Positions 1 through 64,000 of a stretch of 64,000 nucleotides of DNA are shown piece by piece. A program made the translations under genes and the position numbers. The notes beneath the pieces were generated by a model. That model saw only the letters and a program-made list of their open reading frames with translations, made no database searches and was not told the DNA's origin. How positions within the stretch are numbered: the stretch's first letter is position 1; every line of letters starts with the position of its first letter. Origin of the DNA: Escherichia phage fEgEco12. The stretch lies in the sequence record PP777464.1, one strand, 5' to 3'.

Positions 1-26
1 AAACTTGTTTATGATAAGGTTGAATA

Positions 27-242
27 ATGACTACCAATGAAATGATGCAGGTTATTTGGGATAAAGGTTGCGATCTTAAAATCACCAGTACTGATGTTCG
101 TGTATTCAAAACTGAATATATGGAGTACTTGGACCTTGATACTTATAATAATATTGTATCAATTGAACACAAAGGTGCAGTACTGGAAACAATTGACGTA
201 GTACTGAAGAAAGCTACCGACCTATTAGGAGCGGCAGTGTGA
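27..242 (+). CDS. hypothetical protein (71 aa)
   Basis: ATG ORF at head of + strand gene series. Confidence 0.45.
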   Translation: MTTNEMMQVIWDKGCDLKITSTDVRVFKTEYMEYLDLDTYNNIVSIEHKGAVLETIDVVLKKATDLLGAAV

Positions 243-395
243 ATAACAAAGAGTGGGAAGAGTACCGTAAGAAGTGCAGGGAGTTTGATAAAGAACTAAC
301 TGGTACAGTGAATGCAGTAATGTGGGTATCTGTAATTATTGCAGTTCTTGCGTTGGGTGCTATTATTATTAATAAATTATTCTAAGGCGAATATC

Positions 396-596
396 ATGTT
401 TACTTTATATCTCGCAGTAGTTCTCACCAATGGTGAAATCACTCGTACTATTGGTGAAGGTGTATATAAAACACCAGACCAGTGCTACTCTGCTACTCAT
501 TGGCCTCGCGATAGTGGGGATGAAACACGCACTGAATTCAAATGCATGAAAGTAAAAGGTGATTTTGTTAACCTTAAGGTTATCGAGGCGAAATAA
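396..596 (+). CDS. hypothetical small protein, hydrophobic N-terminus
   Basis: in-frame ATG at 396; the track ORF at 339 begins with TTG. Confidence 0.4.
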   Translation: MFTLYLAVVLTNGEITRTIGEGVYKTPDQCYSATHWPRDSGDETRTEFKCMKVKGDFVNLKVIEAK

Positions 597-1111
597 TGGA
601 TATTAATGAGTTGTTGATCTTATTGTTTAATCGTGGAAATGATGTAAGACGTTCTGAATATCAAGACAAAATTCACATTGAAACTGATAAATGTTATGGT
701 AAAACAACTCATGAGATTTTGAAGCCAAATGGCAAACGATATGCCGATGTATGTTTTCATGAACGAAGTGATGGTAGTGAAATAATCAGTACTGAAATTG
801 TGTTTTATGATAGATCCTCGGCAGGTTCGTATGAAATAGAACTTATATATTGTCCTGGTTCAGAAACACACAATAAACGTCAGATATTATATGATGTTTA
901 TTCACCTCCAGGTGTAGCTGAATATTTTGTTATTGATTACAGTACTGAAGAAAGTGTGTTTCAACAGAGCTTGATTCATAACTTCCAGTTGAATGATCCA
1001 AATGTACCAAAGTTGTTCAAACTACTCGATACTATCGATGTTGATTTTGAATTTGTTATGTGCATTAGAACTTCCTTGATCGATGAATTTATGGAACTAC
1101 TTAATATATGA
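596..1111 (+). CDS. hypothetical protein (171 aa)
   Basis: ATG overlaps upstream stop (TAATGG), translational coupling. Confidence 0.5.
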   Translation: MDINELLILLFNRGNDVRRSEYQDKIHIETDKCYGKTTHEILKPNGKRYADVCFHERSDGSEIISTEIVFYDRSSAGSYEIELIYCPGSETHNKRQILYDVYSPPGVAEYFVIDYSTEESVFQQSLIHNFQLNDPNVPKLFKLLDTIDVDFEFVMCIRTSLIDEFMELLNI

Positions 1112-1329
1112 ATCGTTACTACATTGTGTATGAGCATGTATCTGAGTTTAATAATGTACGTGGTTATAAGAAAGAAGTACAGAAGATTGATGTATTTGTT
1201 CGTGCATTAAGTCCAACACATGCACTATTTAAATTGTTTGATGAAGTAACTAAGTACAACACACCAAAAACACAACGCTATATTGAAACAGTACATAGTG
1301 TAATACTCACTGAATATGATGGAGAATGA
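1108..1329 (+). CDS. hypothetical protein (73 aa)
   Basis: ATGA stop/start overlap with upstream gene. Confidence 0.5.
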   Translation: MNRYYIVYEHVSEFNNVRGYKKEVQKIDVFVRALSPTHALFKLFDEVTKYNTPKTQRYIETVHSVILTEYDGE

Positions 1330-1332
1330 CAA

Positions 1333-1551
1333 ATGAATTTATATCTAGTTGAAGGGTCAGTACAAGTATCCAAGCAAGACGGAGAAGGGTATCGTTTTTC
1401 ACATGTAGAATATTTTAAGTACGTAGTAAAGGCCGATGGTCAGTACGACGCAGAAATTCAGGTTGAAGAATCATTCCGTAAGAAGAATGATATTGGTAAA
1501 TTTGAATACCAAGACTTACAATTCACTGTATGGCCTAGCATTAATGACTAA
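1333..1551 (+). CDS. hypothetical protein (72 aa)
   Basis: ATG 4 nt after upstream stop. Confidence 0.5.
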   Translation: MNLYLVEGSVQVSKQDGEGYRFSHVEYFKYVVKADGQYDAEIQVEESFRKKNDIGKFEYQDLQFTVWPSIND

Positions 1552-1552
1552 G

Positions 1553-1759
1553 ATGTGGTGGTGTCATGGTGTCTACAATGTCTATGAATATGGTAGATTC
1601 AAAATGAGCAGTACCTATGCCAGACGTGTTAATGCGAAAACCCAAGTTGATGCTGCTTGTGAGATTGTAGAGTGGTATGCAGAGTTCAATGCAATTGAAT
1701 ATATGTACGAAATAGTTACAATAAATGTTGTACAAATTGACACGTCTTTGATACAATAA
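1553..1759 (+). CDS. hypothetical protein (68 aa)
   Basis: in-frame ATG just after upstream stop; longer track ORF 1436 overlaps the previous gene. Confidence 0.4.
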   Translation: MWWCHGVYNVYEYGRFKMSSTYARRVNAKTQVDAACEIVEWYAEFNAIEYMYEIVTINVVQIDTSLIQ

Positions 1760-1792
1760 CTACATCAAAAAACAACTGCAACTGAGGATACT

Positions 1793-2455
1793 ATGTTAGT
1801 AAATCTTAATTTCATCACTTCTCCTGATTGGGCATTGCGTGGTGTTTCTTTGAACTTTAAAGAAACTAATTTCGACTACATTGGTGATTGTACTTTAGTT
1901 AATGCTACATTTGATCCTCATCATCCTTTTTGGGCTGAAATTCATGATCCTAATGTAAACAATAGTACATCTGTTATGACTATTGTACAGACGAAACATA
2001 CAGGTATCCTCGCAGGTTACAGACCAGGACATGCGATTGAACACTTCACTGATTATGATGTAGTAGATGAGTATCCAATGATCCATGAAGATGGAAGTTT
2101 ATACACGTCAGAAGACTTCCGTGCTATCTTTAATAGTACTGATGACATTCTACCAAGTGGTCGTCCACGCCCTGAGTCTTATCTTATGCACCCGTCTTAT
2201 GGTGTAGCAGATACGCTTGAACAGATTTTGACGAAGTACAAGAACCTTATTGAAGGTCCAGAAGAAATTGTCTTGTGCTATCATCCAGTACTGAAGTCTG
2301 ACCAACCAGAGAGTGGTGGGTGGCGTTGGCATAAGAATGGTGAGTACATCGGTACTAAGCGTAGTAAAGAACGCTTTGAGTACTTGTATGATGAGCCAGA
2401 TGTTGAGGTTGTTTTATGTTATAATTTTCTTAAGGTGAAAAAGAAATGTATCTAG
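1793..2455 (+). CDS. hypothetical protein (220 aa)
   Basis: ATG with GAGGA RBS upstream. Confidence 0.55.
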   Translation: MLVNLNFITSPDWALRGVSLNFKETNFDYIGDCTLVNATFDPHHPFWAEIHDPNVNNSTSVMTIVQTKHTGILAGYRPGHAIEHFTDYDVVDEYPMIHEDGSLYTSEDFRAIFNSTDDILPSGRPRPESYLMHPSYGVADTLEQILTKYKNLIEGPEEIVLCYHPVLKSDQPESGGWRWHKNGEYIGTKRSKERFEYLYDEPDVEVVLCYNFLKVKKKCI

Positions 2456-2688
2456 TATTGAGTTTTGTAGTTGCATTATTGTTTATGTTCTACCCTACAC
2501 TAGTAGCAGTAGCCACTAAACGAAAGCTGGTGGATATCACTACTGTATTCTTGCTAAACGTGGCACTCGTTCTAGTGTCTATTATCATTCCCGTGAGCTT
2601 TACGGTTATTGATATGGCATCTGTATTACTATTCGTCTTCAGTTATCTTATGCTTATTGAAGAAAAACCTGTTGACAAACGTTTGTAG
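2446..2688 (+). CDS. small hydrophobic membrane protein
   Basis: ORF; two predicted hydrophobic helices. Confidence 0.5.
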   Translation: MYLVLSFVVALLFMFYPTLVAVATKRKLVDITTVFLLNVALVLVSIIIPVSFTVIDMASVLLFVFSYLMLIEEKPVDKRL

Positions 2689-2746
2689 TACTGTATAATG
2701 GTTCTTGTAGTCTGAAACTTAACACTTAAACTTGAGGATATAAAAC

Positions 2747-3073
2747 ATGTTATCAGTTCTAATTTCAATTCCTGCTCTAATTCTTTTATGGGTTATGGTT
2801 TTCGAATTCTTCATTAAAGACGAAACCGAGCGTGATGAGTTTCGTGAGTTGTTTATGTTAGACTCACCCATTGCACGAATCTTCTTCGTTGTAGTACTTA
2901 TTTCAGTACTGTCATGGTTAGTAAGTTTTGTATTACCAATTGGACCATTTGTTTCAATTATGAATTTAGTTGAGAACATTGTTGGTATTGTGTGGTTTAC
3001 TAATGCATTGTTTGCTGGTAAAGTTTCCATTTGGTTTGATATCTTGAAAGATAAACTAACTAGTAAGAAGTAA
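2747..3073 (+). CDS. small membrane protein
   Basis: ATG with GAGGA RBS; hydrophobic segments. Confidence 0.5.
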   Translation: MLSVLISIPALILLWVMVFEFFIKDETERDEFRELFMLDSPIARIFFVVVLISVLSWLVSFVLPIGPFVSIMNLVENIVGIVWFTNALFAGKVSIWFDILKDKLTSKK

Positions 3074-3099
3074 CGTTCAAAAAGTCTCTAATAGTATTA

Positions 3100-3134
3100 A
3101 ATACTTCTGTACAAATAATATGTGCAGAAGTATT
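3100..3134 (+). other. intergenic hairpin (10-bp perfect inverted repeat AATACTTCTG/CAGAAGTATT)
   Basis: inverted repeat between stop 3073 and ATG 3152; no T-run. Confidence 0.5.
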
Positions 3135-3151
3135 ACTCGTTAGAGGTTATA

Positions 3152-3517
3152 ATGAAAAAATATATAAGAATGATAATGGTGTTTGTAGTATTCATGCTTT
3201 ATTCAAGGTTCAGTACAGCCGTACCTGCTTACCTTGATTGTATGGGAAACGATGGAACATGGCATGTACTTTCTAATGACCCACAAAATGGAAACAATAT
3301 TGTCGTAGATAATGAGGTTTACCGTTTCAGGGCCGAGAGTTTGATTGGGAATAAAAAGGTATCGACATATAAATCAGATGCTGGTATAATAGCAAATGTA
3401 ATATTGATAGTGGACCCCAAGACAAAGGATGGGGATATTTACATAGTCATTTATCAAGATTCGTCGAACAAACGCGATCAGGATATTGATAAATTGAATA
3501 TTCATTGTGAACTTTAA
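3152..3517 (+). CDS. putative secreted protein (signal-peptide-like N-terminus)
   Basis: ATG with GAGG RBS; N-term MKKYIRMIMVFVVFML. Confidence 0.5.
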   Translation: MKKYIRMIMVFVVFMLYSRFSTAVPAYLDCMGNDGTWHVLSNDPQNGNNIVVDNEVYRFRAESLIGNKKVSTYKSDAGIIANVILIVDPKTKDGDIYIVIYQDSSNKRDQDIDKLNIHCEL

Positions 3518-3527
3518 GGTATAACAA

Positions 3528-3911
3528 ATGATAAACGATGTAATGCTTTATGTATTAATTACTCCGATTCTTATTAACTCAGTAATAACTATTTCAATGG
3601 CATTATTTGGTATAGTAGCAATTGTTTATGCTGTTAGTACTGGGAAGTATACTTTAATTAGTAAGGTTGATTCATGGTTCGCATCTGATAGTGTACCATA
3701 TTCAGCTAGTATGATTACGATTGGTATTCTAATCGTTGCATTTACACTGCACTGTATTGGTTTTATTAATACAAGTATTTTTTCAGTTTTTATTGGTCTA
3801 TCATTATATCCATCACTTTGGTACTTGATTTATGTAATCGATGTTTGGTATAATAACTACAAGCAGTACAAAGTGAAGAAATCCATTTTATCCAAAGGAA
3901 ACAAATCATGA
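3528..3911 (+). CDS. membrane protein (about 4 hydrophobic helices)
   Basis: ORF; strongly hydrophobic. Confidence 0.5.
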   Translation: MINDVMLYVLITPILINSVITISMALFGIVAIVYAVSTGKYTLISKVDSWFASDSVPYSASMITIGILIVAFTLHCIGFINTSIFSVFIGLSLYPSLWYLIYVIDVWYNNYKQYKVKKSILSKGNKS

Positions 3912-4258
3912 AAGTAATTTTGTTTTTTGTTTGTATGATTATATGTGGTATGTCTTATGCAGAACCATTACCTGGACTAGTCTGTACTGAAGGTGATATT
4001 AAACACATTTACCAAGGTGATAGCGATGACCATACTATCGTTTATATCGATGGTGAAGTGTATAATTTTGTTAAAGAACATACTGTAGGTGACATTAGTT
4101 TTACGCAGTACTCGAATGATACTGATCCCAATATGCTTGCATTTCTTCAAGTTGATGTATATGAAGAAAGTAATGGCGAACAGTATGTTAAACTTGTGAT
4201 GATGCGTAAGGCAGCAAAACAGGCAACATTCGGTGGCTTGTGTAAATATGAGGACTAA
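3908..4258 (+). CDS. putative secreted protein
   Basis: ATGA overlap with upstream gene; signal-like N-terminus. Confidence 0.5.
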   Translation: MKVILFFVCMIICGMSYAEPLPGLVCTEGDIKHIYQGDSDDHTIVYIDGEVYNFVKEHTVGDISFTQYSNDTDPNMLAFLQVDVYEESNGEQYVKLVMMRKAAKQATFGGLCKYED

Positions 4259-4454
4259 ACATATGTTGATTTATCAATGTGGTAACATTCGTGTTATGCA
4301 GCATCCCTACTTACAAATCTTTGATGTGCAGCAGTATATGGAAGGTGATGATCCAAGAACCTATGGTCGTAAGTATGATTACTTCACTGTAAAGCAGTGT
4401 CATAACATCAAAGAAGTACGACAATTAGTTCAAGAACTTCAAAATAAAGGTTGA
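4233..4454 (+). CDS. hypothetical protein
   Basis: ORF; start uncertain (alternative ATGs at 4248 and 4263). Confidence 0.4.
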   Translation: MACVNMRTKHMLIYQCGNIRVMQHPYLQIFDVQQYMEGDDPRTYGRKYDYFTVKQCHNIKEVRQLVQELQNKG

Positions 4455-4481
4455 CTTCGGTCAACCTTTTTTGTTATAATT
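4449..4481 (+). terminator. composite terminator-promoter: hairpin AGGTTGACTTCGGTCAACCT + T-run, TTGACT inside stem, TATAAT downstream
   Basis: 8-bp stem hairpin, T6 run, -10 TATAAT 4475-4480. Confidence 0.7.
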
Positions 4482-4509
4482 ATTTCATCAACTACTGGGG
4501 ATTTTAATT

Positions 4510-4950
4510 ATGTACGTATATCGTTTTGAACTTAAATTCAGTTATATTGAACCTAACTTAGATCCAGCAAAAACAGTAGGGCCGTTCGCACGGTACTCTT
4601 CACGATACAGTACTAAAAATGGATTTGACCGTTTGTGCATGACCACGCCTTCGCAATTCCAACCAGAACCAACTGAAGATGGAATCTATTCAATCAAACG
4701 TGGCTGGGCATTTGGCTGTCAGAGTTTGAATGATTTGTTTAAGTTCTTTACTATGGACTTGGGTAAATTACATCGTGCAGGGTTTGCTGTATCAGTATAT
4801 GAAGTTCCTGATAATCATGTTGACATTGGTCGTAGTCAAGTTCAGTACTATTGTGGTAGTGCCAATCTGGTTCGTATCATGTCAGTGAGAGAAGCAAAGG
4901 ATGAGTACCGCCAAAGTAAAAGAGTAATACATGAGGCTGTATATGGATAA
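4510..4950 (+). CDS. hypothetical protein (146 aa)
   Basis: ATG after conserved leader CATCAACTACTGGGG. Confidence 0.55.
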   Translation: MYVYRFELKFSYIEPNLDPAKTVGPFARYSSRYSTKNGFDRLCMTTPSQFQPEPTEDGIYSIKRGWAFGCQSLNDLFKFFTMDLGKLHRAGFAVSVYEVPDNHVDIGRSQVQYYCGSANLVRIMSVREAKDEYRQSKRVIHEAVYG

Positions 4951-5287
4951 GACACAAATAGAATTAAAAAAATTTGTATCGTTTTATCTACCCAATGACC
5001 CACGTTGTACACAATATGATGTTGCATATTACAATGCATTGACTACACAGTTAATGAAGAAATTCAAACAGTGTTTGACTGTATTCAATGATGATGGTAG
5101 ACGTAGATATAGAATCATTCCAATGAATGATGAAAACGATAACTACTTTGACTTTGATGTTGTTTTTCGAGCATACAATGATGATAGAATAAAATTAAAT
5201 TATGAGCAAATAATGCTTGACCTGAGTGTTATCTGTGTTATAATTACTCACATAGCCGAACTTGATGGTTTAAAAGAATGGTATTAA
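4931..5287 (+). CDS. hypothetical protein
   Basis: ORF; alternative ATG at 4943. Confidence 0.45.
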   Translation: MRLYMDKTQIELKKFVSFYLPNDPRCTQYDVAYYNALTTQLMKKFKQCLTVFNDDGRRRYRIIPMNDENDNYFDFDVVFRAYNDDRIKLNYEQIMLDLSVICVIITHIAELDGLKEWY

Positions 5288-5301
5288 CTTAGAGGATAAT
5301 C

Positions 5302-5568
5302 ATGAAGCTTAAATTACAATACAATGGTTTTACTTTGCGTAACGACACTGAGTTTGTCAATCGTTCACCAGGTGCTGAGTTGTTTTTGCGAGAGATGAAC
5401 ATTCCTTTCGTCATCACTACTGTTGGTGACCGTGAAGTGCTACAATACGCAGAGCATCCAGTTATTGATGTTCCGTGGTATTCTGAGCATATGTATATGG
5501 ATATGGCCCGTCGCTACGACTGTAAGTTCGTAGTTGAAGGTGATAAAATTACAGTCCAATTCAAATAA
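5302..5568 (+). CDS. hypothetical protein (88 aa)
   Basis: ATG with GAGGA RBS. Confidence 0.5.
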   Translation: MKLKLQYNGFTLRNDTEFVNRSPGAELFLREMNIPFVITTVGDREVLQYAEHPVIDVPWYSEHMYMDMARRYDCKFVVEGDKITVQFK

Positions 5569-5579
5569 GGTAACTTAAA

Positions 5580-5873
5580 ATGATCAGTACTTCAGTAAAT
5601 GCAAGCATCGTGGCAGACGTAGAAATGGTTAAAGAATGTACAGACGAAACCCTTCGCAACATGTACATCAATGATTTGATTTCAGAGTACGGAAGTCGTG
5701 GTGTTCATGAGTTTGTTCGCCTAAGCGGTGAATTGATGAAGAATCGCATTCGTATGAAGCTTAATGTGCATCCAAAAGCATGGGCGTTTACAATGAAGTA
5801 CGCTGAAGATATTGTTGAGTTGCGTCGCAATGATGTGTATAATCGTTTACACAATGGTACATTAAAGGACTAA
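5580..5873 (+). CDS. hypothetical protein (97 aa)
   Basis: ATG ORF. Confidence 0.5.
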   Translation: MISTSVNASIVADVEMVKECTDETLRNMYINDLISEYGSRGVHEFVRLSGELMKNRIRMKLNVHPKAWAFTMKYAEDIVELRRNDVYNRLHNGTLKD

Positions 5874-5879
5874 ATTATA

Positions 5880-5911
5880 GGAATCCGTAAAAGGATTCCT
5901 GTTCTTGTTTG
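5880..5911 (+). terminator. intrinsic terminator-like hairpin GGAATCC(GTAAAA)GGATTCC + T-rich tail
   Basis: 7-bp stem, followed by TGTTCTTGTTT. Confidence 0.55.
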
Positions 5912-5923
5912 TAAGGTAATAAA

Positions 5924-6148
5924 ATGAAATATCTAGTACTAGTACTGCTATTCTTGAGTACTGTTGTATGTGCTAAACCAAAGTATCATGTAGTGTGTAT
6001 CAACGAGATGGAAGGATATACTGAAACATATAAGAACCATATTGTTGAAGTTGCAGCCCAAGGTTCCTATGGGACCATCATCTTCCTTAAGAACAATGTG
6101 ATTGTTCAGTACAAAAAAGATTCAAATTGTAAAGTGACTAAAAATTGA
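5924..6148 (+). CDS. putative secreted small protein
   Basis: signal-like N-term MKYLVLVLLFLSTVVCA. Confidence 0.5.
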   Translation: MKYLVLVLLFLSTVVCAKPKYHVVCINEMEGYTETYKNHIVEVAAQGSYGTIIFLKNNVIVQYKKDSNCKVTKN

Positions 6149-6163
6149 TCTAGATCATTTTTT
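6146..6163 (+). terminator. palindrome TGATCTAGATCA + T6
   Basis: 12-bp perfect palindrome followed by TTTTTT. Confidence 0.35.
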
Positions 6164-6218
6164 CAGATATTCTCTGTAAATAATAGCAGTACAGAACATT
6201 ATTTTACGGAGGTGTAAT

Positions 6219-6455
6219 ATGGAAACTATAATCATCATATGTGCGTTGTTTGCATTTTTGGTAATGTGGTCACCAACATTCATTGCATATAAAATGAAAA
6301 ATAAAAATGCAGAAGCAATTATGTACGTAAACTTATGTTGCATACTAACTTATGGAATACTTTTATTCTTTACTGAATTTACATTAATCCCAGTAGTAGT
6401 TTGTTCATCAATGTTTATTTGGTTGTTTCTGCTTTATGAATCTATTAAAAAATAA
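6219..6455 (+). CDS. small membrane protein
   Basis: ATG with GGAGG RBS; hydrophobic. Confidence 0.5.
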   Translation: METIIIICALFAFLVMWSPTFIAYKMKNKNAEAIMYVNLCCILTYGILLFFTEFTLIPVVVCSSMFIWLFLLYESIKK

Positions 6456-6463
6456 AAGATATA

Positions 6464-6490
6464 GGGTTGGTAATATGCCATCCCTTTTAC
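6464..6490 (+). terminator. hairpin GGGTTGG..CCATCCC + T-run
   Basis: imperfect 7-bp stem then TTTTAC. Confidence 0.4.
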
Positions 6491-6509
6491 TTTATGTGGG
6501 GTTTAATTA

Positions 6510-7082
6510 ATGAATAGAAAAGGTAAGTTCAAAGTATCAAAGAAGAACAAAAGTTCTAGATTTAGACCTATAACTTTAACTTTTAAGGCTAAAGAAGAAT
6601 TAACTGCACTTAGTAAAAAGATAATTTCATCTAAGATTAAAGTATCATACGTAAATTCGTTAAAATTTCAGAAGGTTAAACCACAAGACAAACTCATTTC
6701 ACTTATATTTGAACGTAATGATTTTGAGATATTAGTAGATGATTATAGAGCCTATAATGCTGGATTCATCCATGTCACTTGTAATACCGAACTAACTGAG
6801 TTGGAACATTTGACATGTATCATAAGTGTAGATAACGGTGTGGTGAAGTACAAATTTTTACATTTTACCAATATCAATAATGGAATGGGTGTACAATCCA
6901 GAACTATAGTACCTACATGTGATGTGACTAATTTAGCAAAGCTCAATGAAGAAGAATATTTTCAAGAAAGCATTGTAACTGAGCATTTAGATGCTATAAT
7001 AGCAACTTACAAAGAATGCATATGGGTTTTGAATGCGATAAAGCCCAAATTGTGTTTAATGAATGTCGTTCGTGATTTATAA
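6510..7082 (+). CDS. hypothetical protein (190 aa), basic N-terminus
   Basis: ATG ORF. Confidence 0.5.
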   Translation: MNRKGKFKVSKKNKSSRFRPITLTFKAKEELTALSKKIISSKIKVSYVNSLKFQKVKPQDKLISLIFERNDFEILVDDYRAYNAGFIHVTCNTELTELEHLTCIISVDNGVVKYKFLHFTNINNGMGVQSRTIVPTCDVTNLAKLNEEEYFQESIVTEHLDAIIATYKECIWVLNAIKPKLCLMNVVRDL

Positions 7083-7095
7083 CTGGAGATGTAGT

Positions 7096-7539
7096 ATGGG
7101 TTGGATTAACGTTAATAGCATTGAGCTAAATGAGCAAGACATATTTGCCTTTGTTAATTTGGTAGAGAACATTGCTATTAAAGGTCGTCTGTTTAGTTCA
7201 TCGGACGGTAAAAAATGGATCTCTCTTATGAACGACAATGGCGAGATTTATGACGTTATGCAACTACCTCATTGGGCTTATAAGAATACATCTGATGATG
7301 TGATGGCTGCTGTTATGCGTGAGTTTGAGAAGCTGCCAGGTGGTGATATTAAGAACATCGTATTCAATGCAGAACGCATGAACTACACACCAGAGCAGCT
7401 TCAACAGTTGGCAATTGCTGCCTATCAAGCTGCCATTAAGAAACCTGAATGTGTGATATTAAAGTACACACCGGACTTGAAGTTAACACTAGAAGATATG
7501 GATTCCTTTATCTTCAGTTCAGAACTTAAACAGTACTGA
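7096..7539 (+). CDS. hypothetical protein (147 aa)
   Basis: ATG with GGAG RBS; track start 7063 overlaps the upstream gene. Confidence 0.5.
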   Translation: MGWINVNSIELNEQDIFAFVNLVENIAIKGRLFSSSDGKKWISLMNDNGEIYDVMQLPHWAYKNTSDDVMAAVMREFEKLPGGDIKNIVFNAERMNYTPEQLQQLAIAAYQAAIKKPECVILKYTPDLKLTLEDMDSFIFSSELKQY

Positions 7540-7577
7540 TTTGACTTTGGGACAACCATTTCTTACGTGATATAATC
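7540..7577 (+). promoter_or_regulatory. candidate promoter with TGATATAAT -10 region
   Basis: TG immediately upstream of ATATAAT at 7568-7576. Confidence 0.3.
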
Positions 7578-7650
7578 TTAAGTGTCTGTAGAAATAAACA
7601 GCACATGAAGTATAAATATTAAAGTAATTTATCTCTTTAAGGAGTATGAA

Positions 7651-8034
7651 ATGGTTGATAAATGGAATAAGAAAGATCCATCGCATGATGTGGATATTTC
7701 TGGAATTGATAATGCACATAAGCATAAGTATCTTGATTCACTAGGTCTACTAAAGCCTGACCAAAGTCTTGCACATGATCGTCCTTCACGTGAAAAAGCT
7801 TTCAGTCTAGAATCACTAGGTCATGAATTGAATCGTGTATTTGAAGATCATCCAATTTATGTACGTGATATCATTGAGAAACTTAAAGTGACTCCTAAAG
7901 AGCACTTCAAGGCAACAGTACACGCAGCATTCCGTGCACTACATGAAGCACTAAAGAAAACTCATAACCTTCGTAAGATTCATGATGATATCGTGAACTC
8001 TATTGAAGGTGAAAAACATAAGTTTAAAAAATAA
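7651..8034 (+). CDS. hypothetical protein with SLGLL motif
   Basis: ATG with AAGGAG RBS. Confidence 0.55.
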   Translation: MVDKWNKKDPSHDVDISGIDNAHKHKYLDSLGLLKPDQSLAHDRPSREKAFSLESLGHELNRVFEDHPIYVRDIIEKLKVTPKEHFKATVHAAFRALHEALKKTHNLRKIHDDIVNSIEGEKHKFKK

Positions 8035-8040
8035 TTAAAA

Positions 8041-8074
8041 GGGGTTGACTTCAGTCAGCCCTTTGTCGTATAAT
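8041..8074 (+). terminator. composite terminator-promoter (GGGGTTGACTTCAGTCAGCCC hairpin, TATAAT 8069-8074)
   Basis: member of repeated hairpin family. Confidence 0.65.
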
Positions 8075-8121
8075 ATTTTCATCAAGTGATACAAAATACA
8101 AACAACGTGAGGTATTAAATT

Positions 8122-8235
8122 ATGCAAGGTACTAAATTCATCATCGCTGCCCTAATCGCTGCTGTTGTAGTGGGTACAGTATGTTATTCAATTGACACCT
8201 ATATCAATACACCTAGTGTTGAACAAACCAAATAA
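8122..8235 (+). CDS. very small membrane protein (37 aa)
   Basis: ATG with GTGAGG RBS; below the track length cutoff. Confidence 0.35.
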   Translation: MQGTKFIIAALIAAVVVGTVCYSIDTYINTPSVEQTK

Positions 8236-8243
8236 GGGATATC

Positions 8244-8507
8244 ATGGCTGAAACATTATCACTATATGCGTTAGTACTGTTATTTGTCGGATTTCTTCCC
8301 GCACTCATTACAGCCATTCGTGTTGTTAAACATGAAGCTGCATTGATTGTATGTAGTATTGGGTCGAACATTCTATTGTATTTCTTTTTGACAAATACTA
8401 TTGTACTGTTTGCTTTCTTTATCATGATTCTGTGGGTACTTGTAATTCTCGGATTCTTCATTTGGTCATTGGTTGATCCTAAGAAAAAAACAGGAGAAGT
8501 GAAATGA
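8244..8507 (+). CDS. small membrane protein
   Basis: ORF; hydrophobic. Confidence 0.5.
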   Translation: MAETLSLYALVLLFVGFLPALITAIRVVKHEAALIVCSIGSNILLYFFLTNTIVLFAFFIMILWVLVILGFFIWSLVDPKKKTGEVK

Positions 8508-8800
8508 AATTAATTATTGTAATGATGATGTGTTTGGCTTTCCCAGTACTGGCTACTCCTAATCTGGACTGCACACTGTTGCGTTCAGATGGTGACACAC
8601 TTGAAATCAACACATATGAACTCTTTGGTCCAAGTGTAGTGGAGAATGAAACCACCTACAATTTCAAAGCTATTGACTTTGAAGGTAATGTTCCAGTACT
8701 AACTACAATGACTATTGACAAAACTACTTTGCTCGGACGAATCACCACACAACGCGGAGAAAGTAAAACATTCACAGCGAAAGCTGACTGTAACTACTAA
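8504..8800 (+). CDS. putative secreted protein
   Basis: ATGA overlap; RBS GGAGAAG; signal-like N-terminus. Confidence 0.55.
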   Translation: MKLIIVMMMCLAFPVLATPNLDCTLLRSDGDTLEINTYELFGPSVVENETTYNFKAIDFEGNVPVLTTMTIDKTTLLGRITTQRGESKTFTAKADCNY

Positions 8801-8821
8801 TGGTATAGTACAGTGAAAATA

Positions 8822-8852
8822 GGGTTGACTTCGGTCAACCTTTTCTTTATAC
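8822..8852 (+). terminator. composite terminator-promoter (GGGTTGACTTCGGTCAACC hairpin)
   Basis: hairpin + T-run, TATACT downstream. Confidence 0.65.
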
Positions 8853-8881
8853 TATAAATATAGTCATAGAGAATAAACAAT

Positions 8882-10393
8882 ATGAAATCTATGGAGAGAA
8901 ATCAAATGCCAGGTCAATTTACTGATAAAAATGGCGGGAACATGGCAGGTCACTCTGATAAATGGAGTGAACGCAATCGTCGTCAAAATAGCTACCAAGC
9001 AGGACAGGGGTCACGTGGTTCACGTAATCAAGGGACAGGTTTAGCTGGTAAGGCAAACGCAGAAGCAGGTGAAGTTAAGAGTACTGAGAACATGACTGAG
9101 CTAGAAAAGCTACGTTATGTTAACTCATTAGGTCTTCTTAACGCAACACAGAAACAACGCCTTGCTGATATGGAACGTGCTGAGAAAGAACAAGCAGTTC
9201 CTAAAGAAGAACCAAAACCAGAAGCTCCTAAAGCAGCTAACCCTGTTAAAGAGTTATCTGATAACTTAGGTAAGATCTTTGCTAACAAACCACAGTTGAT
9301 TCAGGGTATTGTCAAAGCACTACAGGCAGTTCCTAAAGAAGAACTCAAAGGTAAAGCACAAGCTGTACTTGATGCAATGAAAGGTAATAAGAGCACTGAA
9401 CCTACTGAAGTATTCAGTACTATCATGCGTGCACTTGAAGGTACACACAAAGAAGATTCGAAAGAACCTGAACAGGGTGAAGCAAGTCTTGATGGTATTC
9501 TTAAAACTTTTGATAGTATTGGTAAAGCAGACCGTGCTAATGCCCAGCAAGTCAAGAATGTACTGGCTAAACTTGAAAACCGTTTAGAAGGTAAAGACGA
9601 TAAGGTTAAGCTCGTATCAGATGCAGTTAACAGTGCACTTAAATCTTATGTACAAGGTGAGAAAAGTCGCTTCGTAACAGCTATGGATGCTGCATTCAAC
9701 ACTATGAAAAAGTATGAAGCAGAACATGGTGAGAAAGTGACACCTGATGGATATCTACTACGTAAAGATGAAGAAGGTGCAGTTGAACAGAAAGATGTTG
9801 AGCCTGAGCAAGAAGATCTACCTGATACCGTTGATATGGATGGATACATTCATCGTCCTGAGATGGAAGAGTTTGGGTCAGATAAAGAAGGTTTTGAACA
9901 TGCAATGGCAGTATATAAAGCATTAGTTAAAAATCCAGATTATGCTAACCGTTTTGTTGACGAGTTTGATAGTGCATGGAATAACTATAAAGACAAAGGT
10001 TATGACTTCCCTGCTGAAGCTGCATTCTTTGAACTTGGTAAACTATTAGCTAAACATGGAATTGACGTTGGTTCATCTGATTCTGATGGTATGGAAGAAG
10101 AACATCTTGAAATGACTGATAAATCAATTCATGAACTTCAAAAGTTAATGATGTGGATATCCGAGATTGGTAAAAAAGCAGGTGCTGATAGTAAAAGTAT
10201 CAACAAAAATATTAGTTGGATTAAAGATAATGTTGGTAACAATGCTCGTAAACTTCAAAAGGCTTGGGCTGATTTAGTAAATGGTGCAGATGATGTTGAC
10301 ATTGAATCACCAGAAGCATATGAGTATGCACTAACTACACTTGATAACTCATTCAAAGAGTACGACCGTGGTGTTGGAAAGGATAAAAAATAA
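8882..10393 (+). CDS. large acidic/lysine-rich low-complexity protein with SLGLL motif
   Basis: longest ORF; better RBS (GGAGAG) favours ATG 8906. Confidence 0.6.
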   Translation: MKSMERNQMPGQFTDKNGGNMAGHSDKWSERNRRQNSYQAGQGSRGSRNQGTGLAGKANAEAGEVKSTENMTELEKLRYVNSLGLLNATQKQRLADMERAEKEQAVPKEEPKPEAPKAANPVKELSDNLGKIFANKPQLIQGIVKALQAVPKEELKGKAQAVLDAMKGNKSTEPTEVFSTIMRALEGTHKEDSKEPEQGEASLDGILKTFDSIGKADRANAQQVKNVLAKLENRLEGKDDKVKLVSDAVNSALKSYVQGEKSRFVTAMDAAFNTMKKYEAEHGEKVTPDGYLLRKDEEGAVEQKDVEPEQEDLPDTVDMDGYIHRPEMEEFGSDKEGFEHAMAVYKALVKNPDYANRFVDEFDSAWNNYKDKGYDFPAEAAFFELGKLLAKHGIDVGSSDSDGMEEEHLEMTDKSIHELQKLMMWISEIGKKAGADSKSINKNISWIKDNVGNNARKLQKAWADLVNGADDVDIESPEAYEYALTTLDNSFKEYDRGVGKDKK

Positions 10394-10402
10394 ACATTTA
10401 AA

Positions 10403-10428
10403 AGGTTGACTTCGGTCAACCTTTTTTT
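10403..10428 (+). terminator. terminator hairpin AGGTTGACTTCGGTCAACCT + T7
   Basis: same hairpin family. Confidence 0.7.
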
Positions 10429-10464
10429 GTAAATATTGTAGAGGGTTTTATAAGAGGTAATGCA

Positions 10465-10716
10465 ATGTTTAAATATGTTTTATTTTCACTTGTATTGTTT
10501 ACTGATATAGTTTATAGTACTGAATACCAGTGCTCCATTGCTAGACAGGAGTTTAGAAACGGTGAGTTCTATACCAAGTCTTACACTAGAGGATTGGTAC
10601 ATGACAATAATAAAACTATAGGGTTCAATGCATTTGATAACAAAGATCGATATACGTCTGGAATACTATCTGAACGTAAGTCGGATGTAATAGGTATCGA
10701 GCATGAATTCCGGTGA
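10465..10716 (+). CDS. putative secreted small protein
   Basis: signal-like N-terminus. Confidence 0.5.
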   Translation: MFKYVLFSLVLFTDIVYSTEYQCSIARQEFRNGEFYTKSYTRGLVHDNNKTIGFNAFDNKDRYTSGILSERKSDVIGIEHEFR

Positions 10717-11077
10717 CACAGTTGCAATGTGTAATGATATTGAGAGTACTAAGAAAGTATATACTAATGGTGAAACTACCTTTAGATTCCACAATCTTAC
10801 TACTAATGAAAGTTTATACTTCTACAACTGTAAAGAGTTCATTAAACCTGTGGATAACTCATGTGATATGCCGGAGCCAAAAGCTGCTGTATGTGAGGAA
10901 CCACAATCCAAAGCTGACAAAGATTCAAAAGATAAGAAAGACAAAGCTGACAAATCGGATAAAAAAGAAAACAAAAAGAAAGCTAAAGATGATAAAGATA
11001 AAAAGTCCCCTAAGCCAAATCCATTTGAAAAGCCAAAGAATGAAAAGCCAAAACCAGACATGACATGTAAAATATAA
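10703..11077 (+). CDS. hypothetical protein with lysine/aspartate-rich C-terminal tail
   Basis: ORF; KDKKDKADKSDKK low-complexity tail. Confidence 0.5.
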   Translation: MNSGDTVAMCNDIESTKKVYTNGETTFRFHNLTTNESLYFYNCKEFIKPVDNSCDMPEPKAAVCEEPQSKADKDSKDKKDKADKSDKKENKKKAKDDKDKKSPKPNPFEKPKNEKPKPDMTCKI

Positions 11078-11084
11078 AAGAAAA

Positions 11085-11117
11085 GGGTTGACTTCGGTCG
11101 GCCCTTTTTGCTATAAT
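11085..11117 (+). terminator. composite terminator-promoter (GGGTTGACTTCGGTCGGCCC, TATAAT 11112-11117)
   Basis: hairpin family; conserved leader CATTTCATCAACTACTGGAGG follows. Confidence 0.7.
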
Positions 11118-11143
11118 CATTTCATCAACTACTGGAGGCAAAC

Positions 11144-11557
11144 ATGTTAAAAGTTATTTTCCGTTCTATCAGTTCATTACTTCTTATGATTAGTTCAGTT
11201 TGTTATGCAAATGAAGTATCTGATTTATTTGAGAAGAATTACCCAACTGCACAAGAGATGGGTGTTTTAAAATGCAAGCTAACTTCGTACAACATCATCG
11301 GCAGTAAACTTGTACTGGAACATGAACGTAGTACACCAATCCCTCTAGTGGAAGAAGGTAGTACCTTTAGCTTCAAGTACGGGGTGAATGTAACATCTGG
11401 TGTAATGAACAATGTTGATGCAGAGACTGGTTCAACATGGAGTACTAGCGGTAAAGATGTGTTTCATCGTATGCGTGAAAATGGTAAACTGAAGTACGTA
11501 TATGAAAGTTCATTCATGAAACGTGTATTCATTATAAAAAATTGTGTACCAGCATAA
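11144..11557 (+). CDS. putative secreted protein
   Basis: signal-like N-terminus; RBS GGAGG. Confidence 0.55.
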   Translation: MLKVIFRSISSLLLMISSVCYANEVSDLFEKNYPTAQEMGVLKCKLTSYNIIGSKLVLEHERSTPIPLVEEGSTFSFKYGVNVTSGVMNNVDAETGSTWSTSGKDVFHRMRENGKLKYVYESSFMKRVFIIKNCVPA

Positions 11558-11568
11558 GGAACAACATC

Positions 11569-11844
11569 ATGCGTTCATTTGAAAACTTAATCGGTAAACT
11601 TCGCTTACAAGAAATTGAAGCTGATGTGAAGGAATTATCTGAAACTAAGAGTTACATTCATTTAGATGAACTGTTTATTAAGTACGGTGAGATTGGTTTT
11701 AAGTCATTATTTGTGTTTGTCATGAAGGTGCATAGTTTAAAGTACTTTGATTTGAGTTCAAAAGACGGACAACCAAATCTGTATTACATGTATTATCTTA
11801 AGAACATAGACGAAGCTAATACATTATTCTTAGAATATATGTAG
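11569..11844 (+). CDS. hypothetical protein (91 aa)
   Basis: ATG with AAGGAAC RBS; track start 11542 is TTG. Confidence 0.5.
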   Translation: MRSFENLIGKLRLQEIEADVKELSETKSYIHLDELFIKYGEIGFKSLFVFVMKVHSLKYFDLSSKDGQPNLYYMYYLKNIDEANTLFLEYM

Positions 11845-11853
11845 GGGTAAAAA

Positions 11854-12192
11854 ATGGAACAACATTTTGAATTAATTAATAAGGTATCATTTTATGTAGT
11901 ATCGTTAATTTGGGTGTATTACATGTTTTGTTACATTATTGCATTCTTCCGATACACGACCTTGTATCAACGCATATACTACGATGCACCAATTTCATTT
12001 TTGATGTTCAGTGCATGTACGTGGGGGATAATTGAAGCACTGGCATGTGGATATAGTACGGACGAATTAAATCTCGTATCGGTGTTGACATTACTAACAA
12101 TTGCTACTATGATAGCTACAGTTCCGATATTTTTGCTCTTTAAACTGCTTCATCGCATCGATGAGTGGCGTAATAAAATCCCTGAAAAGTAA
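11854..12192 (+). CDS. small 3-helix membrane protein, paralog family
   Basis: hydrophobic; C-terminal R..KIPE-type tail. Confidence 0.55.
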   Translation: MEQHFELINKVSFYVVSLIWVYYMFCYIIAFFRYTTLYQRIYYDAPISFLMFSACTWGIIEALACGYSTDELNLVSVLTLLTIATMIATVPIFLLFKLLHRIDEWRNKIPEK

Positions 12193-12201
12193 GGATTGAT
12201 A

Positions 12202-12543
12202 ATGATTTTTTACACTAATGCGTTTGCTTATGCCGTTGCATCAATCTACATTGTGTACTTCTTATTTGGTGGAGTACTGTACTTCTTTAAGTACAAAACA
12301 TTGTTTAACCGAATGTATCCAAATCATCCAATTGTAGTAGTACTTTTGATTATTTCTGTTGCTCACATCATTGTAGAAACAATAATGGGTATTAGTGCAG
12401 TACATTACAGTCTAGGTACTATTGTGATTATTACTATGATCATCGCATACATTTTAGTAATGGGTTCTGGTTTATTTGGGAATGTAGCAATGAAATTGTA
12501 TAATCGAATTAAAACCTTACGTGATAATCTACCGGAGCGTTGA
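12202..12543 (+). CDS. small 3-helix membrane protein, paralog family
   Basis: ATG with AAGGA RBS; track start 12196 is TTG. Confidence 0.55.
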   Translation: MIFYTNAFAYAVASIYIVYFLFGGVLYFFKYKTLFNRMYPNHPIVVVLLIISVAHIIVETIMGISAVHYSLGTIVIITMIIAYILVMGSGLFGNVAMKLYNRIKTLRDNLPER

Positions 12544-12544
12544 G

Positions 12545-12889
12545 ATGTATAATTTAAATTTAATCTCATATATCATAACAACACTGTTTACTTTCTATAC
12601 CTTTGTTGGTATACTCCTACTGTACTTTAAATTTTATAAACTCTTTGACCGTTTATATCCATCATTGGAACATGAATTCTTATTGGTGATGTACATCTGT
12701 TTAACGTGTATGTCTACATTTTTCACTGTATTTGATGGTATCATCGGTATTAAAGCTGAAGATCCAAATGGTAGTACACTTGTTGCCTTTATCCTGGTAG
12801 GATTCTTCGGTACTTATATCACTTTCATTTCAACATGGTCTGTGGTTGATTATCTCATTAGATTACGAGATAAAATGCCAAATCGATAG
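12545..12889 (+). CDS. small 3-helix membrane protein, paralog family
   Basis: ATG with GGAG RBS; track start 12521 is GTG. Confidence 0.55.
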   Translation: MYNLNLISYIITTLFTFYTFVGILLLYFKFYKLFDRLYPSLEHEFLLVMYICLTCMSTFFTVFDGIIGIKAEDPNGSTLVAFILVGFFGTYITFISTWSVVDYLIRLRDKMPNR

Positions 12890-12898
12890 GGGGTTGCT

Positions 12899-13156
12899 AT
12901 GTTTGCATTGCGTAATAAAAATACAAAAGAGATTCTATGTATCTCAACAGTATGGGATTGTGCAGGAAGTGAAATGATTCTCGAAGAAGGTTCAGGTGAT
13001 TGTGTTTATGTTGTTCAGGATCGTCGCGAACTGGAATCATTACTTGACGAATTTAATGCTGGTGGAAATCCTAAAAGTACTCAATTCCCTGAGATCAGGA
13101 ATCCAGCACCACCAGGCTCTTATGAAATTCTACAACTGTGGGAGATGGATAAGTAA
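12899..13156 (+). CDS. hypothetical protein (85 aa)
   Basis: ATG ORF. Confidence 0.5.
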   Translation: MFALRNKNTKEILCISTVWDCAGSEMILEEGSGDCVYVVQDRRELESLLDEFNAGGNPKSTQFPEIRNPAPPGSYEILQLWEMDK

Positions 13157-13536
13157 TGCGTCAAATGCACAAAGTAACCGAGCTAAACAAGCGTCTGATT
13201 AAACAATCAATGTTTGAGGATAAAGAGTCTTACTATAACTTCAAACGTGCTGTAGAGGCTGCTATCCACATTCAGAAGCTTAAAGATAGTGGATGTATTA
13301 TTCTCGAAAATGGTTCTGACGTTGTTACTGATGACTTCAGTGTAGCGTTTGATGTTTCACCTGATGGTTCGCTATCAATGCCACGCTTAGGGACTGGTGA
13401 CATGACTGTGTGGGTAGGTTTCACTATGGGGAATGTACCAGGTACGGTGTATGTAGATGATGCTGAGTTGAAAGAAAGCTTCAAAAACTTATCGCATCTT
13501 GAACCACAATACGCACATGAAATGAATTTATTTTGA
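13156..13536 (+). CDS. hypothetical protein (126 aa)
   Basis: stop/start overlap. Confidence 0.5.
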   Translation: MRQMHKVTELNKRLIKQSMFEDKESYYNFKRAVEAAIHIQKLKDSGCIILENGSDVVTDDFSVAFDVSPDGSLSMPRLGTGDMTVWVGFTMGNVPGTVYVDDAELKESFKNLSHLEPQYAHEMNLF

Positions 13537-13537
13537 G

Positions 13538-13595
13538 TTGACAAACTCATTCAGTACTGTATAATGTTTATCAAGGGGATGAACTTCTCATCCCC
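13538..13595 (+). promoter_or_regulatory. sigma70-like promoter with leader hairpin
   Basis: TTGACA 13538-13543, TATAAT 13560-13565, hairpin GGGGATGAACTTCTCATCCCC. Confidence 0.6.
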
Positions 13596-13612
13596 ACAAT
13601 CGAGGAATTGTC

Positions 13613-14167
13613 ATGATTACTTTTAAGAAAACTGCTAACCACATCCATGAGATCTACATTAACGGTCACAAAGCTGGCCTTCTTCGTTTACTCGCCCATC
13701 ATCCGAATATTACCGTATCTGATAATGAACCTAAAGATTGGCGTGTATTTTTCTTTGGAAAGTACAGTGATTTTCAAGTATCAAACCTGAAGAACATTCG
13801 TTCAGTATGCACGTTAACTGAAATTAAAGAAAAGTTAACCAAAGCATTGAAAACTAATCCAGATAGTGTTCTTCCACCTGATAACTTTGTAGAGAAAGGA
13901 TATGCCTTAGCTCATTTCAAAGATGGTACTATTCAATCTATCAGTACTGAATATGAATATCAATGGACTGAGTACTTCACTTATGGATCGCGTAATACAT
14001 TGATGGCTTCACGTAGTAAATTGGAAGAAGTACTGACTCGTATGAATGAACGCGAGCGTCAATTTTATGACAAACCAGAAATGTGGAGTTCAACTTACAT
14101 TGACCGTATTGACTATGTTATTATGACTCCAATCTTTGACACTGCTTACTATGATTCTTTGAAATAA
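13613..14167 (+). CDS. hypothetical protein (184 aa)
   Basis: ATG with GAGGAA RBS. Confidence 0.55.
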   Translation: MITFKKTANHIHEIYINGHKAGLLRLLAHHPNITVSDNEPKDWRVFFFGKYSDFQVSNLKNIRSVCTLTEIKEKLTKALKTNPDSVLPPDNFVEKGYALAHFKDGTIQSISTEYEYQWTEYFTYGSRNTLMASRSKLEEVLTRMNERERQFYDKPEMWSSTYIDRIDYVIMTPIFDTAYYDSLK

Positions 14168-14178
14168 GGATAACTTAT

Positions 14179-14355
14179 ATGAAACTACGTACTCGTAATC
14201 GACTGATGGATGCACTGTACCATGAACAGCTTTCACTGAATGAAGTGAAGCGACAGTTAATGTACACATATCTGTTACCCGCTCGCATTGCAAAACAACG
14301 TGCTAAAGAATTGCTGAAAGAAGCAATCGAGTACTGGGAATCTGATTCGTACTAA
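14179..14355 (+). CDS. hypothetical small protein (58 aa)
   Basis: ATG with AAGGA RBS; below track cutoff. Confidence 0.4.
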   Translation: MKLRTRNRLMDALYHEQLSLNEVKRQLMYTYLLPARIAKQRAKELLKEAIEYWESDSY

Positions 14356-14383
14356 TTGTCACGTTAATTAAGTGAGGCGATAA

Positions 14384-14635
14384 ATGAAAATTTTATTAGT
14401 TCTAATACTACTAATTGTTTTACCATTTACGTTAGTATCCCCTGAACTTGCATGGAATGTGTTTGTGTACTTACTATGTACTATTGTAGTAAATGGTATC
14501 TTGTTCTTAGTTCTATTCATAAATGGAATAGGACACGGTGGAGGATGGACCAGTACTGCTGATATTGTACATAAAACCACTATGTCTTTATTTGTAGTGT
14601 GGAATTTATTCTGGACTTGGTTTGTGTTCTTCTAA
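14384..14635 (+). CDS. small membrane protein
   Basis: RBS GTGAGG; hydrophobic. Confidence 0.5.
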   Translation: MKILLVLILLIVLPFTLVSPELAWNVFVYLLCTIVVNGILFLVLFINGIGHGGGWTSTADIVHKTTMSLFVVWNLFWTWFVFF

Positions 14636-14644
14636 TTAAAAAAT

Positions 14645-15016
14645 ATGAATATAGATTTGAAAGGTGCAACACGAACTGTCATACTCATTGGGGAATATGC
14701 TATCAAGATTCCAACCTTTAAAAGTTGGAAGCTATTCTTAACAGGGATGATAGCTAACCTCAATGAACGTTCGTGGATGCAGTACTCCAAGCGTAGTAAT
14801 AGTGGTATCTGCCCTACGTTGTGGTCATCATGTACTGGACTAGTAACTGTACAGAAGCGTTGTAAGCCAGTGCAACATAGGGGTTTATTTTGGGTGGAGT
14901 TGTGTGCTTTAGCATTGGATTCAGAGTTAAGTACTGACTTCTTCTATTCAGATGCGAAGCCAGAAAACTTTGGGTATCTGTGTGGTAAGTTGGTTAAACT
15001 TGATTATGGAGATTAA
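14645..15016 (+). CDS. hypothetical protein (123 aa)
   Basis: ATG ORF. Confidence 0.5.
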   Translation: MNIDLKGATRTVILIGEYAIKIPTFKSWKLFLTGMIANLNERSWMQYSKRSNSGICPTLWSSCTGLVTVQKRCKPVQHRGLFWVELCALALDSELSTDFFYSDAKPENFGYLCGKLVKLDYGD

Positions 15017-15017
15017 T

Positions 15018-15287
15018 ATGTACGCATTGTATAATAAAGAAAAGAAACGATTTGCTAAGGTTGAAATTTCGATTGATACATTTGACATGTTGGAGTACTG
15101 TATTGTAACGGATTTATATGCTAACTTGTATTACGTTCTTGATGACGTATCAGTACTGCAACGATTGCTTGAGAATTCCAAAAGTCAATGCCAGGGCATC
15201 CATGATGGTTCATCTTATGAAACACCTGAGTGTTCCTACGGCTATCTGGACGGGTATGAGATTGTGAAGTTGGGGATTGTTGAATAA
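15018..15287 (+). CDS. hypothetical protein (89 aa)
   Basis: ATG with GGAG RBS; track start 14952 overlaps the upstream gene. Confidence 0.45.
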   Translation: MYALYNKEKKRFAKVEISIDTFDMLEYCIVTDLYANLYYVLDDVSVLQRLLENSKSQCQGIHDGSSYETPECSYGYLDGYEIVKLGIVE

Positions 15288-15299
15288 ATGGATTAAACA

Positions 15300-15713
15300 A
15301 TGAAGAAGTGTATCACGTGTAATATTGAAAAAGACATTAGTGAATTTGGTATAAGAAAAGATACTGGGAAACATAGAAATACATGCAAAGGTTGTAGTAA
15401 TATTACCAGTAAGAAAACCAGAAATAAAAAAACTGATGTCAAAAAACTTGAAGAAATCAAAAGAAAAAATAAAGATTTCATGACCAGAGTTAAATCATTT
15501 TATGGTTGTAGTATTTGCATGATGAAGTATCCAGAATGTTTAGACTTTCACCATCTTGATCCTAATACCAAAGAACATACACCAAGTTCTATGTTCAGTA
15601 AAAGTCGAGAATCTATCAAAGATGAAATTCGAAAGTGTATGATTCTTTGTTCTAATCACCATCGCATGGTACATTCTGGTAGACTATGTTTGATTGAAAG
15701 AAAAAAGGGTTGA
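15300..15713 (+). CDS. HNH-family endonuclease (putative homing endonuclease)
   Basis: paired CxxC motifs and DFHHLDP...N...CSNHHRMVH His-Asn-His signature. Confidence 0.65.
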   Translation: MKKCITCNIEKDISEFGIRKDTGKHRNTCKGCSNITSKKTRNKKTDVKKLEEIKRKNKDFMTRVKSFYGCSICMMKYPECLDFHHLDPNTKEHTPSSMFSKSRESIKDEIRKCMILCSNHHRMVHSGRLCLIERKKG

Positions 15714-15739
15714 CTTCGGTCAGCCCTTTTTGCTATAAT
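15707..15739 (+). terminator. composite terminator-promoter (GGGTTGACTTCGGTCAGCCC, TATAAT 15734-15739)
   Basis: hairpin overlaps the HNH stop codon. Confidence 0.7.
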
Positions 15740-15767
15740 CATTTCATCGAAACGAGAGGATGAATAC

Positions 15768-16283
15768 ATGACACGCATTAACTTAGTACACGTTAAAGAA
15801 CTTGCTGACCAACATCTGATGGCTGAATATCGTGAACTCCCACGTGTGTTTGGTGCTGTACAAAAACATGTTCAAGCACGTAAGCGAGTCCGTGATTTCA
15901 AAATTAACAGTACTTATCTGTTAGGTTCAGGTCATGTAACATTCTTCTACGACAAGTTATTGTACTTACAGAAGCGTCATATTGAAATTGTTAACGAATG
16001 TTTGCGTCGTGGGATGAAGATTCAAAACACTGAAGTAAACGACATTAGCGGCATCCCTGCTGAGTTTTGTAATGACTACGCACCATCGGAGTCAGAGATT
16101 AAAATGTCTCGTGAGCGTTTGATTGAGAAGCTCCAGATGAAGCCTACTTGGTATAAATTTACTGACGTTGAACGCCCAGAGTACGTTAAAGATATGCAGG
16201 ACGTAAGTAGTAATATAGAATCTAGTACTGATATGTTCGACGAAATTGAAGAACAAATCAAAGATGAAATGAATAATTATTAA
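15768..16283 (+). CDS. denV: pyrimidine dimer DNA glycosylase (T4 endonuclease V homolog) with C-terminal acidic extension
   Basis: N-terminal block [30 protein letters not shown]...KRVRDFKI.....[12 protein letters not shown] matches my recollection of T4 endo V. Confidence 0.85.
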
Positions 16284-16289
16284 AGGAAA

Positions 16290-16322
16290 GGGTTGACTTC
16301 GGTCAGCCCTTTTTGCTATAAT
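16290..16322 (+). terminator. composite terminator-promoter (GGGTTGACTTCGGTCAGCCC, TATAAT 16317-16322)
   Basis: hairpin family. Confidence 0.7.
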
Positions 16323-16350
16323 TATTTCATCAACTGATGAGGATAACGAA

Positions 16351-17121
16351 ATGACCAGAGAAGCACGTAGCATTCAAATCCAGAAAAACTTCAACTCCAT
16401 GATGGTTGCTCTTGAGTGTTTGCTCGACGATAGCAGTACTGTAAAAAGTATGGTTGTCAGCGGTGCACCTGGTGTTGGTAAGACTTACACCCTGTCACAA
16501 CGCCTCCAGAAAGCTCATGACGCAGCAGAATGGAACGTAGCCACTATCAGTGGTAAGATGACTACTCTTGCTCTGTATGAAGTTCTGTACAAGAATCGTC
16601 ACAGCACTAATGTATTAGTACTGGATGATATGGACAGCATCTTTGATTCAGAAGACGGTATGAACCTGCTCAAAGCAGTACTGGACAGTGGTAAACGTAC
16701 TGTGTCTTACATGACTAGCTCTAAGTACTTAACTACCAACGGTATCCCTAACAGCTTTGATTTTAACGGTCGTATCGTATTCATTACTAACAAAGATTTA
16801 GCACTGAATGCTAAAGCTAAAACCAAAATGTCTGCTCACTATGCTGCTCTTATGTCTCGCTCTGTGTATGTTGACTTACAGATCCAGACTAAAAGCGATA
16901 TCATGATTCACATTGAAAACGTAATGAACAAGACCAACATCCTGTCAACTAAAGGTGTTAATAGTAATGGTAGCAAAGCAATCCTGAATTGGATGCTGAA
17001 ACATGAAGATGCACTTCGTGCTCCTTCACTGCGTATGCCTCTGTTGATTTCAGCAGTATACAACAACAACCCGTATGATTGGGAAGAGCAGTGCGAAAAC
17101 TTGTTCCTTGAGAAAATTTAA
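16351..17121 (+). CDS. P-loop NTPase (Walker A GAPGVGKT, Walker B VLVLDD)
   Basis: Walker A and B motifs. Confidence 0.65.
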   Translation: MTREARSIQIQKNFNSMMVALECLLDDSSTVKSMVVSGAPGVGKTYTLSQRLQKAHDAAEWNVATISGKMTTLALYEVLYKNRHSTNVLVLDDMDSIFDSEDGMNLLKAVLDSGKRTVSYMTSSKYLTTNGIPNSFDFNGRIVFITNKDLALNAKAKTKMSAHYAALMSRSVYVDLQIQTKSDIMIHIENVMNKTNILSTKGVNSNGSKAILNWMLKHEDALRAPSLRMPLLISAVYNNNPYDWEEQCENLFLEKI

Positions 17122-17130
17122 TTACATGTA

Positions 17131-17160
17131 TTGACAGTACTACCATAGTGTAGTACTATA
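17131..17160 (+). promoter_or_regulatory. candidate promoter TTGACA-17-TACTAT
   Basis: TTGACA 17131-17136. Confidence 0.4.
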
Positions 17161-17188
17161 ACTTAATATTCACCACCGGAGATACGAT

Positions 17189-17527
17189 ATGCTTGAGTTT
17201 TTTAATTCAGATACAATGCTTAGTATTACTTTGATTTATCTATTTGGTTTTTTCTTTTATCATGCACTAGTTGTAGTACTATGGTATTTTAAAAAGAAAA
17301 TCGTTTTCAAACTGTATCCTGATGGAAACATTTCACTACTTCTTTTCACTATTATCCAAGGTATGTTTGCAATTGTTGGTCTTATCGCACACTTAATTTA
17401 TTGTGCTAATCCACAGTTGAACTCAATATCACAATATATTGTATTCCTTGGATTACTAATTTGGGTGCTGATATACTTGTTTAATCTCATTATTAATGGT
17501 AGAGCAAAAATTCGTGGGGACTTCTAA
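17189..17527 (+). CDS. small 3-helix membrane protein, paralog family
   Basis: RBS GGAG; hydrophobic; basic C-terminal tail. Confidence 0.55.
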   Translation: MLEFFNSDTMLSITLIYLFGFFFYHALVVVLWYFKKKIVFKLYPDGNISLLLFTIIQGMFAIVGLIAHLIYCANPQLNSISQYIVFLGLLIWVLIYLFNLIINGRAKIRGDF

Positions 17528-17874
17528 TGTTTGAATCTTATCTTGAGTTTTTAAAGAGTAGTTCTGTTGCACATTCAATTGCAGGGATTATTCTAACAGG
17601 TTATGTAACATTTTGGGTGGTTATGTTTCTAGGATGGTATTTTAAACGACAATTCTATAAGCGTAATGGTGAAGATTTTATGAATTCTGTTATTAATCAA
17701 TCGTTGTTTGCATCAACATTGATAGCATGTATTGTAGCAACACTCACAGGAAAGGTACTGCCAGCATTCTCCGCAGTTTACGGTACATTGGGTATGATAT
17801 GTGTAGTTTTTTACTTGACCATTAAACTTTGTTGTGTTATGATTGACCTTCGAAACAAGATACCGGAGGAATGA
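17527..17874 (+). CDS. small 3-helix membrane protein, paralog family
   Basis: stop/start overlap; tail DLRNKIPEE. Confidence 0.55.
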   Translation: MFESYLEFLKSSSVAHSIAGIILTGYVTFWVVMFLGWYFKRQFYKRNGEDFMNSVINQSLFASTLIACIVATLTGKVLPAFSAVYGTLGMICVVFYLTIKLCCVMIDLRNKIPEE

Positions 17875-18209
17875 TGGAATATTTTTTACACTTACTGCCG
17901 TGGTATATGAAAGTTAGTACTATGTACTATATTCTTAGTGCTGGATTCTACTTTCTGATGTGGTTCTTCAAACGACCAATTTCAGTATTCATCTCTGATA
18001 ACATGCTGCAATTAAAATTACACGCATGGTTTTTTATGGCGATGTTTATGCCTATTATTCACTACTCAATGATTAGTAGAGGTTTACGTTCTAATGGTGA
18101 ACCAATTATATTAGTATTCTATTGGGGTTCAACTATTGCATATGTAAGTTTGTTGTTGATCCCAGCCGTTCATAAATTACGTGCTAAAGTTCCTGATGCG
18201 AGGTACTAA
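17871..18209 (+). CDS. small 3-helix membrane protein, paralog family
   Basis: ATGA overlap. Confidence 0.55.
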   Translation: MMEYFLHLLPWYMKVSTMYYILSAGFYFLMWFFKRPISVFISDNMLQLKLHAWFFMAMFMPIIHYSMISRGLRSNGEPIILVFYWGSTIAYVSLLLIPAVHKLRAKVPDARY

Positions 18210-18523
18210 TGGATATCGTAACATTGATTTACACGCTTTATTCATTCTATTTTATTATGTGTTGGGTTGGATTTTTATTTGTATTGAAGATGTTTGATTA
18301 TGTTGAAAAACAGATAAAAGAATTTTGTATTCCTTTTATTGGGTCAACCATAATTAGTATTACTTGTTTGTATTATTTGGTATGTGATCCACCTGTTAAT
18401 ACAGCAATGATTGACTTCATGTTATTACCAACAACTGTTATTTTTTTATGTAGTCTGATGCCACCGATTAGTCGTGGGCTAACCGAATTTAGACGCAATC
18501 AAAAGCGTAAACGAGGGATGTGA
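18209..18523 (+). CDS. small membrane protein, paralog family
   Basis: stop/start overlap. Confidence 0.5.
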   Translation: MDIVTLIYTLYSFYFIMCWVGFLFVLKMFDYVEKQIKEFCIPFIGSTIISITCLYYLVCDPPVNTAMIDFMLLPTTVIFLCSLMPPISRGLTEFRRNQKRKRGM

Positions 18524-18891
18524 TGGAAATTGCACTTATTATATTAACTGCTATGTTGTTTATTAGTACAATTGTTATTATTGGCAAGTTCTTCTGTGTA
18601 TCCTTCTTGGAAACCGTATACGATGAAATTGCTGATGATTATGAATTACATGCGGGATTTTTTACTACGTATTGGATTAGTTTATTACTACTTATCACTG
18701 TATGGATTTTACATATATTCAAATGGGGTATGGTAGATGGTGATCCAGTACTGGCAATTATCTGTGTAGTGTTTGGTCTACTCGGTGGTGCTGTCCATAA
18801 TCTGATGGTAATTTGGCAAACCGTACAATATGTATTAGTTCCACATTTTCAGAGAATGCACCAAAGCATCAAATACCGCAAACGAGGATAA
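18523..18891 (+). CDS. small membrane protein, paralog family
   Basis: ATG with GAGGG RBS; track start 18520 is GTG. Confidence 0.5.
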   Translation: MEIALIILTAMLFISTIVIIGKFFCVSFLETVYDEIADDYELHAGFFTTYWISLLLLITVWILHIFKWGMVDGDPVLAIICVVFGLLGGAVHNLMVIWQTVQYVLVPHFQRMHQSIKYRKRG

Positions 18892-18892
18892 C

Positions 18893-19255
18893 ATGAATAA
18901 TATTGAATTATCTTTTATTGGTCAATTAATGGTAATGGCGTATACATTTATCTTCTCACTGAATGCATTCGTGTGCATTGGGAAGTACTTCCATAAGCGA
19001 CCATTATCAAATATATATGATGTAATACAAAGGAGATATAGTCCAGCATATACTGTGTTGAGTACAGCATTCAATTTTGGTTTTATTCTAATGCTGGTTG
19101 CATTATTAACATCGAGTTCGAATTTTATAACATTTGGTATTATGGTATGTTCACTAACACTGTGTGTGGTTATTCTCTGTGCATCCGTTGAGTTGCTGGC
19201 ATGGATGTATAATAAGATTTCCGAAATCCATGAGCGTTTAGGTAAGAGGAACTAA
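18893..19255 (+). CDS. small membrane protein, paralog family
   Basis: RBS GAGGA. Confidence 0.5.
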   Translation: MNNIELSFIGQLMVMAYTFIFSLNAFVCIGKYFHKRPLSNIYDVIQRRYSPAYTVLSTAFNFGFILMLVALLTSSSNFITFGIMVCSLTLCVVILCASVELLAWMYNKISEIHERLGKRN

Positions 19256-19256
19256 A

Positions 19257-19628
19257 ATGAGTTATCGTGAAATATTTTCGATCATTACTATTATTGTGTT
19301 TAGTTTAGGTTCTTTGATTTGGTTATTGTATTACTTCTGTGTAACCCCAGTATATAATATGCTAAATTCAGTTCGCTCTGATGTTGGTATTGTTTCTTTT
19401 ATTATCTTCATGACATATTATATGCTAAGTATCACAGGTTTGGTTTTGGTTGTTATCTTTGACCTTGGACCGAATCAAGATGGCATGGAGATGTGGGAAT
19501 TGATAACGATGTTTGCATGTATGATACCTGCATTTGGTGTATGTGCTGGTGTATTTTATGGGTTGTGTAAAGGTGTGAACTACTTAAAAAATATCCACAA
19601 TACTATTCGTAAAAAACGTATGTTATAA
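19257..19628 (+). CDS. small membrane protein, paralog family
   Basis: RBS AAGAGGA. Confidence 0.5.
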   Translation: MSYREIFSIITIIVFSLGSLIWLLYYFCVTPVYNMLNSVRSDVGIVSFIIFMTYYMLSITGLVLVVIFDLGPNQDGMEMWELITMFACMIPAFGVCAGVFYGLCKGVNYLKNIHNTIRKKRML

Positions 19629-19632
19629 TAAA

Positions 19633-19660
19633 AAATCCAGTACTATAATAGTACTGGATT
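19633..19660. terminator. bidirectional terminator hairpin (ATCCAGTACTATAATAGTACTGGAT) between convergent genes
   Basis: perfect inverted repeat flanked by A/T runs between + gene end 19628 and - gene end 19665. Confidence 0.7.
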
Positions 19661-19664
19661 AATT

Positions 19665-20789
19665 TTAATTATCTAAGCCACCAATTACACTGAACTGTGT
19701 GGTAACGTCTGAACTATTATCTATGTAAGTTCTTCTACCAACATAATATAGTTGTCCTTTTGCTTGAATAAAAGTTACGGTCCCTGTATTGAATGTTATA
19801 ATATCATTGTATGTAATGTCAGGTGGTAGTGCTGCTGATAACGCAGTAACTTTACTTAATGCAGCACTAGTACTACCATTTATACCAGCAGCAATACTAC
19901 CAGTACCATAGAACTTATTATCTTTACCAATGAATACGTTGGCTGATGCTTGTGTAGCTGATGTTATTGCCTTACCAATTTGGAATGCGGTTCCTATGGT
20001 GTATGGTGTGCTCCTGGCTGCGTCTATGCTTTGTGTATATCCATCCCCTAGCTGACCATTAACTTTGTCACCACATGAGTATAGAGTACCATTGAGGCTG
20101 TATATGATCCCACGGTTAGAGAAGCTAACAGCTTCTGCATTAGTCCATACTGGTGCGGTGTATGAGTTTACACGACTAGCGGTAGTTCCTAGACCTAGTA
20201 TACCATATGTGTTATCACCACATCCAAACCATTGTCCAGAACTGTTTTGATAGAACACTGAACGTTCTGTTGATTCCATGCGTACAGCATCCACAGCACC
20301 ACTTTTAACGAACGAAGTTGATGAGGATGTAGTACCAGTACCCAATGCACCATAAGTGTTTGTACCAATCGCATAGATTGATCCTAGTGGTGTCATAACA
20401 CGTATGCAGTTATATCCCAATTGAACTTTACATTCAAATAGGTTGTCCCATATTTCAGGAACAGCAGAAAATAAATTTGTAATTTCGAACCATGATGTTG
20501 TCGAATCAGTTAATCCAATACTGCTTTTGTTTCCTAAAATGAAAACAGTTTTGTCCTTCTTAATTATCCATGATGATAGGAAACCTATCTCACAGCTATG
20601 AACATTTGATTCTATTTGGGTAATATAATACTTAACTGTGTTATCACCCATGAATGCCGCAGCACCGGATGCAAAAAGGTTTCCAGTTTGTTTATTTAAA
20701 ATGTAGTTATTGTTTCCATATACACTAACATCATAAGAACTTTCTTGTTTTTCGTTCCCATAATCAAATAACAATACGAAAGGTAACAT
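19665..20789 (-). CDS. RCC1-like repeat protein, array member 1 (leader MLPFVLLFDYGN)
   Basis: repeated G.N..GQLGDG-type motifs; shared N-terminal leader. Confidence 0.75.
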   Translation of the reverse strand: MLPFVLLFDYGNEKQESSYDVSVYGNNNYILNKQTGNLFASGAAAFMGDNTVKYYITQIESNVHSCEIGFLSSWIIKKDKTVFILGNKSSIGLTDSTTSWFEITNLFSAVPEIWDNLFECKVQLGYNCIRVMTPLGSIYAIGTNTYGALGTGTTSSSTSFVKSGAVDAVRMESTERSVFYQNSSGQWFGCGDNTYGILGLGTTASRVNSYTAPVWTNAEAVSFSNRGIIYSLNGTLYSCGDKVNGQLGDGYTQSIDAARSTPYTIGTAFQIGKAITSATQASANVFIGKDNKFYGTGSIAAGINGSTSAALSKVTALSAALPPDITYNDIITFNTGTVTFIQAKGQLYYVGRRTYIDNSSDVTTQFSVIGGLDN

Positions 20790-20866
20790 GATAAAATCTC
20801 CTTGTGTTATACTTTATTTAATCATTTTATAATGTACAATTTTACAGCGATTTAATTGAGGTACTC
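20790..20866. promoter_or_regulatory. divergent promoter region (array member 1 and + gene 20867)
   Basis: AT-rich; TATAAT-like boxes on both strands. Confidence 0.4.
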
Positions 20867-21517
20867 ATGAATAAAAGAAGTAAGTTCTATCAAGAATATT
20901 TCACTAAACAGAAACGATTCACAAAAAAATACTTTACATCATCCCACCGACCAGTTGCAAGTTACAAACGTCCTAATACTAACTATCTTACTGGTGGCAA
21001 GTTTAGTGCAAAGTTCGAATTACTTATGCGTGAAAAGAATATCAAGATGCATTACGCAGAGACGAGAAAAAACTCATCAATTATTTGTTCTGATTTTCTT
21101 GAGTACGGTTGTTTAACTTATAAATTCAACGATGTATATTTGTATATTGATGTTGATTGTAACAGTACTCGTATGTTTGAGATTTCAATTCACCCAAATC
21201 ACAACCGTTATATAAACATTAACTTGGTTGATAAAGTACTGATTGGTATATCTAGTACTGATGGTGGTGGATTTGAATTTATTGCTTCAAAATATGATGA
21301 GGACTTTGTACTGTTCCCAGTACTTGATGATGTGAAAGATATTCTCAATTCATTAAAAGGAAGTCAATACAAATTATCTGAAGAACAGCTATTTCAGTAC
21401 TCACTTATTCATGATGATATCGAGATATACTTAGAGTGTGCGAGAATATTGGAGTATCTTTATAATGAACTAACAACAACTGGTAAAGTGACAGCATTCA
21501 CATTATATAATATGTAA
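20867..21517 (+). CDS. hypothetical protein (216 aa) embedded in the array on the opposite strand
   Basis: ATG with GAGG RBS. Confidence 0.55.
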   Translation: MNKRSKFYQEYFTKQKRFTKKYFTSSHRPVASYKRPNTNYLTGGKFSAKFELLMREKNIKMHYAETRKNSSIICSDFLEYGCLTYKFNDVYLYIDVDCNSTRMFEISIHPNHNRYININLVDKVLIGISSTDGGGFEFIASKYDEDFVLFPVLDDVKDILNSLKGSQYKLSEEQLFQYSLIHDDIEIYLECARILEYLYNELTTTGKVTAFTLYNM

Positions 21518-21549
21518 AAGAAAAGCCAGTACATAGTACTGGCATTATA
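21518..21549. terminator. bidirectional terminator hairpin GCCAGTACATAGTACTGGC
   Basis: inverted repeat between convergent genes. Confidence 0.6.
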
Positions 21550-22686
21550 TTAAACTGGTGGAGAATTATATGGCTCAAATTTATAAGTTGTCGTAGCAGT
21601 ACCAGCAATGGCGTTGTTAGCTAGTATGTACATAGTCCTGTAGTCGATTACCACTACAGTAATACTACCACCAAAAGCATAGTCTGTTATGTTATTAGTG
21701 TTGAATGGTAAATTAGATGAACTGGTCCATGTATTAGCTGTTGTGCTATTTGTACCATTGGAATAACCTACACTAGATGCACCAGTTGTCCATAAGTTTC
21801 CATCATTGAACAAGGAGACATGGTTAGTTGTATATGATTTATTAGGTATAGAACTATCAATTGGTGTATTCCAAACTTTAGTAACCCATGTTGTAACTGC
21901 TGTATTATTAGTAACGCCATTACCTAATGAACCATTTATTGGTATACCTCTTATATAAGAAGTGTTAGTACTAGGGTCAACATATCCAAATGTATATGTA
22001 TCAAATGCAAATTGAAAACAATCAGAACTCGGTAATGTGTACAGTAATGTATATGAAGACGTGTTTATTGATGAATTTGTACCGTTCACGCCTTGGTATA
22101 AAATACCACTAGCCAATATTTGATTATTATTTTTTGTTATAGTGTTCATTGATGGATATGTTTTCACATCACGCACATCATTAGTCACATATGTTTGTGT
22201 TGATAATGCAACGTTACTACCATTACCTATAACCCCTGTATTTGCACCACTCCCATAAAGTGAACCATCATTCAAAAGAACCATTGTAACATTACCATTT
22301 CCCGTAATTGTTTTAATATTACTAACATCCACCGCAGCAAATACAGTTGATGTTAAATCAGTGAAACGTGTATAATGTGATGTTGTGCCATTGATTGGTG
22401 TCGCAAAACCAGAATACAAAATTCTATTTTCTTTGGTAATAAGGAATGTGCCAGTAACACCATTTGAATGGATATCAACAATATTATCGCCCATTAATAC
22501 CCAATCACTTACGAATGTTGTTGTACCAGTACCCAACCCATATGTCGTATTGTATCCACGTCCATACACTCTACCATCACTGAGTAATGTTACCACACAT
22601 TGACCACCACCACCAAGGATAACTTTTTGGATAGTACTCTTTACTTTTATATTCCCGTACTTAACCATTCTTGCAAAAGGTAACAT
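21550..22686 (-). CDS. RCC1-like repeat protein, array member 2 (leader MLPFARMVKYGN)
   Basis: GYNTTYGLGTGTTT-type motifs; only RBS upstream, co-transcribed with member 3. Confidence 0.75.
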   Translation of the reverse strand: MLPFARMVKYGNIKVKSTIQKVILGGGGQCVVTLLSDGRVYGRGYNTTYGLGTGTTTFVSDWVLMGDNIVDIHSNGVTGTFLITKENRILYSGFATPINGTTSHYTRFTDLTSTVFAAVDVSNIKTITGNGNVTMVLLNDGSLYGSGANTGVIGNGSNVALSTQTYVTNDVRDVKTYPSMNTITKNNNQILASGILYQGVNGTNSSINTSSYTLLYTLPSSDCFQFAFDTYTFGYVDPSTNTSYIRGIPINGSLGNGVTNNTAVTTWVTKVWNTPIDSSIPNKSYTTNHVSLFNDGNLWTTGASSVGYSNGTNSTTANTWTSSSNLPFNTNNITDYAFGGSITVVVIDYRTMYILANNAIAGTATTTYKFEPYNSPPV

Positions 22687-22700
22687 TCTTTTTCTCCTTG

Positions 22701-23849
22701 TTATATTGATGGCATATCCAACACATATGAGTTGCTAGTGATTGATGAATATGTAGAATTTAAACCTGTACTATAAACATAATCACCTGCCCATAAGAAT
22801 GTTCTATCCAATGTTGTATGTATTTCAATATCATCATATGATGATAATGATATTTGTGCCAGTGTATATGTAGTAGCATCAATGTTTGAACCAATACCCA
22901 AAGTACCATTGTATTGTGATTGGGAGTTTTGACCAGTTGCATATATACCAGATTTGGTTATTAAATGCTGATTGTACATTGACGTACCTTTAAACAATTT
23001 AATTAAATTAGAGTTGGGTGTTGTTATTTGTGCAGGAGCAAGTATTGTTGTTGTAGTGCCACCATCACCCAATTGACCATATCGTTGGTAACCACCAGCG
23101 TATACCTGTTTAACTCCAGCAGTAGTTTCTATAATAAAGAATGAACCATAGCCAGTAGTATTAAAGTCTATTATTTTATTTGTACTCAAACCAACATTAT
23201 ATCTAGTAAATGTTGTTGCATTTGCTGAACCACCAGCATTCCCACCGACCATTTGACCACTATAATAAAATGCACCAGTACTGTCAGTATAAGCCATACA
23301 GTTTTCACTACCATATATTTTCACTGGTGTACTGGGGAAACTAGAGGTTATATTCACACATGTATTATATTTTGCAGTAGTTCCAGTAATTTCACCATTG
23401 TTGTTTTGACCAATGACCCAAACTGTGTCATCTGAACGTATAGCCATTGAGCTATAAAACGAGGATACAAATTGTTTAATAAAGGAACCAGGGAGAGAAG
23501 TAAGCATACTATTGATTTGTGCACTCACATTGGTCCATGTATTCACAACTGAATTGACACCTGCTGCTGCACCGGAACCAGAACTCCACCATGATTCATC
23601 ATTCTTTTTAATCAATGTACCGTTAGCAGAGCAATAAACATCAGCAACTGAACTATTAACTAATATCCATTCCCTCGCTGCTGTTGTATTACCAGTACCT
23701 AGCTGTCCTGCTGCATTACTACCCTTAGCATATAAATCGCCATTCTGCGTTAAAAGCATAGTATGTTGGTATCCAGTTGACAATTTCTTTATTTTTGGTA
23801 ATGCTGGTGCTTCATTTCCATAATCAAACATTCTAACAAAAGGTAACAT
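22701..23849 (-). CDS. RCC1-like repeat protein, array member 3 (leader MLPFVRMFDYGN)
   Basis: GSNAAGQLGTGNTT, YQRYGQLGDGGTTT motifs. Confidence 0.75.
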   Translation of the reverse strand: MLPFVRMFDYGNEAPALPKIKKLSTGYQHTMLLTQNGDLYAKGSNAAGQLGTGNTTAAREWILVNSSVADVYCSANGTLIKKNDESWWSSGSGAAAGVNSVVNTWTNVSAQINSMLTSLPGSFIKQFVSSFYSSMAIRSDDTVWVIGQNNNGEITGTTAKYNTCVNITSSFPSTPVKIYGSENCMAYTDSTGAFYYSGQMVGGNAGGSANATTFTRYNVGLSTNKIIDFNTTGYGSFFIIETTAGVKQVYAGGYQRYGQLGDGGTTTTILAPAQITTPNSNLIKLFKGTSMYNQHLITKSGIYATGQNSQSQYNGTLGIGSNIDATTYTLAQISLSSYDDIEIHTTLDRTFLWAGDYVYSTGLNSTYSSITSNSYVLDMPSI

Positions 23850-23926
23850 AATTCCCTCCTTTATTCATTATACTATATTTAATCAAAAAGAAAAGCCAGC
23901 ACTCTGTACTGGCATAGTATTAAGGT
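23850..23926 (-). promoter_or_regulatory. array cassette: terminator hairpin + TATAAT + AAGGAGG RBS
   Basis: conserved about 75-bp cassette. Confidence 0.6.
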
Positions 23927-25057
23927 TTAAATATTTTTATAATTAATTTCTACATAGTTACGTTGTGTTCCAGTATATCCTGGAACATTACCTATATTTC
24001 CATTACCTGCACCAAACAGACGTTCTCCGACTGCAAAATATGTCCCATAGAAACAACCATCAAACACAGGAACATCATTATAATTTGATATGTAATTATC
24101 CATAGAATCCATTCTAGTGTATACTGTCAGAGCTACATTCGTACCCATACCATATGCACCATACGGGTTAGTACCAGCAACATAATACCCAGTGGGTGTA
24201 CATATTACTGGTGAATTTGCCCCTGATCTCGTGTGGATAAATCTAAATGTACCTTCAGGTACTGGTGCTTCTTTACTGAATAATGTTGTAGCTACTACTG
24301 GGTAATCAATACCATAACTATTACCACTCAACCACGTTTTACCATCACTATCTTTGAATAATGAACAGGATTGTGTGCATCCGAACAGATTCAAATTGGT
24401 TACATTTGGAAATTTACTAATTTGTGTATATACCAGAACTGTGGTTGCGGCAGCACTACCAAGTTGTCCACGACCATTATCACCCGCACTGTACATGTAC
24501 CCATCGGTCTTTAATATTATACTAGCGTTTCCTAAAATATCAAAATCAACAACATCCGTTTGTGTTAATGTAGCTATAGGATAACGAAAATTCACTGCCT
24601 CACCAGTACCAAATTGACAATTGGTGTTTGCCCCACATCCATATAAGTTGCCGTTTTGCATTAATATAAACAAACCTGTTGTCATTTTAATTTTCTTAAT
24701 ATTAAGAATATCTATATCTTGGAATATGTGTGTTACATTTACAAATGTGGTTGAGTTAACAGCACTTGAACCATAATAAGAACCGTTCCCGCTGCCAAAG
24801 AATTCATCGCCTTTTCTGTACATTGCACATAGACTACCACCCCATACATCATCAACCCCAGTGTCAATTTGAATAACAGAAGTAACACTAGTTGTTGTAC
24901 CAGTGCCAAGTTCACCACCTGAATTGTATCCAAAACCATACAAATCCCCACTTTCTGTTAGCACCAAAACACTGTTATTGGTTGTGCATGAAATCTTTTT
25001 GATATTATTAGATGGTCTTTTATTTCCGTACTTAACCATTCTTGCAAAAGGTAACAT
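23927..25057 (-). CDS. RCC1-like repeat protein, array member 4 (MLPFARMVKYGN)
   Basis: GYNSGGELGTGTTT, GDNGRGQLG motifs. Confidence 0.75.
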   Translation of the reverse strand: MLPFARMVKYGNKRPSNNIKKISCTTNNSVLVLTESGDLYGFGYNSGGELGTGTTTSVTSVIQIDTGVDDVWGGSLCAMYRKGDEFFGSGNGSYYGSSAVNSTTFVNVTHIFQDIDILNIKKIKMTTGLFILMQNGNLYGCGANTNCQFGTGEAVNFRYPIATLTQTDVVDFDILGNASIILKTDGYMYSAGDNGRGQLGSAAATTVLVYTQISKFPNVTNLNLFGCTQSCSLFKDSDGKTWLSGNSYGIDYPVVATTLFSKEAPVPEGTFRFIHTRSGANSPVICTPTGYYVAGTNPYGAYGMGTNVALTVYTRMDSMDNYISNYNDVPVFDGCFYGTYFAVGERLFGAGNGNIGNVPGYTGTQRNYVEINYKNI

Positions 25058-25136
25058 ATTTCCCTCCTTTATTCATTATACTATATTTAATACAAAAAGA
25101 AATGCCAGTATCAAGTACTGGCATAGTTTTATAGTA
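25058..25136 (-). promoter_or_regulatory. array cassette: terminator hairpin GCCAGTA(CTTGA)TACTGGC + promoter + RBS
   Basis: conserved cassette. Confidence 0.6.
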
Positions 25137-26246
25137 TCATTTCGGCATTGTAATTGCAGACCATGAGTTCGTGGTAATAGGACCTGGCACATACAAAAAA
25201 GAACCACAAGCATAAATTTGATTATTACCATCAAATACTATACTAAAATGTGCACATGTGTATAATGCTGATTTTTCTGGGTTGTAATTATCTAAAGTTA
25301 GTGTATTGGTGAATCTACTCAAACCACCACCAGAACCATTTCTACCAAATTCACCAGTACTATATATCTTTCCTTCGGTTGTTGCGTACATATTAACATA
25401 TGAAGTTGCACTTGATTTTGATATTTTATGTATCTTACTATCAATAGTAGTGGAGTTAAATGCAAATGGATATACTTGTGTGTTCGTTGTAATACCGTTA
25501 CCAAGTTGACCAACATACTGCCAACCTGCGTTGTATATATTGCTGGCTGAATAAGCAAGAGTACCAGTACTGTTACCACCAAACAGTTTAACACTGGTTA
25601 ACCTGCTTACTAGTGTAGTATACTGTCCTGGACTTACGCCAAGTGAACCATACCCACTACTCCCACAACCGAGAAGTTCACCATTTGATGTTAATATTAA
25701 TGTGTTATTCTGTGTACCCAATATATCAAGGACTGTATTAGCTCCGGTATTAATAACTGAAACAAAAGTACTCTGAGCCGTGGAATACCCAGCACCGAGT
25801 GAATAGTTACCATTCATGCCTCTACCATAAACAATCGAACCACTAGCATCAACGTAGTGCATTGTATCTACACCAATTGATATCATTTTAATATTAGATA
25901 TATGTGGAAATGAAGAAGTAACATTCAAACCACCCAACTGAATCGTAGTATTTCCTGTGCCTAATTGTGTGGTAACTCCATGCATTATGAATTCTTCACC
26001 CTTGAGATAAAGAATATTGTACGCCCCAGCCCATGCATCAGTAACACCTTCTGAAATTAATATCCAAGTATTTCTTGTTGCTGTATTTTCAACGTTTAAC
26101 TGAAAATAAGTATTAACCCCACAACCATAAAGTGAGCCATCGCCATAGAGGACGTACAAATTATCAAGACCGCACAGTACTTTCTTTATCTTTGGATCTT
26201 CAGGTGCAATATTCCCGTAATCAAACATTCTAACAAAAGGTAACAT
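25137..26246 (-). CDS. RCC1-like repeat protein, array member 5 (MLPFVRMFDYGN)
   Basis: start set at the MLPF Met; track ORF extends through the cassette. Confidence 0.75.
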   Translation of the reverse strand: MLPFVRMFDYGNIAPEDPKIKKVLCGLDNLYVLYGDGSLYGCGVNTYFQLNVENTATRNTWILISEGVTDAWAGAYNILYLKGEEFIMHGVTTQLGTGNTTIQLGGLNVTSSFPHISNIKMISIGVDTMHYVDASGSIVYGRGMNGNYSLGAGYSTAQSTFVSVINTGANTVLDILGTQNNTLILTSNGELLGCGSSGYGSLGVSPGQYTTLVSRLTSVKLFGGNSTGTLAYSASNIYNAGWQYVGQLGNGITTNTQVYPFAFNSTTIDSKIHKISKSSATSYVNMYATTEGKIYSTGEFGRNGSGGGLSRFTNTLTLDNYNPEKSALYTCAHFSIVFDGNNQIYACGSFLYVPGPITTNSWSAITMPK

Positions 26247-26318
26247 ATTTCCTCCTTTATTCATTATACTATATTTAATACAAAAAGAAAAGCCAGTACT
26301 CAAGTACTGGCCTATATT
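26247..26318 (-). promoter_or_regulatory. array cassette (terminator hairpin + promoter + RBS)
   Basis: conserved cassette. Confidence 0.6.
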
Positions 26319-27056
26319 TTAGACTGAATTGTTAGGATAATATCTCCCACGTCCCCATATTATTCGCACAGCACCACCACCAGCAGCAGTATAAGAAGAA
26401 TTATCCCATATACTACCACCACCACCATACCTCTTACCAGCACCACCACTACCAGCACCACCATTATATGAACCACCGTAGCTACCACCAATACCATTAG
26501 CACCTTGAACAATGATACCAGTACCACCACCCGTACCAATGAACGAGGTACTATAGAATGTACCACCCCCACCGCCGCCGCCAGCACCATTTTCACCAGT
26601 GATTGCATCTCCGTTACCACCTTTACCAGTGTAGCCACCAGCACCACCACCAATGACTGCACCACCACTTACACCAGTGTTGCCACCATTACCACCACCA
26701 TCATTAATAGCGTTAGCAGCTTTTCCACCTAGTCCACCAACCGTATATGCACCAGTGAAGCTAACACATAGTTTTTCAGTTCCACGGTATAAACCGTTTT
26801 CAACTGCTGTAGTAGTGTTGGAATGTGTAAGAGAAACACTTAAGTACTCACCACCAGAAACTGGAATATTATTACGCCACGATAAGCCGCCACCAGCACC
26901 ACGTTGACCACCCGGTGAAATAACACATACTGATATTTCGGTAACGCCAGCAGGAACTGTAAATTGTGTTGTTCCTATTGCCGTGATTAATTGTTCACCA
27001 TGTGGCTTATATTCAATTTTATTCCCGTACTTAACCATTCTTGCAAAAGGTAACAT
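26319..27056 (-). CDS. glycine-rich protein carrying the array leader (MLPFARMVKYGN)
   Basis: same leader and cassette, body replaced by poly-Gly low-complexity sequence. Confidence 0.7.
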   Translation of the reverse strand: MLPFARMVKYGNKIEYKPHGEQLITAIGTTQFTVPAGVTEISVCVISPGGQRGAGGGLSWRNNIPVSGGEYLSVSLTHSNTTTAVENGLYRGTEKLCVSFTGAYTVGGLGGKAANAINDGGGNGGNTGVSGGAVIGGGAGGYTGKGGNGDAITGENGAGGGGGGGTFYSTSFIGTGGGTGIIVQGANGIGGSYGGSYNGGAGSGGAGKRYGGGGSIWDNSSYTAAGGGAVRIIWGRGRYYPNNSV

Positions 27057-27128
27057 AATTCCCTCCTTTATTCATTATACTATATTTAATACAAATAATA
27101 ATGCCAGTATCAAGTACTGGCATTATTA
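27057..27128 (-). promoter_or_regulatory. array cassette
   Basis: conserved cassette. Confidence 0.6.
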
Positions 27129-28319
27129 TTACAATTGTCTAGGTGTATCCAGAACATATCTATTTGTTTTAGGACCACCATCATCATAAGTTCCGGTTGA
27201 ATATATATTTTTCATATCAGCAGTCAGGAAAGTACGCAACGAACCGCGATATATTTTTATTTTATCATACATAGAATATGTTATTTCTGACGGCAATGGA
27301 CATGCAGTAAATTTACCAATGGTAGCATCATAACCAACACCCAATGTGCCAGCATAACTACTCGCATTTAAACCAGTTGCATATACACCTGTACTCGTAA
27401 CTAGTATACTAGATTGTGCTGGGTATCCAGTATGGATTGAATAATAAGTACCGGGTGGTAATGTAGCACTATTATTTCCTAAAACTCCATTAACAGTGCT
27501 AGATGTAGTTTTATTTCCCCATGCTCCATTATTAGCTAATCCACCAACTAGAAACTGACGTGCTCCTGTATTTGGATTCTCCACTAAAGCACTGACAGCA
27601 CCAAATGAACAAACAGTATATTGTAATGTTTTTGTATATGTGGTACTTGGCTTATACAAAGTATATTCATTAAATGGTGTCCATGTGGTACTAGTACTTA
27701 TGCCAGATGTACTACCACCAATATATAAATTATTTTGTGTATCATAAAACATTACACAGCTATTTGTTGACTGTATTCGTGCAATATCAACATTAGGCGT
27801 GACAGCTTTTACAAATGAACCATCTGATATTTGATAAGTAGTTCCTGTACCATCTGCGAATTGTCTAGCACTATTCCACCCTGTACTCCATATTGTATTA
27901 TTATCCATTAAGAAAGTAAACCACGTAGTACCTGCATACATCTGTTTAATTGAAGTACTTGAACTTTGTGTGTACAAATTTTCAATATATTGGTTATAAC
28001 TTAAAAATGATGTAGTACTAGTTTCTAAACCAATATGACTACCATATCCACAATAAAAATAATTTAAGTCCTTATCTTGAACTAACAAAGTTCCTTGTGT
28101 CATCCAGCAATCTTTGACATTTTCTCTAATTAATGTCCACGACCTTACTGCATTATTATTTCCTCTACCAAACTTCCCATAACTATTACTACCTCGTGCG
28201 TATAGTTGACCGTCGGTATAAAGTACAACAACCTCAGTATCAGTTGGTATTATTTTCTTAATTTGAAGAGGTTCAGGTGTGATATTCCCATAATCAAACA
28301 TTCTAACAAAAGGTAACAT
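27129..28319 (-). CDS. RCC1-like repeat protein, array member 7
   Basis: GSNSYGKFGRGNNNAVRSW motif; leader. Confidence 0.75.
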   Translation of the reverse strand: MLPFVRMFDYGNITPEPLQIKKIIPTDTEVVVLYTDGQLYARGSNSYGKFGRGNNNAVRSWTLIRENVKDCWMTQGTLLVQDKDLNYFYCGYGSHIGLETSTTSFLSYNQYIENLYTQSSSTSIKQMYAGTTWFTFLMDNNTIWSTGWNSARQFADGTGTTYQISDGSFVKAVTPNVDIARIQSTNSCVMFYDTQNNLYIGGSTSGISTSTTWTPFNEYTLYKPSTTYTKTLQYTVCSFGAVSALVENPNTGARQFLVGGLANNGAWGNKTTSSTVNGVLGNNSATLPPGTYYSIHTGYPAQSSILVTSTGVYATGLNASSYAGTLGVGYDATIGKFTACPLPSEITYSMYDKIKIYRGSLRTFLTADMKNIYSTGTYDDGGPKTNRYVLDTPRQL

Positions 28320-28390
28320 AATTCCCTCCTTTATTCATTATACTATATTTAATCAAAAAAGAAAAGCCAGTATCAAGTACTGGCGTAATG
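28320..28390 (-). promoter_or_regulatory. array cassette
   Basis: conserved cassette. Confidence 0.6.
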
Positions 28391-29533
28391 TCAATAAGTA
28401 TCCCAAGGTAATGGTGTCTTCCTAAATCCATACCTGGTTGTGCTCGCACCATCACCAGCAATGTATCTACCTATACCACATTGGTATAACTCTGTACTAC
28501 TACATATAGCACCACCAATAGTACCACTACTCCACTGAATTATATTAGAATATGTTATTGGTAAATCACTACATTTAGTATATATTCCAACAGTAGCACC
28601 ACCACTAATACCACCAAACATACTTCGGTTAGCACCAGTGTAATATATACCATCTGGACTCATAAATGCAGAGGTGTAAGTTGTACTGCAATCCACTGGA
28701 CTTCTTATTGTATTAAGATCGCCTGGGTATGTCCTGACACCAAAGGTGTATACATTACCATCAGTTGTAATACCATTACCTAACTGCCCACTGTTTTGTC
28801 CACCACATGTAAGCAACAATGCAGAACCAGAAACAATTGCAGTAGCATTATACGAAGTACCCATTGCAATAGAAGCACCAGACAATAGTTTTGGAGTAAC
28901 AATAGCTGTTGTATTACCCTGGCCTAATTCACCATTGATATTTCGTCCCCATGCGTATATAGAAGTCGTGTCCAATCGACATAGTACTGAACCATAACTA
29001 AACGTATATCGCATGTCAATTACCGCATTAGGCAAATTAACCTTAGTTGCAACACTAATAACACCACCAGTAACACCACTGTTTGCGTTCATGTTACGAC
29101 CATATGCATATAAAGAACCATCTGAAGTTTTAATATGCATCATACCATCTGTACAATATAATGCATCTATACTCTCCACCGCAACCGGACCCATACTGGT
29201 AGTTATATCGGTCCACCCAAGAGAGGTAGTACTAGAAATTAAGTTATTTCCGGCGTATAGTATTCTATTATTATTAGTAACTACAACTGTATATCTGGTA
29301 GTAACACCAATTAATCGAACATCAGTATATATCTTAGACCACGCACCTAATGAATTGGTGTTTGCATCCAAAAAGCCCAACTGCCCATCTGTATTGTATC
29401 CAATACCCCATACATCACCTGCACTGTCCAATAACACTTCATGTGAAAATCCAATCTTAAAATCTTTTATTGTAGGAACTACCGGAACTGGTGCAATATT
29501 CCCGTACTTAACCATTCTAGCAAAAGGTAACAT
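28391..29533 (-). CDS. RCC1-like repeat protein, array member 8
   Basis: GYNTDGQLG, GQNSGQLGNG, GRNINGELGQG motifs. Confidence 0.75.
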   Translation of the reverse strand: MLPFARMVKYGNIAPVPVVPTIKDFKIGFSHEVLLDSAGDVWGIGYNTDGQLGFLDANTNSLGAWSKIYTDVRLIGVTTRYTVVVTNNNRILYAGNNLISSTTSLGWTDITTSMGPVAVESIDALYCTDGMMHIKTSDGSLYAYGRNMNANSGVTGGVISVATKVNLPNAVIDMRYTFSYGSVLCRLDTTSIYAWGRNINGELGQGNTTAIVTPKLLSGASIAMGTSYNATAIVSGSALLLTCGGQNSGQLGNGITTDGNVYTFGVRTYPGDLNTIRSPVDCSTTYTSAFMSPDGIYYTGANRSMFGGISGGATVGIYTKCSDLPITYSNIIQWSSGTIGGAICSSTELYQCGIGRYIAGDGASTTRYGFRKTPLPWDTY

Positions 29534-29607
29534 AATTCCCTCCTTTATTCATTATACTATATTTAATACAAATAAGAATGCCAGTACTCTGTACTGGCAT
29601 TTTAATT
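29534..29607 (-). promoter_or_regulatory. array cassette
   Basis: conserved cassette. Confidence 0.6.
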
Positions 29608-30762
29608 TTAACTCGGTGTAACTATTTTTTTAAATAATCCTGTATTTCCGGCATTTTCTTCTTCATACGGAATTGTACCCATACCAGCAGTTCTACTACC
29701 ATTCCCTGAACCATATAATTCACCGTTTTTTAACATGAATGTTATCATATAACCATGTGTCATTTTATCATATGGAACTGGTTCAGTTATATTAGTACAT
29801 GCACGCCATGTTTTAATAACATTAGAGTTCGTTATTCCATCTCCAGAAGCGTTTCCACGCCCAGCGAAATACCATATACCACCTGCTCTAACGTGTGCTT
29901 CATAATTAGAACCACCTATGTAATCAATCGCAGTACTAGGAATACTAGAAGCTGGTATCTTTGTGATTGTTCTAAGACTGTTAATAGTGCCATCAGTGCC
30001 ATCACCCAACTGTCCATCTATTTGTGAACCGAATACATATAGCCCATCACTCTTTAATACGTAATTAGCACTATATGCATTTTCTGAATTTATCTGTAAT
30101 ACTCCAGTAGTAACAGTAGTCAATGTGGTAGTTGTACTAGTCGTACCAGTCGAACCAATACTAGATTTATTCCCACTGTACTTTAATGTCCCATCATTGT
30201 ATAATACAAATGAAGCATTATTCGCGGTTACACCAATATCTTTAACATCAACTTCAGGTGTCAATGTCAGTACTGATACTCTTTGTCCAACAGCCCCAGT
30301 AAAAACTTCACCGTTGTTATTGTCACCCATCTTATATAATTTATTATCTATTGTTAATAATAATGTAACGCCGTTTCCTATAACTATTTTACTATATGTG
30401 TCATTCACATTATTAAAAATACCAAGTATTTCTGTCCATACACGATAAGTAGTATTAACACCACGATAGATTTGAGTACCAGTACTCCACCATGTGCCAT
30501 CATTTTTACGTACTAATATTCCTTGTGTATCACCAGTAGTCCAAAATTCCTTTACATCAGTTAAACATAAAACCCACTCTTCAACTATAGTAGGAGAACT
30601 ACTACCAGTACCTAATTGATAGTAAAAATTATGCCCTCTGCCATATAATCTTCCGTCTTCTAATAAAATAAACACATTATTCTGTAAAACTTTTACCATC
30701 TTTATACCAACTGGCACAGGTGCTTCATTCCCATAATCAAACATTCTAACAAAAGGTAACAT
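29608..30762 (-). CDS. RCC1-like repeat protein, array member 9
   Basis: GHNFYYQLGTG, GSQIDGQLGDG motifs. Confidence 0.75.
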   Translation of the reverse strand: MLPFVRMFDYGNEAPVPVGIKMVKVLQNNVFILLEDGRLYGRGHNFYYQLGTGSSSPTIVEEWVLCLTDVKEFWTTGDTQGILVRKNDGTWWSTGTQIYRGVNTTYRVWTEILGIFNNVNDTYSKIVIGNGVTLLLTIDNKLYKMGDNNNGEVFTGAVGQRVSVLTLTPEVDVKDIGVTANNASFVLYNDGTLKYSGNKSSIGSTGTTSTTTTLTTVTTGVLQINSENAYSANYVLKSDGLYVFGSQIDGQLGDGTDGTINSLRTITKIPASSIPSTAIDYIGGSNYEAHVRAGGIWYFAGRGNASGDGITNSNVIKTWRACTNITEPVPYDKMTHGYMITFMLKNGELYGSGNGSRTAGMGTIPYEEENAGNTGLFKKIVTPS

Positions 30763-30832
30763 ATTTCCCTCCTTTATTCATTATACTATATTTAATCAAA
30801 AAGAATGCCAGTACTTGAGTACTGGCATTATG
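30763..30832 (-). promoter_or_regulatory. array cassette
   Basis: conserved cassette. Confidence 0.6.
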
Positions 30833-31942
30833 TTATTTTGGTAAATCAATTTTAGCAAAGACTGCAACATCTGCACTTGCACCTGGAATGGCGTAATACG
30901 ATCCAGTACTATATACATTCCCGTCTTTGGTTAATAATGATGTTAATCCGTCACTAAAAGCAACATCACTAATCTCACTAACTTCTACAGGTAATTGTAA
31001 ATTAGCAGCACTATAGATAGCACCCGTTTGAGAATTGTTTAATCCCAAACCACGGTTTCCCCCAATACCTTTCTGATATGCACTAGTTAATATAATTTGC
31101 GTAGCCGTGCTTGTTGCCTCTGAATTTGTCATAAACAAAGGTGAATTATTAGGTAAAGTACTTACAGGAACTGCTTTGAATGTAGTTGAATCTGAACTAA
31201 GAAAGTTTGGAGTTGTACCACATGTGAAATATGATGTACCATTATAGTAATTGAGTGTATGTCCACCAATAGCTGCATCTATTACACCAGAACTACGCAG
31301 TCCCCAAATGTTAACTTGTGTTCTGTTCCCTGTGCCATGTAATCCACGGTCATTCCACCCTGAACTATATAACTTATTATCTATGCTAATATACATACTA
31401 TCATTAGGAGTAGACATAACTTTACGCACATTAGAAGCACATAGTGTTAATGTATATATTGATGAAGAACCAATCCCCAATACACCACGGTATCCATTAG
31501 CCCCAGCACCATAGAGTACTGAACTTGAACTGAGTACAAATATTACACCACCATTGCATACAATATTAGCAATTTGATTCACAGGAATTGTATTTGTAAA
31601 CCACTCCGTTCTATCAACTAATGTAGTACTGTAAGAAGTTGTTGTTGATGATGTGAACCAATATGTTTCACCTGATGTCCATATCGTATTGTCATTTTTA
31701 ATAATAACAAGTGTTCGTCCTCCAGTGAAAAAATTAGAAACATCTGCACTTACTAATGTCCAAGAAGATACCGTGTTTTTATTACCATTTCCAGATTCAC
31801 CACCTTGATTTCTGCCTATGTAATATAATTCATGTGAATCAGTCAATACGAATTGACCTTGTGTAGAAGCACCAACTTTTATTATATTTTTAGGACCAGG
31901 TGTAATATTCCCATAATCAAATAGTCTTACAAAAGGTAACAT
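30833..31942 (-). CDS. RCC1-like repeat protein, array member 10
   Basis: start at MLPF Met; 8-nt gap with GGAGGAAT RBS, co-transcribed with member 11. Confidence 0.75.
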   Translation of the reverse strand: MLPFVRLFDYGNITPGPKNIIKVGASTQGQFVLTDSHELYYIGRNQGGESGNGNKNTVSSWTLVSADVSNFFTGGRTLVIIKNDNTIWTSGETYWFTSSTTTSYSTTLVDRTEWFTNTIPVNQIANIVCNGGVIFVLSSSSVLYGAGANGYRGVLGIGSSSIYTLTLCASNVRKVMSTPNDSMYISIDNKLYSSGWNDRGLHGTGNRTQVNIWGLRSSGVIDAAIGGHTLNYYNGTSYFTCGTTPNFLSSDSTTFKAVPVSTLPNNSPLFMTNSEATSTATQIILTSAYQKGIGGNRGLGLNNSQTGAIYSAANLQLPVEVSEISDVAFSDGLTSLLTKDGNVYSTGSYYAIPGASADVAVFAKIDLPK

Positions 31943-31950
31943 AATTCCTC

Positions 31951-33144
31951 CTATTGTTGCCATAACTGCGTTGGCATTAATGTTAATGTTTTAATTAAGT
32001 AAGTACCATCCGGTAATTTACTACCTGAACCGTTAAAGCCCCCACATGCATATAATTTATAATCTTTAGTTATAATTATTGTTCTGGACCAGTCTTTGGA
32101 TGCCATAAGAACATTGTCATATCCACCCTGTATCGCACTTAAAGAAAACGCCCCCCACGAAGTAATTATTGTTGTATTTCCCGTCCCTTCTTGACCATAT
32201 GTATTGATGCCTGCACTCCTGACATATGATGGGTATTGAGCCATAGGTGCACCAATTGTTGAGTTACCCATATTACTAGGACACAGGAAACCATCACTAA
32301 TATTCACTATAACCTGTGAATTCTGAACTGTAGTTAATTGGTTTGTAGTTGAAGTAGTACCATTCCCAGCTTGTCCAGAATTGTTTCTACCACTCCAGTA
32401 CACCCTACCGGCAGTAAACCACCAGGTAACATCATAAGTAGTACTTATATAATCGACGTTGGTTCGTATTAATTTATTAGTAAAAACGTATGAGCTAGTC
32501 CCACCACCACTTTCACCAAAGTTATCCTTACCACAAAACCATGCTTCTTTATTTGTTTTGAGATAGTGCGTACCCTGTAATGAACACGCCAATTGAGAAA
32601 CTTCACCCATACCAGTAACAACTGTTAGTACTGGAATGGGATTTTGGTTACCTGTTCCACATTCGGCATTTGCATTTTTACCACAAACAACGACTCTTCC
32701 ATCGTGTAGTAATATTCTAGTACTTTCACCTATATGTACACTCTTGATTAAATTAGCGTGTATATTTATTTTGTTAAATGCGGCAGTAACATCAGTCCAT
32801 GTTCTAAAATAACCATTAACTGGAGTTGCATCTCCATAATCGGGGAATGCTACTGTATTCCCTGTGAAATATATTCTATTATCCAAGTCAATCATCAATG
32901 ATCCATGAACGCCTAACCAAAAGGCTGCACAGTGCGTTGCCAGTACTGTAAAAGTTGAAACTGCCGATTGATTCCCTAGACCTAATTGGCTCAAGTTATT
33001 ACCACCATAACCGTATAGTGTATTCGTGGGCTTATGTAGATACATAGCATTAGTATAATGTTGCTGTAAAACATCAGTGAACTCAACTGGTTCAGGAATA
33101 GGCAGTTTATTCCCGTACTTAACCATTCTTGCAAAAGGTAACAT
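31951..33144 (-). CDS. RCC1-like repeat protein, array member 11
   Basis: GGNNLSQLGLG, GRNNSGQAGNG motifs; start at MLPF Met (alternative 33159). Confidence 0.7.
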   Translation of the reverse strand: MLPFARMVKYGNKLPIPEPVEFTDVLQQHYTNAMYLHKPTNTLYGYGGNNLSQLGLGNQSAVSTFTVLATHCAAFWLGVHGSLMIDLDNRIYFTGNTVAFPDYGDATPVNGYFRTWTDVTAAFNKINIHANLIKSVHIGESTRILLHDGRVVVCGKNANAECGTGNQNPIPVLTVVTGMGEVSQLACSLQGTHYLKTNKEAWFCGKDNFGESGGGTSSYVFTNKLIRTNVDYISTTYDVTWWFTAGRVYWSGRNNSGQAGNGTTSTTNQLTTVQNSQVIVNISDGFLCPSNMGNSTIGAPMAQYPSYVRSAGINTYGQEGTGNTTIITSWGAFSLSAIQGGYDNVLMASKDWSRTIIITKDYKLYACGGFNGSGSKLPDGTYLIKTLTLMPTQLWQQ

Positions 33145-33159
33145 AACTAAAATCTCCAT

Positions 33160-33219
33160 ATAATAATTATAATGTATTTACAAAAAAATACCAGTACGTA
33201 TTTCAGTACTGGTATAATG
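33160..33219 (-). promoter_or_regulatory. variant array cassette (hairpin ACCAGTAC..GTACTGGT, TATAAT, GGAG)
   Basis: diverged cassette. Confidence 0.5.
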
Positions 33220-34401
33220 TTATGGTAAAATAATAGCTTGTAACGAACTCATACCCAATGTTGGAACACTCGCCTGTGGTGCTGGTGCATTCACTTTTGG
33301 TGATGAAACCGCATATGTCATTCCTGAACCCAAATCTGGATCAAAAACTACAGCACAATAATTCCCACTATATATAAGTCCATTCTTGTATCCTTGTGCA
33401 CTTTGAATGCATTTCGTGAACGTCCCAATATCTGTAGTGGCATTTATTAAGTTCCTCCCACGATAACCGCAGGTGTATATGAAATTATCATCGCCTATGT
33501 ACATACTAGAATCCCCAGCAGAACTACATAGATACGACATATAAGCACGCATGTTTTTAGGAGCAACTGACAATGTACCAGCATAGAATTTATTATTCGA
33601 ACCCGAAATATCACCATCACCCAAAGCACCAAAACTCCCCCAACCAGTACCATAATATCTCTTATCACTCAAGAATATAATACAGTTGTTATTACACATC
33701 TTGACTTGATATATCAATGAAGGATCAACCCCAGGGAATGATTCAGTGTATGTTAGAACAGCCAGATCAGTACTAGCATTACATTGATGATATGTATTAG
33801 TACCAGAGGACAATATTGTACCATCAACTAATAGAATCCTCGAAGTGCCAGTACCAGCAGTACAAGCAACTGCACTTCCTGCACTTCCGGTGTATATTTG
33901 TCTGAAAGTAAAGAAACCAACAGTCTTACTCCCTTGTCCACTCCAACCAGTATTATCAACACCACACGCCCATACTGAACCATCTTCCATGATCATCATT
34001 ACACCATAACGTTCTATTGAAATATAAACAATCTTTTTAGTATCAACTGCACTAAATCTAGAAGTTATATCCGTCCAAACCTTTACACTTACCGCCGTCG
34101 CACTGGAAGTAGGATCTTCACCTGCTATCATTATCCTACCATTGTTAGTCAGATACATTGTCTGACTATAACCAGTACTACAAAACTTAACACTATCAGT
34201 CTCTGGAACTTTTAACCACTCGTTGTAACGTGTTACGTTAGTGTTATTACCTAACTGATAATAGTTATTCATCCCAGATACATATAACACACCATCCTTT
34301 ATTAAACTATAAGTCGCACTATAGTCACTACAGGTATAACGTGTACCCACAGGTGGCTCAACGACGTTCCCATAATCAAACATTCTAACAAAAGGTAACA
34401 T
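33220..34401 (-). CDS. RCC1-like repeat protein, array member 12
   Basis: GMNNYYQLGNNTN motif; leader. Confidence 0.75.
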   Translation of the reverse strand: MLPFVRMFDYGNVVEPPVGTRYTCSDYSATYSLIKDGVLYVSGMNNYYQLGNNTNVTRYNEWLKVPETDSVKFCSTGYSQTMYLTNNGRIMIAGEDPTSSATAVSVKVWTDITSRFSAVDTKKIVYISIERYGVMMIMEDGSVWACGVDNTGWSGQGSKTVGFFTFRQIYTGSAGSAVACTAGTGTSRILLVDGTILSSGTNTYHQCNASTDLAVLTYTESFPGVDPSLIYQVKMCNNNCIIFLSDKRYYGTGWGSFGALGDGDISGSNNKFYAGTLSVAPKNMRAYMSYLCSSAGDSSMYIGDDNFIYTCGYRGRNLINATTDIGTFTKCIQSAQGYKNGLIYSGNYCAVVFDPDLGSGMTYAVSSPKVNAPAPQASVPTLGMSSLQAIILP

Positions 34402-34474
34402 AATAAAATCTCCGTAATTAAATTATATAGTATTTACAAAAAATACCAGTACATATTTCAGTACTGACCTATTA
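34402..34474 (-). promoter_or_regulatory. variant array cassette
   Basis: hairpin + TATAAT + GGAG. Confidence 0.5.
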
Positions 34475-35596
34475 TTAAAAGGGCAACGGTAACTCAGTAA
34501 AAGTACTTACGTCCGGTAAACCATACATTGAATTAGCATCACCACAGTAATACCACTTCGTAGAATCATGTACCACCGATAAACGCTGTGCACATAACAC
34601 TTCCTGTATGTCATTAAACACCATCGGGACTAACTCATATGTATCCGCAAATGAAGATACACCACCACTCGCATGAAAAGTATTCGTCCCAGCATAAAAT
34701 AACTGATTAGTGTTCTTACCCACAGCAAATGTCATCAATATCCCATCATTCTCCCATAAAGAAGAAAACTTATCAACACTACCAGAAAGCTCTGTGTAAG
34801 TACTCGTAATGGCACTCGCAGCCGCCGCATTACCCATCTGTTTATTCAAGTTCTGTCCAGCAATAAAATATCTCGTTCGTGCACTAGAATCAGTATATAA
34901 TAACCCAGTGTTCGTAGTCATCATACCAATGTCCTTAATCGTCATACCAGTCTGTGAATAACTTAGATACGAAGTTAAATTAACATTATTACCCAACGAA
35001 CCGTTATCACTCATGCCACAACGATGTAATATACCACTTGTATCAACGTAGATTGTACTAACTAAACTCGTATACAACTCTTGTACATTATTCGCAATAA
35101 ACACAGCAGTCGCCTTATTACTAACCCCACCAAATGATAGGTTATTATCAAATCCCTTAGCGTATAATTGATTATTAGTAGTCAATAATCCAATCGTGAA
35201 ATAAGACATTTTCATATCCCTTACTGTACTCAAATCTACTGCCCCAAATTGGTGCGTAACATCTGTCCATGTGAAAATCTGTGCACTACCAACACCACCC
35301 GTTTCAAACCATTTGTCACCACAGTACAATATGCGATTACCCTTAGTAAAGATAACTGTTACCAATCCACTACCACACGCAAACTTTACATCACTTCTAA
35401 CCTTCGTCCAATCAAGTACATAGGTAGTGGTGTTATTACCTATACCTAACTTGCCATAACGGTTATAACCACGCACCCACAAATCACCACTCTTAGTAAT
35501 TAATAGTAATGCGTCTCCTGTACTTATTATTCGAAATCCCGAACTAGGATCAGGTACTTCATTTCCATAATCAAACATTCTAACAAAAGGTAACAT
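34475..35596 (-). CDS. RCC1-like repeat protein, array member 13
   Basis: GYNRYGKLGIGNNTT motif. Confidence 0.75.
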   Translation of the reverse strand: MLPFVRMFDYGNEVPDPSSGFRIISTGDALLLITKSGDLWVRGYNRYGKLGIGNNTTTYVLDWTKVRSDVKFACGSGLVTVIFTKGNRILYCGDKWFETGGVGSAQIFTWTDVTHQFGAVDLSTVRDMKMSYFTIGLLTTNNQLYAKGFDNNLSFGGVSNKATAVFIANNVQELYTSLVSTIYVDTSGILHRCGMSDNGSLGNNVNLTSYLSYSQTGMTIKDIGMMTTNTGLLYTDSSARTRYFIAGQNLNKQMGNAAAASAITSTYTELSGSVDKFSSLWENDGILMTFAVGKNTNQLFYAGTNTFHASGGVSSFADTYELVPMVFNDIQEVLCAQRLSVVHDSTKWYYCGDANSMYGLPDVSTFTELPLPF

Positions 35597-35668
35597 ATTT
35601 CCCTCCTTTATTCATTATAATATATTTAATACAAAAAAGAAAAGCCAGTACAGAGTACTGGCATAGTA
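35597..35668 (-). promoter_or_regulatory. array cassette
   Basis: conserved cassette. Confidence 0.6.
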
Positions 35669-36778
35669 TTACTTGGGTAATGGAATTGTAGTCCATCTAT
35701 TAGCGGCAACGCCCCCTGGTACATATGTAGGACTACCACTTACAGCAATAGTTTCATTACCATCATACACAACACTGAAGTTTGTGCACGTATACAACGA
35801 GGCGGTATCTGGATTGTAATTTATAAGTGTTAATGTATTGGTGAACAAATTCAATGCAGTAGTTGACCCGTTTTTACCAAACGAACCTGTCGTATATATC
35901 TTTCCTTCTGTTGTTGAGTACATGTTAACATATGACCCAGATGATGATTTGGCAATTTTATCTATCTTGCTATCTATCGTTTTAGAGTTAAATTGAAATG
36001 GATATACCTGTACGTTAGTATCTAAACCATTTCCTAGTTCCCCATTTAACTGCCACCCTGAGTGGTACATTCCCGAATTTGTATATGCAAGCGTACTATA
36101 CCCATTACCACCCATTATTTTAGTGCCAGATAATTTTAAACCAAACGATGTCCACTTACCAGTTTCATTTCCTATAGAACCATAAGCACTTGTCCCACAT
36201 GCTCGAAGCTCACCATTCGATGTTAGAAGCACTGTATTATTAACGTTACCAAATATATCAATAACCTGATTAGTTCCATTATTCAGTACTGAAGTGAAAG
36301 TACTCTGTGAGTAAGTACTACCTGAACCAACAGAACCATTTGTGTTCATACCTCTTCCATATACAGTTGTACCATCAGCACTAACATAGTGCATTGAATC
36401 AAAACCAATGGATATCATTTTAATATTAGAGATATCTGGGAATGAAGAAGTTACATCTACTCCACCTAATGGAATTGTAGTATTTCCTAAACCTAATGAG
36501 ACATTAGTTCCGTGCATTATAAATTTATCTTCTTTCAAATATAAAATATTGTATCCACCAGCCCATGCATTACTAACACCATTGGTAATTAGTACCCAAT
36601 TATTTTGTGTAGCAGTTCCATCAATATTTAACTGTTGATAGTTATTGATTCCACAACCATATAGCGAACCATCACCATATAGTACATATAAATTATCATA
36701 TCCTGCTATAACTTTCTTTATTTTTTTCGGTACTGGTGCAATATTCCCGTACTTAACCATTCTTACAAAAGGTAACAT
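35669..36778 (-). CDS. RCC1-like repeat protein, array member 14 (close paralog of member 5)
   Basis: start at MLPF Met. Confidence 0.75.
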   Translation of the reverse strand: MLPFVRMVKYGNIAPVPKKIKKVIAGYDNLYVLYGDGSLYGCGINNYQQLNIDGTATQNNWVLITNGVSNAWAGGYNILYLKEDKFIMHGTNVSLGLGNTTIPLGGVDVTSSFPDISNIKMISIGFDSMHYVSADGTTVYGRGMNTNGSVGSGSTYSQSTFTSVLNNGTNQVIDIFGNVNNTVLLTSNGELRACGTSAYGSIGNETGKWTSFGLKLSGTKIMGGNGYSTLAYTNSGMYHSGWQLNGELGNGLDTNVQVYPFQFNSKTIDSKIDKIAKSSSGSYVNMYSTTEGKIYTTGSFGKNGSTTALNLFTNTLTLINYNPDTASLYTCTNFSVVYDGNETIAVSGSPTYVPGGVAANRWTTIPLPK

Positions 36779-36850
36779 ATTTCCTCCTTTATTCATTATA
36801 CTATATTTAATACAAAAAGAAAAGCCAGTATCAAGTACTGGCATATTAAA
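36779..36850 (-). promoter_or_regulatory. array cassette
   Basis: conserved cassette. Confidence 0.6.
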
Positions 36851-37999
36851 TCACTGCCAAAATGACATATCAACTTCTGTGAAATTAAGCACGCTCTGCG
36901 TAGAAAGACCACCCATTGCTACCATCGCAATTCCACAATAATATAACTTCCCTTTGTCATTGAGTAACAATGTCCCAGATGGTGTTGTTACTAAATTGCA
37001 CGAAGTATTAAAAGAAGTATATGAAGGAGTATAGTAGTACTGATTAATGGTATTACCTACACCTAATTTTCCATACCCATTTTCTCCAGATGCGTAAAGT
37101 ACTTCATCACCTTTAGCAATATGTGATGCCATGTTACTAACACACGTGTATACAGCTCTAACTCCTGTACTCAATAATGTAGGAGTCTTGTATTGGATAT
37201 CAGTACTAGTAGATGTCCCACCTGTACCAAATTCATTACCGTATTGTGCACCGTATTGTTTACCACAAGCGTACAAATTATTATCCGATTTGATAAAAAA
37301 TGTACTCTGATAACTTACATTAAAATCTATAACATCCGAAGAAATCATCGTCACCCCAGTAATAGAAGTTTGATTACCCGTGCCCAACTGGTAGTAATAG
37401 TTAAAACCACAACCCCATAAAGTATTATCTTCTCGCAAATAAATGTTACCAACTGCCTTTTTAACCGAAGTTATAGTATCTACTCTTTTGAATGTGTTAA
37501 AAGAATTAATGTTTGTGCCATCACCAAATGATGATATGTTCGATATATTGTTAGTTCCACAACAATACAATGTACCATCGTTTGTTATCAAATTCACCTT
37601 CATATCATAAAAACTACTCATGTATTTTATATCAGAAACATTAATACCACTTGATGTTATCCACGTAGTACAGTCCGTCCACAAAGTTTTTCTATCAGTT
37701 ACACCAGTGAATGCCTTCGTGTTACCAGTGATAAAAACTTTTCCAGTACCTTTCTCTTCATACAATTGACAATCACTACTGTTATCTTCCAATAGAACTC
37801 GTTTAACATTCTCCGCACAAAGAATAAATTTACTCGATGCTACACCTGTACCAGTACCCCAATTCGTCGCAGAAGATGCATACAACTTGTCAGTATAAGT
37901 ATCATGAAGATACATAGAATCACTGGAATATATTTTATAACGACCAGAGTTGGTAGGAGCTTCATTCCCATAATCAAACATTCTAACAAAAGGTAACAT
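36851..37999 (-). CDS. RCC1-like repeat protein, array member 15
   Basis: GFNYYYQLGTGNQ, GENGYGKLGVGNT motifs; start at MLPF Met. Confidence 0.75.
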   Translation of the reverse strand: MLPFVRMFDYGNEAPTNSGRYKIYSSDSMYLHDTYTDKLYASSATNWGTGTGVASSKFILCAENVKRVLLEDNSSDCQLYEEKGTGKVFITGNTKAFTGVTDRKTLWTDCTTWITSSGINVSDIKYMSSFYDMKVNLITNDGTLYCCGTNNISNISSFGDGTNINSFNTFKRVDTITSVKKAVGNIYLREDNTLWGCGFNYYYQLGTGNQTSITGVTMISSDVIDFNVSYQSTFFIKSDNNLYACGKQYGAQYGNEFGTGGTSTSTDIQYKTPTLLSTGVRAVYTCVSNMASHIAKGDEVLYASGENGYGKLGVGNTINQYYYTPSYTSFNTSCNLVTTPSGTLLLNDKGKLYYCGIAMVAMGGLSTQSVLNFTEVDMSFWQ

Positions 38000-38047
38000 A
38001 TTTCCTCCTTTATTCATTATATCATATTTACCCCAAAAAGAAAACCC
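38000..38047 (-). promoter_or_regulatory. promoter/RBS cassette of array member 15
   Basis: same cassette sequence. Confidence 0.5.
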
Positions 38048-38094
38048 TTGACAACCTTTCAGTACTGGTGTACTATAGAAGGAATATAAGGAGA
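38048..38094 (+). promoter_or_regulatory. promoter of tiny-protein array (TTGACA-17-TACTAT, RBS AAGGAG)
   Basis: TTGACA 38048-38053, TACTAT 38071-38076. Confidence 0.6.
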
Positions 38095-38101
38095 ACTGTA
38101 C

Positions 38102-38329
38102 ATGACAACTACACTTAAGTACTACATTAATACTCTAACTGAACTAGAGTACGCGAAGTTTCTCGCGGATAGTTCGTGGCTAATTGAGCTAAAAACACAT
38201 AACAGTACTGGATGTAACCTTATGCTGAACAATGCACTTGATACCCTTGTAGTGAGTATTTTACACAGCAACATCTGCGGGAATAGCAATAAACAATTAT
38301 CAAAAATCTTAGTACTGGTAGCTCTATGA
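38102..38329 (+). CDS. tiny-protein family member (75 aa)
   Basis: first gene after promoter. Confidence 0.5.
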   Translation: MTTTLKYYINTLTELEYAKFLADSSWLIELKTHNSTGCNLMLNNALDTLVVSILHSNICGNSNKQLSKILVLVAL

Positions 38330-38538
38330 ACACTATGAACATTGAACAGTACTACATCGATGCACTACCAACAAAAGGTCTACGAGAAAGCCTACTGTAT
38401 ACACAAAATAATTATATAAACTTCAAACATTGTCCTAAACTCTTGAACTCGTACAGGAATAATAAAATAAGAAATGCTGTACAAGGGGTAGAAAGTATGC
38501 AATACTATTACATCCTAACCCTTTTAATCGAGCACTAA
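38326..38538 (+). CDS. tiny-protein family member (70 aa)
   Basis: ATGA overlap. Confidence 0.5.
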   Translation: MNTMNIEQYYIDALPTKGLRESLLYTQNNYINFKHCPKLLNSYRNNKIRNAVQGVESMQYYYILTLLIEH

Positions 38539-38539
38539 T

Positions 38540-38725
38540 ATGTATAAAGAATTCTACTGTAGTAAGCTGCACAAACAATACAGAGATTCATTTCCCAATG
38601 AACCTATGGATATGAATAGTCCCTTTTATAAATTTGACTTCAGACTGGAGACACGTTATGCAATAGAACATCAATTTCCTGAAACTAAGTACTTATCTAT
38701 CATGAACCTCATCTTTAAGTTCTAA
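38540..38725 (+). CDS. tiny-protein family member (61 aa, MYKEFY..)
   Basis: tandem paralog. Confidence 0.5.
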   Translation: MYKEFYCSKLHKQYRDSFPNEPMDMNSPFYKFDFRLETRYAIEHQFPETKYLSIMNLIFKF

Positions 38726-38736
38726 AAGAGTACTAT

Positions 38737-38949
38737 ATGAAAACTATGAACATACACCAGTACTACTTAGATATTCTCCCTAAAGATGTACAGTTCATCC
38801 TTAAACAAGAATACAGTACTTTAAAAAACCTTAAAAGAACCGCACCGAATGTATTAATCCTGCACCAAGAAAATGTAGTTGATAATATTCTACAAGGTGT
38901 ACCAGGGACCGAGTACTTTAACATAATAAGGCTAATTACATTACCATGA
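38737..38949 (+). CDS. tiny-protein family member (70 aa)
   Basis: tandem paralog. Confidence 0.5.
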   Translation: MKTMNIHQYYLDILPKDVQFILKQEYSTLKNLKRTAPNVLILHQENVVDNILQGVPGTEYFNIIRLITLP

Positions 38950-39131
38950 ATCATATATTATACTATTACCTAAATCTATCCGACAGGGACAAGTACACCC
39001 ACAACTCCAATGTATGGTACTACAAACGCGGTAGTATAAGAGACAAACAACATTACTTCTGTATTGCTATAAAAGAAGCACTAACAACTAAGTACACGTA
39101 CAGAGCAGTACTGAAACTTATTGATATGTAA
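38946..39131 (+). CDS. tiny-protein family member (61 aa, ..YRAVLKLIDM)
   Basis: tandem paralog. Confidence 0.5.
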   Translation: MNHILYYYLNLSDRDKYTHNSNVWYYKRGSIRDKQHYFCIAIKEALTTKYTYRAVLKLIDM

Positions 39132-39141
39132 AGAGAATACT

Positions 39142-39324
39142 ATGAGCATTGAATTGTACTTAAGTAAATTACAGCCTGGCGATAGATTCATCTACAATAA
39201 GTTCGAATTCAACTACAAGAACGGGAGCAACAAATATCGTCGAGGATACCTATATACAAGCACAAGAGATGCACAAAACGAAAAGTACACATACAGAGAA
39301 GTACTTAAACTAATCTCTATTTGA
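39142..39324 (+). CDS. tiny-protein family member (60 aa, ..YREVLKLISI)
   Basis: ATG start; track start 39121 is TTG. Confidence 0.5.
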   Translation: MSIELYLSKLQPGDRFIYNKFEFNYKNGSNKYRRGYLYTSTRDAQNEKYTYREVLKLISI

Positions 39325-39332
39325 GGTAATAT

Positions 39333-39518
39333 ATGAATACATTTGAGTACTATACAAATAAACTATCTATGCCTGAAAGATCTCATCTCTATGTGTGGAG
39401 AAATGCGTATAAAAGCGGCAATAAACTTATACAAAGAAATTCCCTTACAGTGTGTACAAATTTAATTAAAGCAGAGTACCGCACATATATTGAAGTACTC
39501 AAACTGATAGCAATATAA
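39333..39518 (+). CDS. tiny-protein family member (61 aa)
   Basis: tandem paralog. Confidence 0.5.
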   Translation: MNTFEYYTNKLSMPERSHLYVWRNAYKSGNKLIQRNSLTVCTNLIKAEYRTYIEVLKLIAI

Positions 39519-39526
39519 GGTACTCT

Positions 39527-39706
39527 ATGCAAGAATTCTATATCTATAACCTCCAGCACAAAGATAGATACAACTATAATAAATTCCAAAGGTACTACAC
39601 AGTCGGGAACAAAAGAGATAAAAAACGATACCTACTATCATGTACAGTAGAAGCACAAAACGAAAAGTACACGTACAGAGAAGTACTTAAACTAATCTTA
39701 ATCTAA
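39527..39706 (+). CDS. tiny-protein family member (59 aa, ..YREVLKLILI)
   Basis: below track cutoff; ATG ORF with family C-terminus. Confidence 0.45.
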   Translation: MQEFYIYNLQHKDRYNYNKFQRYYTVGNKRDKKRYLLSCTVEAQNEKYTYREVLKLILI

Positions 39707-39713
39707 GGTAGAC

Positions 39714-39902
39714 ATGAACACTTTTGAGTACTACTTCAATAAACTAAACCACATAGAACAAAGTATGCACAACTCATTTATTCAGCACCATCAATCATCT
39801 GCACATGGAATTAAAAATATATCGATTGAGATTATCACTACCCGTGTACTGTCATCTGAACGTTATATGTATATTGATGTACTGAAACTCATCTCTATGT
39901 AA
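39714..39902 (+). CDS. tiny-protein family member (62 aa)
   Basis: tandem paralog. Confidence 0.5.
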   Translation: MNTFEYYFNKLNHIEQSMHNSFIQHHQSSAHGIKNISIEIITTRVLSSERYMYIDVLKLISM

Positions 39903-39910
39903 GGAATAAT

Positions 39911-40090
39911 ATGCAAGAATACTATATAGAACACATAAGCATTAAAGACCGTTTCATGTACGACACCTTCGTGAAGTACTACAACCTGGCAACTAATAGT
40001 ACTAAAAATATTAATCTCAATAGCTGCATTCATCACGCACTAACAAAAGATAATCCCTTCAGGGAAATCCTCGCTCTCGCATCTGTATAA
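39911..40090 (+). CDS. tiny-protein family member (59 aa, MQEYYI..)
   Basis: below track cutoff. Confidence 0.4.
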   Translation: MQEYYIEHISIKDRFMYDTFVKYYNLATNSTKNINLNSCIHHALTKDNPFREILALASV

Positions 40091-40100
40091 AGGAAACCAA

Positions 40101-40760
40101 ATGAAACTTAATGCACACAGCAAACAATACCTTAAGCACTTTAAATACCTCAACAGTATTCAAGCAGAATCTTTTACACCAGCATATACTTACGACCCGT
40201 GTGTACTAAAGAAACGAAATAAAAAGAAAAAATCCAGAAATGTTCTCGTATCTAAGAACCTCAAATCGTACTTGAAGAAAAATAATATAGCTCTTGCTTT
40301 TATTAATATCTATAATACTGATTTAAAAGTATTGAGTACTAATACCAGCACAAAAGCACTAAAGAATGCATCTATCTATATACACATGGATAATATCCCG
40401 TGCACTATAATTCTATCTTTCGGGAATGTATACTTCTTCGGGAATTGTAATAGCACCCATGATATCAGTACTGCACAATTCCAAATCGGCGATATGTACT
40501 GCATGGGTTCAGAAAAAATACACGATAACATGCACTTCTTCCAAAAGCAACGTACTAACGAAACTGATACAGTACTGCAATTCCTCAAAGAACTAGAACA
40601 CAAAGAATTATCCGAGGAAGAAGAATTCATGTACAGTACTGTAATCGATAATCCAGGACTCTATAAAAACGCGTACAAACTAACAAAACATGTACAGGAA
40701 CTTATCAGTACTGATAAGAAATTTCATCACCTCATTACGTATATTTCAAACTATGTATAA
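40101..40760 (+). CDS. hypothetical protein (219 aa) inside the tiny-protein array
   Basis: ATG with AGGAAA RBS. Confidence 0.55.
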   Translation: MKLNAHSKQYLKHFKYLNSIQAESFTPAYTYDPCVLKKRNKKKKSRNVLVSKNLKSYLKKNNIALAFINIYNTDLKVLSTNTSTKALKNASIYIHMDNIPCTIILSFGNVYFFGNCNSTHDISTAQFQIGDMYCMGSEKIHDNMHFFQKQRTNETDTVLQFLKELEHKELSEEEEFMYSTVIDNPGLYKNAYKLTKHVQELISTDKKFHHLITYISNYV

Positions 40761-40926
40761 AGAATTCTACCTCTCGTACCTTAATTCCGATATAGTAACA
40801 TCCAATACATTCAGTACTAAAATTATCTATAATGAAGTAATGAAAGAATGTATTAAAGGTGCTATTAACCCTAAAGATACGTATGACTTGTACTATGCAG
40901 TACTAACCCTTGTTTTCACGAAATAA
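40753..40926 (+). CDS. tiny-protein family member (57 aa, MYKEFYLSYL..)
   Basis: in-frame ATG; track start 40690 overlaps upstream gene. Confidence 0.45.
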   Translation: MYKEFYLSYLNSDIVTSNTFSTKIIYNEVMKECIKGAINPKDTYDLYYAVLTLVFTK

Positions 40927-40934
40927 CACATAAT

Positions 40935-41126
40935 ATGAATAACCACAAAGAATACTACATAGAGAAACTCCCAATGTATCTCCAACACCTTCTACCAACA
41001 GAACCATTGGGTATAGAAAAAAACTACGAAAAAGACTACTTCATTCAGTGCACTAAATCCTCGATATATATTGAAGACTATAATCGAGTACTGTATCACA
41101 TCCTTTTACTAATATATAGGTACTAA
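40935..41126 (+). CDS. tiny-protein family member (63 aa, MNNHKEYY..LLIYRY)
   Basis: tandem paralog. Confidence 0.5.
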   Translation: MNNHKEYYIEKLPMYLQHLLPTEPLGIEKNYEKDYFIQCTKSSIYIEDYNRVLYHILLLIYRY

Positions 41127-41127
41127 T

Positions 41128-41310
41128 ATGCACAAAGAATACTACACACAATTTCTCCCCAGTATATTTGAACACTACGCCAGATATAAAGTCCCCCTGG
41201 ATAACGATTTGGCAGTACTGGGATTCAATAATTGCATAGAACGCAGTATAGAAAATAGTAGTAGCTATGACCAATTATATAACACTATCCTACTTATATT
41301 CAGGTACTAA
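41128..41310 (+). CDS. tiny-protein family member (60 aa)
   Basis: tandem paralog. Confidence 0.5.
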   Translation: MHKEYYTQFLPSIFEHYARYKVPLDNDLAVLGFNNCIERSIENSSSYDQLYNTILLIFRY

Positions 41311-41311
41311 T

Positions 41312-41500
41312 ATGCATAAAGAATACTACACAAAATATTTCCCAATGTACCTCAGTACTAATCTATTAGATAAACCTCGCGGTATCAATGCACAAAACGA
41401 TAAAGTGTACTTTACTATGTGCACTAAAGCATGTATACTAGATTTTGATAGCTATCATCGAGTACTGTATCATACCCTGTACCTAGCTTTCGTGTACTAA
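41312..41500 (+). CDS. tiny-protein family member (62 aa, MHKEYYTKYF..)
   Basis: in-frame ATG after upstream stop. Confidence 0.5.
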   Translation: MHKEYYTKYFPMYLSTNLLDKPRGINAQNDKVYFTMCTKACILDFDSYHRVLYHTLYLAFVY

Positions 41501-41510
41501 AGAGGCCAAT

Positions 41511-41717
41511 ATGAACGAACAGAAAGAATTTTACACCAAACACCTCAGTGCATCAGAACAAATGTTTCTAAGGAGTGTATCACCTTTACGTTTAGATACA
41601 CCACACGCCAGAGATTGCTTTAATAATTGTATACGTATTACTCTAGAAGCTTTAGAAAACAATAACAAAAATATTCAGTACTCAGGCGTAATGGGACTAA
41701 TATTTTTCTATGAATAA
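41511..41717 (+). CDS. tiny-protein family member (68 aa, MNEQKEFYTKHLS..)
   Basis: near-duplicate of 42094. Confidence 0.5.
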   Translation: MNEQKEFYTKHLSASEQMFLRSVSPLRLDTPHARDCFNNCIRITLEALENNNKNIQYSGVMGLIFFYE

Positions 41718-41901
41718 TTACAAAGAATTCTACTTAAGCCATCTCGATCTAAACTCCCAAATGCTTATACCACTAAACCCAATAGATATCAAGGATAAGA
41801 AAAATACCAAACAATTCCACTACCACACACTATGTGCTATCAACCCAGATTATAATACATATAAACTGTACTACATTCTCGCCCTAATATATAGGTACTG
41901 A
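41710..41901 (+). CDS. tiny-protein family member (63 aa)
   Basis: tandem paralog. Confidence 0.5.
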   Translation: MNNYKEFYLSHLDLNSQMLIPLNPIDIKDKKNTKQFHYHTLCAINPDYNTYKLYYILALIYRY

Positions 41902-41902
41902 T

Positions 41903-42088
41903 ATGCATAGAGAATACTATATACAATTTGTTAAAGGGAACTACAAACACGCCGTCCCCGTAAACCCCTTAAATTCTAATGACCCAAGTACTATATTCTT
42001 GTTCCATGACGCAATACGTACAGTACTCAATACTAAAGATGAACAGGTGCAGTACGTATTCTTACTATTACTTATATACAGACACTAA
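41903..42088 (+). CDS. tiny-protein family member (61 aa)
   Basis: tandem paralog. Confidence 0.5.
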   Translation: MHREYYIQFVKGNYKHAVPVNPLNSNDPSTIFLFHDAIRTVLNTKDEQVQYVFLLLLIYRH

Positions 42089-42093
42089 CTAAT

Positions 42094-42303
42094 ATGAATA
42101 AAGAACATAAAGAATTCTATTCCAAACACCTCAGCCCCACAGAACAAATGTTTCTAAGGACTACAGCACCTTTAAGTACTGATACTTATTTCGGCAGAGT
42201 ATGCTACAATAATTGTATTCAAATGACTTTAAACGCAAACGACAATAATAACAGTACTAATATGTACTCCGGCATCATAGGTATACTATTTCTATATGAA
42301 TAA
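42094..42303 (+). CDS. tiny-protein family member (69 aa)
   Basis: near-duplicate of 41511. Confidence 0.5.
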   Translation: MNKEHKEFYSKHLSPTEQMFLRTTAPLSTDTYFGRVCYNNCIQMTLNANDNNNSTNMYSGIIGILFLYE

Positions 42304-42487
42304 AGAACATAAAGAGTACTATATAAGTAAACTCAAAGAGAATGAACAAGCATGGGTTAACAATTTAATCCCCCTGGCAATGACTCAATACGAATTTAAT
42401 ATGTGTACAAAGATTGTTTTAACTACTAATGATATCTCTAATACGTACTACTTCCTATTAAGAGTACTATATGGTACTTTGAAATAA
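42296..42487 (+). CDS. tiny-protein family member (63 aa)
   Basis: tandem paralog. Confidence 0.5.
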   Translation: MNKEHKEYYISKLKENEQAWVNNLIPLAMTQYEFNMCTKIVLTTNDISNTYYFLLRVLYGTLK

Positions 42488-42498
42488 TAAGGTATACT

Positions 42499-42705
42499 AT
42501 GCAGAACATAAAAAACTATAAAGAGTACTATATAAGTAAACTACCACCGACTGACCAAGCATGGATTAGATCTATAATAGTACTGGCATTTAATAGATAT
42601 GCATTTAACAGATGTACCGAGATTGCTATAGACCCTTATAATATTAAAGAGAATGTACAGCATAATCAGTACTACTATATGTTAATGCTTATATATAGGA
42701 AGTAA
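42499..42705 (+). CDS. tiny-protein family member (68 aa)
   Basis: last array member. Confidence 0.5.
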   Translation: MQNIKNYKEYYISKLPPTDQAWIRSIIVLAFNRYAFNRCTEIAIDPYNIKENVQHNQYYYMLMLIYRK

Positions 42706-43372
42706 TTCAACATATAGACAGGGGAAGCTCCGCAGGGAAAGCATTGGACAGGCTTTAACAATTAGAAGAATTGTTAAAATTCAGCCTGGACAAATGCGAT
42801 CACTAGGATTCTCCCCAGGCTAAACCCCGTAATCATATGTAGTCATAAGTAATCATATATAAACATTTATATGAGCACCGTAGAATCACAGAATGATTAT
42901 ATATGATTCAGTACTGATTATTATAGACAAGATTACTCAAGAATGCTAGGGAAGGATTCAGTACTGCCCTAAAAGTATTCAGTACTGAAGGTGGCGATAT
43001 CCCACTAAGTAGGCAGAGGAAGTCTGCCGTACTTTGTAGTTTCCAAGCTCCTTTTCCATTTTGCAAATTACATCAAATGTAATCAAAAGTAATCACGCAA
43101 TGATTAGTACTGAATTATTACTTTCACCTTAATTACAATTACCCTTTTACCCTTCGGGGTAAAATTCCATTACCCCTTGAGGCTCCAGCAAAAAGTTGGT
43201 TAGTACTCCATCCTAAATCTCGATCCTAAAAATTTTGGAGTACCTATGAAATAAAAGTTGGATCTTCGAAAGTTGAAATTTACGTTGGGACGTTTATGAT
43301 TTGTGGGATATAATGATGTTTGTAATCGGGTAGTTCTCAAGAATATCAGTACTGAAAGATGAAAGAAAGTTA

Positions 43373-43400
43373 TTGACTTTATGATTCAGTACTGTATAAT
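43373..43400 (+). promoter_or_regulatory. orphan sigma70-like promoter (TTGACT-16-TATAAT) with no ORF downstream
   Basis: TTGACT 43373-43378, TATAAT 43395-43400. Confidence 0.45.
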
Positions 43401-43584
43401 GTTCTACATAGGGTGATGAGTTGCTGCGAACAATTCATTTACTCTACCTCCTGTCGTGAGACAGTACAGAAAAGATAGTTCCTCCTGTGGTGGTACATCT
43501 TTTTGAACCTCATATGAAAATCGTAATAACAGTACTGATATTAACAGAATGGTGTCAGTACTGATTTTAATCTAAAGCATTATG

Positions 43585-43604
43585 CCACCAGCTTGTGCTG
43601 GTGG
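43585..43604 (+). other. hairpin CCACCAGC(TTGT)GCTGGTGG containing a Chi octamer
   Basis: perfect 8-bp inverted repeat; GCTGGTGG at 43597-43604. Confidence 0.5.
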
Positions 43605-43740
43605 ATTCCCTCTAACAGTATTCAGTACTACATGATGGTCTTCATCCTCCTAGGGTAACATAGTGAGGGCTATGATGGCAGTACTGAATACTCCCTTTCA
43701 AAAGATAGATCTATGGTATAGTACTGACGGATTTTGGGTG

Positions 43741-43920
43741 TAGTTACCCTGGATGGATTTTGGGCGTAGATATGTCTAGCCCTCCAGAAGTCTGGAAGTA
43801 AAGATGGCTATCCATCTAGACGGCTAAACGGCTAGATTTCTGGATGGCTGGATGGCTGGATGGCTAGACGTTTGGACGGCTAAACGGCTAGATGGTTACA
43901 CGTCTGGAAGTATAGACGGC
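43741..43920. repeat. iteron-like repeat cluster (3x tandem TGGATGGC; 2x 19-bp GACGGCTAAACGGCTAGAT; 2x GTCTGGAAGTA) followed by AT-rich stretch
   Basis: direct repeats read from sequence; no ORF. Confidence 0.6.
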
Positions 43921-44551
43921 TAAATCAAAATTTTATTTTGTTTTTTCCAATAGTTCCCCTACCGCGTGGGGATAGTTTCCCCGCAGTATCTGGTGTTAGA
44001 TTTTTCTGAATCTGGAATCATTATCTTATAAACTGGGGGCAATGTCAACGGCCTGGACGGATATTTTTAAAAATTTTTTCAGTACTGAATTTTGGGCGTA
44101 ACTATGCACCCGGTGGGCTTGAGTCTTTCTCGACTTGATGGAACTATTATACAGTACTGAAAAAATAAAGCAATACCCTGGAAGCAAAAAAGTTTTAATT
44201 AATTTGCTTGCTATCCTGGGCCGGACTATGGTACTATATTTCAGTACTGAGAAAGTGCGTTTACCTGCTAGGGTGCGGGAGTGTATCCTTTTTTTATATC
44301 TTGAATTTTGGACGGATCTTCCCACCCCCTGGGGTATCCGCTTTCTCGCGTCTATGTAGTAATTATACGCTTTTTCAGGATCAAGTCAATACCTAAAAAC
44401 AAAATAATTGAAAATAATTTAACGCGTTTAAACGGCCTGTAAAGCCCTGGAATGATTGGAATGGTGCAAATGTATAGCTTATGTGTATTAATGCGTTAGA
44501 ATGCGTCTGAGGACGTTTTACGGGGTATAGGGATGATTTAGTGGATTGATT

Positions 44552-44638
44552 CAGTACTGAATAATAGTACTCCTATATAGAAAGATAGTTCCCCTGGATG
44601 ATTGCAGTACTGAATAATAGTACTCCTATATAGAAAGA
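44552..44638. repeat. 34-bp direct repeat CAGTACTGAATAATAGTACTCCTATATAGAAAGA x2 (period 53)
   Basis: copies at 44552-44585 and 44605-44638. Confidence 0.65.
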
Positions 44639-44666
44639 AAACTATTTTAAAAGTATTTGTAGAAAG

Positions 44667-44729
44667 TACTTGCACCGTACTGATAAAAGCGTATAATGTT
44701 TTACATCGAGAGCGGGAACACTTCCCGCT
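44667..44729 (+). promoter_or_regulatory. promoter + leader stem-loop module
   Basis: TTGCAC 44670-44675, TATAAT 44692-44697, hairpin AGCGGGAACACTTCCCGCT. Confidence 0.65.
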
Positions 44730-44752
44730 ACACATTAAGAGAGATTAAAACG

Positions 44753-45115
44753 ATGGCGACTCAAATCAATAAAATCATGCTTAACCTGGTAAACTTCCGC
44801 GATGAGATGAAAGGTCTTCCGGCTGAAACTGTAAAAATTCACATTGCAGCTTATCGGGAACTTATTGCAATGTTGCCGCTTAAGCGTGAACAATACGCCG
44901 CTACTTTGATGCTGGATTCAATGATCCATATAATGATCTCAAATGATTTGACGATGGTTTATCAGTATATGGGCGAAAATTTCGCGGTGTGTAGTAAGCC
45001 AGTACCAGGGATGGCAACAACTGAGGAATTGCACGGCTTAAACTTAAAACAAGATGCATGGGATAATATGCCTCGTTTCCTGGTATGGGCTGACAGTGGC
45101 AAAATTTACAAATAA
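44753..45115 (+). CDS. hypothetical protein (120 aa)
   Basis: ATG downstream of the module; track ORF N-terminus is promoter read-through. Confidence 0.55.
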   Translation: MATQINKIMLNLVNFRDEMKGLPAETVKIHIAAYRELIAMLPLKREQYAATLMLDSMIHIMISNDLTMVYQYMGENFAVCSKPVPGMATTEELHGLNLKQDAWDNMPRFLVWADSGKIYK

Positions 45116-45125
45116 GTTTAATAAA

Positions 45126-45188
45126 GTACTTGCAAACTATGTTTAATGGCGTATAATGTTTTACATCAGGTGGGGAATAGTTCCCCCC
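45126..45188 (+). promoter_or_regulatory. promoter + leader stem-loop module
   Basis: TTGCAA 45130-45135, TATAAT 45152-45157, hairpin GGGGAATAGTTCCCC. Confidence 0.65.
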
Positions 45189-45208
45189 TATATAAGAGGA
45201 TTAAAAAA

Positions 45209-45448
45209 ATGGCTAAATCAAAAATGTTCTTAGGTCACAAAAACAAAACTCATTGGAATGTAAGCCTGTGGATTAATAACGATGAGGGATTGTATCGGTT
45301 GGCCCTGGACTTTATTGCCGCCAATACTAATCGCAATGATGCGGCCCGTCATATGATGTTATTTTTAGAACAGACTGGACAAGATAAAACACCGGACGGA
45401 TTCAAATATAGCACTACTGCGATCCGTGCGGCGATGGTTGGAATGTAA
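45209..45448 (+). CDS. hypothetical protein (79 aa)
   Basis: ATG after leader hairpin and AGAGGA RBS. Confidence 0.5.
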   Translation: MAKSKMFLGHKNKTHWNVSLWINNDEGLYRLALDFIAANTNRNDAARHMMLFLEQTGQDKTPDGFKYSTTAIRAAMVGM

Positions 45449-45534
45449 TAGAATTTATTTAAAGTACTATCATTTTTTTGCGATAGTACTTTATAATAGT
45501 GTTTTATTCATACACCAACGATAAGGGCAACAGC

Positions 45535-45801
45535 ATGAATATTAAGTATTTTGCGACGCGTGAACAAGCTCGGATCGCCGCACGCCAGGACGGGGCAACG
45601 TTTAAAGATATGGGCGTACAATCGGAACGTGGTAAACGTTGGGCCATTGTAAAGCGTAGTACCGCCAGATCATTACAGTACTGGTTAGCGGCCTTAAAAA
45701 GTCCCGATAGTGTATCGCGTCGAGTGGTAGAAATAAAGCTCGACCGAAAGGGCAACCGCGTGACCGTGTACCGTACTAAAAAGATTGCAGTACTTGAATA
45801 A
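45535..45801 (+). CDS. hypothetical protein (88 aa), KYFATREQARIAAR family
   Basis: paralog of 57853-58248. Confidence 0.5.
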   Translation: MNIKYFATREQARIAARQDGATFKDMGVQSERGKRWAIVKRSTARSLQYWLAALKSPDSVSRRVVEIKLDRKGNRVTVYRTKKIAVLE

Positions 45802-45804
45802 AAA

Positions 45805-45868
45805 GTACTTGCAAACTATGTTTAAAGGCGTATAATGTTTTACATCGAGAGCGGGAACTCTTCCCGCC
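45805..45868 (+). promoter_or_regulatory. promoter + leader stem-loop module
   Basis: TTGCAA 45809-45814, TATAAT 45831-45836, hairpin GCGGGAACTCTTCCCGC. Confidence 0.65.
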
Positions 45869-45882
45869 TATAACCTGGAGTA

Positions 45883-46119
45883 ATGAAAATGACTAATATG
45901 TATATGACTGAAGTTAAAACCGTAAAAGATACTACCACGAATAAAACTACTTACTTACAGCGGATCTGTGGTGTATGGCAACGTATCAGCAAATCAAAGT
46001 ACTTTAAATTAACATCATATGCAAACCGTTCGGATTCATTCAGTACTGAAATAAAAGGTAATAAAGTACACCAATACGGCACTTATTATTATTATAGCCT
46101 GGACGCGATTGCAGTATAA
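45883..46119 (+). CDS. hypothetical protein (78 aa)
   Basis: ATG after GGAG RBS. Confidence 0.5.
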   Translation: MKMTNMYMTEVKTVKDTTTNKTTYLQRICGVWQRISKSKYFKLTSYANRSDSFSTEIKGNKVHQYGTYYYYSLDAIAV

Positions 46120-46149
46120 GCAGTTTACAAATCTTTACAATTGCCGGTA

Positions 46150-46178
46150 TTGACTTATTTTGTCAGTACTGGCATAAT
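46150..46178 (+). promoter_or_regulatory. orphan promoter TTGACT-17-CATAAT (rightward)
   Basis: TTGACT 46150-46155, CATAAT 46173-46178; no ORF downstream. Confidence 0.5.
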
Positions 46179-46293
46179 GTATTCATTGGCAGATAAGCCG
46201 TAGCCCATAGGGTGCGGGAGTGTATCTATAGAAAAAGTAGTTTATTACAGTTACAATTGTGCACCCGGTGGGTTAGCTGTTGTCATGGGGTAT
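46179..46293. ncRNA. candidate small RNA locus between convergent promoters
   Basis: contains TAGCCCATAGGGTGC (46201-46215) and its near reverse complement (46260-46276); no ORF. Confidence 0.3.
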
Positions 46294-46322
46294 ATTATGC
46301 CAGTACTTGATAATGCTGTCAA
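46294..46322 (-). promoter_or_regulatory. orphan promoter on minus strand (TTGACA-17-CATAAT), convergent with 46150
   Basis: reverse complement of 46294-46322 gives TTGACA and CATAAT boxes. Confidence 0.5.
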
Positions 46323-46364
46323 TACTTTTTTTTACTATTCAGTACTGAAAACTATTTTTAAAAA

Positions 46365-46396
46365 GTACTTGCAAACTATGTTTAAAGGCGTATAAT
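46365..46396 (+). promoter_or_regulatory. promoter (TTGCAA-16-TATAAT) upstream of a structured non-coding element
   Basis: TTGCAA 46369-46374, TATAAT 46391-46396. Confidence 0.6.
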
Positions 46397-46397
46397 G

Positions 46398-46486
46398 TTT
46401 TACATCAGGACGGGGAACGAAATAAGTAACTTCCCGTTAAGTAGCCCAGGAGTAAGGCACACGAAAAACTCCCCTGATAAAATAGT
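46398..46486 (+). ncRNA. candidate small RNA / structured leader (copy 1 of duplicated element)
   Basis: about 85 nt between two promoters, no ORF; near-identical copy at 56652-56738. Confidence 0.35.
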
Positions 46487-46514
46487 TTGACAAATGTTTT
46501 TAAAAGCGTATAAT
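46487..46514 (+). promoter_or_regulatory. promoter TTGACA-16-TATAAT for gene 46547
   Basis: TTGACA 46487-46492, TATAAT 46509-46514. Confidence 0.6.
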
Positions 46515-46546
46515 ACTTACATCAACTACTGAATGAGGGTTACAAA

Positions 46547-47158
46547 ATGAAAACTATCACTACTACTACTTTCGTTATGGATTTTTCTGAATTGAACGCA
46601 GAACAAAAAACGTCAGCTATCGAACTGGTTCGGGAACGTGAAAAAAACTCAAACGACAATTATTTTTCTGAAAGTGAAATTGAATACTATAAAGAAACAG
46701 TACTACCGGAATATGGCATTAATGACGCTGAAATACAATTCAGTGGCTTTTGGTCCCAGGGTGACGGTGCATCAATCAGTACTGACCACGTTGACGCAGT
46801 GAAGTTTTTACGCAAGGTAAGAGCATTAACTAAGTATCGCTCAATCCGTCACTTGCTGAATGAAGATGATTTGGCGATGAGTGTAAAGCGTTCGCACTCC
46901 CACTACTCGCATGAGAATACTGTAAGCGGGTACATTGAATCGGCTTACACTGATTTAACCGCAAAACAAGAAACGTTAGTTAATGAGCTTGAGGAACTAC
47001 TCACTGAAACTATTCGTGAATTATCCCGCAAGTTGTACCGTGATTTAGAGAATGCATATGAGGATCAATTCACTACTGAAAACATTACGGCACTGATTGA
47101 GGGTAACGAGTATCAATTCAATGTTATTGATGGCGTAGTGGAATCAATCGAATATTAA
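46547..47158 (+). CDS. hypothetical acidic protein (203 aa)
   Basis: ATG with GAGGG RBS. Confidence 0.6.
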   Translation: MKTITTTTFVMDFSELNAEQKTSAIELVREREKNSNDNYFSESEIEYYKETVLPEYGINDAEIQFSGFWSQGDGASISTDHVDAVKFLRKVRALTKYRSIRHLLNEDDLAMSVKRSHSHYSHENTVSGYIESAYTDLTAKQETLVNELEELLTETIRELSRKLYRDLENAYEDQFTTENITALIEGNEYQFNVIDGVVESIEY

Positions 47159-47166
47159 TTTAAAAA

Positions 47167-47230
47167 GTACTTGCAAACTAAGTTTAAAAGCGTATAATAC
47201 TTTATATCGAGAGCGGGAATAGTTCCCGCT
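47167..47230 (+). promoter_or_regulatory. promoter + leader stem-loop module
   Basis: TTGCAA 47171-47176, TATAAT 47193-47198, hairpin AGCGGGAATAGTTCCCGCT. Confidence 0.65.
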
Positions 47231-47250
47231 ACTAATGAGGAATACTACAA

Positions 47251-47415
47251 ATGAATACTTTTACCTTCGCTCAATTGAACGCCCTGGATGTATTGTCTGA
47301 TGCTTTGCGGGATGCAACTGAAAGCGGTTTATTTGACAATGTTGACATTCACCCTGATGTAATTAATAATTTTTGTGATGCTATCGCAGAAGTACTGGAA
47401 GATCTAAAAAAATAA
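47251..47415 (+). CDS. hypothetical small acidic protein (54 aa)
   Basis: ATG after module with GAGGAA RBS; below track cutoff. Confidence 0.45.
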   Translation: MNTFTFAQLNALDVLSDALRDATESGLFDNVDIHPDVINNFCDAIAEVLEDLKK

Positions 47416-47421
47416 TAGAAA

Positions 47422-47485
47422 GTACTTGCAATTAGTTTTCAGTACTGTATAATGGTTTACATCAAAGGGAGAAATGGTTCTCCCT
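47422..47485 (+). promoter_or_regulatory. promoter + leader stem-loop module
   Basis: TTGCAA 47426-47431, TATAAT 47448-47453, hairpin GGGAGAAATGGTTCTCCC. Confidence 0.65.
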
Positions 47486-47503
47486 GGTAATGAGGAAAAT
47501 ACA

Positions 47504-47725
47504 ATGGCTAATATCACTACTCTTTCCCAACTGGAAGCACTGGTTAAATCTATGCGGGAACATGCTGACAAAATCGGCGTACAAGATCCAGCCGTTTGCT
47601 TCTGCGACGAATTGAATGATGATACCCTGGTAATAGCAGAAGTCCAGGACGTTTCTAACTATTCCTCGCGTTACACTGGCGGCGTAGCAAATAAAGGTGA
47701 CTTCTGTTTATACCTTACAAAATAA
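47504..47725 (+). CDS. hypothetical protein (73 aa)
   Basis: ATG after GAGGAAA RBS. Confidence 0.5.
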   Translation: MANITTLSQLEALVKSMREHADKIGVQDPAVCFCDELNDDTLVIAEVQDVSNYSSRYTGGVANKGDFCLYLTK

Positions 47726-47728
47726 CAA

Positions 47729-47760
47729 CGCGGGGAGATAATAACTCCCCGTTACTTTTT
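47729..47760 (+). terminator. intrinsic terminator hairpin CGGGGAG..CTCCCCG + T-run
   Basis: 7-bp stem then TTACTTTTT. Confidence 0.6.
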
Positions 47761-47839
47761 CAGTACTGAATCATTTAATAGACGGATCTCGGCACCCGGT
47801 GGGTTAGTGACAGTTTCGTCTTGATGTAATAATTATGCC

Positions 47840-47876
47840 AGTACTGGATGCACTTGTCAACAACTATTTTTTCAAA
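47840..47876 (-). promoter_or_regulatory. orphan minus-strand promoter (TTGACA-17-CATAAT) reading into the 3' end of gene 47504
   Basis: reverse complement gives TTGACAAGTGCATCCAGTACTGGCATAAT; leader carries the TAACCCACCGGGTGC motif. Confidence 0.45.
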
Positions 47877-47890
47877 TACTTTTTATTAAA

Positions 47891-47950
47891 ATACTTGCAA
47901 TTAGTTTTTAAACGCGTATAATGTTTTGCATAGGGGGAGCGGTTCCCCTG
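47891..47950 (+). promoter_or_regulatory. promoter + leader stem-loop module
   Basis: TTGCAA 47895-47900, TATAAT 47917-47922, hairpin GGGGAGCGGTTCCCC. Confidence 0.65.
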
Positions 47951-47969
47951 GTAACTAAGGAATAAGAAA

Positions 47970-48206
47970 ATGCTTGAACAAATCAAATCAACGTCTGCGA
48001 ATGTAACGGGAACGGTAGTACACTTTACTAGTGATGAATCGCGGGGTGTACCCTATTGTGCTGTACATGTAAACACTGAGGGTAACTACTGGTTTACGGT
48101 TTACGGATCATATTCATTTGGACGGCCTGGGCATCAAAAAATTCTGGATAAAGTACAACCAACGGGTAAAAATATCACGGCTGAAATGTTTTATAAAAAA
48201 TCATAA
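47970..48206 (+). CDS. hypothetical protein (78 aa)
   Basis: ATG after AAGGAA RBS. Confidence 0.55.
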   Translation: MLEQIKSTSANVTGTVVHFTSDESRGVPYCAVHVNTEGNYWFTVYGSYSFGRPGHQKILDKVQPTGKNITAEMFYKKS

Positions 48207-48271
48207 AGTACTTGATAATAGTTTTTAGTACTGTATAATATTTTACATCGCAAGGGGGAGCGGTTCCCCCT
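48207..48271 (+). promoter_or_regulatory. promoter + leader stem-loop module
   Basis: CTTGAT -35, TATAAT 48234-48239, hairpin GGGGGAGCGGTTCCCCC. Confidence 0.6.
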
Positions 48272-48290
48272 GGTAACTAAGGATAATCAA

Positions 48291-48590
48291 ATGAAAATTG
48301 CAATCATCGCCCTGGCTTTATCTGTTTCCTCTTTCGCTGTTAATGCGTCATTAGATGTAAGTAGTGAAAAATTCATTCAGTGCACTGTTGCAATGACCGA
48401 TGAAAGAACTGGCGAGATTGTATTAAAGGATTTAGAGATCCAGCCGGAAGCATTTAAAAACGGCCCGTTCCATGAAGAAGACGAAAACGGTAGCACAACA
48501 ATTTATTATGATGCCAGTACTAAACGCGGTTCGGTCACTGTTATGGATACCGAGAAAGTAACTCATACCGGCGTTATTAATTGCCGTTGA
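48291..48590 (+). CDS. putative secreted protein (99 aa)
   Basis: signal-like N-term MKIAIIALALSVSSFAVNA. Confidence 0.55.
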   Translation: MKIAIIALALSVSSFAVNASLDVSSEKFIQCTVAMTDERTGEIVLKDLEIQPEAFKNGPFHEEDENGSTTIYYDASTKRGSVTVMDTEKVTHTGVINCR

Positions 48591-48611
48591 TAGATACTAC
48601 GGGGTAACATC

Positions 48612-48842
48612 ATGACTAAGCGAATTGTTTTACTTAACGAAAGCAGTACTACACAACTACTTAACGCCGTGCATTATGATATTGAAACGAGCGTTAATCT
48701 TATCAGTACTGTAGTTCTGTTGGACACTGGAAAGGTAGCCAATGATAAAGCGATTGCAGGTATACTAACGGATCTTGTGCCTGGTAGCAGTGCACCAATA
48801 ACGTTAAATGGTAAAGTGTTTAATATTTTACTCACTGATTAA
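48612..48842 (+). CDS. hypothetical protein (76 aa)
   Basis: ATG ORF. Confidence 0.5.
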   Translation: MTKRIVLLNESSTTQLLNAVHYDIETSVNLISTVVLLDTGKVANDKAIAGILTDLVPGSSAPITLNGKVFNILLTD

Positions 48843-48847
48843 GTACA

Positions 48848-48870
48848 TAGCCCACCTGGTGGGCTTTTTT
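48848..48870 (+). terminator. intrinsic terminator AGCCCACC/TGGTGGGCT + T6
   Basis: hairpin + TTTTTTG. Confidence 0.7.
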
Positions 48871-48924
48871 GTTTTTGTAGTATCGTAGTACTGAGATACT
48901 TTGAAAATAGTTTTAAAAAAGTAG

Positions 48925-48952
48925 TTGACATTACCACAGAAAAGCGTAGAAT
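48925..48952 (+). promoter_or_regulatory. promoter TTGACA-16-TAGAAT with long structured leader
   Basis: TTGACA 48925-48930; about 120-nt leader resembling the 46398 element. Confidence 0.5.
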
Positions 48953-49075
48953 GTATTACATCAAGACGGGGAGCACTAAGTAGACCGCCAGTAAGTCGAA
49001 CGAAAAACTGGACACGTCGAGAAAACTTTGATACACTAATAAACGTAAACTAAACTTTAATTGAGGATTTATAAA

Positions 49076-49558
49076 ATGGCTAATGTAAAATCATTCATCA
49101 AAGCACTGGTAGCAAATGAAACTAACGTCGCGGCTGAGATCCTGGCTGAACTGGATAACGATACCATGAAAGCGGTACGCAATAATTTTAACATCGCGTA
49201 CAGTACTGCGAAAGAACTACAAGCAAATAAAGCGGCAGAAATTGAAGCGGCAAAGGCGGCCCGTGAAGCAGAACTACAAGCAACAATCGAAAGTATTCAG
49301 GCGGCAGTAGTTGGATTGGATCTGGAAGTAGTTACAGAGATGGCACAAAAAGCCCTGGCGGTTAAGTATGGGGAAGACAAGCCAGAAGTAAAAGCCAAAA
49401 AATGGATTCAGGAACGCGTAGCGGTAGTACTGGACAACGGGGAAGAATATCTGATTCCGGTGCGTGGTAACTGTATTGCGGTAGTACTGGACGCGATTAA
49501 CTCCAGTGGTATGACTCGCGAGGAATGGATCGAAGCTCATCGCAAAGTTGAAGCATAA
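49076..49558 (+). CDS. hypothetical alanine-rich protein (160 aa)
   Basis: ATG after GAGGA RBS; track start 49061 is TTG. Confidence 0.55.
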   Translation: MANVKSFIKALVANETNVAAEILAELDNDTMKAVRNNFNIAYSTAKELQANKAAEIEAAKAAREAELQATIESIQAAVVGLDLEVVTEMAQKALAVKYGEDKPEVKAKKWIQERVAVVLDNGEEYLIPVRGNCIAVVLDAINSSGMTREEWIEAHRKVEA

Positions 49559-49578
49559 CAATTAAAGTACTGAATCAC

Positions 49579-49607
49579 TAGCCCACCTTAAACAGTGGGC
49601 TTTTTTG
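49579..49607 (+). terminator. intrinsic terminator GCCCAC..GTGGGC + T6
   Basis: hairpin + TTTTTTG. Confidence 0.7.
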
Positions 49608-49623
49608 TGTCTATAGTATTCCA

Positions 49624-49720
49624 GGCCACCAGCACCGCCTAGAAACGATTCTAACGCATTAAACTGATTATCTGATGCATCGCCCTAGCTGGTGGCGTTA
49701 AGGTCGTTAGAATGCGATTG
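49624..49720. repeat. interleaved inverted repeats (CCACCAGC/GCTGGTGG and TTCTAACGC/CGTTAGAATGCG)
   Basis: X-Y-X'-Y' arrangement; contains Chi octamer at 49688-49695. Confidence 0.4.
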
Positions 49721-49756
49721 AGAGCGTTTAAAGTATTTTGCAAAAAGTAATAAAAA

Positions 49757-49790
49757 GTACTTGCACGATTAAGAGATTAGCGTATAATTA
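49757..49790 (+). promoter_or_regulatory. promoter TTGCAC-16-TATAAT
   Basis: TTGCAC 49761-49766, TATAAT 49783-49788. Confidence 0.6.
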
Positions 49791-49833
49791 ATTACATCAA
49801 GGCGAGACACCTTAACTAACTGAGGATATAAAG

Positions 49834-49986
49834 ATGAATACTTATGAACTGGATTGTTTTACTTTACAAGTAATGTCAGTATGCAGTAAGAAAGATTGGT
49901 CATCAAAGGAATTTAAAGCAGTTATCGCGTGTGCAAAACACGGCAAGACTATCAATGAAACGGCATCAATCATTGATAAACTTTAA
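49834..49986 (+). CDS. hypothetical small protein (50 aa)
   Basis: ATG after GAGGA RBS; paralog of 53710-53853; below track cutoff. Confidence 0.45.
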   Translation: MNTYELDCFTLQVMSVCSKKDWSSKEFKAVIACAKHGKTINETASIIDKL

Positions 49987-49994
49987 AAAATAGT

Positions 49995-50023
49995 TTGACA
50001 ATAGTTTTAAGTACTGGCATAAT
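49995..50023 (+). promoter_or_regulatory. promoter TTGACA-17-CATAAT
   Basis: TTGACA 49995-50000, CATAAT 50018-50023. Confidence 0.6.
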
Positions 50024-50056
50024 ACATACATCAACTACTGAATAGGAATTAAAAAA

Positions 50057-50284
50057 ATGGCTATTATCATTACTCGCGTATCTGGTACTACTGGCAACGA
50101 ACAAGTAGTTGCAGTCATTACCAACAAGGAAGGTGCGGAATTGCAAAATGCAATGAATACCTGGGCCGTTAATGAGTTCGGTCAGTGGGCAAGTGTAGCA
50201 TACATTGAAACCTATCAAGTGCCGTCGATTAGTTTAACTGATTTGGGCGTTGAGCGTATCCTTTGCCTGGATGAATTAAATTAA
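50057..50284 (+). CDS. hypothetical protein (75 aa)
   Basis: ATG with AGGAA RBS. Confidence 0.55.
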   Translation: MAIIITRVSGTTGNEQVVAVITNKEGAELQNAMNTWAVNEFGQWASVAYIETYQVPSISLTDLGVERILCLDELN

Positions 50285-50288
50285 AAAA

Positions 50289-50352
50289 GTACTTGCAAAG
50301 TAAATCGAATAAAGTATAATACATTACATCAAGGGGAGAAATGATTCTCCCC
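50289..50352 (+). promoter_or_regulatory. promoter + leader stem-loop module
   Basis: TTGCAA 50293-50298, TATAAT 50315-50320, hairpin GGGGAGAAATGATTCTCCCC. Confidence 0.65.
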
Positions 50353-50369
50353 ACTACAAGGAAACTAAT

Positions 50370-50513
50370 ATGAAAACTTGTCAATGTGGTCAGAAATCTA
50401 TTACGGGTTTAAAGCGGGGCGTTGCTCTTTGCCAGTACCATTATAATTTACAAGTATGGGGTAAAGAATGGGCCGACCAGGTGGAAGCAGCAAAGAAAGC
50501 AAAAAGTAAGTAA
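50370..50513 (+). CDS. small cysteine-containing protein (47 aa; CxC..C..H)
   Basis: ATG after AAGGAAA RBS; below track cutoff. Confidence 0.45.
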   Translation: MKTCQCGQKSITGLKRGVALCQYHYNLQVWGKEWADQVEAAKKAKSK

Positions 50514-50525
50514 AAATATTATCAC

Positions 50526-50561
50526 AGTACTATTGACATAGTTTGATAGTACTGGCATAAT
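50526..50561 (+). promoter_or_regulatory. palindrome-embedded promoter (AGTACTAT-N12-ATAGTACT spanning -35 TTGACA; -10 CATAAT)
   Basis: TTGACA 50533-50538, CATAAT 50556-50561. Confidence 0.6.
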
Positions 50562-50602
50562 AGATTTTATCAAGACAACATATTAATTTAAGGAATACAA
50601 AA

Positions 50603-50926
50603 ATGGCTAAAACTATCATTAACACCGTTTCCCTGGCTGCAATCCGTGCAATCAATGTTGACGGTAAACGTTGGACTGATTCATATGGCAATACTTATCA
50701 TTCTTGTCATGTAAGCGTCGAACTGGATAACGGTTTGAATGATCTGGCGGTTGAATCATTTACTTATGGCTATGAAGATGCATATCAACAAACGGCGTTA
50801 GATCTATTAAAGGAATCAGTAGACGGGCTTAATACTGATGAAACCTCCCTTACTCGTTTGTGCAATGATCTTAATATCCCGTTGCATTGTACTGTACAGA
50901 ATGTTAAACGCAAAAAAGATCTTTAA
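50603..50926 (+). CDS. hypothetical protein (107 aa), RWTDSYGNTYHSC family
   Basis: paralog of 57434-57757. Confidence 0.55.
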   Translation: MAKTIINTVSLAAIRAINVDGKRWTDSYGNTYHSCHVSVELDNGLNDLAVESFTYGYEDAYQQTALDLLKESVDGLNTDETSLTRLCNDLNIPLHCTVQNVKRKKDL

Positions 50927-50940
50927 TTAGCTTTACTTTA

Positions 50941-50972
50941 TGCAGATACTTTGATATAGTGTCTGCATAGGG
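50941..50972 (+). other. intergenic hairpin TATGCAGATACT..AGTGTCTGCATA
   Basis: 11-bp inverted repeat with one mismatch. Confidence 0.45.
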
Positions 50973-51006
50973 GAAAGAAATTAAATTAACTTAAGAGGAA
51001 CGTATA

Positions 51007-51276
51007 ATGAAAAATATCAGTACTTTAATCGACGCAGGTACACATGTTCGGCGGTCTATGGTTGCAACCAGTACTACAAAACAAGTAGCGAGCGGTTATC
51101 TTGTATTTGTGCACGATGGTAAACTACTGGAACGTTCAATCAATTTTGATGTTAAAAACAATTGCCGTTTTATTATCTTTAAGCGTGAGCAATATAAAAT
51201 TGATTTACCAGCAAAGCCCATTAGTGGGGCGTACAACGTGCAATCATTGTTTGAACGTCAACCATACACCTATTAA
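51007..51276 (+). CDS. hypothetical protein (89 aa)
   Basis: ATG with GAGGAA RBS. Confidence 0.55.
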   Translation: MKNISTLIDAGTHVRRSMVATSTTKQVASGYLVFVHDGKLLERSINFDVKNNCRFIIFKREQYKIDLPAKPISGAYNVQSLFERQPYTY

Positions 51277-51327
51277 TCAAAACATCGTTAGCGGTCGATT
51301 CAGGCCGCTTATATTGGGGATTATACC

Positions 51328-51600
51328 ATGAACGTTAATCAAGTACTGAATGAAGTTGAAAGCATCATTAAACCAATGAAACGCATTGATGCTATGTTAA
51401 CACCGGAAGAATGCCGCCTATATGAGCGTTATAGCGTCGAACAAGTCCAGGCGATGGCTATGGCTACCCCAGCCGTTAAACCGCCTGAGAATGCGTTACA
51501 GGACGTTACAGGGGATTATATCATTAATCCAGTACTAGGGAAGATGGCTGCAATCACCGAAGATCAACAAGACTACTTAAGCCAGTACTTAAAAGGTTAA
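51328..51600 (+). CDS. hypothetical protein (90 aa)
   Basis: ATG ORF. Confidence 0.5.
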   Translation: MNVNQVLNEVESIIKPMKRIDAMLTPEECRLYERYSVEQVQAMAMATPAVKPPENALQDVTGDYIINPVLGKMAAITEDQQDYLSQYLKG

Positions 51601-51605
51601 TTAAT

Positions 51606-51815
51606 ATGCTTACTGTACAGGATAAGATCGACATCTTAAAGGTTAATATGTATGTGATTGATGCAGTACCTGGTAAAGTATTTGCATACGATGACACCAC
51701 TGTAAGCGATTTCTACTATAGCCAGGACGTGGGGGATCTTTCTGTACAGTCGGTTATTGAAAACGTAGTTAATGTAGCGTATGAGCATTTACTTTCAAAT
51801 AGTACTTGCAATTAG
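51606..51815 (+). CDS. hypothetical protein (69 aa)
   Basis: ATG 5 nt after upstream stop. Confidence 0.45.
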   Translation: MLTVQDKIDILKVNMYVIDAVPGKVFAYDDTTVSDFYYSQDVGDLSVQSVIENVVNVAYEHLLSNSTCN

Positions 51816-51866
51816 TTTTTAAACGCGTATAATGTTTTACATGAAGGGGAGAAATGATTCTCCCCA
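51802..51866 (+). promoter_or_regulatory. promoter + leader stem-loop module
   Basis: TTGCAA 51806-51811, TATAAT 51828-51833, hairpin GGGGAGAAATGATTCTCCCC. Confidence 0.65.
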
Positions 51867-51884
51867 CTAATTAAGGAATATGAA

Positions 51885-52031
51885 ATGAAAGCATCAAAAA
51901 AGAGTAATACTAAGAAAGCACGTTCACCTTTCGCTGGGGTATTCCCTTTACGTTTCGTTGATGAAGTAGTTTCCTACCCGCCGGGCCTTACTCCTGAGAT
52001 GGTAGAAAGTTTGCGTAAATCTAAAAAATAG
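51885..52031 (+). CDS. hypothetical small basic protein (48 aa)
   Basis: ATG after AAGGAA RBS; below track cutoff. Confidence 0.45.
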   Translation: MKASKKSNTKKARSPFAGVFPLRFVDEVVSYPPGLTPEMVESLRKSKK

Positions 52032-52094
52032 TACTTGCAATTAGTTTTTAGTACTGTATAATGTTTTACATGAAGGGGAGAAATGATTCTCCCC
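52031..52094 (+). promoter_or_regulatory. promoter + leader stem-loop module
   Basis: TTGCAA 52035-52040, TATAAT 52057-52062, hairpin GGGGAGAAATGATTCTCCCC. Confidence 0.65.
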
Positions 52095-52112
52095 AATAAC
52101 AGGAGAATCAAA

Positions 52113-52265
52113 ATGAAACAATACAACGCTCGGTTTGATGTTACTATCGGTAACGGCAAAGGTCAATTCTCTTTCAGTACTCGCAAAAGTTATACAGAAA
52201 ACTTCCTGCGTAATTGTGCACTGACCGCCGCACAAATTAAACATTACTTTCAGGCTAAAAAATGA
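52113..52265 (+). CDS. hypothetical small protein (50 aa)
   Basis: ATG after AGGAGAA RBS. Confidence 0.5.
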   Translation: MKQYNARFDVTIGNGKGQFSFSTRKSYTENFLRNCALTAAQIKHYFQAKK

Positions 52266-52351
52266 AATCATTAGCTTATTACAGTTCGGCCCTGGTCGGT
52301 GCATTGATCGCGGCGTTGTTAGTAACCTATCTATTCTTTATGGTGATTTAA
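52262..52351 (+). CDS. tiny hydrophobic peptide (29 aa)
   Basis: ATGA overlap; single predicted TM helix; speculative. Confidence 0.25.
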   Translation: MKSLAYYSSALVGALIAALLVTYLFFMVI

Positions 52352-52495
52352 ATGAATCCAACAGGTTTAAACTATAAAAGTTGTTCGGCGTTTACGAAAG
52401 CAAATAAAGCGAATGCACGTAAAGCGAAAGTACAGGAATACATCAAGCAAGGCATGACGCGAAAGGCGGCGATTCTAAAAGCTAAAAATAAATGA
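52352..52495 (+). CDS. small basic protein (47 aa)
   Basis: TAAATG overlap; speculative. Confidence 0.3.
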   Translation: MNPTGLNYKSCSAFTKANKANARKAKVQEYIKQGMTRKAAILKAKNK

Positions 52496-52501
52496 AAAAA
52501 G

Positions 52502-52533
52502 TGGTTGACTCCGGTCAGCCATTTTGCTATTAT
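52502..52533 (+). terminator. composite terminator-promoter (TGGTTGACTCCGGTCAGCCA; -10 TATTAT)
   Basis: right-arm variant of the left-arm hairpin family. Confidence 0.6.
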
Positions 52534-52622
52534 ATATTCATTGAGAGATAGCTCACTAGCCCACAGGGTGCATAAGTGTATCTATTATATAAGTATTGAG
52601 TACTGAAAACTATTTTTAAAAA
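52534..52622 (+). ncRNA. candidate short transcript carrying TAGCCCACAGGGTGCATAAGTGTATC motif
   Basis: between composite element and next promoter; no ORF. Confidence 0.3.
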
Positions 52623-52687
52623 GTACTTGCAAACTATCTCAATAAGCGTATAATGTTTTACATCGAAAGGGGAAACGGTTTCCCCTG
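52623..52687 (+). promoter_or_regulatory. promoter + leader stem-loop module
   Basis: TTGCAA 52627-52632, TATAAT 52649-52654, hairpin GGGGAAACGGTTTCCCC. Confidence 0.65.
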
Positions 52688-52705
52688 GTAATAAGGAAAC
52701 AAATC

Positions 52706-53047
52706 ATGACTATCTCAATTGCTCAATCTAACTTTGAAAATGAAATCATCGCCCAGGCACTGCGTTTAAATGATGGTCGGGCCGAAATTAATTACGGTTT
52801 CAATTCAGGCGGTTGTGAAAAATATCAGTACTTTGTAACGGCTGATGGCGGTGTCCTGGGTATCAATACAGTTATTGTAAACATACAGAAAATTAATTTC
52901 AATGATCCAGACGATAGCCAGTTTTACATCACTGGCGTAGACGTGAACTATGAGGATGACTCACTAACTGATGATCACACTGGCGAGCGGTTAGAAAGTG
53001 CATACGGTGAAGATGATTATCAGTCCGGTCCAGAAGATTTCGAATAA
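52706..53047 (+). CDS. hypothetical acidic protein (113 aa)
   Basis: ATG after AAGGAAA RBS. Confidence 0.55.
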   Translation: MTISIAQSNFENEIIAQALRLNDGRAEINYGFNSGGCEKYQYFVTADGGVLGINTVIVNIQKINFNDPDDSQFYITGVDVNYEDDSLTDDHTGERLESAYGEDDYQSGPEDFE

Positions 53048-53057
53048 TATAAAAAAA

Positions 53058-53121
53058 TAGTTTGACAATAGATTATAGTACTGTATAATAGTTTACATCA
53101 AGGGGAGAAAAACTTCTCCCC
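53058..53121 (+). promoter_or_regulatory. promoter + leader stem-loop module
   Basis: TTGACA 53062-53067, TATAAT 53084-53089, hairpin GGGGAGAAAAACTTCTCCCC. Confidence 0.65.
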
Positions 53122-53143
53122 ACTAACAGAGAGAAAAAACAAA

Positions 53144-53356
53144 ATGGCTAATATCTGCACTGTACTGAAAAATGCAAAACAAGTTTTATTTTCTGATCAC
53201 GATCATTTAAACAAGGATATTACTGGCGTTCGGAATATCAAAGATGTAAAAAGTGTTATGGGTATCTATTGCAATATGAAACGTGTTGGAACGTTCGGCG
53301 ACAAAGTACTATACCAGGCAGGGGATTACAATTTTACACTGACTATCATTAACTAA
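53144..53356 (+). CDS. hypothetical protein (70 aa)
   Basis: ATG after GAGAGA RBS. Confidence 0.5.
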   Translation: MANICTVLKNAKQVLFSDHDHLNKDITGVRNIKDVKSVMGIYCNMKRVGTFGDKVLYQAGDYNFTLTIIN

Positions 53357-53368
53357 AAATATTATCAC

Positions 53369-53404
53369 AGTACTATTGACATAGTTTGATAGTACTGACA
53401 TAAT
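53369..53404 (+). promoter_or_regulatory. palindrome-embedded promoter (near-duplicate of 50526-50561)
   Basis: TTGACA 53376-53381, CATAAT 53399-53404. Confidence 0.6.
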
Positions 53405-53439
53405 AACTTTTATCAACTACACTACTAAGGAATTAAAAA

Positions 53440-53619
53440 ATGGCTATCATCGCAAAAACTGAAATCGTTGGTCTGGATTCTATCATCATGACGTTTGAAG
53501 ATCAAAAAGGTATGTATGTAGTTTCATATGGTGATTATGTTCGGGAGTATGAAACGGTAGACGAAGCCTTTGAAAGTTATATTCGCCAGGTGAATAAAGC
53601 ATACGACGACTACCGCTAA
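53440..53619 (+). CDS. hypothetical small acidic protein (59 aa)
   Basis: ATG after AAGGAA RBS; below track cutoff. Confidence 0.45.
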   Translation: MAIIAKTEIVGLDSIIMTFEDQKGMYVVSYGDYVREYETVDEAFESYIRQVNKAYDDYR

Positions 53620-53630
53620 AATATATTACC

Positions 53631-53665
53631 AGTACTATTGACATAGATTGATAGTACTGTATAAT
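53631..53665 (+). promoter_or_regulatory. palindrome-embedded promoter variant
   Basis: TTGACA 53638-53643, TATAAT 53660-53665. Confidence 0.6.
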
Positions 53666-53709
53666 AAGTTTTATAAACAGTAGTTAACTTAACCTAAGAG
53701 AGAAATAAA

Positions 53710-53853
53710 ATGATCGCACTGGATTCATTCATCGACGCAGTACTGGCAAAAACTGGCGAGGATCTGACCGCAGAACAATACGCGATGATCGAGCAATGTC
53801 AGCAAAACGGTAAATCGGTGAAAGATACTGTTAAGATTATCCGCAAGATGTAA
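53710..53853 (+). CDS. hypothetical small protein (47 aa)
   Basis: ATG after AGAGAGAAA RBS; paralog of 49834-49986. Confidence 0.45.
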   Translation: MIALDSFIDAVLAKTGEDLTAEQYAMIEQCQQNGKSVKDTVKIIRKM

Positions 53854-53859
53854 TATTAT

Positions 53860-53890
53860 AGCCCACTGGTTAACGCTGGTGGGCTTTAAT
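53860..53890 (+). terminator. hairpin GCCCAC..GTGGGC containing a Chi octamer
   Basis: inverted repeat after stop; weak T-run; GCTGGTGG 53875-53882. Confidence 0.45.
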
Positions 53891-53958
53891 CATTTACCCT
53901 ATACAATGCCAGTACTAAACCGTTTATCTCGTTAGAATGCGTTACAGGACGTTTGACA

Positions 53959-54156
53959 ATGATTAGCATGAAATCAGTACAAAAACAAATAGAAACATTA
54001 TCAAAAATTAAACGTAAACAGTACTCGTTAGAATATACAATCAATGGTAACTATCATCTAATGAAAGAGAATAATTTCATTGTCATTGATGAATCATTGC
54101 AAGTTATTAGTATAGTACTGAAAGCATTAATCAATGACAGAAAAAAATTAAAATAA
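53959..54156 (+). CDS. hypothetical protein (65 aa), uncertain
   Basis: AT-rich ORF without a clear RBS; track start is TTG. Confidence 0.3.
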   Translation: MISMKSVQKQIETLSKIKRKQYSLEYTINGNYHLMKENNFIVIDESLQVISIVLKALINDRKKLK

Positions 54157-54160
54157 TCTA

Positions 54161-54189
54161 TTGACAATATCCTCCAGTACTGGCATAAT
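54161..54189 (+). promoter_or_regulatory. orphan promoter TTGACA-17-CATAAT
   Basis: TTGACA 54161-54166, CATAAT 54184-54189; leader carries AACCCATAGGGTGCAC. Confidence 0.5.
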
Positions 54190-54250
54190 ACTTACATCAA
54201 GACGAGAACGTCACTAACCCATAGGGTGCACAAATGTAACTATATAATAT
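54190..54250 (+). ncRNA. candidate short transcript with ACCCATAGGGTGC motif
   Basis: no ORF downstream. Confidence 0.3.
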
Positions 54251-54251
54251 C

Positions 54252-54324
54252 GATCAATAAATGATCAAAAAAGTACTGGATCAATTTAGCATAAGGCGTA
54301 TAATTCTGATCAATTCTTGATCAA
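54252..54324 (+). promoter_or_regulatory. cluster of five GATCAA repeats around a promoter (TATAAT 54299-54304)
   Basis: GATCAA at 54252, 54263, 54279, 54308, 54319; two pairs spaced 11 bp. Confidence 0.5.
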
Positions 54325-54485
54325 AGGCAATATACGCAGTTGAATTTATATAGACAGTACAAAGGCGTTACTATTCGTGGTAATGCTGGTGGATATGTAG
54401 TATCATATGGTTTGAATAAGATAAACACTAGTAGTATTATTGTAGCATTACAGTACTATAGTATTTTTATAATGAGGTTAAAATA

Positions 54486-54743
54486 ATGGCAGTAGGATAC
54501 GCGAAAGACGGGGCCGAACAAGACGAGATTCATGCAGTGATTCAGGCCGCCGTTAACCACGCTAGAAAGCAAATTAACGCACAAAGAGAATCACTTGTAC
54601 ATTGCCTCGACTGCGGCGATAAAATCCCTGAGAATCGACGCCAGGCCGTTATAGGGTGCATGTATTGTATTACTTGCCAGGAGGATCATGATAGTACTTT
54701 TAAAAGAGATCCGCGTAATTGTTGGCATAGATCTATGAGATAA
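54486..54743 (+). CDS. TraR/DksA-family C4 zinc-finger protein
   Basis: CLDCGDKIPENRR...CMYCITCQ C-x2-C-x17-C-x2-C motif. Confidence 0.7.
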   Translation: MAVGYAKDGAEQDEIHAVIQAAVNHARKQINAQRESLVHCLDCGDKIPENRRQAVIGCMYCITCQEDHDSTFKRDPRNCWHRSMR

Positions 54744-54748
54744 AAAGT

Positions 54749-54776
54749 ATTGACAGTACTGAAAGATAGTGTATAA
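54749..54776 (+). promoter_or_regulatory. promoter TTGACA-16-TATAAT
   Basis: TTGACA 54749-54754, TATAAT 54771-54776. Confidence 0.6.
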
Positions 54777-54806
54777 TGTTTTATATCTTAACTGAGGATA
54801 GTAATC

Positions 54807-55163
54807 ATGGGAATACAACATATCACGCGTACTACTGACAATGGCGAGATCACTGGCTATCAAGTACAGGGCAAAGTAGCACAATTGCAGTACTGGTTTG
54901 TTAAACGTGGAATCATTGCACCGGATCTTGATTATGACCGTGTAGCGTTTATTGATTCTCTTTATGTTGATCCTGATAGTCGGGGCAATGGTGAAGGTAA
55001 CGAATTAATGAATGCCTTTATTGATGCCGCCGATGATTCAGATTGTATCATCTTAGAATGCGATACGGGAGAAGATAACGCCTTTAATCTTAAAGAATGG
55101 TACGAAGGTTTCGGATTCGAGGTATTGATAGATAGTGAATATCCTATCATGATTTTATCATAG
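54807..55163 (+). CDS. GNAT-like N-acetyltransferase (small)
   Basis: VDPDSRGNGEGNELMNAF resembles GNAT motif A; C-terminal Y..GF. Confidence 0.5.
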   Translation: MGIQHITRTTDNGEITGYQVQGKVAQLQYWFVKRGIIAPDLDYDRVAFIDSLYVDPDSRGNGEGNELMNAFIDAADDSDCIILECDTGEDNAFNLKEWYEGFGFEVLIDSEYPIMILS

Positions 55164-55166
55164 TAC

Positions 55167-55223
55167 TTGCATTTAGTTTTCAGTACTGTTATAGTACTTG
55201 CATCAAGGGGAAACATCTTCCCC
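55167..55223 (+). promoter_or_regulatory. promoter + leader stem-loop module
   Basis: TTGCAT, TATAGT, hairpin GGGGAAACATCTTCCCC. Confidence 0.6.
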
Positions 55224-55241
55224 TACTAAGAGGAAATAAAA

Positions 55242-55430
55242 ATGGAAAACTTATCAAGTATTTTAGTACAAGATGATTTCGGTAATCCTGGAAGTGCTAT
55301 CATTGTTCGGGGCAATAAAGCAACGTTTGTTATTGCTGGTGGACCCGTACAGCGTAGCATTAAAAATAATGCTGTTACCATTAATAATGTACGCTATCGC
55401 TTAGATAAAGAATTAATTCATAAACTGTAA
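55242..55430 (+). CDS. hypothetical protein (62 aa)
   Basis: ATG after AGAGGAAA RBS. Confidence 0.5.
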   Translation: MENLSSILVQDDFGNPGSAIIVRGNKATFVIAGGPVQRSIKNNAVTINNVRYRLDKELIHKL

Positions 55431-55457
55431 TATTAATTTAATAGAGGATAACAATAA

Positions 55458-55781
55458 ATGTACATTCATACTACTGTCACAAAGGAAGTCCGTTGCCAGT
55501 TCGAAAGTATTCCGGGCGTATGTTTCATCACTGGTACGTTTTCCCCTGGTGATCGTGATAATCCAGTACTGTTACAGTTACGCCATCCATTATGGGATAA
55601 AGCATTTGATCTGCCGTTGAATGAATTCGCAACCACTGCTGATAAGTACATTAAAAATATTCGCGAGAATGATTGCCTATTCATTAATGCTTTTAGTGAT
55701 GCCGCGTTAAGTGAGATCCATGCTGTATTGGTTGCAATCATGGAATCAATGGAGAAAACTATATTCAAACAAGGTGAATAA
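55458..55781 (+). CDS. hypothetical protein (107 aa)
   Basis: ATG after GAGGA RBS. Confidence 0.55.
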   Translation: MYIHTTVTKEVRCQFESIPGVCFITGTFSPGDRDNPVLLQLRHPLWDKAFDLPLNEFATTADKYIKNIRENDCLFINAFSDAALSEIHAVLVAIMESMEKTIFKQGE

Positions 55782-55786
55782 AAACT

Positions 55787-55846
55787 ATTGACAATGCAAT
55801 CCAGTACTGTATAATAGTTTACATGAAGGGGAGAAATGATTCTCCC
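55787..55846 (+). promoter_or_regulatory. promoter + leader stem-loop module
   Basis: TTGACA 55787-55792, TATAAT 55808-55813, hairpin GGGGAGAAATGATTCTCCCC. Confidence 0.65.
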
Positions 55847-55864
55847 CACTAAGAGGAAAGAAAA

Positions 55865-56077
55865 ATGCAAGGTCAACTAATCGTTCGTAAATGGTCTGAT
55901 ACTAACGAAAAACCGTGGGATGTACAATACATCGCCCCAAATGGTGAATCCAGATATCAACCAGGTGTAACGCATAGTACTGAGCAATTCGCCGCCGCTC
56001 ATCGCGAACGTCTGTTACAATCAATGCAGCAAGGTTCCGGTGAAAAATTCATTCAGGATCATTGGCTGAAAGATTAA
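55865..56077 (+). CDS. hypothetical protein (70 aa)
   Basis: ATG after AGAGGAAAG RBS. Confidence 0.55.
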   Translation: MQGQLIVRKWSDTNEKPWDVQYIAPNGESRYQPGVTHSTEQFAAAHRERLLQSMQQGSGEKFIQDHWLKD

Positions 56078-56085
56078 AAAAGTAC

Positions 56086-56143
56086 TTGCACAGTACTGAA
56101 TAAAGTGTATAATGTTTTATATCGGAAGGGGAATAGTTCCCCT
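56086..56143 (+). promoter_or_regulatory. promoter + leader stem-loop module
   Basis: TTGCAC 56086-56091, TATAAT 56108-56113, hairpin AGGGGAATAGTTCCCCT. Confidence 0.65.
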
Positions 56144-56164
56144 CCTAACAAAGAGGAAAGTATA

Positions 56165-56338
56165 ATGGTCCAGGTAGAATTAACAGTACTGAAAGATCTG
56201 TTTTATCGGATTGGTACTACTGGCGAATATCCGAAGGGTGATAATGCAAAACTTTACGTATCACTCGACTTATGGCAACGCGAACAATTAGCAACGGCCT
56301 GGCGTAAAGGCAAAGCAGATCGAGAGGTGAAAGCATGA
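56165..56338 (+). CDS. hypothetical small protein (57 aa)
   Basis: ATG after AGAGGAAAG RBS. Confidence 0.5.
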   Translation: MVQVELTVLKDLFYRIGTTGEYPKGDNAKLYVSLDLWQREQLATAWRKGKADREVKA

Positions 56339-56484
56339 AAGAATTCTTATTTGAAGTAGTGTTTCAAGGTGTCGGTAATAACCAACTGATTCGATCAAGT
56401 GGTTATAATGTTAACCAGGCATGGAATAACATTAAACAAATGTACCCGAACGCTATCACATATCGCAACCCGAAAGAAGTTTAA
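56335..56484 (+). CDS. hypothetical small protein (49 aa)
   Basis: ATGA overlap; below track cutoff. Confidence 0.4.
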   Translation: MKEFLFEVVFQGVGNNQLIRSSGYNVNQAWNNIKQMYPNAITYRNPKEV

Positions 56485-56498
56485 AAATATTTGAAAAA

Positions 56499-56532
56499 GG
56501 GATTGACTCCGGTCAGTCCCTTTGCTATTATA
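56499..56532 (+). terminator. composite terminator-promoter (GGGATTGACTCCGGTCAGTCCC; -10 TATTAT)
   Basis: hairpin + TTTGC; TTGACT inside stem. Confidence 0.65.
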
Positions 56533-56622
56533 TACGCATAGAAACAAATTAGCCCACAGGGTGCATAAATGTATCTATTGTTTGCTGGTGGCTAGTACTG
56601 AAAACTATTTTTAAAAAAGTAC
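56533..56622 (+). ncRNA. candidate short transcript with TAGCCCACAGGGTGCATAAATGTATC motif and Chi octamer
   Basis: no ORF; GCTGGTGG 56584-56591. Confidence 0.3.
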
Positions 56623-56650
56623 TTGCATTGTACTTAGAATCAAGTATAAT
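56623..56650 (+). promoter_or_regulatory. promoter TTGCAT-16-TATAAT
   Basis: TTGCAT 56623-56628, TATAAT 56645-56650. Confidence 0.6.
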
Positions 56651-56651
56651 G

Positions 56652-56738
56652 TTTTACATCAGGACGGGGAACGAAATAAGTAACCCCGTTAAGTAGTCCA
56701 GGAGTAAGACATACGAAAAACTCCCCTGATAAAATAGT
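56652..56738 (+). ncRNA. candidate small RNA / structured leader (copy 2 of duplicated element)
   Basis: near-identical to 46398-46486; no ORF. Confidence 0.35.
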
Positions 56739-56766
56739 TTGACAATAGAAAGTAAACGAGTATAAT
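56739..56766 (+). promoter_or_regulatory. promoter TTGACA-16-TATAAT
   Basis: TTGACA 56739-56744, TATAAT 56761-56766. Confidence 0.6.
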
Positions 56767-56799
56767 ACTTACATCAACCACTGATAAGGAAACATTAAA

Positions 56800-57075
56800 A
56801 TGCGGACTTTACTTACAGCTAACGAAATCGAGCAAGTACTGACTACTAATCTGGAACAATGGAAACGTGAAGCAGATATCCAGGCGGTTCAATGCCTTAA
56901 CGATAAGTTAACGCCAGATGACTTAAGCACGATTGTTGATCCACAATTTTATGAAGATATTCACGACACGTCTTTAAGCGTCGAGGATGTACTTGATAAG
57001 CACTACATTGATACTGATTTACATGTTTACGGTCGTAAAAACTTTATCACTATTCACGACATTTACAATACTTAA
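56800..57075 (+). CDS. hypothetical protein (91 aa)
   Basis: ATG after AAGGAAA RBS. Confidence 0.55.
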   Translation: MRTLLTANEIEQVLTTNLEQWKREADIQAVQCLNDKLTPDDLSTIVDPQFYEDIHDTSLSVEDVLDKHYIDTDLHVYGRKNFITIHDIYNT

Positions 57076-57078
57076 GTA

Positions 57079-57140
57079 TTGACAAAGTATCTTAGTACTG
57101 TATAATAGTTTACATCAAGTGAGGGGAAACGGTTCCCCTC
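57079..57140 (+). promoter_or_regulatory. promoter + leader stem-loop module
   Basis: TTGACA 57079-57084, TATAAT 57101-57106, hairpin GAGGGGAAACGGTTCCCCTC. Confidence 0.65.
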
Positions 57141-57163
57141 CTAACAAAGAGAGAGAAATAAAA

Positions 57164-57346
57164 ATGGCTAAGTGCACTATCTGTAATAAAGAAATAGTAT
57201 TAGTTCCAAGTGCCCGTGAACGTGCCGCTCGGTTCGGTGGCAAAGCGTCAGACTATACAAAAATGTTTACTGCCCATACAGCTTGCCAGGTAGCAAAACG
57301 TTCACAAGAAAGCGTAGAATTAATGCGTAAACTTTCCAAAAAATAA
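57164..57346 (+). CDS. small protein with CxxC (60 aa)
   Basis: ATG after AGAGAGAGAAA RBS. Confidence 0.5.
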   Translation: MAKCTICNKEIVLVPSARERAARFGGKASDYTKMFTAHTACQVAKRSQESVELMRKLSKK

Positions 57347-57349
57347 GTA

Positions 57350-57411
57350 TTGACAAAGTATCTTAGTACTGTATAATAGTTTACATCAAGCGAGGGGAAT
57401 AGTTCCCCTCC
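57350..57411 (+). promoter_or_regulatory. promoter + leader stem-loop module (duplicate of 57079-57140)
   Basis: TTGACA 57350-57355, TATAAT 57372-57377, hairpin GAGGGGAATAGTTCCCCTC. Confidence 0.65.
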
Positions 57412-57433
57412 TAACAAAGAGAGAGAAATAAAA

Positions 57434-57757
57434 ATGGCTATGATCCTTGCCCAGAAAGTAGAATTGAAAATTGTAACCTCCTTTGACATTAACGTTAATC
57501 GGTGGACTGATTCACACGGCAATACTTACCACTCTTGCTACGTGTCTGCGTTAATTGGCGACCGCTGGGAAGACCTGGGACACGAAACCTTTACATACGG
57601 TTACGGTACACAAGGCGAATACACGGGCTTGGAGATCATTAAAGAAACCGTTATAGGTTTCAACCCGAAAGAAAAAGTTATTCATCGCATCGAGGAAGAG
57701 ATCAACAAAGAAATAACAGTTCGCTACCACGATGTAAAACGTAAGAAAGACATGTAA
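57434..57757 (+). CDS. hypothetical protein (107 aa), paralog of 50603-50926
   Basis: shared NRWTDSHGNTYHSC block. Confidence 0.55.
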   Translation: MAMILAQKVELKIVTSFDINVNRWTDSHGNTYHSCYVSALIGDRWEDLGHETFTYGYGTQGEYTGLEIIKETVIGFNPKEKVIHRIEEEINKEITVRYHDVKRKKDM

Positions 57758-57788
57758 TAGAATCCATTTAAAGTACTATTTGACATTG

Positions 57789-57817
57789 CCCAGATAGTAC
57801 TTTATAATAGACTCTAA
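57789..57817 (+). promoter_or_regulatory. promoter TTGACA-17-TATAAT
   Basis: TTGACA 57789-57794, TATAAT 57812-57817. Confidence 0.6.
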
Positions 57818-57852
57818 CTTGTAGTACTAACTCAACTAATAGGATGTATACC

Positions 57853-58248
57853 ATGATTACTAAATTCTACGCTACCCGTGAAGCTGCCCGTATTGTTGCA
57901 CGCGAGGAAGGAGCAGCATTTAAAGACATGGGCAAAGATGCAACGAAAGGACAACGCTGGGCCGTACAGTTCAAAGAAATCTCTGATATTGTGAATTCAC
58001 CTGAGCCAGTACTGACAGCAGCAGAACTAAAACGAGCGGATATGCTGGCGGCAATACTTGACGCACAAGATGAGTTTATCGCTGATTCTGATATCAAAGT
58101 ACAGGTAAACCACACCGCATGGACTCACGCGGATCACCTGGCAAACCTTAAGCGTCCAAGTGAACTGATTCGCAACCAGAAAGAGATCCGACATGATCGT
58201 AAGGGTAATCGTGTAACAGTATACAGTAAACGCCGCCAGGTTATCTAA
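57853..58248 (+). CDS. hypothetical protein (131 aa), paralog of 45535-45801
   Basis: shared KFYATREAARI...RKGNRVTVY blocks. Confidence 0.55.
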   Translation: MITKFYATREAARIVAREEGAAFKDMGKDATKGQRWAVQFKEISDIVNSPEPVLTAAELKRADMLAAILDAQDEFIADSDIKVQVNHTAWTHADHLANLKRPSELIRNQKEIRHDRKGNRVTVYSKRRQVI

Positions 58249-58270
58249 TAACTTGCAGTACTAACAACAC

Positions 58271-58295
58271 GGCGGGATCAGTTCCCGCCTTTTTT
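58271..58295 (+). terminator. intrinsic terminator GGCGGGATCAGTTCCCGCC + T6
   Basis: hairpin + TTTTTT. Confidence 0.7.
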
Positions 58296-58309
58296 ATAGG
58301 ACAAACAAA

Positions 58310-58564
58310 ATGATTAAGGTTCAACTATATAAAGATAACATCTTACGGGTACACTATAAAGCACCTCAGAGAATCATCACAAAGGCCGTACAGCTTGCTA
58401 ATGAGTTTATTAATGGTAACCTATTACCTAGGAAGTTAAGCAACGGGAAACTGCGTGTAATCGACGTGGACACTAACAACAGGATAGTAATCGAGAACAC
58501 AGGAAAGATAAACCTTTATGAGCATCAACAATACAATAAGAAAATAAAACTAATATCACGTTGA
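58310..58564 (+). CDS. hypothetical protein (84 aa)
   Basis: ATG ORF. Confidence 0.5.
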   Translation: MIKVQLYKDNILRVHYKAPQRIITKAVQLANEFINGNLLPRKLSNGKLRVIDVDTNNRIVIENTGKINLYEHQQYNKKIKLISR

Positions 58565-58589
58565 CAGTACTCAATTGTTTTAGTACTAT
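58561..58589 (+). promoter_or_regulatory. promoter TTGACA-17-TACTAT
   Basis: TTGACA 58561-58566; duplicated at 58837. Confidence 0.55.
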
Positions 58590-58617
58590 GTACACATACC
58601 AACACGGGAGAAACAAA

Positions 58618-58836
58618 ATGAAATTATCTAAAATCGAAAAGAAAACTATTGATGAAGCAGTTAAGCACGGTTATACCTTTCGTAATGATTCACATTTTAC
58701 CAATTTTCAACAAGGGTATCGTACTATTAAAAAACTAATTGACAAAGGTTTATTAGTTGAAGTCAATAACGGTAACGGTATCGAGTATCAACCAACACAG
58801 GACGCATTTTATTTTAAGAAATATAATATTATCTAA
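58618..58836 (+). CDS. hypothetical protein (72 aa)
   Basis: ATG after GGGAGAAA RBS; track ORF begins at TTG within the promoter. Confidence 0.5.
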   Translation: MKLSKIEKKTIDEAVKHGYTFRNDSHFTNFQQGYRTIKKLIDKGLLVEVNNGNGIEYQPTQDAFYFKKYNII

Positions 58837-58865
58837 TTGACAGTACTCAAATGTTTTAGTACTAT
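58837..58865 (+). promoter_or_regulatory. promoter TTGACA-17-TACTAT (duplicate of 58561)
   Basis: TTGACA 58837-58842. Confidence 0.55.
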
Positions 58866-58893
58866 ATGTACATACCAACACGGGGGAAACAAA

Positions 58894-59136
58894 ATGATTA
58901 CTTTAGAAAAACGTATCAAAGAAACTACATCGCTGGTGGAACTGTTAACAGTACTCAAATGTAAAACAACACCATTCAGCACGCCGGACTTTATTAATAT
59001 GGTTGATGTTAATGGTCGCTATCGTATCACGGTCGAACAAGGAGCGGCGAAAGTATTCAGTACTAAAAACACGAAGGAAGTGATCCACGCCGTTAATGTT
59101 AAAAAAGTAGTTGCCATTGATAGTAAAGTACTGTAA
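58894..59136 (+). CDS. hypothetical protein (80 aa)
   Basis: ATG after GGGGGAAA RBS. Confidence 0.5.
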   Translation: MITLEKRIKETTSLVELLTVLKCKTTPFSTPDFINMVDVNGRYRITVEQGAAKVFSTKNTKEVIHAVNVKKVVAIDSKVL

Positions 59137-59167
59137 TATAGTTTCATTAACTCAAGGAGAACATGCA

Positions 59168-59752
59168 ATGCGTAATTATACTAAATTCATCCGTACACTG
59201 TCAGAAATGGAAACCAACAAAGAGATCCTTTCAGCTTGTCGGTTAGCTGGCCTGGAGATCATCGGTGCTGGTTCTTCCCGTATAGTTTTCGCTTTAAATG
59301 ATCGGTTAGTGATTAAGGTCGCGAATTGTGATGCGGGTGTAGAACAAAATGAAACTGAATGTAAGGTATGGAATTTTTTAGACTATGACCGCCCTCAATT
59401 GAAACAGTACTTTGCAAAGGTGCATATGCATTTATGCGATCCTGATAATATGTTTATCGTTATGGATCGGTTGAGTACTGCAAGCAAAGGCAGTGTGAAG
59501 CACGTAAACGCGTGCAATGAATTAAAGTACAATATTAAACGTAATGCAATCGAACGCCAGCACCGCTTTGCTGATGCACTACAACACGTTGATGATACAT
59601 TATCAACACTAACGATAAGAGATATCAGAAAACAGAATATCGGCCAGGATCGTAATGGACTTATTAAAGTACTTGATTACGGTTTAACCAGCAATATCTG
59701 GAATCAGTACTATAAAAAGCGTGATGTGGCAGCAAGTAAGGTAACACGATAA
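59168..59752 (+). CDS. protein-kinase-like protein (ePK-fold motifs)
   Basis: GAGSSRIV glycine loop, VIKV lysine, IRDIRKQN catalytic-loop-like, DYG (DFG-like). Confidence 0.55.
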   Translation: MRNYTKFIRTLSEMETNKEILSACRLAGLEIIGAGSSRIVFALNDRLVIKVANCDAGVEQNETECKVWNFLDYDRPQLKQYFAKVHMHLCDPDNMFIVMDRLSTASKGSVKHVNACNELKYNIKRNAIERQHRFADALQHVDDTLSTLTIRDIRKQNIGQDRNGLIKVLDYGLTSNIWNQYYKKRDVAASKVTR

Positions 59753-59767
59753 AAAAAGATTAAAAAA

Positions 59768-59800
59768 GGGATTGACTCCGGTCAGTCCCTTTGCTATTAT
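59768..59800 (+). terminator. composite terminator-promoter (GGGATTGACTCCGGTCAGTCCC; -10 TATTAT)
   Basis: same element as 56499 and 62520. Confidence 0.65.
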
Positions 59801-59893
59801 ATATCCATTGAGAGATAACTCACTGACCCATAGGGTGCGGAAGTGTATCTATTATATAAGTATTCAGTACTGAAAACTATTTTTAAAAAAGTA
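59801..59893 (+). ncRNA. candidate short transcript with ACCCATAGGGTGCGGAAGTGTATC motif
   Basis: no ORF before next promoter. Confidence 0.3.
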
Positions 59894-59954
59894 CTTGCAT
59901 TGTACTTAGAATCAAGTATAATGTTTTATATCGAGAGGGGGAATGGTTCTCCCT
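59894..59954 (+). promoter_or_regulatory. promoter + leader stem-loop module
   Basis: TTGCAT 59894-59899, TATAAT 59917-59922, hairpin GGGGGAATGGTTCTCCC. Confidence 0.65.
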
Positions 59955-59973
59955 GGCAATAAGGAATAAAATC

Positions 59974-60195
59974 ATGACTACAATGACTTGCATTTACGCT
60001 TCTAATCTTCTGAATGATGCGGCCTTTAATGTTGATTCAGAATATCAATGTTATCGGGATGAAAATAAAAAAGTTTTTGTAGTTGATAATAATGGTTTCC
60101 ATATTGAATTACAATCCGGCTTCACTGGTGTTGATGGTAAATCAGTATGGGGCGTACAGGATGATAAAGGCACATATCATTTTAAACGTAATTAA
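59974..60195 (+). CDS. hypothetical protein (73 aa)
   Basis: ATG after AAGGAATAAA RBS. Confidence 0.55.
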   Translation: MTTMTCIYASNLLNDAAFNVDSEYQCYRDENKKVFVVDNNGFHIELQSGFTGVDGKSVWGVQDDKGTYHFKRN

Positions 60196-60198
60196 GTA

Positions 60199-60257
60199 TT
60201 GACAAAGTATATCAGTACTGTATAATAGTTTACATCAAGGGGAGAATAGTTCTCCCC
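60199..60257 (+). promoter_or_regulatory. promoter + leader stem-loop module
   Basis: TTGACA 60199-60204, TATAAT 60221-60226, hairpin GGGGAGAATAGTTCTCCCC. Confidence 0.65.
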
Positions 60258-60278
60258 GATACTAAAAGGAATAAAATC

Positions 60279-60683
60279 ATGACTACTACTAATCAAGCTC
60301 GGTCCATCGCCAACGATAAAAATCATGCTGCAATGGTCGCTGGTTACATTGAAGCTATGCAATTCAGTACTGTACACAATGAGAACGGCGATTACCTGGA
60401 AGATTATGAGTTATCTGATGAAGCACGTCAAGCGGCGGTGATTGCATGTTCTCGCTTCATTGAGAAACACGGTAATGATCTGGAAGTAGTTCGCGGTATG
60501 TTTATTGATTACGGTTATGAGCAAGCTGGTCATGATCTGTTCCTTACCCGCGAAGGTCACGGAACTGGTTTTTGGGATCGTGGTTTAGGTCACTATGGCG
60601 ATGTATTCACGAAGTACTGCGAAGAAATCAACGTTTGCGATCCCTATGTAGGCGATGATAATCTAATCTATATGGGCGAATAA
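60279..60683 (+). CDS. hypothetical protein (134 aa)
   Basis: ATG after AAAGGAA RBS. Confidence 0.55.
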   Translation: MTTTNQARSIANDKNHAAMVAGYIEAMQFSTVHNENGDYLEDYELSDEARQAAVIACSRFIEKHGNDLEVVRGMFIDYGYEQAGHDLFLTREGHGTGFWDRGLGHYGDVFTKYCEEINVCDPYVGDDNLIYMGE

Positions 60684-60689
60684 AAGTAT

Positions 60690-60748
60690 TTGACAAAGTA
60701 TATCAGTACTGTATAATAGTTTACATCAAGGGGAGAACTATTCTCCCC
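60690..60748 (+). promoter_or_regulatory. promoter + leader stem-loop module
   Basis: TTGACA 60690-60695, TATAAT 60712-60717, hairpin GGGGAGAACTATTCTCCCC. Confidence 0.65.
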
Positions 60749-60772
60749 ACACCAATAAAAGGAAACAAAATT

Positions 60773-61045
60773 ATGTCCAGCTACTCCGCTACTATGATCA
60801 TTAAAGATATGAACGGTAATCCTACTTCTGCTGGTGGATCATTTGGAAATATTAACTTAGATGGGCGGTTATCCATGCAATCAGCCATCGATACAGCGAA
60901 AGAAGTTTTTAAGAATGAATGTACTGTTAGTAAGCTGGATTATATGGGATTCGCTATCGAGAAAACTACTCGTTTTGTGAACTACAAAAATCCACTGATG
61001 ATTGATACTAACCTGAAAGCTAACGAAGTGGGGTACTTATTATGA
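60773..61045 (+). CDS. hypothetical protein (90 aa)
   Basis: ATG after AAAGGAAA RBS. Confidence 0.55.
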   Translation: MSSYSATMIIKDMNGNPTSAGGSFGNINLDGRLSMQSAIDTAKEVFKNECTVSKLDYMGFAIEKTTRFVNYKNPLMIDTNLKANEVGYLL

Positions 61046-61233
61046 CAGTAGAAGAAGTTAAAAAAGTACTGGCAGTACTACGATATCATAATCATTGCAA
61101 GGTGAAGAATGATCCTGATTATCTTGATTCATCCCTGGAGGAAGACACCTTGAACGCTATAAGCCATATGCAGACATTAGCAAAGCGTATGACTGAAAAG
61201 AACATGCCGGACTATATCGGAAATAAAATTTAA
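61042..61233 (+). CDS. hypothetical protein (63 aa)
   Basis: ATGA overlap. Confidence 0.5.
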   Translation: MTVEEVKKVLAVLRYHNHCKVKNDPDYLDSSLEEDTLNAISHMQTLAKRMTEKNMPDYIGNKI

Positions 61234-61239
61234 AAAGTA

Positions 61240-61302
61240 CTTGCATTGTAGTTAGATTAACGTATAATGTTTTATATCGAGAGGGGGAAATGGTTTCCCC
61301 TC
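61240..61302 (+). promoter_or_regulatory. promoter + leader stem-loop module
   Basis: TTGCAT 61240-61245, TATAAT 61263-61268, hairpin GAGGGGGAAATGGTTTCCCCTC. Confidence 0.65.
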
Positions 61303-61320
61303 AAGTCCAGGAGATACACC

Positions 61321-61584
61321 ATGAACACTATCGAAATCACTATCAATGCACACGTATACGACAACGTAGTACTGCAAACTACTATGACCGCCAATGATAC
61401 CAGTACTTTGCGGAATACTGTTATTAGTGCCGTATGTGCCGCTATCGGTGATGTCGCCCTGGAAAATGCAAAACACGTAAACGATGGTTTCACTATGTGC
61501 AAACGTGATAACGCAAAACATATCATCGTGGAAGGTTACGGCGGTGTAGAATTTAATGTTTATATGAAAAAAGTACTTGCATAA
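61321..61584 (+). CDS. hypothetical protein (87 aa)
   Basis: ATG after CAGGAGA RBS. Confidence 0.55.
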   Translation: MNTIEITINAHVYDNVVLQTTMTANDTSTLRNTVISAVCAAIGDVALENAKHVNDGFTMCKRDNAKHIIVEGYGGVEFNVYMKKVLA

Positions 61585-61632
61585 TAACTAAAACAAAGTA
61601 TAATGTTTTGCATAGGGGGAGATATCCTCCCC
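61577..61632 (+). promoter_or_regulatory. promoter + leader stem-loop module
   Basis: TTGCAT 61577-61582, TATAAT 61599-61604, hairpin GGGGGAGATATCCTCCCCC. Confidence 0.65.
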
Positions 61633-61651
61633 CACTAAAAGGAGTAATAAA

Positions 61652-61876
61652 ATGGCTAACTTTGATGAACTGATGCGGGAAGTAGCTAACCTGGCAGAAG
61701 AGAAGAAATCATTCGATTCTATCTATAACACCGCTCACCGTGATTCAGTACTGGCATGTAACCAGGATCAAAAAGATGAACTAATCGCCACCTATCATGA
61801 AGCATGGAAGTACTACCGACAATGGGAGAAAGAAGAAAGTGAGTCTACCATTGACGGCCTCAATAATCTAATCTAA
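61652..61876 (+). CDS. hypothetical protein (74 aa)
   Basis: ATG after AAGGAG RBS. Confidence 0.55.
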   Translation: MANFDELMREVANLAEEKKSFDSIYNTAHRDSVLACNQDQKDELIATYHEAWKYYRQWEKEESESTIDGLNNLI

Positions 61877-61888
61877 AAGTTTTATTTC

Positions 61889-61924
61889 AGTACTATTGAC
61901 ATAGCTTGATAGTACTGATGTAAT
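61889..61924 (+). promoter_or_regulatory. palindrome-embedded promoter (AGTACTATTGACATAGCTTGATAGTACT)
   Basis: TTGACA 61896-61901; weak -10. Confidence 0.5.
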
Positions 61925-61952
61925 AACTTTACTAACTACAAGGGGAAACATA

Positions 61953-62210
61953 ATGGATCAGTTCACACAATATCGGGTAAATCCACAAGCTATGGCCTAC
62001 GTAGAAGACCATAAAACGTTACCAGTACTGCAACCAGTTAAAGGCCATATCTATCGTGCAATGTCGTGGTGTACGGCCCAGGATGGCTATAAAACCGTAG
62101 CCGTGGGTATGTATTGCGGTGATGGTGAATGGTTTGATCCAAATAATCCGGTAGCCATTGACAGTACTGAAAAAATGAAATGGGCCGACTACATCGAAGA
62201 TATTTCATAA
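61953..62210 (+). CDS. hypothetical protein (85 aa)
   Basis: ATG after AAGGGGAAA RBS. Confidence 0.55.
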   Translation: MDQFTQYRVNPQAMAYVEDHKTLPVLQPVKGHIYRAMSWCTAQDGYKTVAVGMYCGDGEWFDPNNPVAIDSTEKMKWADYIEDIS

Positions 62211-62217
62211 AAACTAT

Positions 62218-62279
62218 TTGACAGTACTAACCAATAATGTATAATGTTTTACATAGAGCGGGGGAATAGTTCTCCCGCC
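62218..62279 (+). promoter_or_regulatory. promoter + leader stem-loop module
   Basis: TTGACA 62218-62223, TATAAT 62240-62245, hairpin GCGGGGGAATAGTTCTCCCGC. Confidence 0.65.
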
Positions 62280-62300
62280 AATAGTTTGGAGTAAAACATT

Positions 62301-62501
62301 ATGTCTATCGCTATCGCCCTGGTTGAAGTACTGAAAGAAGCTAAAGCCAACCAGATCGACGTAAAGATCCAGGAACTACAAAACGGCTTAATCGGCTGTA
62401 CTTGTACCGCTGGTGGAGCGGCAGACTATCGAGAACACGAATCACTCGAATCACTGGTTCGGTATCTTACCATGATCGTTGATGATTGGAGAATCATCTA
62501 A
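62301..62501 (+). CDS. hypothetical protein (66 aa)
   Basis: ATG after TGGAG RBS. Confidence 0.55.
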   Translation: MSIAIALVEVLKEAKANQIDVKIQELQNGLIGCTCTAGGAADYREHESLESLVRYLTMIVDDWRII

Positions 62502-62519
62502 CAAAAAAGAATAAAAAAA

Positions 62520-62552
62520 GGGATTGACTCCGGTCAGTCCCTTTGCTATTAT
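62520..62552 (+). terminator. composite terminator-promoter (GGGATTGACTCCGGTCAGTCCC; -10 TATTAT)
   Basis: third identical right-arm copy. Confidence 0.65.
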
Positions 62553-62660
62553 ATACGCATAGACAAAAACTAGCCCACAGGGTGCATAGGTGTATCCAAA
62601 ATATATAGTTAATAACGGTGAGTAACTATCTGCTGGTGGAACTAAAACTATTAATAAAAA
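62553..62660 (+). ncRNA. candidate short transcript with CTAGCCCACAGGGTGCATAGGTGTATC motif and Chi octamer
   Basis: no ORF; GCTGGTGG 62632-62639. Confidence 0.3.
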
Positions 62661-62664
62661 AGTA

Positions 62665-62692
62665 TTGACAAAGTATATCAGTACTGCAATAA
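62665..62692 (+). promoter_or_regulatory. promoter TTGACA with weak -10 (CAATAAT)
   Basis: TTGACA 62665-62670. Confidence 0.45.
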
Positions 62693-62746
62693 TGTATCTC
62701 GTAGGGCGGCAATGGTGCGACGGCCCACAAAGTTAGGAGATTCACC

Positions 62747-63079
62747 ATGAGTACTTCAATCGCTATCGTTAAAGCTTTCATCCGTACTAATGTTTCCTCT
62801 GTATTCATCGACGGCCTCGACCGTAACGTAGAATACTCAATCATTATCGCACAAACGGCAAACGGTTCTCGGTACATCCTGAATGATAGTGAAGCAAATC
62901 ACTACTACTTCACTAAAGCCACTGGCTTTAAACGCATCGATGCTGATGTAGTATACGCTAAGATGAATAAGCTGGTAGATAAGATTAACGCTAAAGGTAC
63001 TATAGATTTACAGTACTGGACCGAAACCGATCCAGAGTATGGATCTCACCGCTACCTGAATCCAGGTATCAAAATGTAA
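62747..63079 (+). CDS. hypothetical protein (110 aa)
   Basis: ATG after TAGGAGA RBS. Confidence 0.55.
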   Translation: MSTSIAIVKAFIRTNVSSVFIDGLDRNVEYSIIIAQTANGSRYILNDSEANHYYFTKATGFKRIDADVVYAKMNKLVDKINAKGTIDLQYWTETDPEYGSHRYLNPGIKM

Positions 63080-63086
63080 AAAGTAC

Positions 63087-63148
63087 TTGCATAGTACTTA
63101 GATTCATGTATAATGTTTTACATAGAGAGGGGGAAATGGTTCTCCCTC
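63087..63148 (+). promoter_or_regulatory. promoter + leader stem-loop module
   Basis: TTGCAT 63087-63092, TATAAT 63109-63114, hairpin GAGGGGGAAATGGTTCTCCCTC. Confidence 0.65.
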
Positions 63149-63168
63149 CTAAATTAAGGAGTTTTATC

Positions 63169-63570
63169 ATGACCTTCTCAATCACTTCCTTCGCTGACGT
63201 TTTAGTACTGGCCCGGACTTTTGGTAAAGATGCACTGGAGTACGCTGTAAGTAATGGCACTATCCAACCGGAACAGTGCCGCATCATTGGAAACTGCAAA
63301 CGTTGGGCGGTTTCCAATACTATTGCACTGGAAAACTTCCACGATGGCAACAATGAATATTCTGTTGATGTAGTATTCGAAGCCGTTGATCTCGGCGGTA
63401 TCTATAATACTAACCTGAATGATGTGCGTATCGTTCGCACTGGGTTCGGTGCTTATGATGTATCTATTCGTGAAGCTATGAACACCGGATACATTAGCAA
63501 GGACTTACTTGCTCACATCATGCAGCTGTGTACGGAACGTAACGAAGCACGCACTATCTTAGGACTGTAA
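63169..63570 (+). CDS. hypothetical protein (133 aa)
   Basis: ATG after TAAGGAG RBS; track N-terminus is promoter read-through. Confidence 0.55.
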   Translation: MTFSITSFADVLVLARTFGKDALEYAVSNGTIQPEQCRIIGNCKRWAVSNTIALENFHDGNNEYSVDVVFEAVDLGGIYNTNLNDVRIVRTGFGAYDVSIREAMNTGYISKDLLAHIMQLCTERNEARTILGL

Positions 63571-63584
63571 GCGTTACACATCAC

Positions 63585-63604
63585 CAAACATCATAGGCCG
63601 CCTT
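63585..63604 (+). other. hairpin AGGCCGC(CTTGTA)GCGGCCT
   Basis: 7-bp inverted repeat; no T-run. Confidence 0.35.
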
Positions 63605-63638
63605 GTAGCGGCCTTAACTATATCAGGAGTACATACAC

Positions 63639-63848
63639 ATGATCTATACAGTATACAACGTTCTAGGCACTATTGCAGGCGTACATGATAACGTCGATGG
63701 TGCTATGCGTACAGTACTGCAACAGGTTCCACTAAAGCCTAAGACCATTAAGCAGATGACAGCACGACTAACCAGGGCGACGGCTGGCGTGGAAGTATGG
63801 CAGGACTATGGGGATACACAGATAATCGTAAGCGTAACGAAGGATTAA
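63639..63848 (+). CDS. hypothetical protein (69 aa)
   Basis: ATG after CAGGAG RBS. Confidence 0.55.
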   Translation: MIYTVYNVLGTIAGVHDNVDGAMRTVLQQVPLKPKTIKQMTARLTRATAGVEVWQDYGDTQIIVSVTKD

Positions 63849-64000
63849 TGCGTAAAAGGATTTAGTACTGAATCATAAAAAAGTCAAGGCATTTTTAAAC
63901 TTCAGCGTTAAAAAAATGCATAGGTAATCCCTTGACTTTTATGAATAAAAAGGGATTGGACTATGGCAAAATGCGTAGGGGGCTAAAGGGCGGGTAACCT

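Follow-up and report, generated by a model that had tools for sequence, protein, structure and literature searches.

The terminal repeat of fEgEco12 is a compositional island

In the window (64,000 nt; PP777464.1, positions 1 to 64,000), which is the final 64 kb of the Asteriusvirus jumbo coliphage fEgEco12, the GC-richer right arm (43008..64000, plus strand) is the right-hand copy of the long direct terminal repeat (DTR). Taken as a whole, its composition is probably best explained as a stable property of an early gene class that comes from codon tuning to the host together with cassette exchange. The arm spans 20,993 bp, the same length as the published fEgEco12 DTR, which was called with PhageTerm and confirmed by restriction digestion (PMC13070987), and the last base of the DTR is the end of the window. 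Position 1 of OQ718158.1, whose DTR is annotated as 1..21,525, aligns to 43,008, and the G17 and WPEC3 records start at 64,000 in reverse complement. Terminal redundancies of ~20 kb and 20,668 bp have been reported for G17 and Sharanji, respectively.

Genes were called with a simple ORF caller. The unique region on the left (1..19660, plus strand; 48 small genes, GC 0.354, coding GC3 0.308) forms an AT-rich background and includes a virion structural protein of 503 aa (8882-10393), an endonuclease V/DenV homologue (15768-16283) and an HNH endonuclease, all on the plus strand and named from the annotation of vB_Ec-M-J and WPEC3 (99% identity). It is followed on the minus strand by ~15 paralogous genes of ~375-400 aa each (19665..38017, from the ORF list), which relatives annotate as 'regulator of chromosome condensation (RCC1)'; their GC3 of 0.236 is the minimum of the window, their GC2 is 0.459, and hairpin terminators of the form GCCAGTACT...AGTACTGGC stand between them. 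Immediately upstream of the DTR is a dense array of about 19 very small genes (60-75 aa, with a single longer one of 219 aa; 38102..42705, plus strand; GC 0.333, GC1 0.377, GC2 0.265, GC3 0.361). The DTR itself begins with a non-coding head (43008..44695, GC 0.385), where a motif search found 10 copies of the palindrome CAGTACTG at 43,347-44,612, Tandem Repeats Finder detected 8/16/32-nt tandem repeats at 43,816-43,922, and one cassette-type promoter lies at ~43,373-43,410; three further CAGTACTG copies are found at 42,909-42,987, just outside the DTR and upstream of the boundary. The remainder (44696..63848, plus strand) holds at least 54 small ORFs with a median of ~90 aa and a coding GC of 0.404, ~25% of it is non-coding, and the annotation of relatives across it contains plus-strand genes only.

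Base composition and codon usage shift at the DTR

The shift between the arms, which the first-pass annotation had seen by eye, was borne out by computation. GC was 0.354 in 1-42,700, 0.383 in 42,701-44,699 and 0.385 in 44,700-64,000, and 1-kb bins averaged 0.354 on the left (sd 0.024, n = 43) and 0.385 on the right (sd 0.018, n = 21; Mann-Whitney p = 3e-6). When a single change-point was fitted, it fell at 43,410 (support interval 42,650-43,770; 2*dlnL = 60). The left part had been called markedly AT-rich; the direction is right and the size is modest, with a step of ~3 GC points in the window and of 5 points when the background is taken from the genome of a relative. Coding GC increased from 0.358 in the left part to 0.404 in the right arm (per-gene difference, p = 3e-9), with GC1 of 0.417 vs 0.494, GC2 of 0.376 vs 0.348 and GC3 of 0.282 vs 0.370, and intergenic GC was 34.0% in the DTR vs 31.7% on the left.

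The predicted enrichment of four GC-ending codons was found for each of them: from left to right, CTG rose from 9.7% to 27% of Leu codons, CCG from 8.4% to 27%, GCG from 8.6% to 17.6% and CGG from 0.7% to 16.8%. Of the AT-ending codons proposed to mark the left part, AGA does so (31% vs 10%), but TTA made up 33% in both arms and is therefore no discriminator between them. ATA also fell, from 32% to 10%. AAG, GAG, GTG and TTG dropped in the DTR despite the overall rise in GC3, and the DTR ORFs use more Ala, Gln and Arg. The proposed CAI comparison, with E. coli ribosomal-protein genes as the reference, gave 0.448 on the right vs 0.293 on the left (p = 1e-9). The codon shift correlated with the preference of highly expressed E. 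coli genes (rho = 0.77), an effect independent of GC-ending (t = 4.9) that was also seen when only GC-ending codons were used (rho = 0.72); GC-ending kept an effect of its own in the same regression (t = 3.7).

The DTR carries an array of promoter-hairpin cassettes

The promoter dialect differs between the arms, as had been noticed. Perfect TTGACA-N16/17-TATAAT sites numbered 12 in the right arm, compared with 2 in 1-20 kb and none in 23-43 kb, and the right arm held 106 promoter-like sites compared with 70 ± 8.5 in shuffles. With a relaxed pattern, 39 sigma-70-like promoters were found in 44696..63848, and ~40 near-consensus promoters lie in the DTR. All 29 window copies of the GTATAATGTTTTACATC motif (≤ 3 mismatches) were located at 43,394-63,124, where chance would give 0.87. 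In 25 of these 29 cases, the promoter precedes a GC-rich hairpin in the 5'-UTR and a small ORF; folding gave stabilities of -10 to -16 kcal/mol for the cassette hairpin in 25 of 29, and comparison of 23 hairpin copies revealed compensatory changes at 5 of the 7 stem pairs. Hairpins and terminators had both been noted as GC-rich features of the right arm. The hairpins are there, most of them as 5'-UTR elements directly 3' of promoters, not as terminators, and terminator-like sites were no denser in the right arm (21 vs 18 and 20 per 20 kb elsewhere).

One example of a regulatory cassette, delimited by repeat families D1-D9, folding and compensatory changes, is found at 60188..60281 (plus strand). 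Its 5' part consists of an A-rich stretch, TTGACA, a 16-nt spacer with CAGTACTG at its end, TATAAT and GTTTACATCAAG; in its 3' part, the 5'-UTR hairpin GGGGAGAAtagTTCTCCCC is followed by a Shine-Dalgarno sequence and then by the start codon (ATG) of the ORF at 60279-60683. A second cassette type (family D10; 56496..56531, plus strand) has the stem-loop AAAGGGATTGACTCCGGTCAGTCCCTTT, which includes the -35 hexamer, and then TATTAT; more copies begin at 52498, 59765 and 62517, and the left arm carries a related form at 4446 and 8821. Judged from this anatomy, the DTR appears to be an array of ~40 independent transcription units, in each of which an A-rich stretch and a near-consensus sigma-70 promoter lead into a stable GC-rich hairpin at the transcript's 5' end, then a Shine-Dalgarno sequence and a single small ORF. 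In this the cassettes are similar to PeSLs.

Since most DTR ORFs have their own promoter, they are probably immediate-early genes of the host-takeover type, an assignment based on promoter sequence and on PA5oct. Two products have Pfam matches above the cut-off: a DksA/TraR-type C4 zinc-finger protein of 85 aa (54486..54743, plus strand; PF01258, 36.9 bits, cut-off 24.9; PHROG 54) and a GNAT-family acetyltransferase of 118 aa (54807..55163, plus strand; PF00583, 37.2 bits, cut-off 20.7). The 213-aa product of 59111..59752 (plus strand) is a weak candidate for a protein kinase, with a Pkinase match of 16.7 bits, under the cut-off of 31.7, and 39% amino-acid identity to positions 16,257-16,775 of the fENko-Kae01 DTR, inside ENKO_043 ('putative protein kinase').

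The island is present in related phages

The DTR block lies at the same place in all Asteriusvirus records found, and the GC step accompanies it in these relatives. In the relative ECO103 4-12-1, the DTR had 38.8% GC vs 33.8% in the rest of the genome, and its four 5-kb bins were the top four of 70; gene GC3 was 0.369 in the DTR vs 0.248 elsewhere (p = 3e-19). The suggested tetranucleotide comparison, made in this genome, showed the DTR as the strongest outlier, with a correlation to the rest of the genome of 0.52 vs 0.67-0.88 for 15 other chunks. In addition, 30 of 32 same-strand GTATAATGTTTTACATC matches in ECO103 fall inside its DTR.

The same step was found in the distant Klebsiella phage fENko-Kae01, with 37.3% GC in the DTR vs 33.9% in the next 30 kb. 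Homologues of 19 of the 54 window DTR ORFs (30-70% amino-acid identity) all lie inside the DTR of that phage, as do 10 of 10 GTATAATGTTTTACATC matches in its first 50 kb, and GC3 was the same for DTR genes shared and unshared with it. In the related Pseudomonas phage PA5oct, RNA-seq places DTR genes in the early class (PMC7318152), in line with the proposal that the arms are different expression classes, which the promoters and cassettes of the DTR also support. The early-transcribed gp34-105 part of the PA5oct DTR has 38.6% GC and the region past the DTR 32.6%, but gp1-33, the first 7.1 kb of the DTR, has 27.0%, under the genome mean. The PA5oct pattern suggests that GC elevation tracks the early class, not repeat status. 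In T5, the DTR exceeds its surroundings in GC by only a little (40.0% vs 37-38%); thus, high GC is no general rule for terminal repeats.

Single cassettes are shared with unrelated coliphages

The right arm matched 175 phage records, compared with 64 and 36 for the two left parts, and the extra ones were 130-150-kb coliphages. Single promoter-plus-ORF cassettes are common to unrelated coliphages of ~40% GC at 78-90% nucleotide identity. A promoter-hairpin-ORF-promoter unit (57099..57422, plus strand) shares 89% nucleotide identity with Justusliebigvirus PHB05, where the locus is built on the same cassette and is alike in composition (GC 0.400, GC3 0.365), and segments at 44762-45115, 45152-45283, ~53140-53350 and ~61039-61233 match PHB05 or Phapecoctavirus- or Vequintavirus-type coliphages. 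Only ~6 of the at least 54 DTR ORFs have nucleotide-level matches beyond the genus. Synteny breakpoints among relatives lay a median of 41.5 nt from a promoter vs 140 nt at random (P < 0.0002), although some breakpoints are common to several relatives and are hence not fully independent. Cassette exchange probably contributes to the composition of the DTR, which leaves the proposed distinct history of the right arm standing in a weaker form, for single cassettes and not as a block event.

Alternative origins of the shift

The strongest competitor, still improbable, is translational selection acting without gene flux, in which fitting immediate-early genes to the host tRNA pool raises GC3. The higher CAI, a shift that follows E. 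coli preference even among GC-ending codons while AAG, GAG and GTG drop, and the elevation of the early-transcribed part of PA5oct agree with it. However, GC1 rose by 8 points with altered amino-acid usage, the largest Arg-codon rise was that of CGG, which is not preferred by E. coli (0.7% in its highly expressed genes), GC-ending had its independent effect, and cassettes are common to several genera and located at breakpoints. Moreover, among genes outside the DTR, 50 that directly follow a strong sigma-70-type promoter showed no shift (GC3 0.254 vs background 0.246); transcription by the host polymerase is therefore not enough by itself to raise GC. Translational selection leaves unexplained why CGG climbs to 17%, why GC1 rises and why Ala, Gln and Arg increase.

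Somewhat less probable again is a mutation or repair bias specific to the repeat, through GC-biased gene conversion between two copies that recombine each cycle or through different replication exposure. In its favour, the GC step falls on the DTR boundary in each of three lineages, the DTR has the higher equilibrium GC, and GC was stated to be somewhat higher at every codon position as well as in intergenic DNA. Against this stand the low GC of PA5oct gp1-33, a codon-specific shift in which AAG, GAG, GTG and TTG drop, unlike the expectation for a uniform bias, and coding DNA that is far more shifted than intergenic DNA.

The first-pass annotation had suggested that the right arm was acquired from a higher-GC relative, which we consider very unlikely for capture of the whole arm in one event with the donor composition kept. 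The deviating GC, GC3 and tetranucleotide signature of the DTR and the segments that match ~40% GC phages would fit such a capture, but the block is conserved in position, the step recurs in PA5oct and in fENko-Kae01, where DTR orthologues are just 30-70% identical, GC3 does not differ between shared and unshared genes, and other-genus matches span single cassettes, never the block. Polarised substitutions in the DTR were balanced, with no excess of GC-to-AT (151 AT-to-GC vs 149 GC-to-AT) and no decay towards 34% GC; the equilibrium GC was 0.387 and the present GC 0.384. The intervals of this test are broad and overlap (0.335-0.443 vs 0.247-0.436), and imports by recombination may mimic substitutions. 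The balance of substitutions indicates that DTR GC is stable and argues against a recent one-off acquisition.

A by-product of regulatory DNA, in which GC-rich hairpins and terminators between many small genes lift mean GC, would draw on the 25% non-coding share and ~25 GC-rich hairpins of the DTR but is refuted, and highly implausible, because the shift sits in the ORFs (DTR intergenic 34.0%, below coding 40.4%; GC3 0.37 vs 0.28). An assembly artefact joining two unrelated sequences near 43 kb, as the sudden switch in composition and in regulatory style at a non-coding stretch of 2 kb might suggest, is refuted and the least credible of all, since ECO103 4-12-1, assembled independently, spans the 42.7-45.2 kb junction without a break at 98% identity, the JNE01 alignment runs across the DTR boundary from 42,768, and the end of the DTR has been mapped physically to that boundary.

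A possible origin in host codon tuning and cassette exchange

In the explanation that combines codon tuning with cassette exchange, a DTR copy at each genome end would deliver the early module first whichever end enters. By analogy with PA5oct, unmodified host RNA polymerase would transcribe the module at once, and its products, including the DksA/TraR-like zinc finger, the GNAT acetyltransferase and the possible kinase, would act in host take-over. Codons would be tuned to host preference (CTG, CCG, ATC, GGC and CGC up; ATA, AGA, ACA and CTA down) for fast translation by the machinery of the uninfected cell. The PeSL-like promoter/hairpin cassettes of ~80-100 nt may at the same time supply homology for ORF-by-ORF shuffling within the phage's own genome and with co-infecting ~40% GC coliphages that carry the same cassettes, so that the composition of the array would follow a common pool of early ORFans and not the resident 34% GC genome. 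The two causes would reinforce each other.

The DTR is a known kind of phage module and not a foreign arm, and its higher GC and codon usage would be a lasting trait of the DTR gene class, not a scar of recent transfer. The compositional island is what is new here, a modest descriptive addition to a known module type.

The compositional step lies at the start of the direct terminal repeat

GC content was 35.4% over positions 1-42,700 of the window (the left arm) and 38.5% over 44,700-64,000 (1-kb-bin means of 0.354 and 0.385; Mann-Whitney p = 3e-6), and in a likelihood scan for a single GC change-point, position 43,410 scored best (support interval 42,650-43,770). The shift between an AT-rich left part and a GC-richer right arm that the first-pass annotation had described is thus confirmed, although it is modest in size. 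In the genes found with our own simple strand-aware ORF caller (83 in the left arm and 54 in the right), coding GC rose from 35.8% to 40.4%, GC1 from 0.417 to 0.494 and GC3 from 0.282 to 0.370, while intergenic DNA of the right arm had a GC content of 34.0%, under its coding value; the shift belongs to the ORFs rather than the spacers. From left to right, the share of CTG increased from 9.7% to 27%, that of CCG from 8.4% to 27%, that of GCG from 8.6% to 17.6% and that of CGG from 0.7% to 16.8%, and the shares of AGA and ATA dropped from 31% to 10% and from 32% to 10%, respectively. The codon contrast proposed earlier therefore held for CTG, CCG, GCG, CGG and AGA but not for TTA, which is not diagnostic of either arm because it accounts for 33% in both.

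By megablast, the window matched the genus Asteriusvirus, jumbo coliphages of the PBECO4/121Q/G17 type with genomes of 350-386 kb. In the record of vB_Ec-M-J (OQ718158.1), 'Direct Terminal Repeats' are annotated at 1..21,525, and base 1 of that record aligns to position 43,008; the records of G17 and WPEC3 start, in reverse complement, exactly at position 64,000, and those of BF17, CRJP21 and E9.1 start about 20 nt or less from 43,008. The direct terminal repeat (DTR) of fEgEco12 (374,733 bp) is 20,993 bp by PhageTerm, and restriction digests agree (PMC13070987); the stretch 43,008-64,000 is likewise 20,993 bp. Its boundaries coincide with physically determined genome ends. Other Asteriusvirus repeats measure 21,525 bp (vB_Ec-M-J), 20,668 bp (Sharanji) and about 20 kb (G17), and the repeat of fEgEco12 is the same object, of equal length, with its left end shared with vB_Ec-M-J and its right end with G17 and WPEC3. 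Given the mapped ends and the match in length, the window is therefore almost certainly the final 64 kb of fEgEco12 or of a phage nearly identical to it, and the right arm the right-hand copy of its DTR; the assignment to fEgEco12 is based on the repeat length and on 97-99% matches to the closest relatives. That a copy lies at both genome ends is taken from the Asteriusvirus literature (PMC13070987) and the annotation of OQ718158.1, and the window contains one copy. Identity to vB_Ec-M-J was 99.2% in the left arm (1-16,300) vs 96.5% in the DTR (44,696-56,770), where several ORF-sized indels were also present; the DTR is therefore faster-evolving or more mosaic than the adjoining unique DNA.

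Several features of the left arm were also recorded. On the minus strand, a tandem array at 19,665-38,017 comprises some 15 paralogues (375-400 aa) that carry the RCC1-like label 'regulator of chromosome condensation' in records of relatives and have a very high GC2 (0.46) and a very low GC3 (0.24); hairpin terminators of the form GCCAGTACT...AGTACTGGC lie between them, and their copy number and order vary among relatives. Adjoining the DTR upstream, about 19 tightly packed tiny plus-strand genes (38,102-42,705; 60-75 aa; GC1 0.38, GC2 0.27) resemble gp1-gp33 of the Pseudomonas jumbo phage PA5oct (27% GC), which are inside the DTR of that phage. A 503-aa virion structural protein (8,882-10,393) shares 39% identity over 160 aa with positions 14,429-14,878 in the DTR of the distant Klebsiella phage fENko-Kae01; this segment is part of ENKO_037, whose product was detected in virions by LC-MS/MS. 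Neither tRNA genes nor known RNA families were found in the 64-kb window.

The DTR is an array of small ORFs behind promoter-hairpin cassettes

The DTR starts with a non-coding head of 1.7 kb (43,008-44,695), downstream of which lie at least 54 small plus-strand ORFs with about 25% spacer DNA. At 43,816-43,922, this head contains a set of tandem repeats (GGCTAGAC / GGATGGCT units; periods of 8, 16 and 32 nt), some 800 nt away from the end of the genome. Most of the ORFs are preceded by a stereotyped cassette (repeat families D1-D10). It opens with an A-rich stretch and a -35 hexamer (TTGACA, or a variant within AGTACTTGCAA), continues after a 16-17-nt spacer with TATAAT and then GTTTTACATC, and ends with a GC-rich hairpin of 8-9 bp (for example, GGGGAGAA-ATGA-TTCTCCCC) and a Shine-Dalgarno sequence followed by ATG. 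Perfect sigma-70 consensus sites were found 12 times in the DTR, twice in 1-20 kb and not at all in 23-43 kb, and a relaxed pattern detected 39 sigma-70-like promoters in the DTR, where all strong promoters are on the plus strand. Promoter-like sites in the DTR numbered 106, compared to 70 ± 8.5 in shuffled sequences. Furthermore, the extended motif GTATAATGTTTTACATC (with up to 3 mismatches) has 29 copies, all on the plus strand and all in 43,394-63,124, while 0.87 were expected; within the window it is exclusive to the DTR, in agreement with the claim that the two arms use different promoter dialects. In the relative ECO103 4-12-1, 30 of the 32 same-strand matches to GTATAATGTTTTACATC lie inside the DTR, as do all 10 found in the initial 50 kb of fENko-Kae01. 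Perfect TTGACA-N16-18-TATAAT sites number 30 in the 352 kb of ECO103 4-12-1, every one of them on the same strand; 10 of these are in the 21-kb DTR.

In 25 of the 29 cassettes, the leader forms a hairpin with a folding energy of -10 to -16 kcal/mol, which starts a few bases past the likely transcription start (44,700-63,160; for example, 50,333-50,352 and 60,239-60,257), in 5'-UTRs of about 40-50 nt. Compensatory changes were found in five of the seven consensus stem pairs, GGAG is often included in the stem, and an Rfam search of these hairpins gave no family match. The main-class hairpins sit downstream of the -10 hexamer and have no T-tract; so most of the 'GC-rich hairpins and terminators' noted previously for the right arm are indeed hairpins but, more probably, 5'-UTR elements rather than terminators. 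They may stabilise the mRNA or serve as processing or regulatory sites. In a minor cassette class (52,498; 56,496; 59,765; 62,517), the -35 hexamer is inside the stem. This second composite element has a terminator-like stem-loop enclosing the -35 hexamer TTGACT (AAAGGTTGACTTCGGTCAACCTTT); a -10 hexamer comes next, in some copies with a TG before it. The element occurs in both arms, at 4,446-4,480 and 8,821-8,853 and at these four positions in the DTR. Among the ten largest DTR ORFs, the products that passed the Pfam cut-off were a DksA/TraR zinc finger protein and a GNAT acetyltransferase, a kinase-like product had a weak match below the cut-off, and the remaining seven have no known function; the DTR otherwise encodes ORFans.

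In addition, the 8-bp palindrome CAGTACTG is present in 73 copies in the window (1.1 ± 1.1 in shuffles), 41 of them coding and 32 in the non-coding 15% of the window. It is densest at 42,909-44,612, where 13 copies cluster near the DTR boundary and in the non-coding head, and it forms the last 8 nt of the spacer in many promoters (TTGACA-N8-CAGTACTG-TATAAT). AGTACT is the top over-represented hexamer of the ECO103 4-12-1 genome (919 copies; observed/expected 2.6) and is also abundant in fENko-Kae01; no such abundance was found in PA5oct, in the Justusliebigvirus PHB05 or in E. coli. CAGTACTG may be bound by a protein of the phage.

The step recurs in relatives and follows the early gene class in PA5oct

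One relative, ECO103 4-12-1 (OR844650.1; 351,992 bp as rebuilt with a single collapsed DTR copy), served as the whole-genome background. Its DTR-equivalent has a GC content of 38.8% vs 33.8% for the remainder, none of the other 5-kb bins (70 in all) is as GC-rich as the four within the DTR, and GC falls to 31-32% immediately past the far DTR end. Gene GC3 is 0.369 in the DTR and 0.248 elsewhere (p = 3e-19). The tetranucleotide comparison of the arms proposed in the first-pass annotation was run in this genome, and the DTR was the clearest outlier, with r = 0.52 to the remainder vs 0.67-0.88 for 15 other equal-sized chunks.

In PA5oct, a relative that infects Pseudomonas, gp34-gp105 of the 39-kb DTR were classed as early by RNA-seq (PMC7318152). 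These early genes have a GC content of 38.6%, while the non-early gp1-33, also within the DTR, have 27.0% and the DNA past the DTR has 32.6%; therefore, the GC elevation follows the early gene class and not repeat status. Two parts of the PA5oct DTR (15,001-17,500 and 27,501-30,000) are patches of 46-51% GC in a 33%-GC phage, far over their neighbours, and may be acquisitions from the 66%-GC host or from other phages of that host. The DTR studied here has many co-oriented strong host-type sigma-70 promoters before small genes; this array and the early class of PA5oct (PMC7318152) fit the proposal that the arms belong to different expression classes. By analogy with the PA5oct DTR, for which first transcription is known (PMC7318152), the DTR would be an immediate-early or host-takeover module.

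Codon usage points to the host, and selection is probably part of the cause

The codon adaptation index against E. coli ribosomal-protein and elongation-factor genes was 0.448 in the DTR vs 0.293 in the left arm (p = 1e-9). For the 59 synonymous codons, usage in the DTR minus usage in the rest correlated with E. coli preference (rho = 0.77; rho = 0.72 among GC-ending codons alone), and in a regression E. coli preference (t = 4.9) and a GC ending (t = 3.7) contributed independently. The codon shift thus points host-wards. The explanation that we consider fairly probable is that the DTR is an immediate-early cassette array in a terminal repeat, whose composition would stay at about 38-40% GC because its codon usage is tuned to the host and because its cassettes belong to a common pool of early ORFans.

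Translational selection acting alone would account for the high adaptation index and for the correlation with E. coli preference, yet we regard it as unlikely, because GC1 and amino-acid usage change too, because CGG increases though it is not preferred by E. coli, and because 50 non-DTR genes behind strong sigma-70-type promoters have a GC3 of 0.254 vs 0.246 for the background. Translational selection is probably part of the cause but not all of it. The same 50 genes led us to reject a strong sigma-70 promoter as a sufficient cause. Gene size was also rejected, since genes of less than 150 aa differ as well (GC3 0.359 in the DTR vs 0.263 elsewhere; p = 2e-12). ECO103 4-12-1 carries tRNAs for ACA, AGA, GGA, TCA, AGT and Asn and one with a CAT anticodon, and DTR genes are poor in several of the cognate codons. 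Among A/T-ending codons, however, those with a cognate phage tRNA were depleted no more than the others (mean change -0.100 vs -0.091; p = 0.39), and avoidance of phage-tRNA codons was not supported.

A GC-biased process specific to the repeat, such as conversion, would raise GC wherever DNA is repeated; it appears less likely still. AAG, GAG, GTG and TTG are lower in the DTR, and a codon-specific shift that includes falling G-ending codons argues against a uniform mutational or conversion bias. The low GC of PA5oct gp1-33 counts against such a process and weakens repeat status as a sufficient cause.

The first-pass annotation had also suggested that the right arm was acquired from a higher-GC relative. 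The DTR does deviate in GC, codon usage and oligonucleotide signature, as a classical genomic island does. Transfer of the whole arm as a block is nevertheless very improbable, and a recent foreign origin in one block is not supported. The same GC step exists in fENko-Kae01 (37.3% in its annotated DTR of 19,736 bp vs 33.9% in the next 30 kb), and 19 of the 54 DTR ORFs in the window have homologues in that phage (30-70% amino-acid identity), all 19 of which are inside its DTR. GC3 is nearly equal for shared and unshared ORFs (0.367 vs 0.358), and the elevation in PA5oct tracks early gene class. Singleton substitutions polarised among close relatives were balanced in the DTR (151 AT-to-GC and 149 GC-to-AT; equilibrium GC 0.387 vs 0.384 now) and in the left arm (42 and 44; equilibrium GC 0.334 vs 0.344 now); each is stationary at its own GC in this test, which has low power and overlapping confidence intervals. 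Unlike a classical island, the DTR is conserved across the genus and beyond, with no patchy distribution among the Asteriusvirus records matched, all of which have it; it has no flanking tRNA and is bounded by a physical genome end instead of attachment sites. No amelioration towards the genome GC was seen within the power of the substitution test.

GC-rich hairpins and terminators were rejected as the cause, and the idea that the shift is a by-product of regulatory DNA is hardly credible, as intergenic GC in the DTR is lower than coding GC. An artefact is practically excluded, because the junction is contiguous in the independent assembly of ECO103 4-12-1, and the alignment to JNE01 likewise spans the DTR boundary.

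Cassettes are shared with other coliphages

The right arm matched 175 phage records, while two parts of the left arm matched 64 and 36, and the extra records are coliphages of 130-150 kb. PHB05 has homologous ORFs preceded by the same cassette of promoter and hairpin (identity of up to 89% across 57,099-57,422), and the composition of this locus is near that of the DTR (GC 0.400, GC3 0.365). Furthermore, 28 alignment end-points against three relatives had a median distance of 41.5 nt from a promoter centre vs 140 nt for random positions (P < 0.0002), and 68% of breakpoints were within 60 nt of a promoter vs 23% at random, with end-points that are partly non-independent. These comparisons indicate that cassette-level exchange with higher-GC coliphages does occur. 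The distinct evolutionary histories proposed for the two arms thus hold at the level of cassettes (the PHB05 locus and the breakpoints) but not as a block transfer.

Beyond the shared early-cassette pool favoured here, we put forward tentatively, as one joint and rather doubtful reading, that the long terminal repeats of PBECO4/RaK2-like phages may be an integron-like exchange platform; that the shared promoter and 5'-hairpin cassette may move immediate-early ORFans between phages of the same host, including Justusliebigvirus, Phapecoctavirus and Vequintavirus; that this trans-genus pool, and not the resident genome, may set the composition of the repeat; and that CAGTACTG may be the site of a phage factor that controls the DTR module or the genome end.

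Relation to known terminal repeats and cassettes

In architecture, the DTR cassettes resemble the promoter-early stem-loop (PeSL) cassettes of the T4-type coliphages RB49 and phi1 (Arbiol et al., 2010; PMC2839356), in which an AT-rich upstream sequence, a sigma-70 consensus promoter, a GGGG...CCCC stem-loop and a Shine-Dalgarno sequence precede the ATG of a small ORFan. DTR cassettes have the same composite order of parts, with a GC-rich hairpin in 25 of 29. Like PeSLs, they cluster in a plastic region and mark breakpoints of insertion, deletion or replacement (PMC2839356), here between close relatives. Unlike in PeSLs, the main-class stem-loop is in the transcribed leader without a T-tract, and the cassettes are in the terminal repeat of a jumbo phage and not in internal hyperplastic regions.

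PA5oct resembles the present case in its long, ORFan-rich DTR (39 kb), the lack of a phage RNA polymerase, its TTGAC/TATAATA promoters and an early DTR part that is GC-richer than the adjoining unique DNA (38.6% vs 32.6%). It differs in host and family (Arenbergviridae), in a patchy GC profile (29-51%), in the very AT-rich first 7 kb of its DTR, and in having no GTATAATGTTTTACATC cassettes and no AGTACT enrichment. In the Bacillus phage SPO1, a small-gene cluster fills most of the 13,185-bp terminal redundancy and acts in host shut-off (PMC10531801). The likeness is a terminal repeat of mostly small genes; SPO1 belongs to an unrelated family with another host, its DNA contains hydroxymethyluracil, and its 24 genes are in a few operons vs about 40 single-gene units in the DTR. 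In SPO1, the host-takeover genes are expressed early, from strong promoters. The 10.2-kb terminal repeat of T5 (first-step-transfer, pre-early DNA) enters first and, by record annotation, carries host-type promoters and host shut-off genes. It differs in having 17 annotated repeat protein genes, several of them larger, in two divergent groups with an injection stop signal, and its GC content, at 40.0%, is little above the 37-38% of the adjoining DNA, for which reason T5 was rejected as a general precedent.

Implications for Asteriusvirus and other jumbo phages

The repeat itself is published, and terminal repeats of early genes (PA5oct, SPO1, T5) and PeSL cassettes are already known. Term searches of the fEgEco12, G17 and Sharanji papers found no mention of DTR composition, codon usage, promoters or cassette structure, and those of the Asteriusvirus and PA5oct papers found none of a GC/codon island, a DTR-exclusive promoter/5'-hairpin cassette or cross-genus sharing. 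Many deposited Asteriusvirus records are collapsed or have an arbitrary start; the GC/codon step and the DTR-exclusive motif locate the physical ends of these 350-kb phages from sequence alone. The step also delimits about 55-65 ORFans, which in this little-studied clade of jumbo phages are the foremost candidates for roles in host take-over or anti-defence, and the DTR offers about 40 natural sigma-70 promoters, predicted to be very strong, with a 5' hairpin of the stabilising type. Taken together, these results carry the shuffling of PeSL-like cassettes beyond T4-type phages to jumbo-phage terminal repeats and caution against taking every compositional island of a phage genome for a recent transfer; here, the island is an old and stable property of one gene class.

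Follow-up and report, generated by a model that had tools for sequence, protein, structure and literature searches.

Recurrent hairpins built around a −35 box in an Asteriusvirus jumbo phage resemble PeSL-type terminator–promoter cassettes

Results

The window, a 64,000-nt stretch of Escherichia phage fEgEco12 (PP777464.1), belongs to an Asteriusvirus (121Q/RaK2-like) jumbo coliphage that infects E. coli. It carries eleven copies of a short hairpin element, every one on the + strand and every one intergenic, at positions that range from 7 nt before the upstream stop codon to 21 nt past it. Their neighbourhood takes in the terminal-repeat region, a denV-like glycosylase gene and numerous small ORFans, with a gp0.7-like kinase in relatives, and a gene for a phage-encoded sigma-70-family factor lies ~4 kb upstream of the window. 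All eleven elements of the original prediction are present, against none expected by chance. The left-arm pattern GGGTTGACTTCGGTCARCC, allowing at most one mismatch, matches at 4448, 8042, 8822, 10403, 11085, 15707 and 16290, and three sites, 56499, 59768 and 62520, are exact matches to the right-arm pattern GGGATTGACTCCGGTCAGTCCC; neither pattern has a match in dinucleotide shuffles. Two starts had been placed one base away (4449 for 4448 and 8041 for 8042), and the site at 52502, previously assigned to the right-arm variant, reads TGGTTGACTCCGGTCAGCCA and is an intermediate form, with the TCCG loop present, the extra A-T pair absent and a compensated T-A pair at the stem base.

The elements share one plan: an A-tract, a stem of 8–9 bp, a C(UNCG)G tetraloop and a run of 3–7 T, with folding energies of −14 to −19.5 kcal/mol (z about −5). 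As predicted, the −35 box is built into the stem, though in part: TTGAC forms the inner 5′ arm, and the sixth −35 base is the first base of the loop. The predicted T-run is present throughout and is reduced to just 3 T at 8042, 8822 and three of the right-arm sites.

Five left-arm copies combine the hairpin with a TATAAT box. At 4448..4480, AGGTTGAC-TTCG-GTCAACCT is followed by a T-run and TG-T-TATAAT at an 18-bp spacer (−14 kcal/mol, z −5.1); TTGAC here contains the TGA stop of the upstream ORF, and an ATG follows at 4510. The copy at 8042..8074 reads GGGTTGAC-TTCA-GTCAGCCC, TTT and TATAAT, also with an 18-bp spacer, and is followed by a 37-aa ORF from 8122. At 11085..11117, GGGTTGAC-TTCG-GTCGGCCC contains two U·G wobbles (−18 kcal/mol) and precedes TTTTT, TGC-TATAAT, the leader ATCAACTACTGGAGG and an ATG at 11144. 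The element at 15707..15739 (−19 kcal/mol), with the upstream ORF's TGA stop again within TTGAC, stands ahead of the denV-like pyrimidine-dimer glycosylase gene (15768–16283), and that at 16290..16322 ahead of a 256-aa P-loop ATPase ORF.

The other two left-arm copies depart from this arrangement. At 8822..8860 the shared hairpin is followed at a 17-bp spacer by TATACT, which overlaps a T4-late-like TATAAATA(TAG) and precedes a 503-aa ORF annotated in relatives as a virion structural protein; judged by these motifs, this copy is probably a terminator joined to a late promoter. At 10403..10428 the shared hairpin and 7 T lead into GTAAATA where the −10 box would be expected. No acceptable sigma-70 −10 box is found at 10403, an absence conserved in 121Q, G17 and SHEFM2K, and by its motifs this is a terminator-only (or late-promoter) copy. 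A conserved leader had been predicted throughout the left arm. In its full form, CATTTCATCAACTACTGGRGG, it follows 4448 and 11085 only; the copies at 8042, 15707 and 16290 have just the leader start (T)TTCATC(A/G)A in common, and no leader is present at 8822 and 10403. At six of the seven left-arm sites a Shine-Dalgarno sequence and ATG lie 56–59 nt past TTGAC; at 8042 the distance is 77 nt.

Right-arm copies are each the first promoter (P1) of a ~200-nt repeat unit and open a conserved leader of ~100 nt, which continues into a second promoter. The intermediate variant at 52502..52533 (TGGTTGAC-TCCG-GTCAGCCA, TTTT, GC-TATTAT, 17-bp spacer) heads a unit ending at ATG 52706. At 56499..56531, GGGATTGAC-TCCG-GTCAGTCCC forms a 9-bp stem followed by TTT and GC-TATTAT at a 17-bp spacer (−19.5 kcal/mol, z −5.5). 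The copies at 59768..59800 and 62520..62552 have cores identical to that at 56499, and their units end at ATG 59974 and ATG 62747. The leader downstream of P1 at 56532..56799, on the same strand, exemplifies the order of parts: a TAGCCCACAGGGTGC motif, AGTACTG, an A/T-rich tract, the second promoter (TTGCAT...TATAAT), a 5′-UTR stem–loop and a Shine-Dalgarno sequence, with a third promoter at 56739 in this copy. Separately, AGTACT shows a 13-fold over-representation, and the early promoters are followed by a conserved RCCCAYNGGGTGC motif; this excess and this motif may be more novel than the cassettes themselves.

A TATAAT or TATTAT box had been predicted for each copy and is present in nine of the eleven, the exceptions being 8822 and 10403. 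TATAAT lies 18 bp beyond the −35 boxes at 4451, 8045, 11088, 15710 and 16293, and TATTAT 17 bp beyond those of all four right-arm sites, so that TTGACT-N17/18-TATAAT or TATTAT matches the sigma-70 consensus at 11 of 12 positions in these nine window copies. The 18-bp spacer is not optimal for a promoter; a TG precedes the box, forming a TGn extended −10, in four of the five left-arm copies that have it.

We considered whether these are plain intrinsic terminators, in which TTGAC and A/T-rich DNA merely look like a promoter and the downstream genes owe their expression to read-through or to other promoters. An identical hairpin does occur without a −10 box, at 10403 and, with 8 T, after the sigma-factor gene of WPEC5 (L006:971); the GenBank record of phage G17 annotates the orthologous hairpins as ARNold terminators and as nothing else; and a generic sigma-70 pattern scan of this AT-rich DNA returns 80 promoter-like sites against 93 in shuffles, hence no excess. 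Against this stands the association of box and stem in viral contigs: where an extended stem surrounds TTGACTNCGGTCA, a correctly spaced −10 box (TAnnnT, at least 4 of 6 matches, 16–18 bp spacing) accompanies 30 of 39 instances, compared with 3 of 70 chance instances without the stem (odds ratio 74, Fisher p = 1.3e-15). Box and spacing are also kept at the orthologous sites in 121Q, G17, SHEFM2K and WPEC5, the near-consensus copies stand at a fixed distance from Shine-Dalgarno and ATG, and PeSL (promoter-early stem-loop) promoters of like design are active in reporter assays (PMC2839356). A purely terminating role for the family is thus unlikely. The copies at 10403, 8822 and WPEC5 L006:971, which lack a sigma-70 −10 box, suggest that the hairpin also spreads as a plain terminator and that its TTGAC is not always used.

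If the promoter half is accepted, it could be read mainly through the phage-encoded sigma-70-family factor instead of host sigma-70, making the elements middle-phase and not immediate-early. In 121Q, WPEC5 and SHEFM2K the left arm is closely preceded by the sigma-factor gene, and the window contains a second promoter class, TTGACA-N9-CAGTACTG-TATAAT with a 16-bp spacer, distinct from hairpin-TTGACT with 17–18 bp, so two sigma factors could divide the classes between them. We regard this as improbable: the element is a near-perfect sigma-70/sigma-A consensus, its design (the one feature compared, sigma content aside) recurs outside the RaK2-like clade in KVP40, Aeromonas phage 65, Certrevirus CR3 and Brochothrix A9, and the right-arm copies lie within the terminal-repeat region, where first-expressed genes are typically found. 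PA5oct, a related phage that relies on host RNA polymerase, has TTGAC/TATAATA promoters (PMC7318152).

Pairing in the stem points to a hairpin that acts at the RNA level, because its variation is either G·U wobble or compensatory. Both loop sequences, TTCG and TCCG, make UNCG tetraloops with a closing C-G pair; opposite U, the 3′ arm shows no variation other than A for G; and clamp changes are compensated (TGG..CCA at 52502; in the right-arm type, the additional A-T pair). In a set of 38 distinct viral instances, pairing in the stem reaches 96%, compared with 84% in shuffles, the former figure being inflated by the choice of instances with at least 3 extra stem pairs, and double-sided changes number 49 against 12; none of 500 shuffles reached the observed values. 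Clamps in this set include GGG/CCC, GCC/GGC, GTAC/GTAC, AGAG/CTCT and CCGC/GCGG, and opposing bases are UG in 28 cases and UA in 10. With just 3 T after the stem, the copy at 8042 and the right-arm copies may attenuate rather than terminate. That the inverted repeat is instead a DNA operator, where a dimeric phage or host repressor over the −35 box shuts off early promoters with no role for an RNA hairpin, would suit the classic operator geometry of a repeat centred on −35, a core strikingly invariant within the genome and the early-to-middle switch that a phage with a sigma factor of its own must have, but is very unlikely, since most copies are asymmetric on DNA (TTGAC against GTCAG/GTCGG gives a T·G mismatch that is a U·G pair on RNA), the clamp is free to vary provided that pairing is kept, and UNCG loops, a one-sided T-run, a position after stop codons and a strand matching gene direction fit an RNA terminator.

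The elements also coincide with sites of cassette gain and loss. Of 16 breakpoints in alignments with four relatives, four fall inside elements, which make up 2.7% of the sequence (p = 7e-4). The copy at 16290 is such a junction relative to 121Q, G17, WPEC5 and SHEFM2K: it equals the 121Q half-element after denV joined to the full 121Q element 2.85 kb downstream, and the crossover maps within the 5′ arm and loop of the hairpin. In the right arm, comparison with two relatives places the indel junctions in promoter repeats other than the hairpin elements.

Discussion

We conclude, with a probability of roughly 0.78, that these elements are PeSL-type cassettes of an Asteriusvirus jumbo phage, in which an intrinsic terminator hairpin is built round the −35 box of the next early, host sigma-70-type promoter. 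The predicted dual role agrees with the sequence in every expectation at that level, except that two of the eleven copies are not sigma-70 promoters and that, in the right arm, the next gene is not started directly by these elements. From the observed anatomy, folding energies, stem covariation, gene-relative positions, conservation in relatives and mapped junctions, we infer termination, initiation, early timing and the mechanism of recombination.

In RNA from the upstream gene, the A-tract, GC-clamped stem of 8–9 bp, C(UNCG)G tetraloop and U-run would terminate transcription, and the hairpin would cap the 3′ end of the upstream mRNA. On DNA the same bases would supply an A-rich upstream tract, TTGACT, a 17–18 bp spacer made up of the remaining loop bases, 3′ arm, T-run and GC, and (TGn)TATAAT or TATTAT, so that RNA polymerase would start ~7 nt past the −10 box. 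In the left arm a leader of ~20 nt with GGAGG would then lead into the ATG, an arrangement by which we propose that each small early gene forms an insulated monocistronic unit; in the terminal-repeat region of the right arm the element would be the first of two tandem promoters. The ~75-nt cassettes may further serve as homology patches at which related phages gain, lose and swap gene cassettes.

The hairpin half shares its GC-rich stem, its C(UUCG)G tetraloop and its short U-tract with canonical intrinsic terminators that have UUCG-capped hairpins, such as the phage T7 early terminator Te. Terminators of this kind are not known to double as promoters. Unlike theirs, the stem and U-tract here must fit a promoter spacer, as 3 + 8 + 5 + 2 = 18 or 3 + 9 + 3 + 2 = 17.

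Terminator/promoter overlaps described in bacteria in 2019 (PMC6735719) similarly place one unit's terminator over the next unit's promoter, with expression of neighbouring units coupled or insulated. Those are single ancient loci proposed to resist rearrangement, whereas the phage elements, as a multi-copy repeat family, seem to promote it.

The overlapping design is itself already known and is not a new mechanism: PeSLs were described in 2010 as cassettes of the T4-type phages RB49 and phi1, with promoter and terminator activity in reporter assays and a subclass whose stem lies over the −35 box (Arbiol et al. 2010, PMC2839356), and they also occur in PST/T4 and nt-1/KVP40 (Comeau et al. 2014, PMC4122927), the latter with the stem consensus A3-4 G3-loop-C3 T3-4. 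A KVP40 copy, GGGTTGAC-TGCG-GTCAGCCC-TTTCGCG-TATTAT, is nearly the window sequence. In both families a G/C-clamped terminator stem–loop is combined with an A/T-rich tract and a sigma-70-like promoter, with a Shine-Dalgarno sequence and ATG next in order; both are found between small ORFans of hyperplastic early regions, and both carry indel or replacement junctions with crossovers mapped inside the stem–loop. They differ in that the activities are reporter-proven in RB49 and phi1 and predicted from sequence in the window elements; in the genome that hosts them, here an Asteriusvirus jumbo phage and not a member of the Straboviridae; in where the stem sits with respect to the promoter, fixed here and spread over five subclasses in PeSLs; and in the right-arm copies, which here belong to a ~200-nt unit that also holds a conserved leader and a second promoter.

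Anatomy and gene context of the elements

The window carries eleven recurrent hairpin elements, all on the + strand, and shuffled sequences yield none. The left-arm pattern GGGTTGACTTCGGTCARCC (at most one mismatch) matches at 4448, 8042, 8822, 10403, 11085, 15707 and 16290, and exact matches to the right-arm pattern GGGATTGACTCCGGTCAGTCCC lie at 56499, 59768 and 62520. The original prediction of recurrent hairpins in two variants, one to each arm, thus holds at these seven left and three right sites; the copy at 52502, read from the sequence, has an intermediate form (TGGTTGACTCCGGTCAGCCA). Every element follows the order A-tract, G/C clamp, TTGAC, T(T/C)CG loop, GTC(A/G)(A/G), clamp and T-run, where the clamp is the outer G/C part of the stem and a run of 3–7 A lies immediately 5′ of it. 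Folding energies of the RNA hairpins range from −14 to −19.5 kcal/mol (z ~ −5), and their loops are UNCG tetraloops with a C-G closing pair. Variation of the 3′ arm is limited to A↔G exchanges facing the two U's, giving U·G pairs in RNA and not in DNA. Where the clamp differs, a change on one side is compensated on the other: 52502 has TGG..CCA, and the right-arm type carries an additional A-T pair.

All 11 copies have the stem and loop of an intrinsic terminator. The T-run is 4–6 in six copies and just 3, followed by GCUAUUAU or GUCG, in the remaining five. ARNold terminators are annotated on the orthologous hairpins of the relative G17; our own terminator scan overlooked several elements, in which the T-run had been taken up into A-T pairs.

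The promoter half is nearly as regular. TTGACT-18 bp-TATAAT is found at five left-arm sites, TTGACT-17 bp-TATTAT at the four right-arm sites and TTGACT-17 bp-TATACT at 8822. A TATAAT or TATTAT box had been expected after each hairpin, and it is present in 9 of the 11 copies, the exceptions being 8822, with its TATACT, and 10403, which lacks an acceptable −10 box. The match to a sigma-70-like promoter covers 11 of 12 consensus positions and fails at 10403. An extended −10 (TG before the box) is present at four of the five sites whose spacer is 18 bp. The spacer is made up of three leftover loop bases, the 3′ arm, the T-run and GC, adding up to 3 + 8 + 5 + 2 = 18 or 3 + 9 + 3 + 2 = 17; a longer stem therefore costs T's. 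At 10403, and at position 971 of the relative WPEC5, the hairpin stands as a plain terminator, and at 8822 it precedes a late-type TATAAATA box. A generic promoter scan of the AT-rich window was uninformative (80 found versus 93 expected).

The window is 99% identical to the Asteriusvirus jumbo coliphages WPEC3, vB_Ec-M-J and BF17, and 83–86% identical to 121Q, PBECO4 and G17. Judged by GC skew, genes lie on the + strand at 1–21 kb and 42–64 kb and on the − strand in between; the − strand block (between ~21 and 42 kb) holds none of these elements. Element orientation therefore follows gene direction. Measured from where the upstream ORF ends, hairpin starts range from 7 nt before to 21 nt past that point, and twice the TGA of TTGAC is itself the upstream stop; these positions agree with annotated CDS ends in G17 and WPEC5. 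In the left arm an ATG preceded by GGAGG or GAGG follows 56–59 nt after TTGAC, and at 8042 a 37-aa ORF begins 77 nt on; in the right arm the ATG lies 200–300 nt downstream, past a second promoter. Flanking ORFs are mostly 50–200 aa and have no Pfam match. Left-arm genes include a denV-like pyrimidine-dimer glycosylase (denV, between 15707 and 16290) and a P-loop ATPase, joined in relatives by a gp0.7-like kinase. A sigma-70-family factor is encoded nearby by the phage itself, so these promoters may be read with either the host or the phage factor. The right arm lies within or next to the direct terminal repeat that is annotated in vB_Ec-M-J, and it is strongly mosaic, with relatives covering 37–99%.

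Hairpin elements in other phages

A search with a 61-nt consensus matched 168 phage records, comprising RaK2-like jumbo phages, T4-type Vibrio phages (KVP40 group), Aeromonas phages (65, CC2), Certrevirus and Brochothrix phage A9. Four matches were read directly; all four are intergenic, between co-directional genes, with a −10 box 17–18 bp past TTGACT. An identical 20–26 nt hairpin occurs in at least five phage groups, one of them a Gram-positive Herelleviridae phage.

We also scanned viral contigs for TTGACTNCGGTCA-N4-5-TTT, which gave 109 distinct instances. About 60% of these raw matches are chance matches in coding DNA, so the raw count was set aside as evidence and the instances were split by stem extension. 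The stem extends by 0–2 pairs in 67 instances, which are chance matches, mostly in coding DNA, and by 3–9 pairs in 42; six or more extra pairs were seen in 28 instances, versus fewer than one expected under random pairing. Under a stricter stem-forming rule, by which the outermost T of TTGAC must pair too, 39 of the 109 qualify; 30 of them have a TAnnnT box at the right spacing, versus 3 of the 70 others (odds ratio 74, p = 1.3e-15). The A fraction upstream is 0.59 in true viral instances and 0.25 in chance instances. Among 38 true instances, a set selected for at least three clamp pairs, the 11-pair stem is 96% paired. The same instances contain 49 double-sided stem changes versus 12 in shuffles (0 of 500 shuffles as high), and stem pairing collapses when the partner columns are slid.

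The composite −10 boxes of RaK2-like, KVP40-like and Certrevirus phages are followed by a predicted start-site sequence, CATCGAAAC(G/A)A or CATCAAC (window 15740–15760). Its recurrence suggests a shared initially-transcribed optimum or horizontal spread of whole cassettes.

Alignment breaks at the elements

The left arm was aligned to G17, WPEC5, SHEFM2K and 121Q. Alignment breaks associated with elements fall at 8085 and 8816 (flanking 8042 and 8822), at 15693 and at 16275–16303; the elements make up 2.7% of the sequence and contain 4 of the 16 left-arm breakpoints (binomial p = 7e-4). The junction at 16290 falls inside the hairpin. Right after denV, 121Q (20610–20626) and G17 (~17643–17659) carry a half-element, GGGTTGACTTCGGT|TACACAAAGG, with the 5′ arm and loop but neither the 3′ arm nor a −10 box; beyond it come 2.85 kb (genes 218–222) and then a full element. 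At this place the window has a single element, whose left flank is identical to the 121Q half-site and whose right part is identical to the 121Q full site, and WPEC5 and SHEFM2K have other cassettes. We read the half-element of 121Q and G17 as a putative scar of cassette insertion or of recombination within the hairpin.

The right-arm hairpin elements show no indel junctions against CRJP21 and 121Q. Two right-arm indels relative to these phages have their junctions in other, ~100-nt promoter repeats, at 57079/57350 and 60199/60690.

The right-arm repeat

The right-arm element is the opening part of a ~200-nt repeat, which runs from the hairpin and first promoter (P1) through a conserved TAGCCCACAGGGTGC..GTGTATC block, AGTACTG, an A/T-rich tract, the second promoter and a 5′-UTR stem–loop to a Shine-Dalgarno sequence and ATG. 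Asteriusvirus genomes hold 8–24 copies each, and the repeat is found at 70–75% identity in the terminal repeats of RaK2, K64-1, GAP32, CBB, Serratia phage BF and Erwinia Eneladusvirus phages; in CBB the clamp reads GTAC..GTAC.

The ~90-nt leader between the two right-arm promoters folds no better than shuffles (z +0.7 to −1.0), and RNAalifold on 24 diverged copies supported an invariant 4-bp hairpin alone, with no compensatory change; we therefore claim no structured RNA for it. A small ORF in the leader was ruled out by a 5-nt indel between copies. Scans of the window for tRNAs and Rfam families gave no hits, the best sub-threshold match being an S15 leader (E = 0.33) attributable to chance.

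Megablast with the right arm (50000–64000) returned 124 records, including Campylobacter, Phapecoctavirus, Justusliebigvirus, Acinetobacter and Erwinia phages. Phages well beyond Asteriusvirus therefore share some short stretch with the right arm, which may be a mobile gene or one of the promoter repeats. The matches in LTH01 and UPEC06 (genomes of ~141–143 kb) span the second-promoter part of the right-arm repeat.

Other repeated signals in the window

The palindrome AGTACT occurs 290 times in the 64-kb window against ~22 expected from base composition, a 13-fold excess; counts for the 23 remaining palindromic hexamers of identical composition range from 6 to 45. AGTACT has a density of 3.6 per kb in coding sequence, where it is found in each of the three frames, and of 10.3 per kb in non-coding sequence, with an extended consensus of (C)AGTACT(G). 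The enrichment is common to 121Q, G17, CBB, RaK2 and GAP32 and is not seen in the KVP40 or Certrevirus loci; our literature search found no mention of it in RaK2-like phages. One possibility is that AGTACT is recognised across the genome by a protein that binds or modifies DNA; another is that it marks phage DNA.

The palindrome abuts the −10 box in a second promoter class, TTGACA-N9-(C)AGTACTG-TATAAT (16-bp spacer), with copies on the + strand at 2672, 13538, 43373, 53062, 53638, 54750, 55788, 57079, 57350, 60199, 60690 and elsewhere. The pairs 57079/57350 and 60199/60690 lie in near-identical ~100-nt repeats around single small ORFs, which are missing from 121Q and CRJP21, respectively; such repeat-flanked ORFs carry the predicted signature of repeat-mediated cassette gain or loss. 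Two AGTACT copies also build a 12-bp perfect hairpin, AATCCAGTACTATAATAGTACTGGATT, at 19634–19660, where + and − strand genes converge. Being T-rich on both sides, it is likely a bidirectional terminator.

An invariant (CACTA)RCCCAYNGGGTGC motif lies ~20–30 nt past the −10 box in strong early promoters, whichever of the two classes they belong to, with cores at 46203, 52559, 54217, 56552, 59826 and 62573 (+ strand) and at 47804, 46273 and 44118 (− strand). It is absent from the left arm and conserved in CRJP21, 121Q, CBB and RaK2. The motif has no Rfam match, and because structural support is confined to a 4-bp hairpin with no compensatory changes, its recognition is probably sequence-specific. 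Candidate roles are a nut/put-like antitermination signal, a small-RNA 5′ domain or an operator downstream of the promoter. At 47716–47870 (− strand) the motif forms part of an sRNA-like unit antisense to the surrounding + strand genes, consisting of a TTGACA..CAGTACTGGCATAAT promoter, ~105 nt with the motif, a CGGGGAG-TTATTAT-CTCCCCG hairpin and a T-run. At 46140–46330 (both strands) two face-to-face promoters enclose an inverted repeat of the motif as a convergent pair, and both transcripts can form a long hairpin (−38.5 and −26.5 kcal/mol, z −4.6 and −3.9).

A tandem array of ~14 paralogous genes for RCC1-repeat proteins (370–400 aa) occupies 21525–38017 (− strand). Most are preceded by a further cassette kind, comprising a hairpin GCCAGTACT-loop-(A)GTACTGGC, then TTTTCTTTTT, GTATTAAATATAGTATAATGAATAAAGGAGG and ATG, with hairpins on the − strand at 36841, 35661, 33212, 30825, 29597, 28383, 27120, 26310, 25121, 23912 and 21542. 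The AAATATAG box of these cassettes is similar to the T4 late promoter TATAAATA and is present after the 8822 hairpin as well. The RCC1-array cassette is a putative third flavour of terminator-plus-promoter.

Discussion

All of the indirect evidence supports the proposal that one element both terminates the upstream transcript and starts the next. A palindromic repressor operator, with two symmetric half-sites, would also appear as an inverted repeat, but in most copies TTGAC faces GTCAG or GTCGG, leaving the DNA asymmetric, and the clamp varies freely. An N4-type hairpin promoter, a 5–7 bp DNA hairpin with a 3-nt loop that a virion RNA polymerase reads on ssDNA, does not fit: the window loops are 4-nt UNCG, the T·G positions pair as RNA only and a full sigma-70 −10 follows.

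On sequence grounds, we take the dual terminator–promoter elements to be of a known kind, PeSL-type (promoter-early stem-loop) composite cassettes in a new phage clade and with one fixed geometry. A broader joint reading makes them at once a terminate-and-reinitiate hand-over site, a ~75-nt plug-and-play homology patch and a convergent hairpin sequence; we consider this combination unlikely, at roughly 15%. After releasing its transcript at the T-run, polymerase would already be positioned over −10/+1 of the promoter that follows, and the hand-over would let host polymerase be reused from each early gene to its neighbour. In vitro, polymerase has been shown to stay on DNA after termination and to reinitiate (PMC6978380, PMC6978322, PMC11364550). 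The ~75-nt cassette would double as the stretch of homology through which early genes become plug-and-play, and recurrence of the hairpin would reflect convergence on one sequence meeting the −35, UNCG loop, GC clamp and U-run together.

The PeSL-type assignment would carry the PeSL concept beyond T4-type phages into RaK2/121Q-like jumbo phages, where composite cassettes would account for part of the mosaic gene content of the early region, and would give annotators a simple rule for early transcription-unit boundaries. Being compact and portable, the cassette (stop, terminator, promoter, 5′ UTR) might find use as a part in synthetic biology, and the same hairpin in unrelated phage families would offer a tidy case of sequence fixed by several overlapping constraints. 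The composite elements are no new mechanism; the AGTACT excess, the RCCCAYNGGGTGC motif and the RCC1 cassettes look less ordinary.

Terminator–promoter overlaps are known between conserved bacterial operons (PMC6735719). For RaK2-like phages, RpoD-like promoters and ARNold terminators have been listed separately (PMC5259590, PMC7318152), as in the G17 record, and our literature searches found no composite elements described for this group. The closest known system is that of RB49 and phi1, whose PeSLs combine a sigma-70 promoter with a stem–loop terminator in five subclasses, some with stems over the −35; both activities were shown, for these two phages only, with lacZ reporters, and recombination between PeSL copies generates mini-circles, with one crossover mapped to the loop (PMC2839356). 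PeSLs were later found in PST/T4 and nt-1/KVP40, with the stem consensus A3-4 G3-loop-C3 T3-4 (PMC4122927). The window elements share with PeSLs the promoter, the clamped stem–loop, the A/T tract, the location among small, mostly uncharacterized ORFs of hyperplastic regions and, in the left arm, the indel junctions. The PeSL Shine-Dalgarno sequence and start codon at the 3′ end are present in the left arm, whereas the right arm departs. PeSL hosts are T4-type myoviruses (Straboviridae) and the window belongs to Asteriusvirus, a difference in the group of description and not in function. The KVP40 copy fits both the published PeSL stem description and the element of the window.
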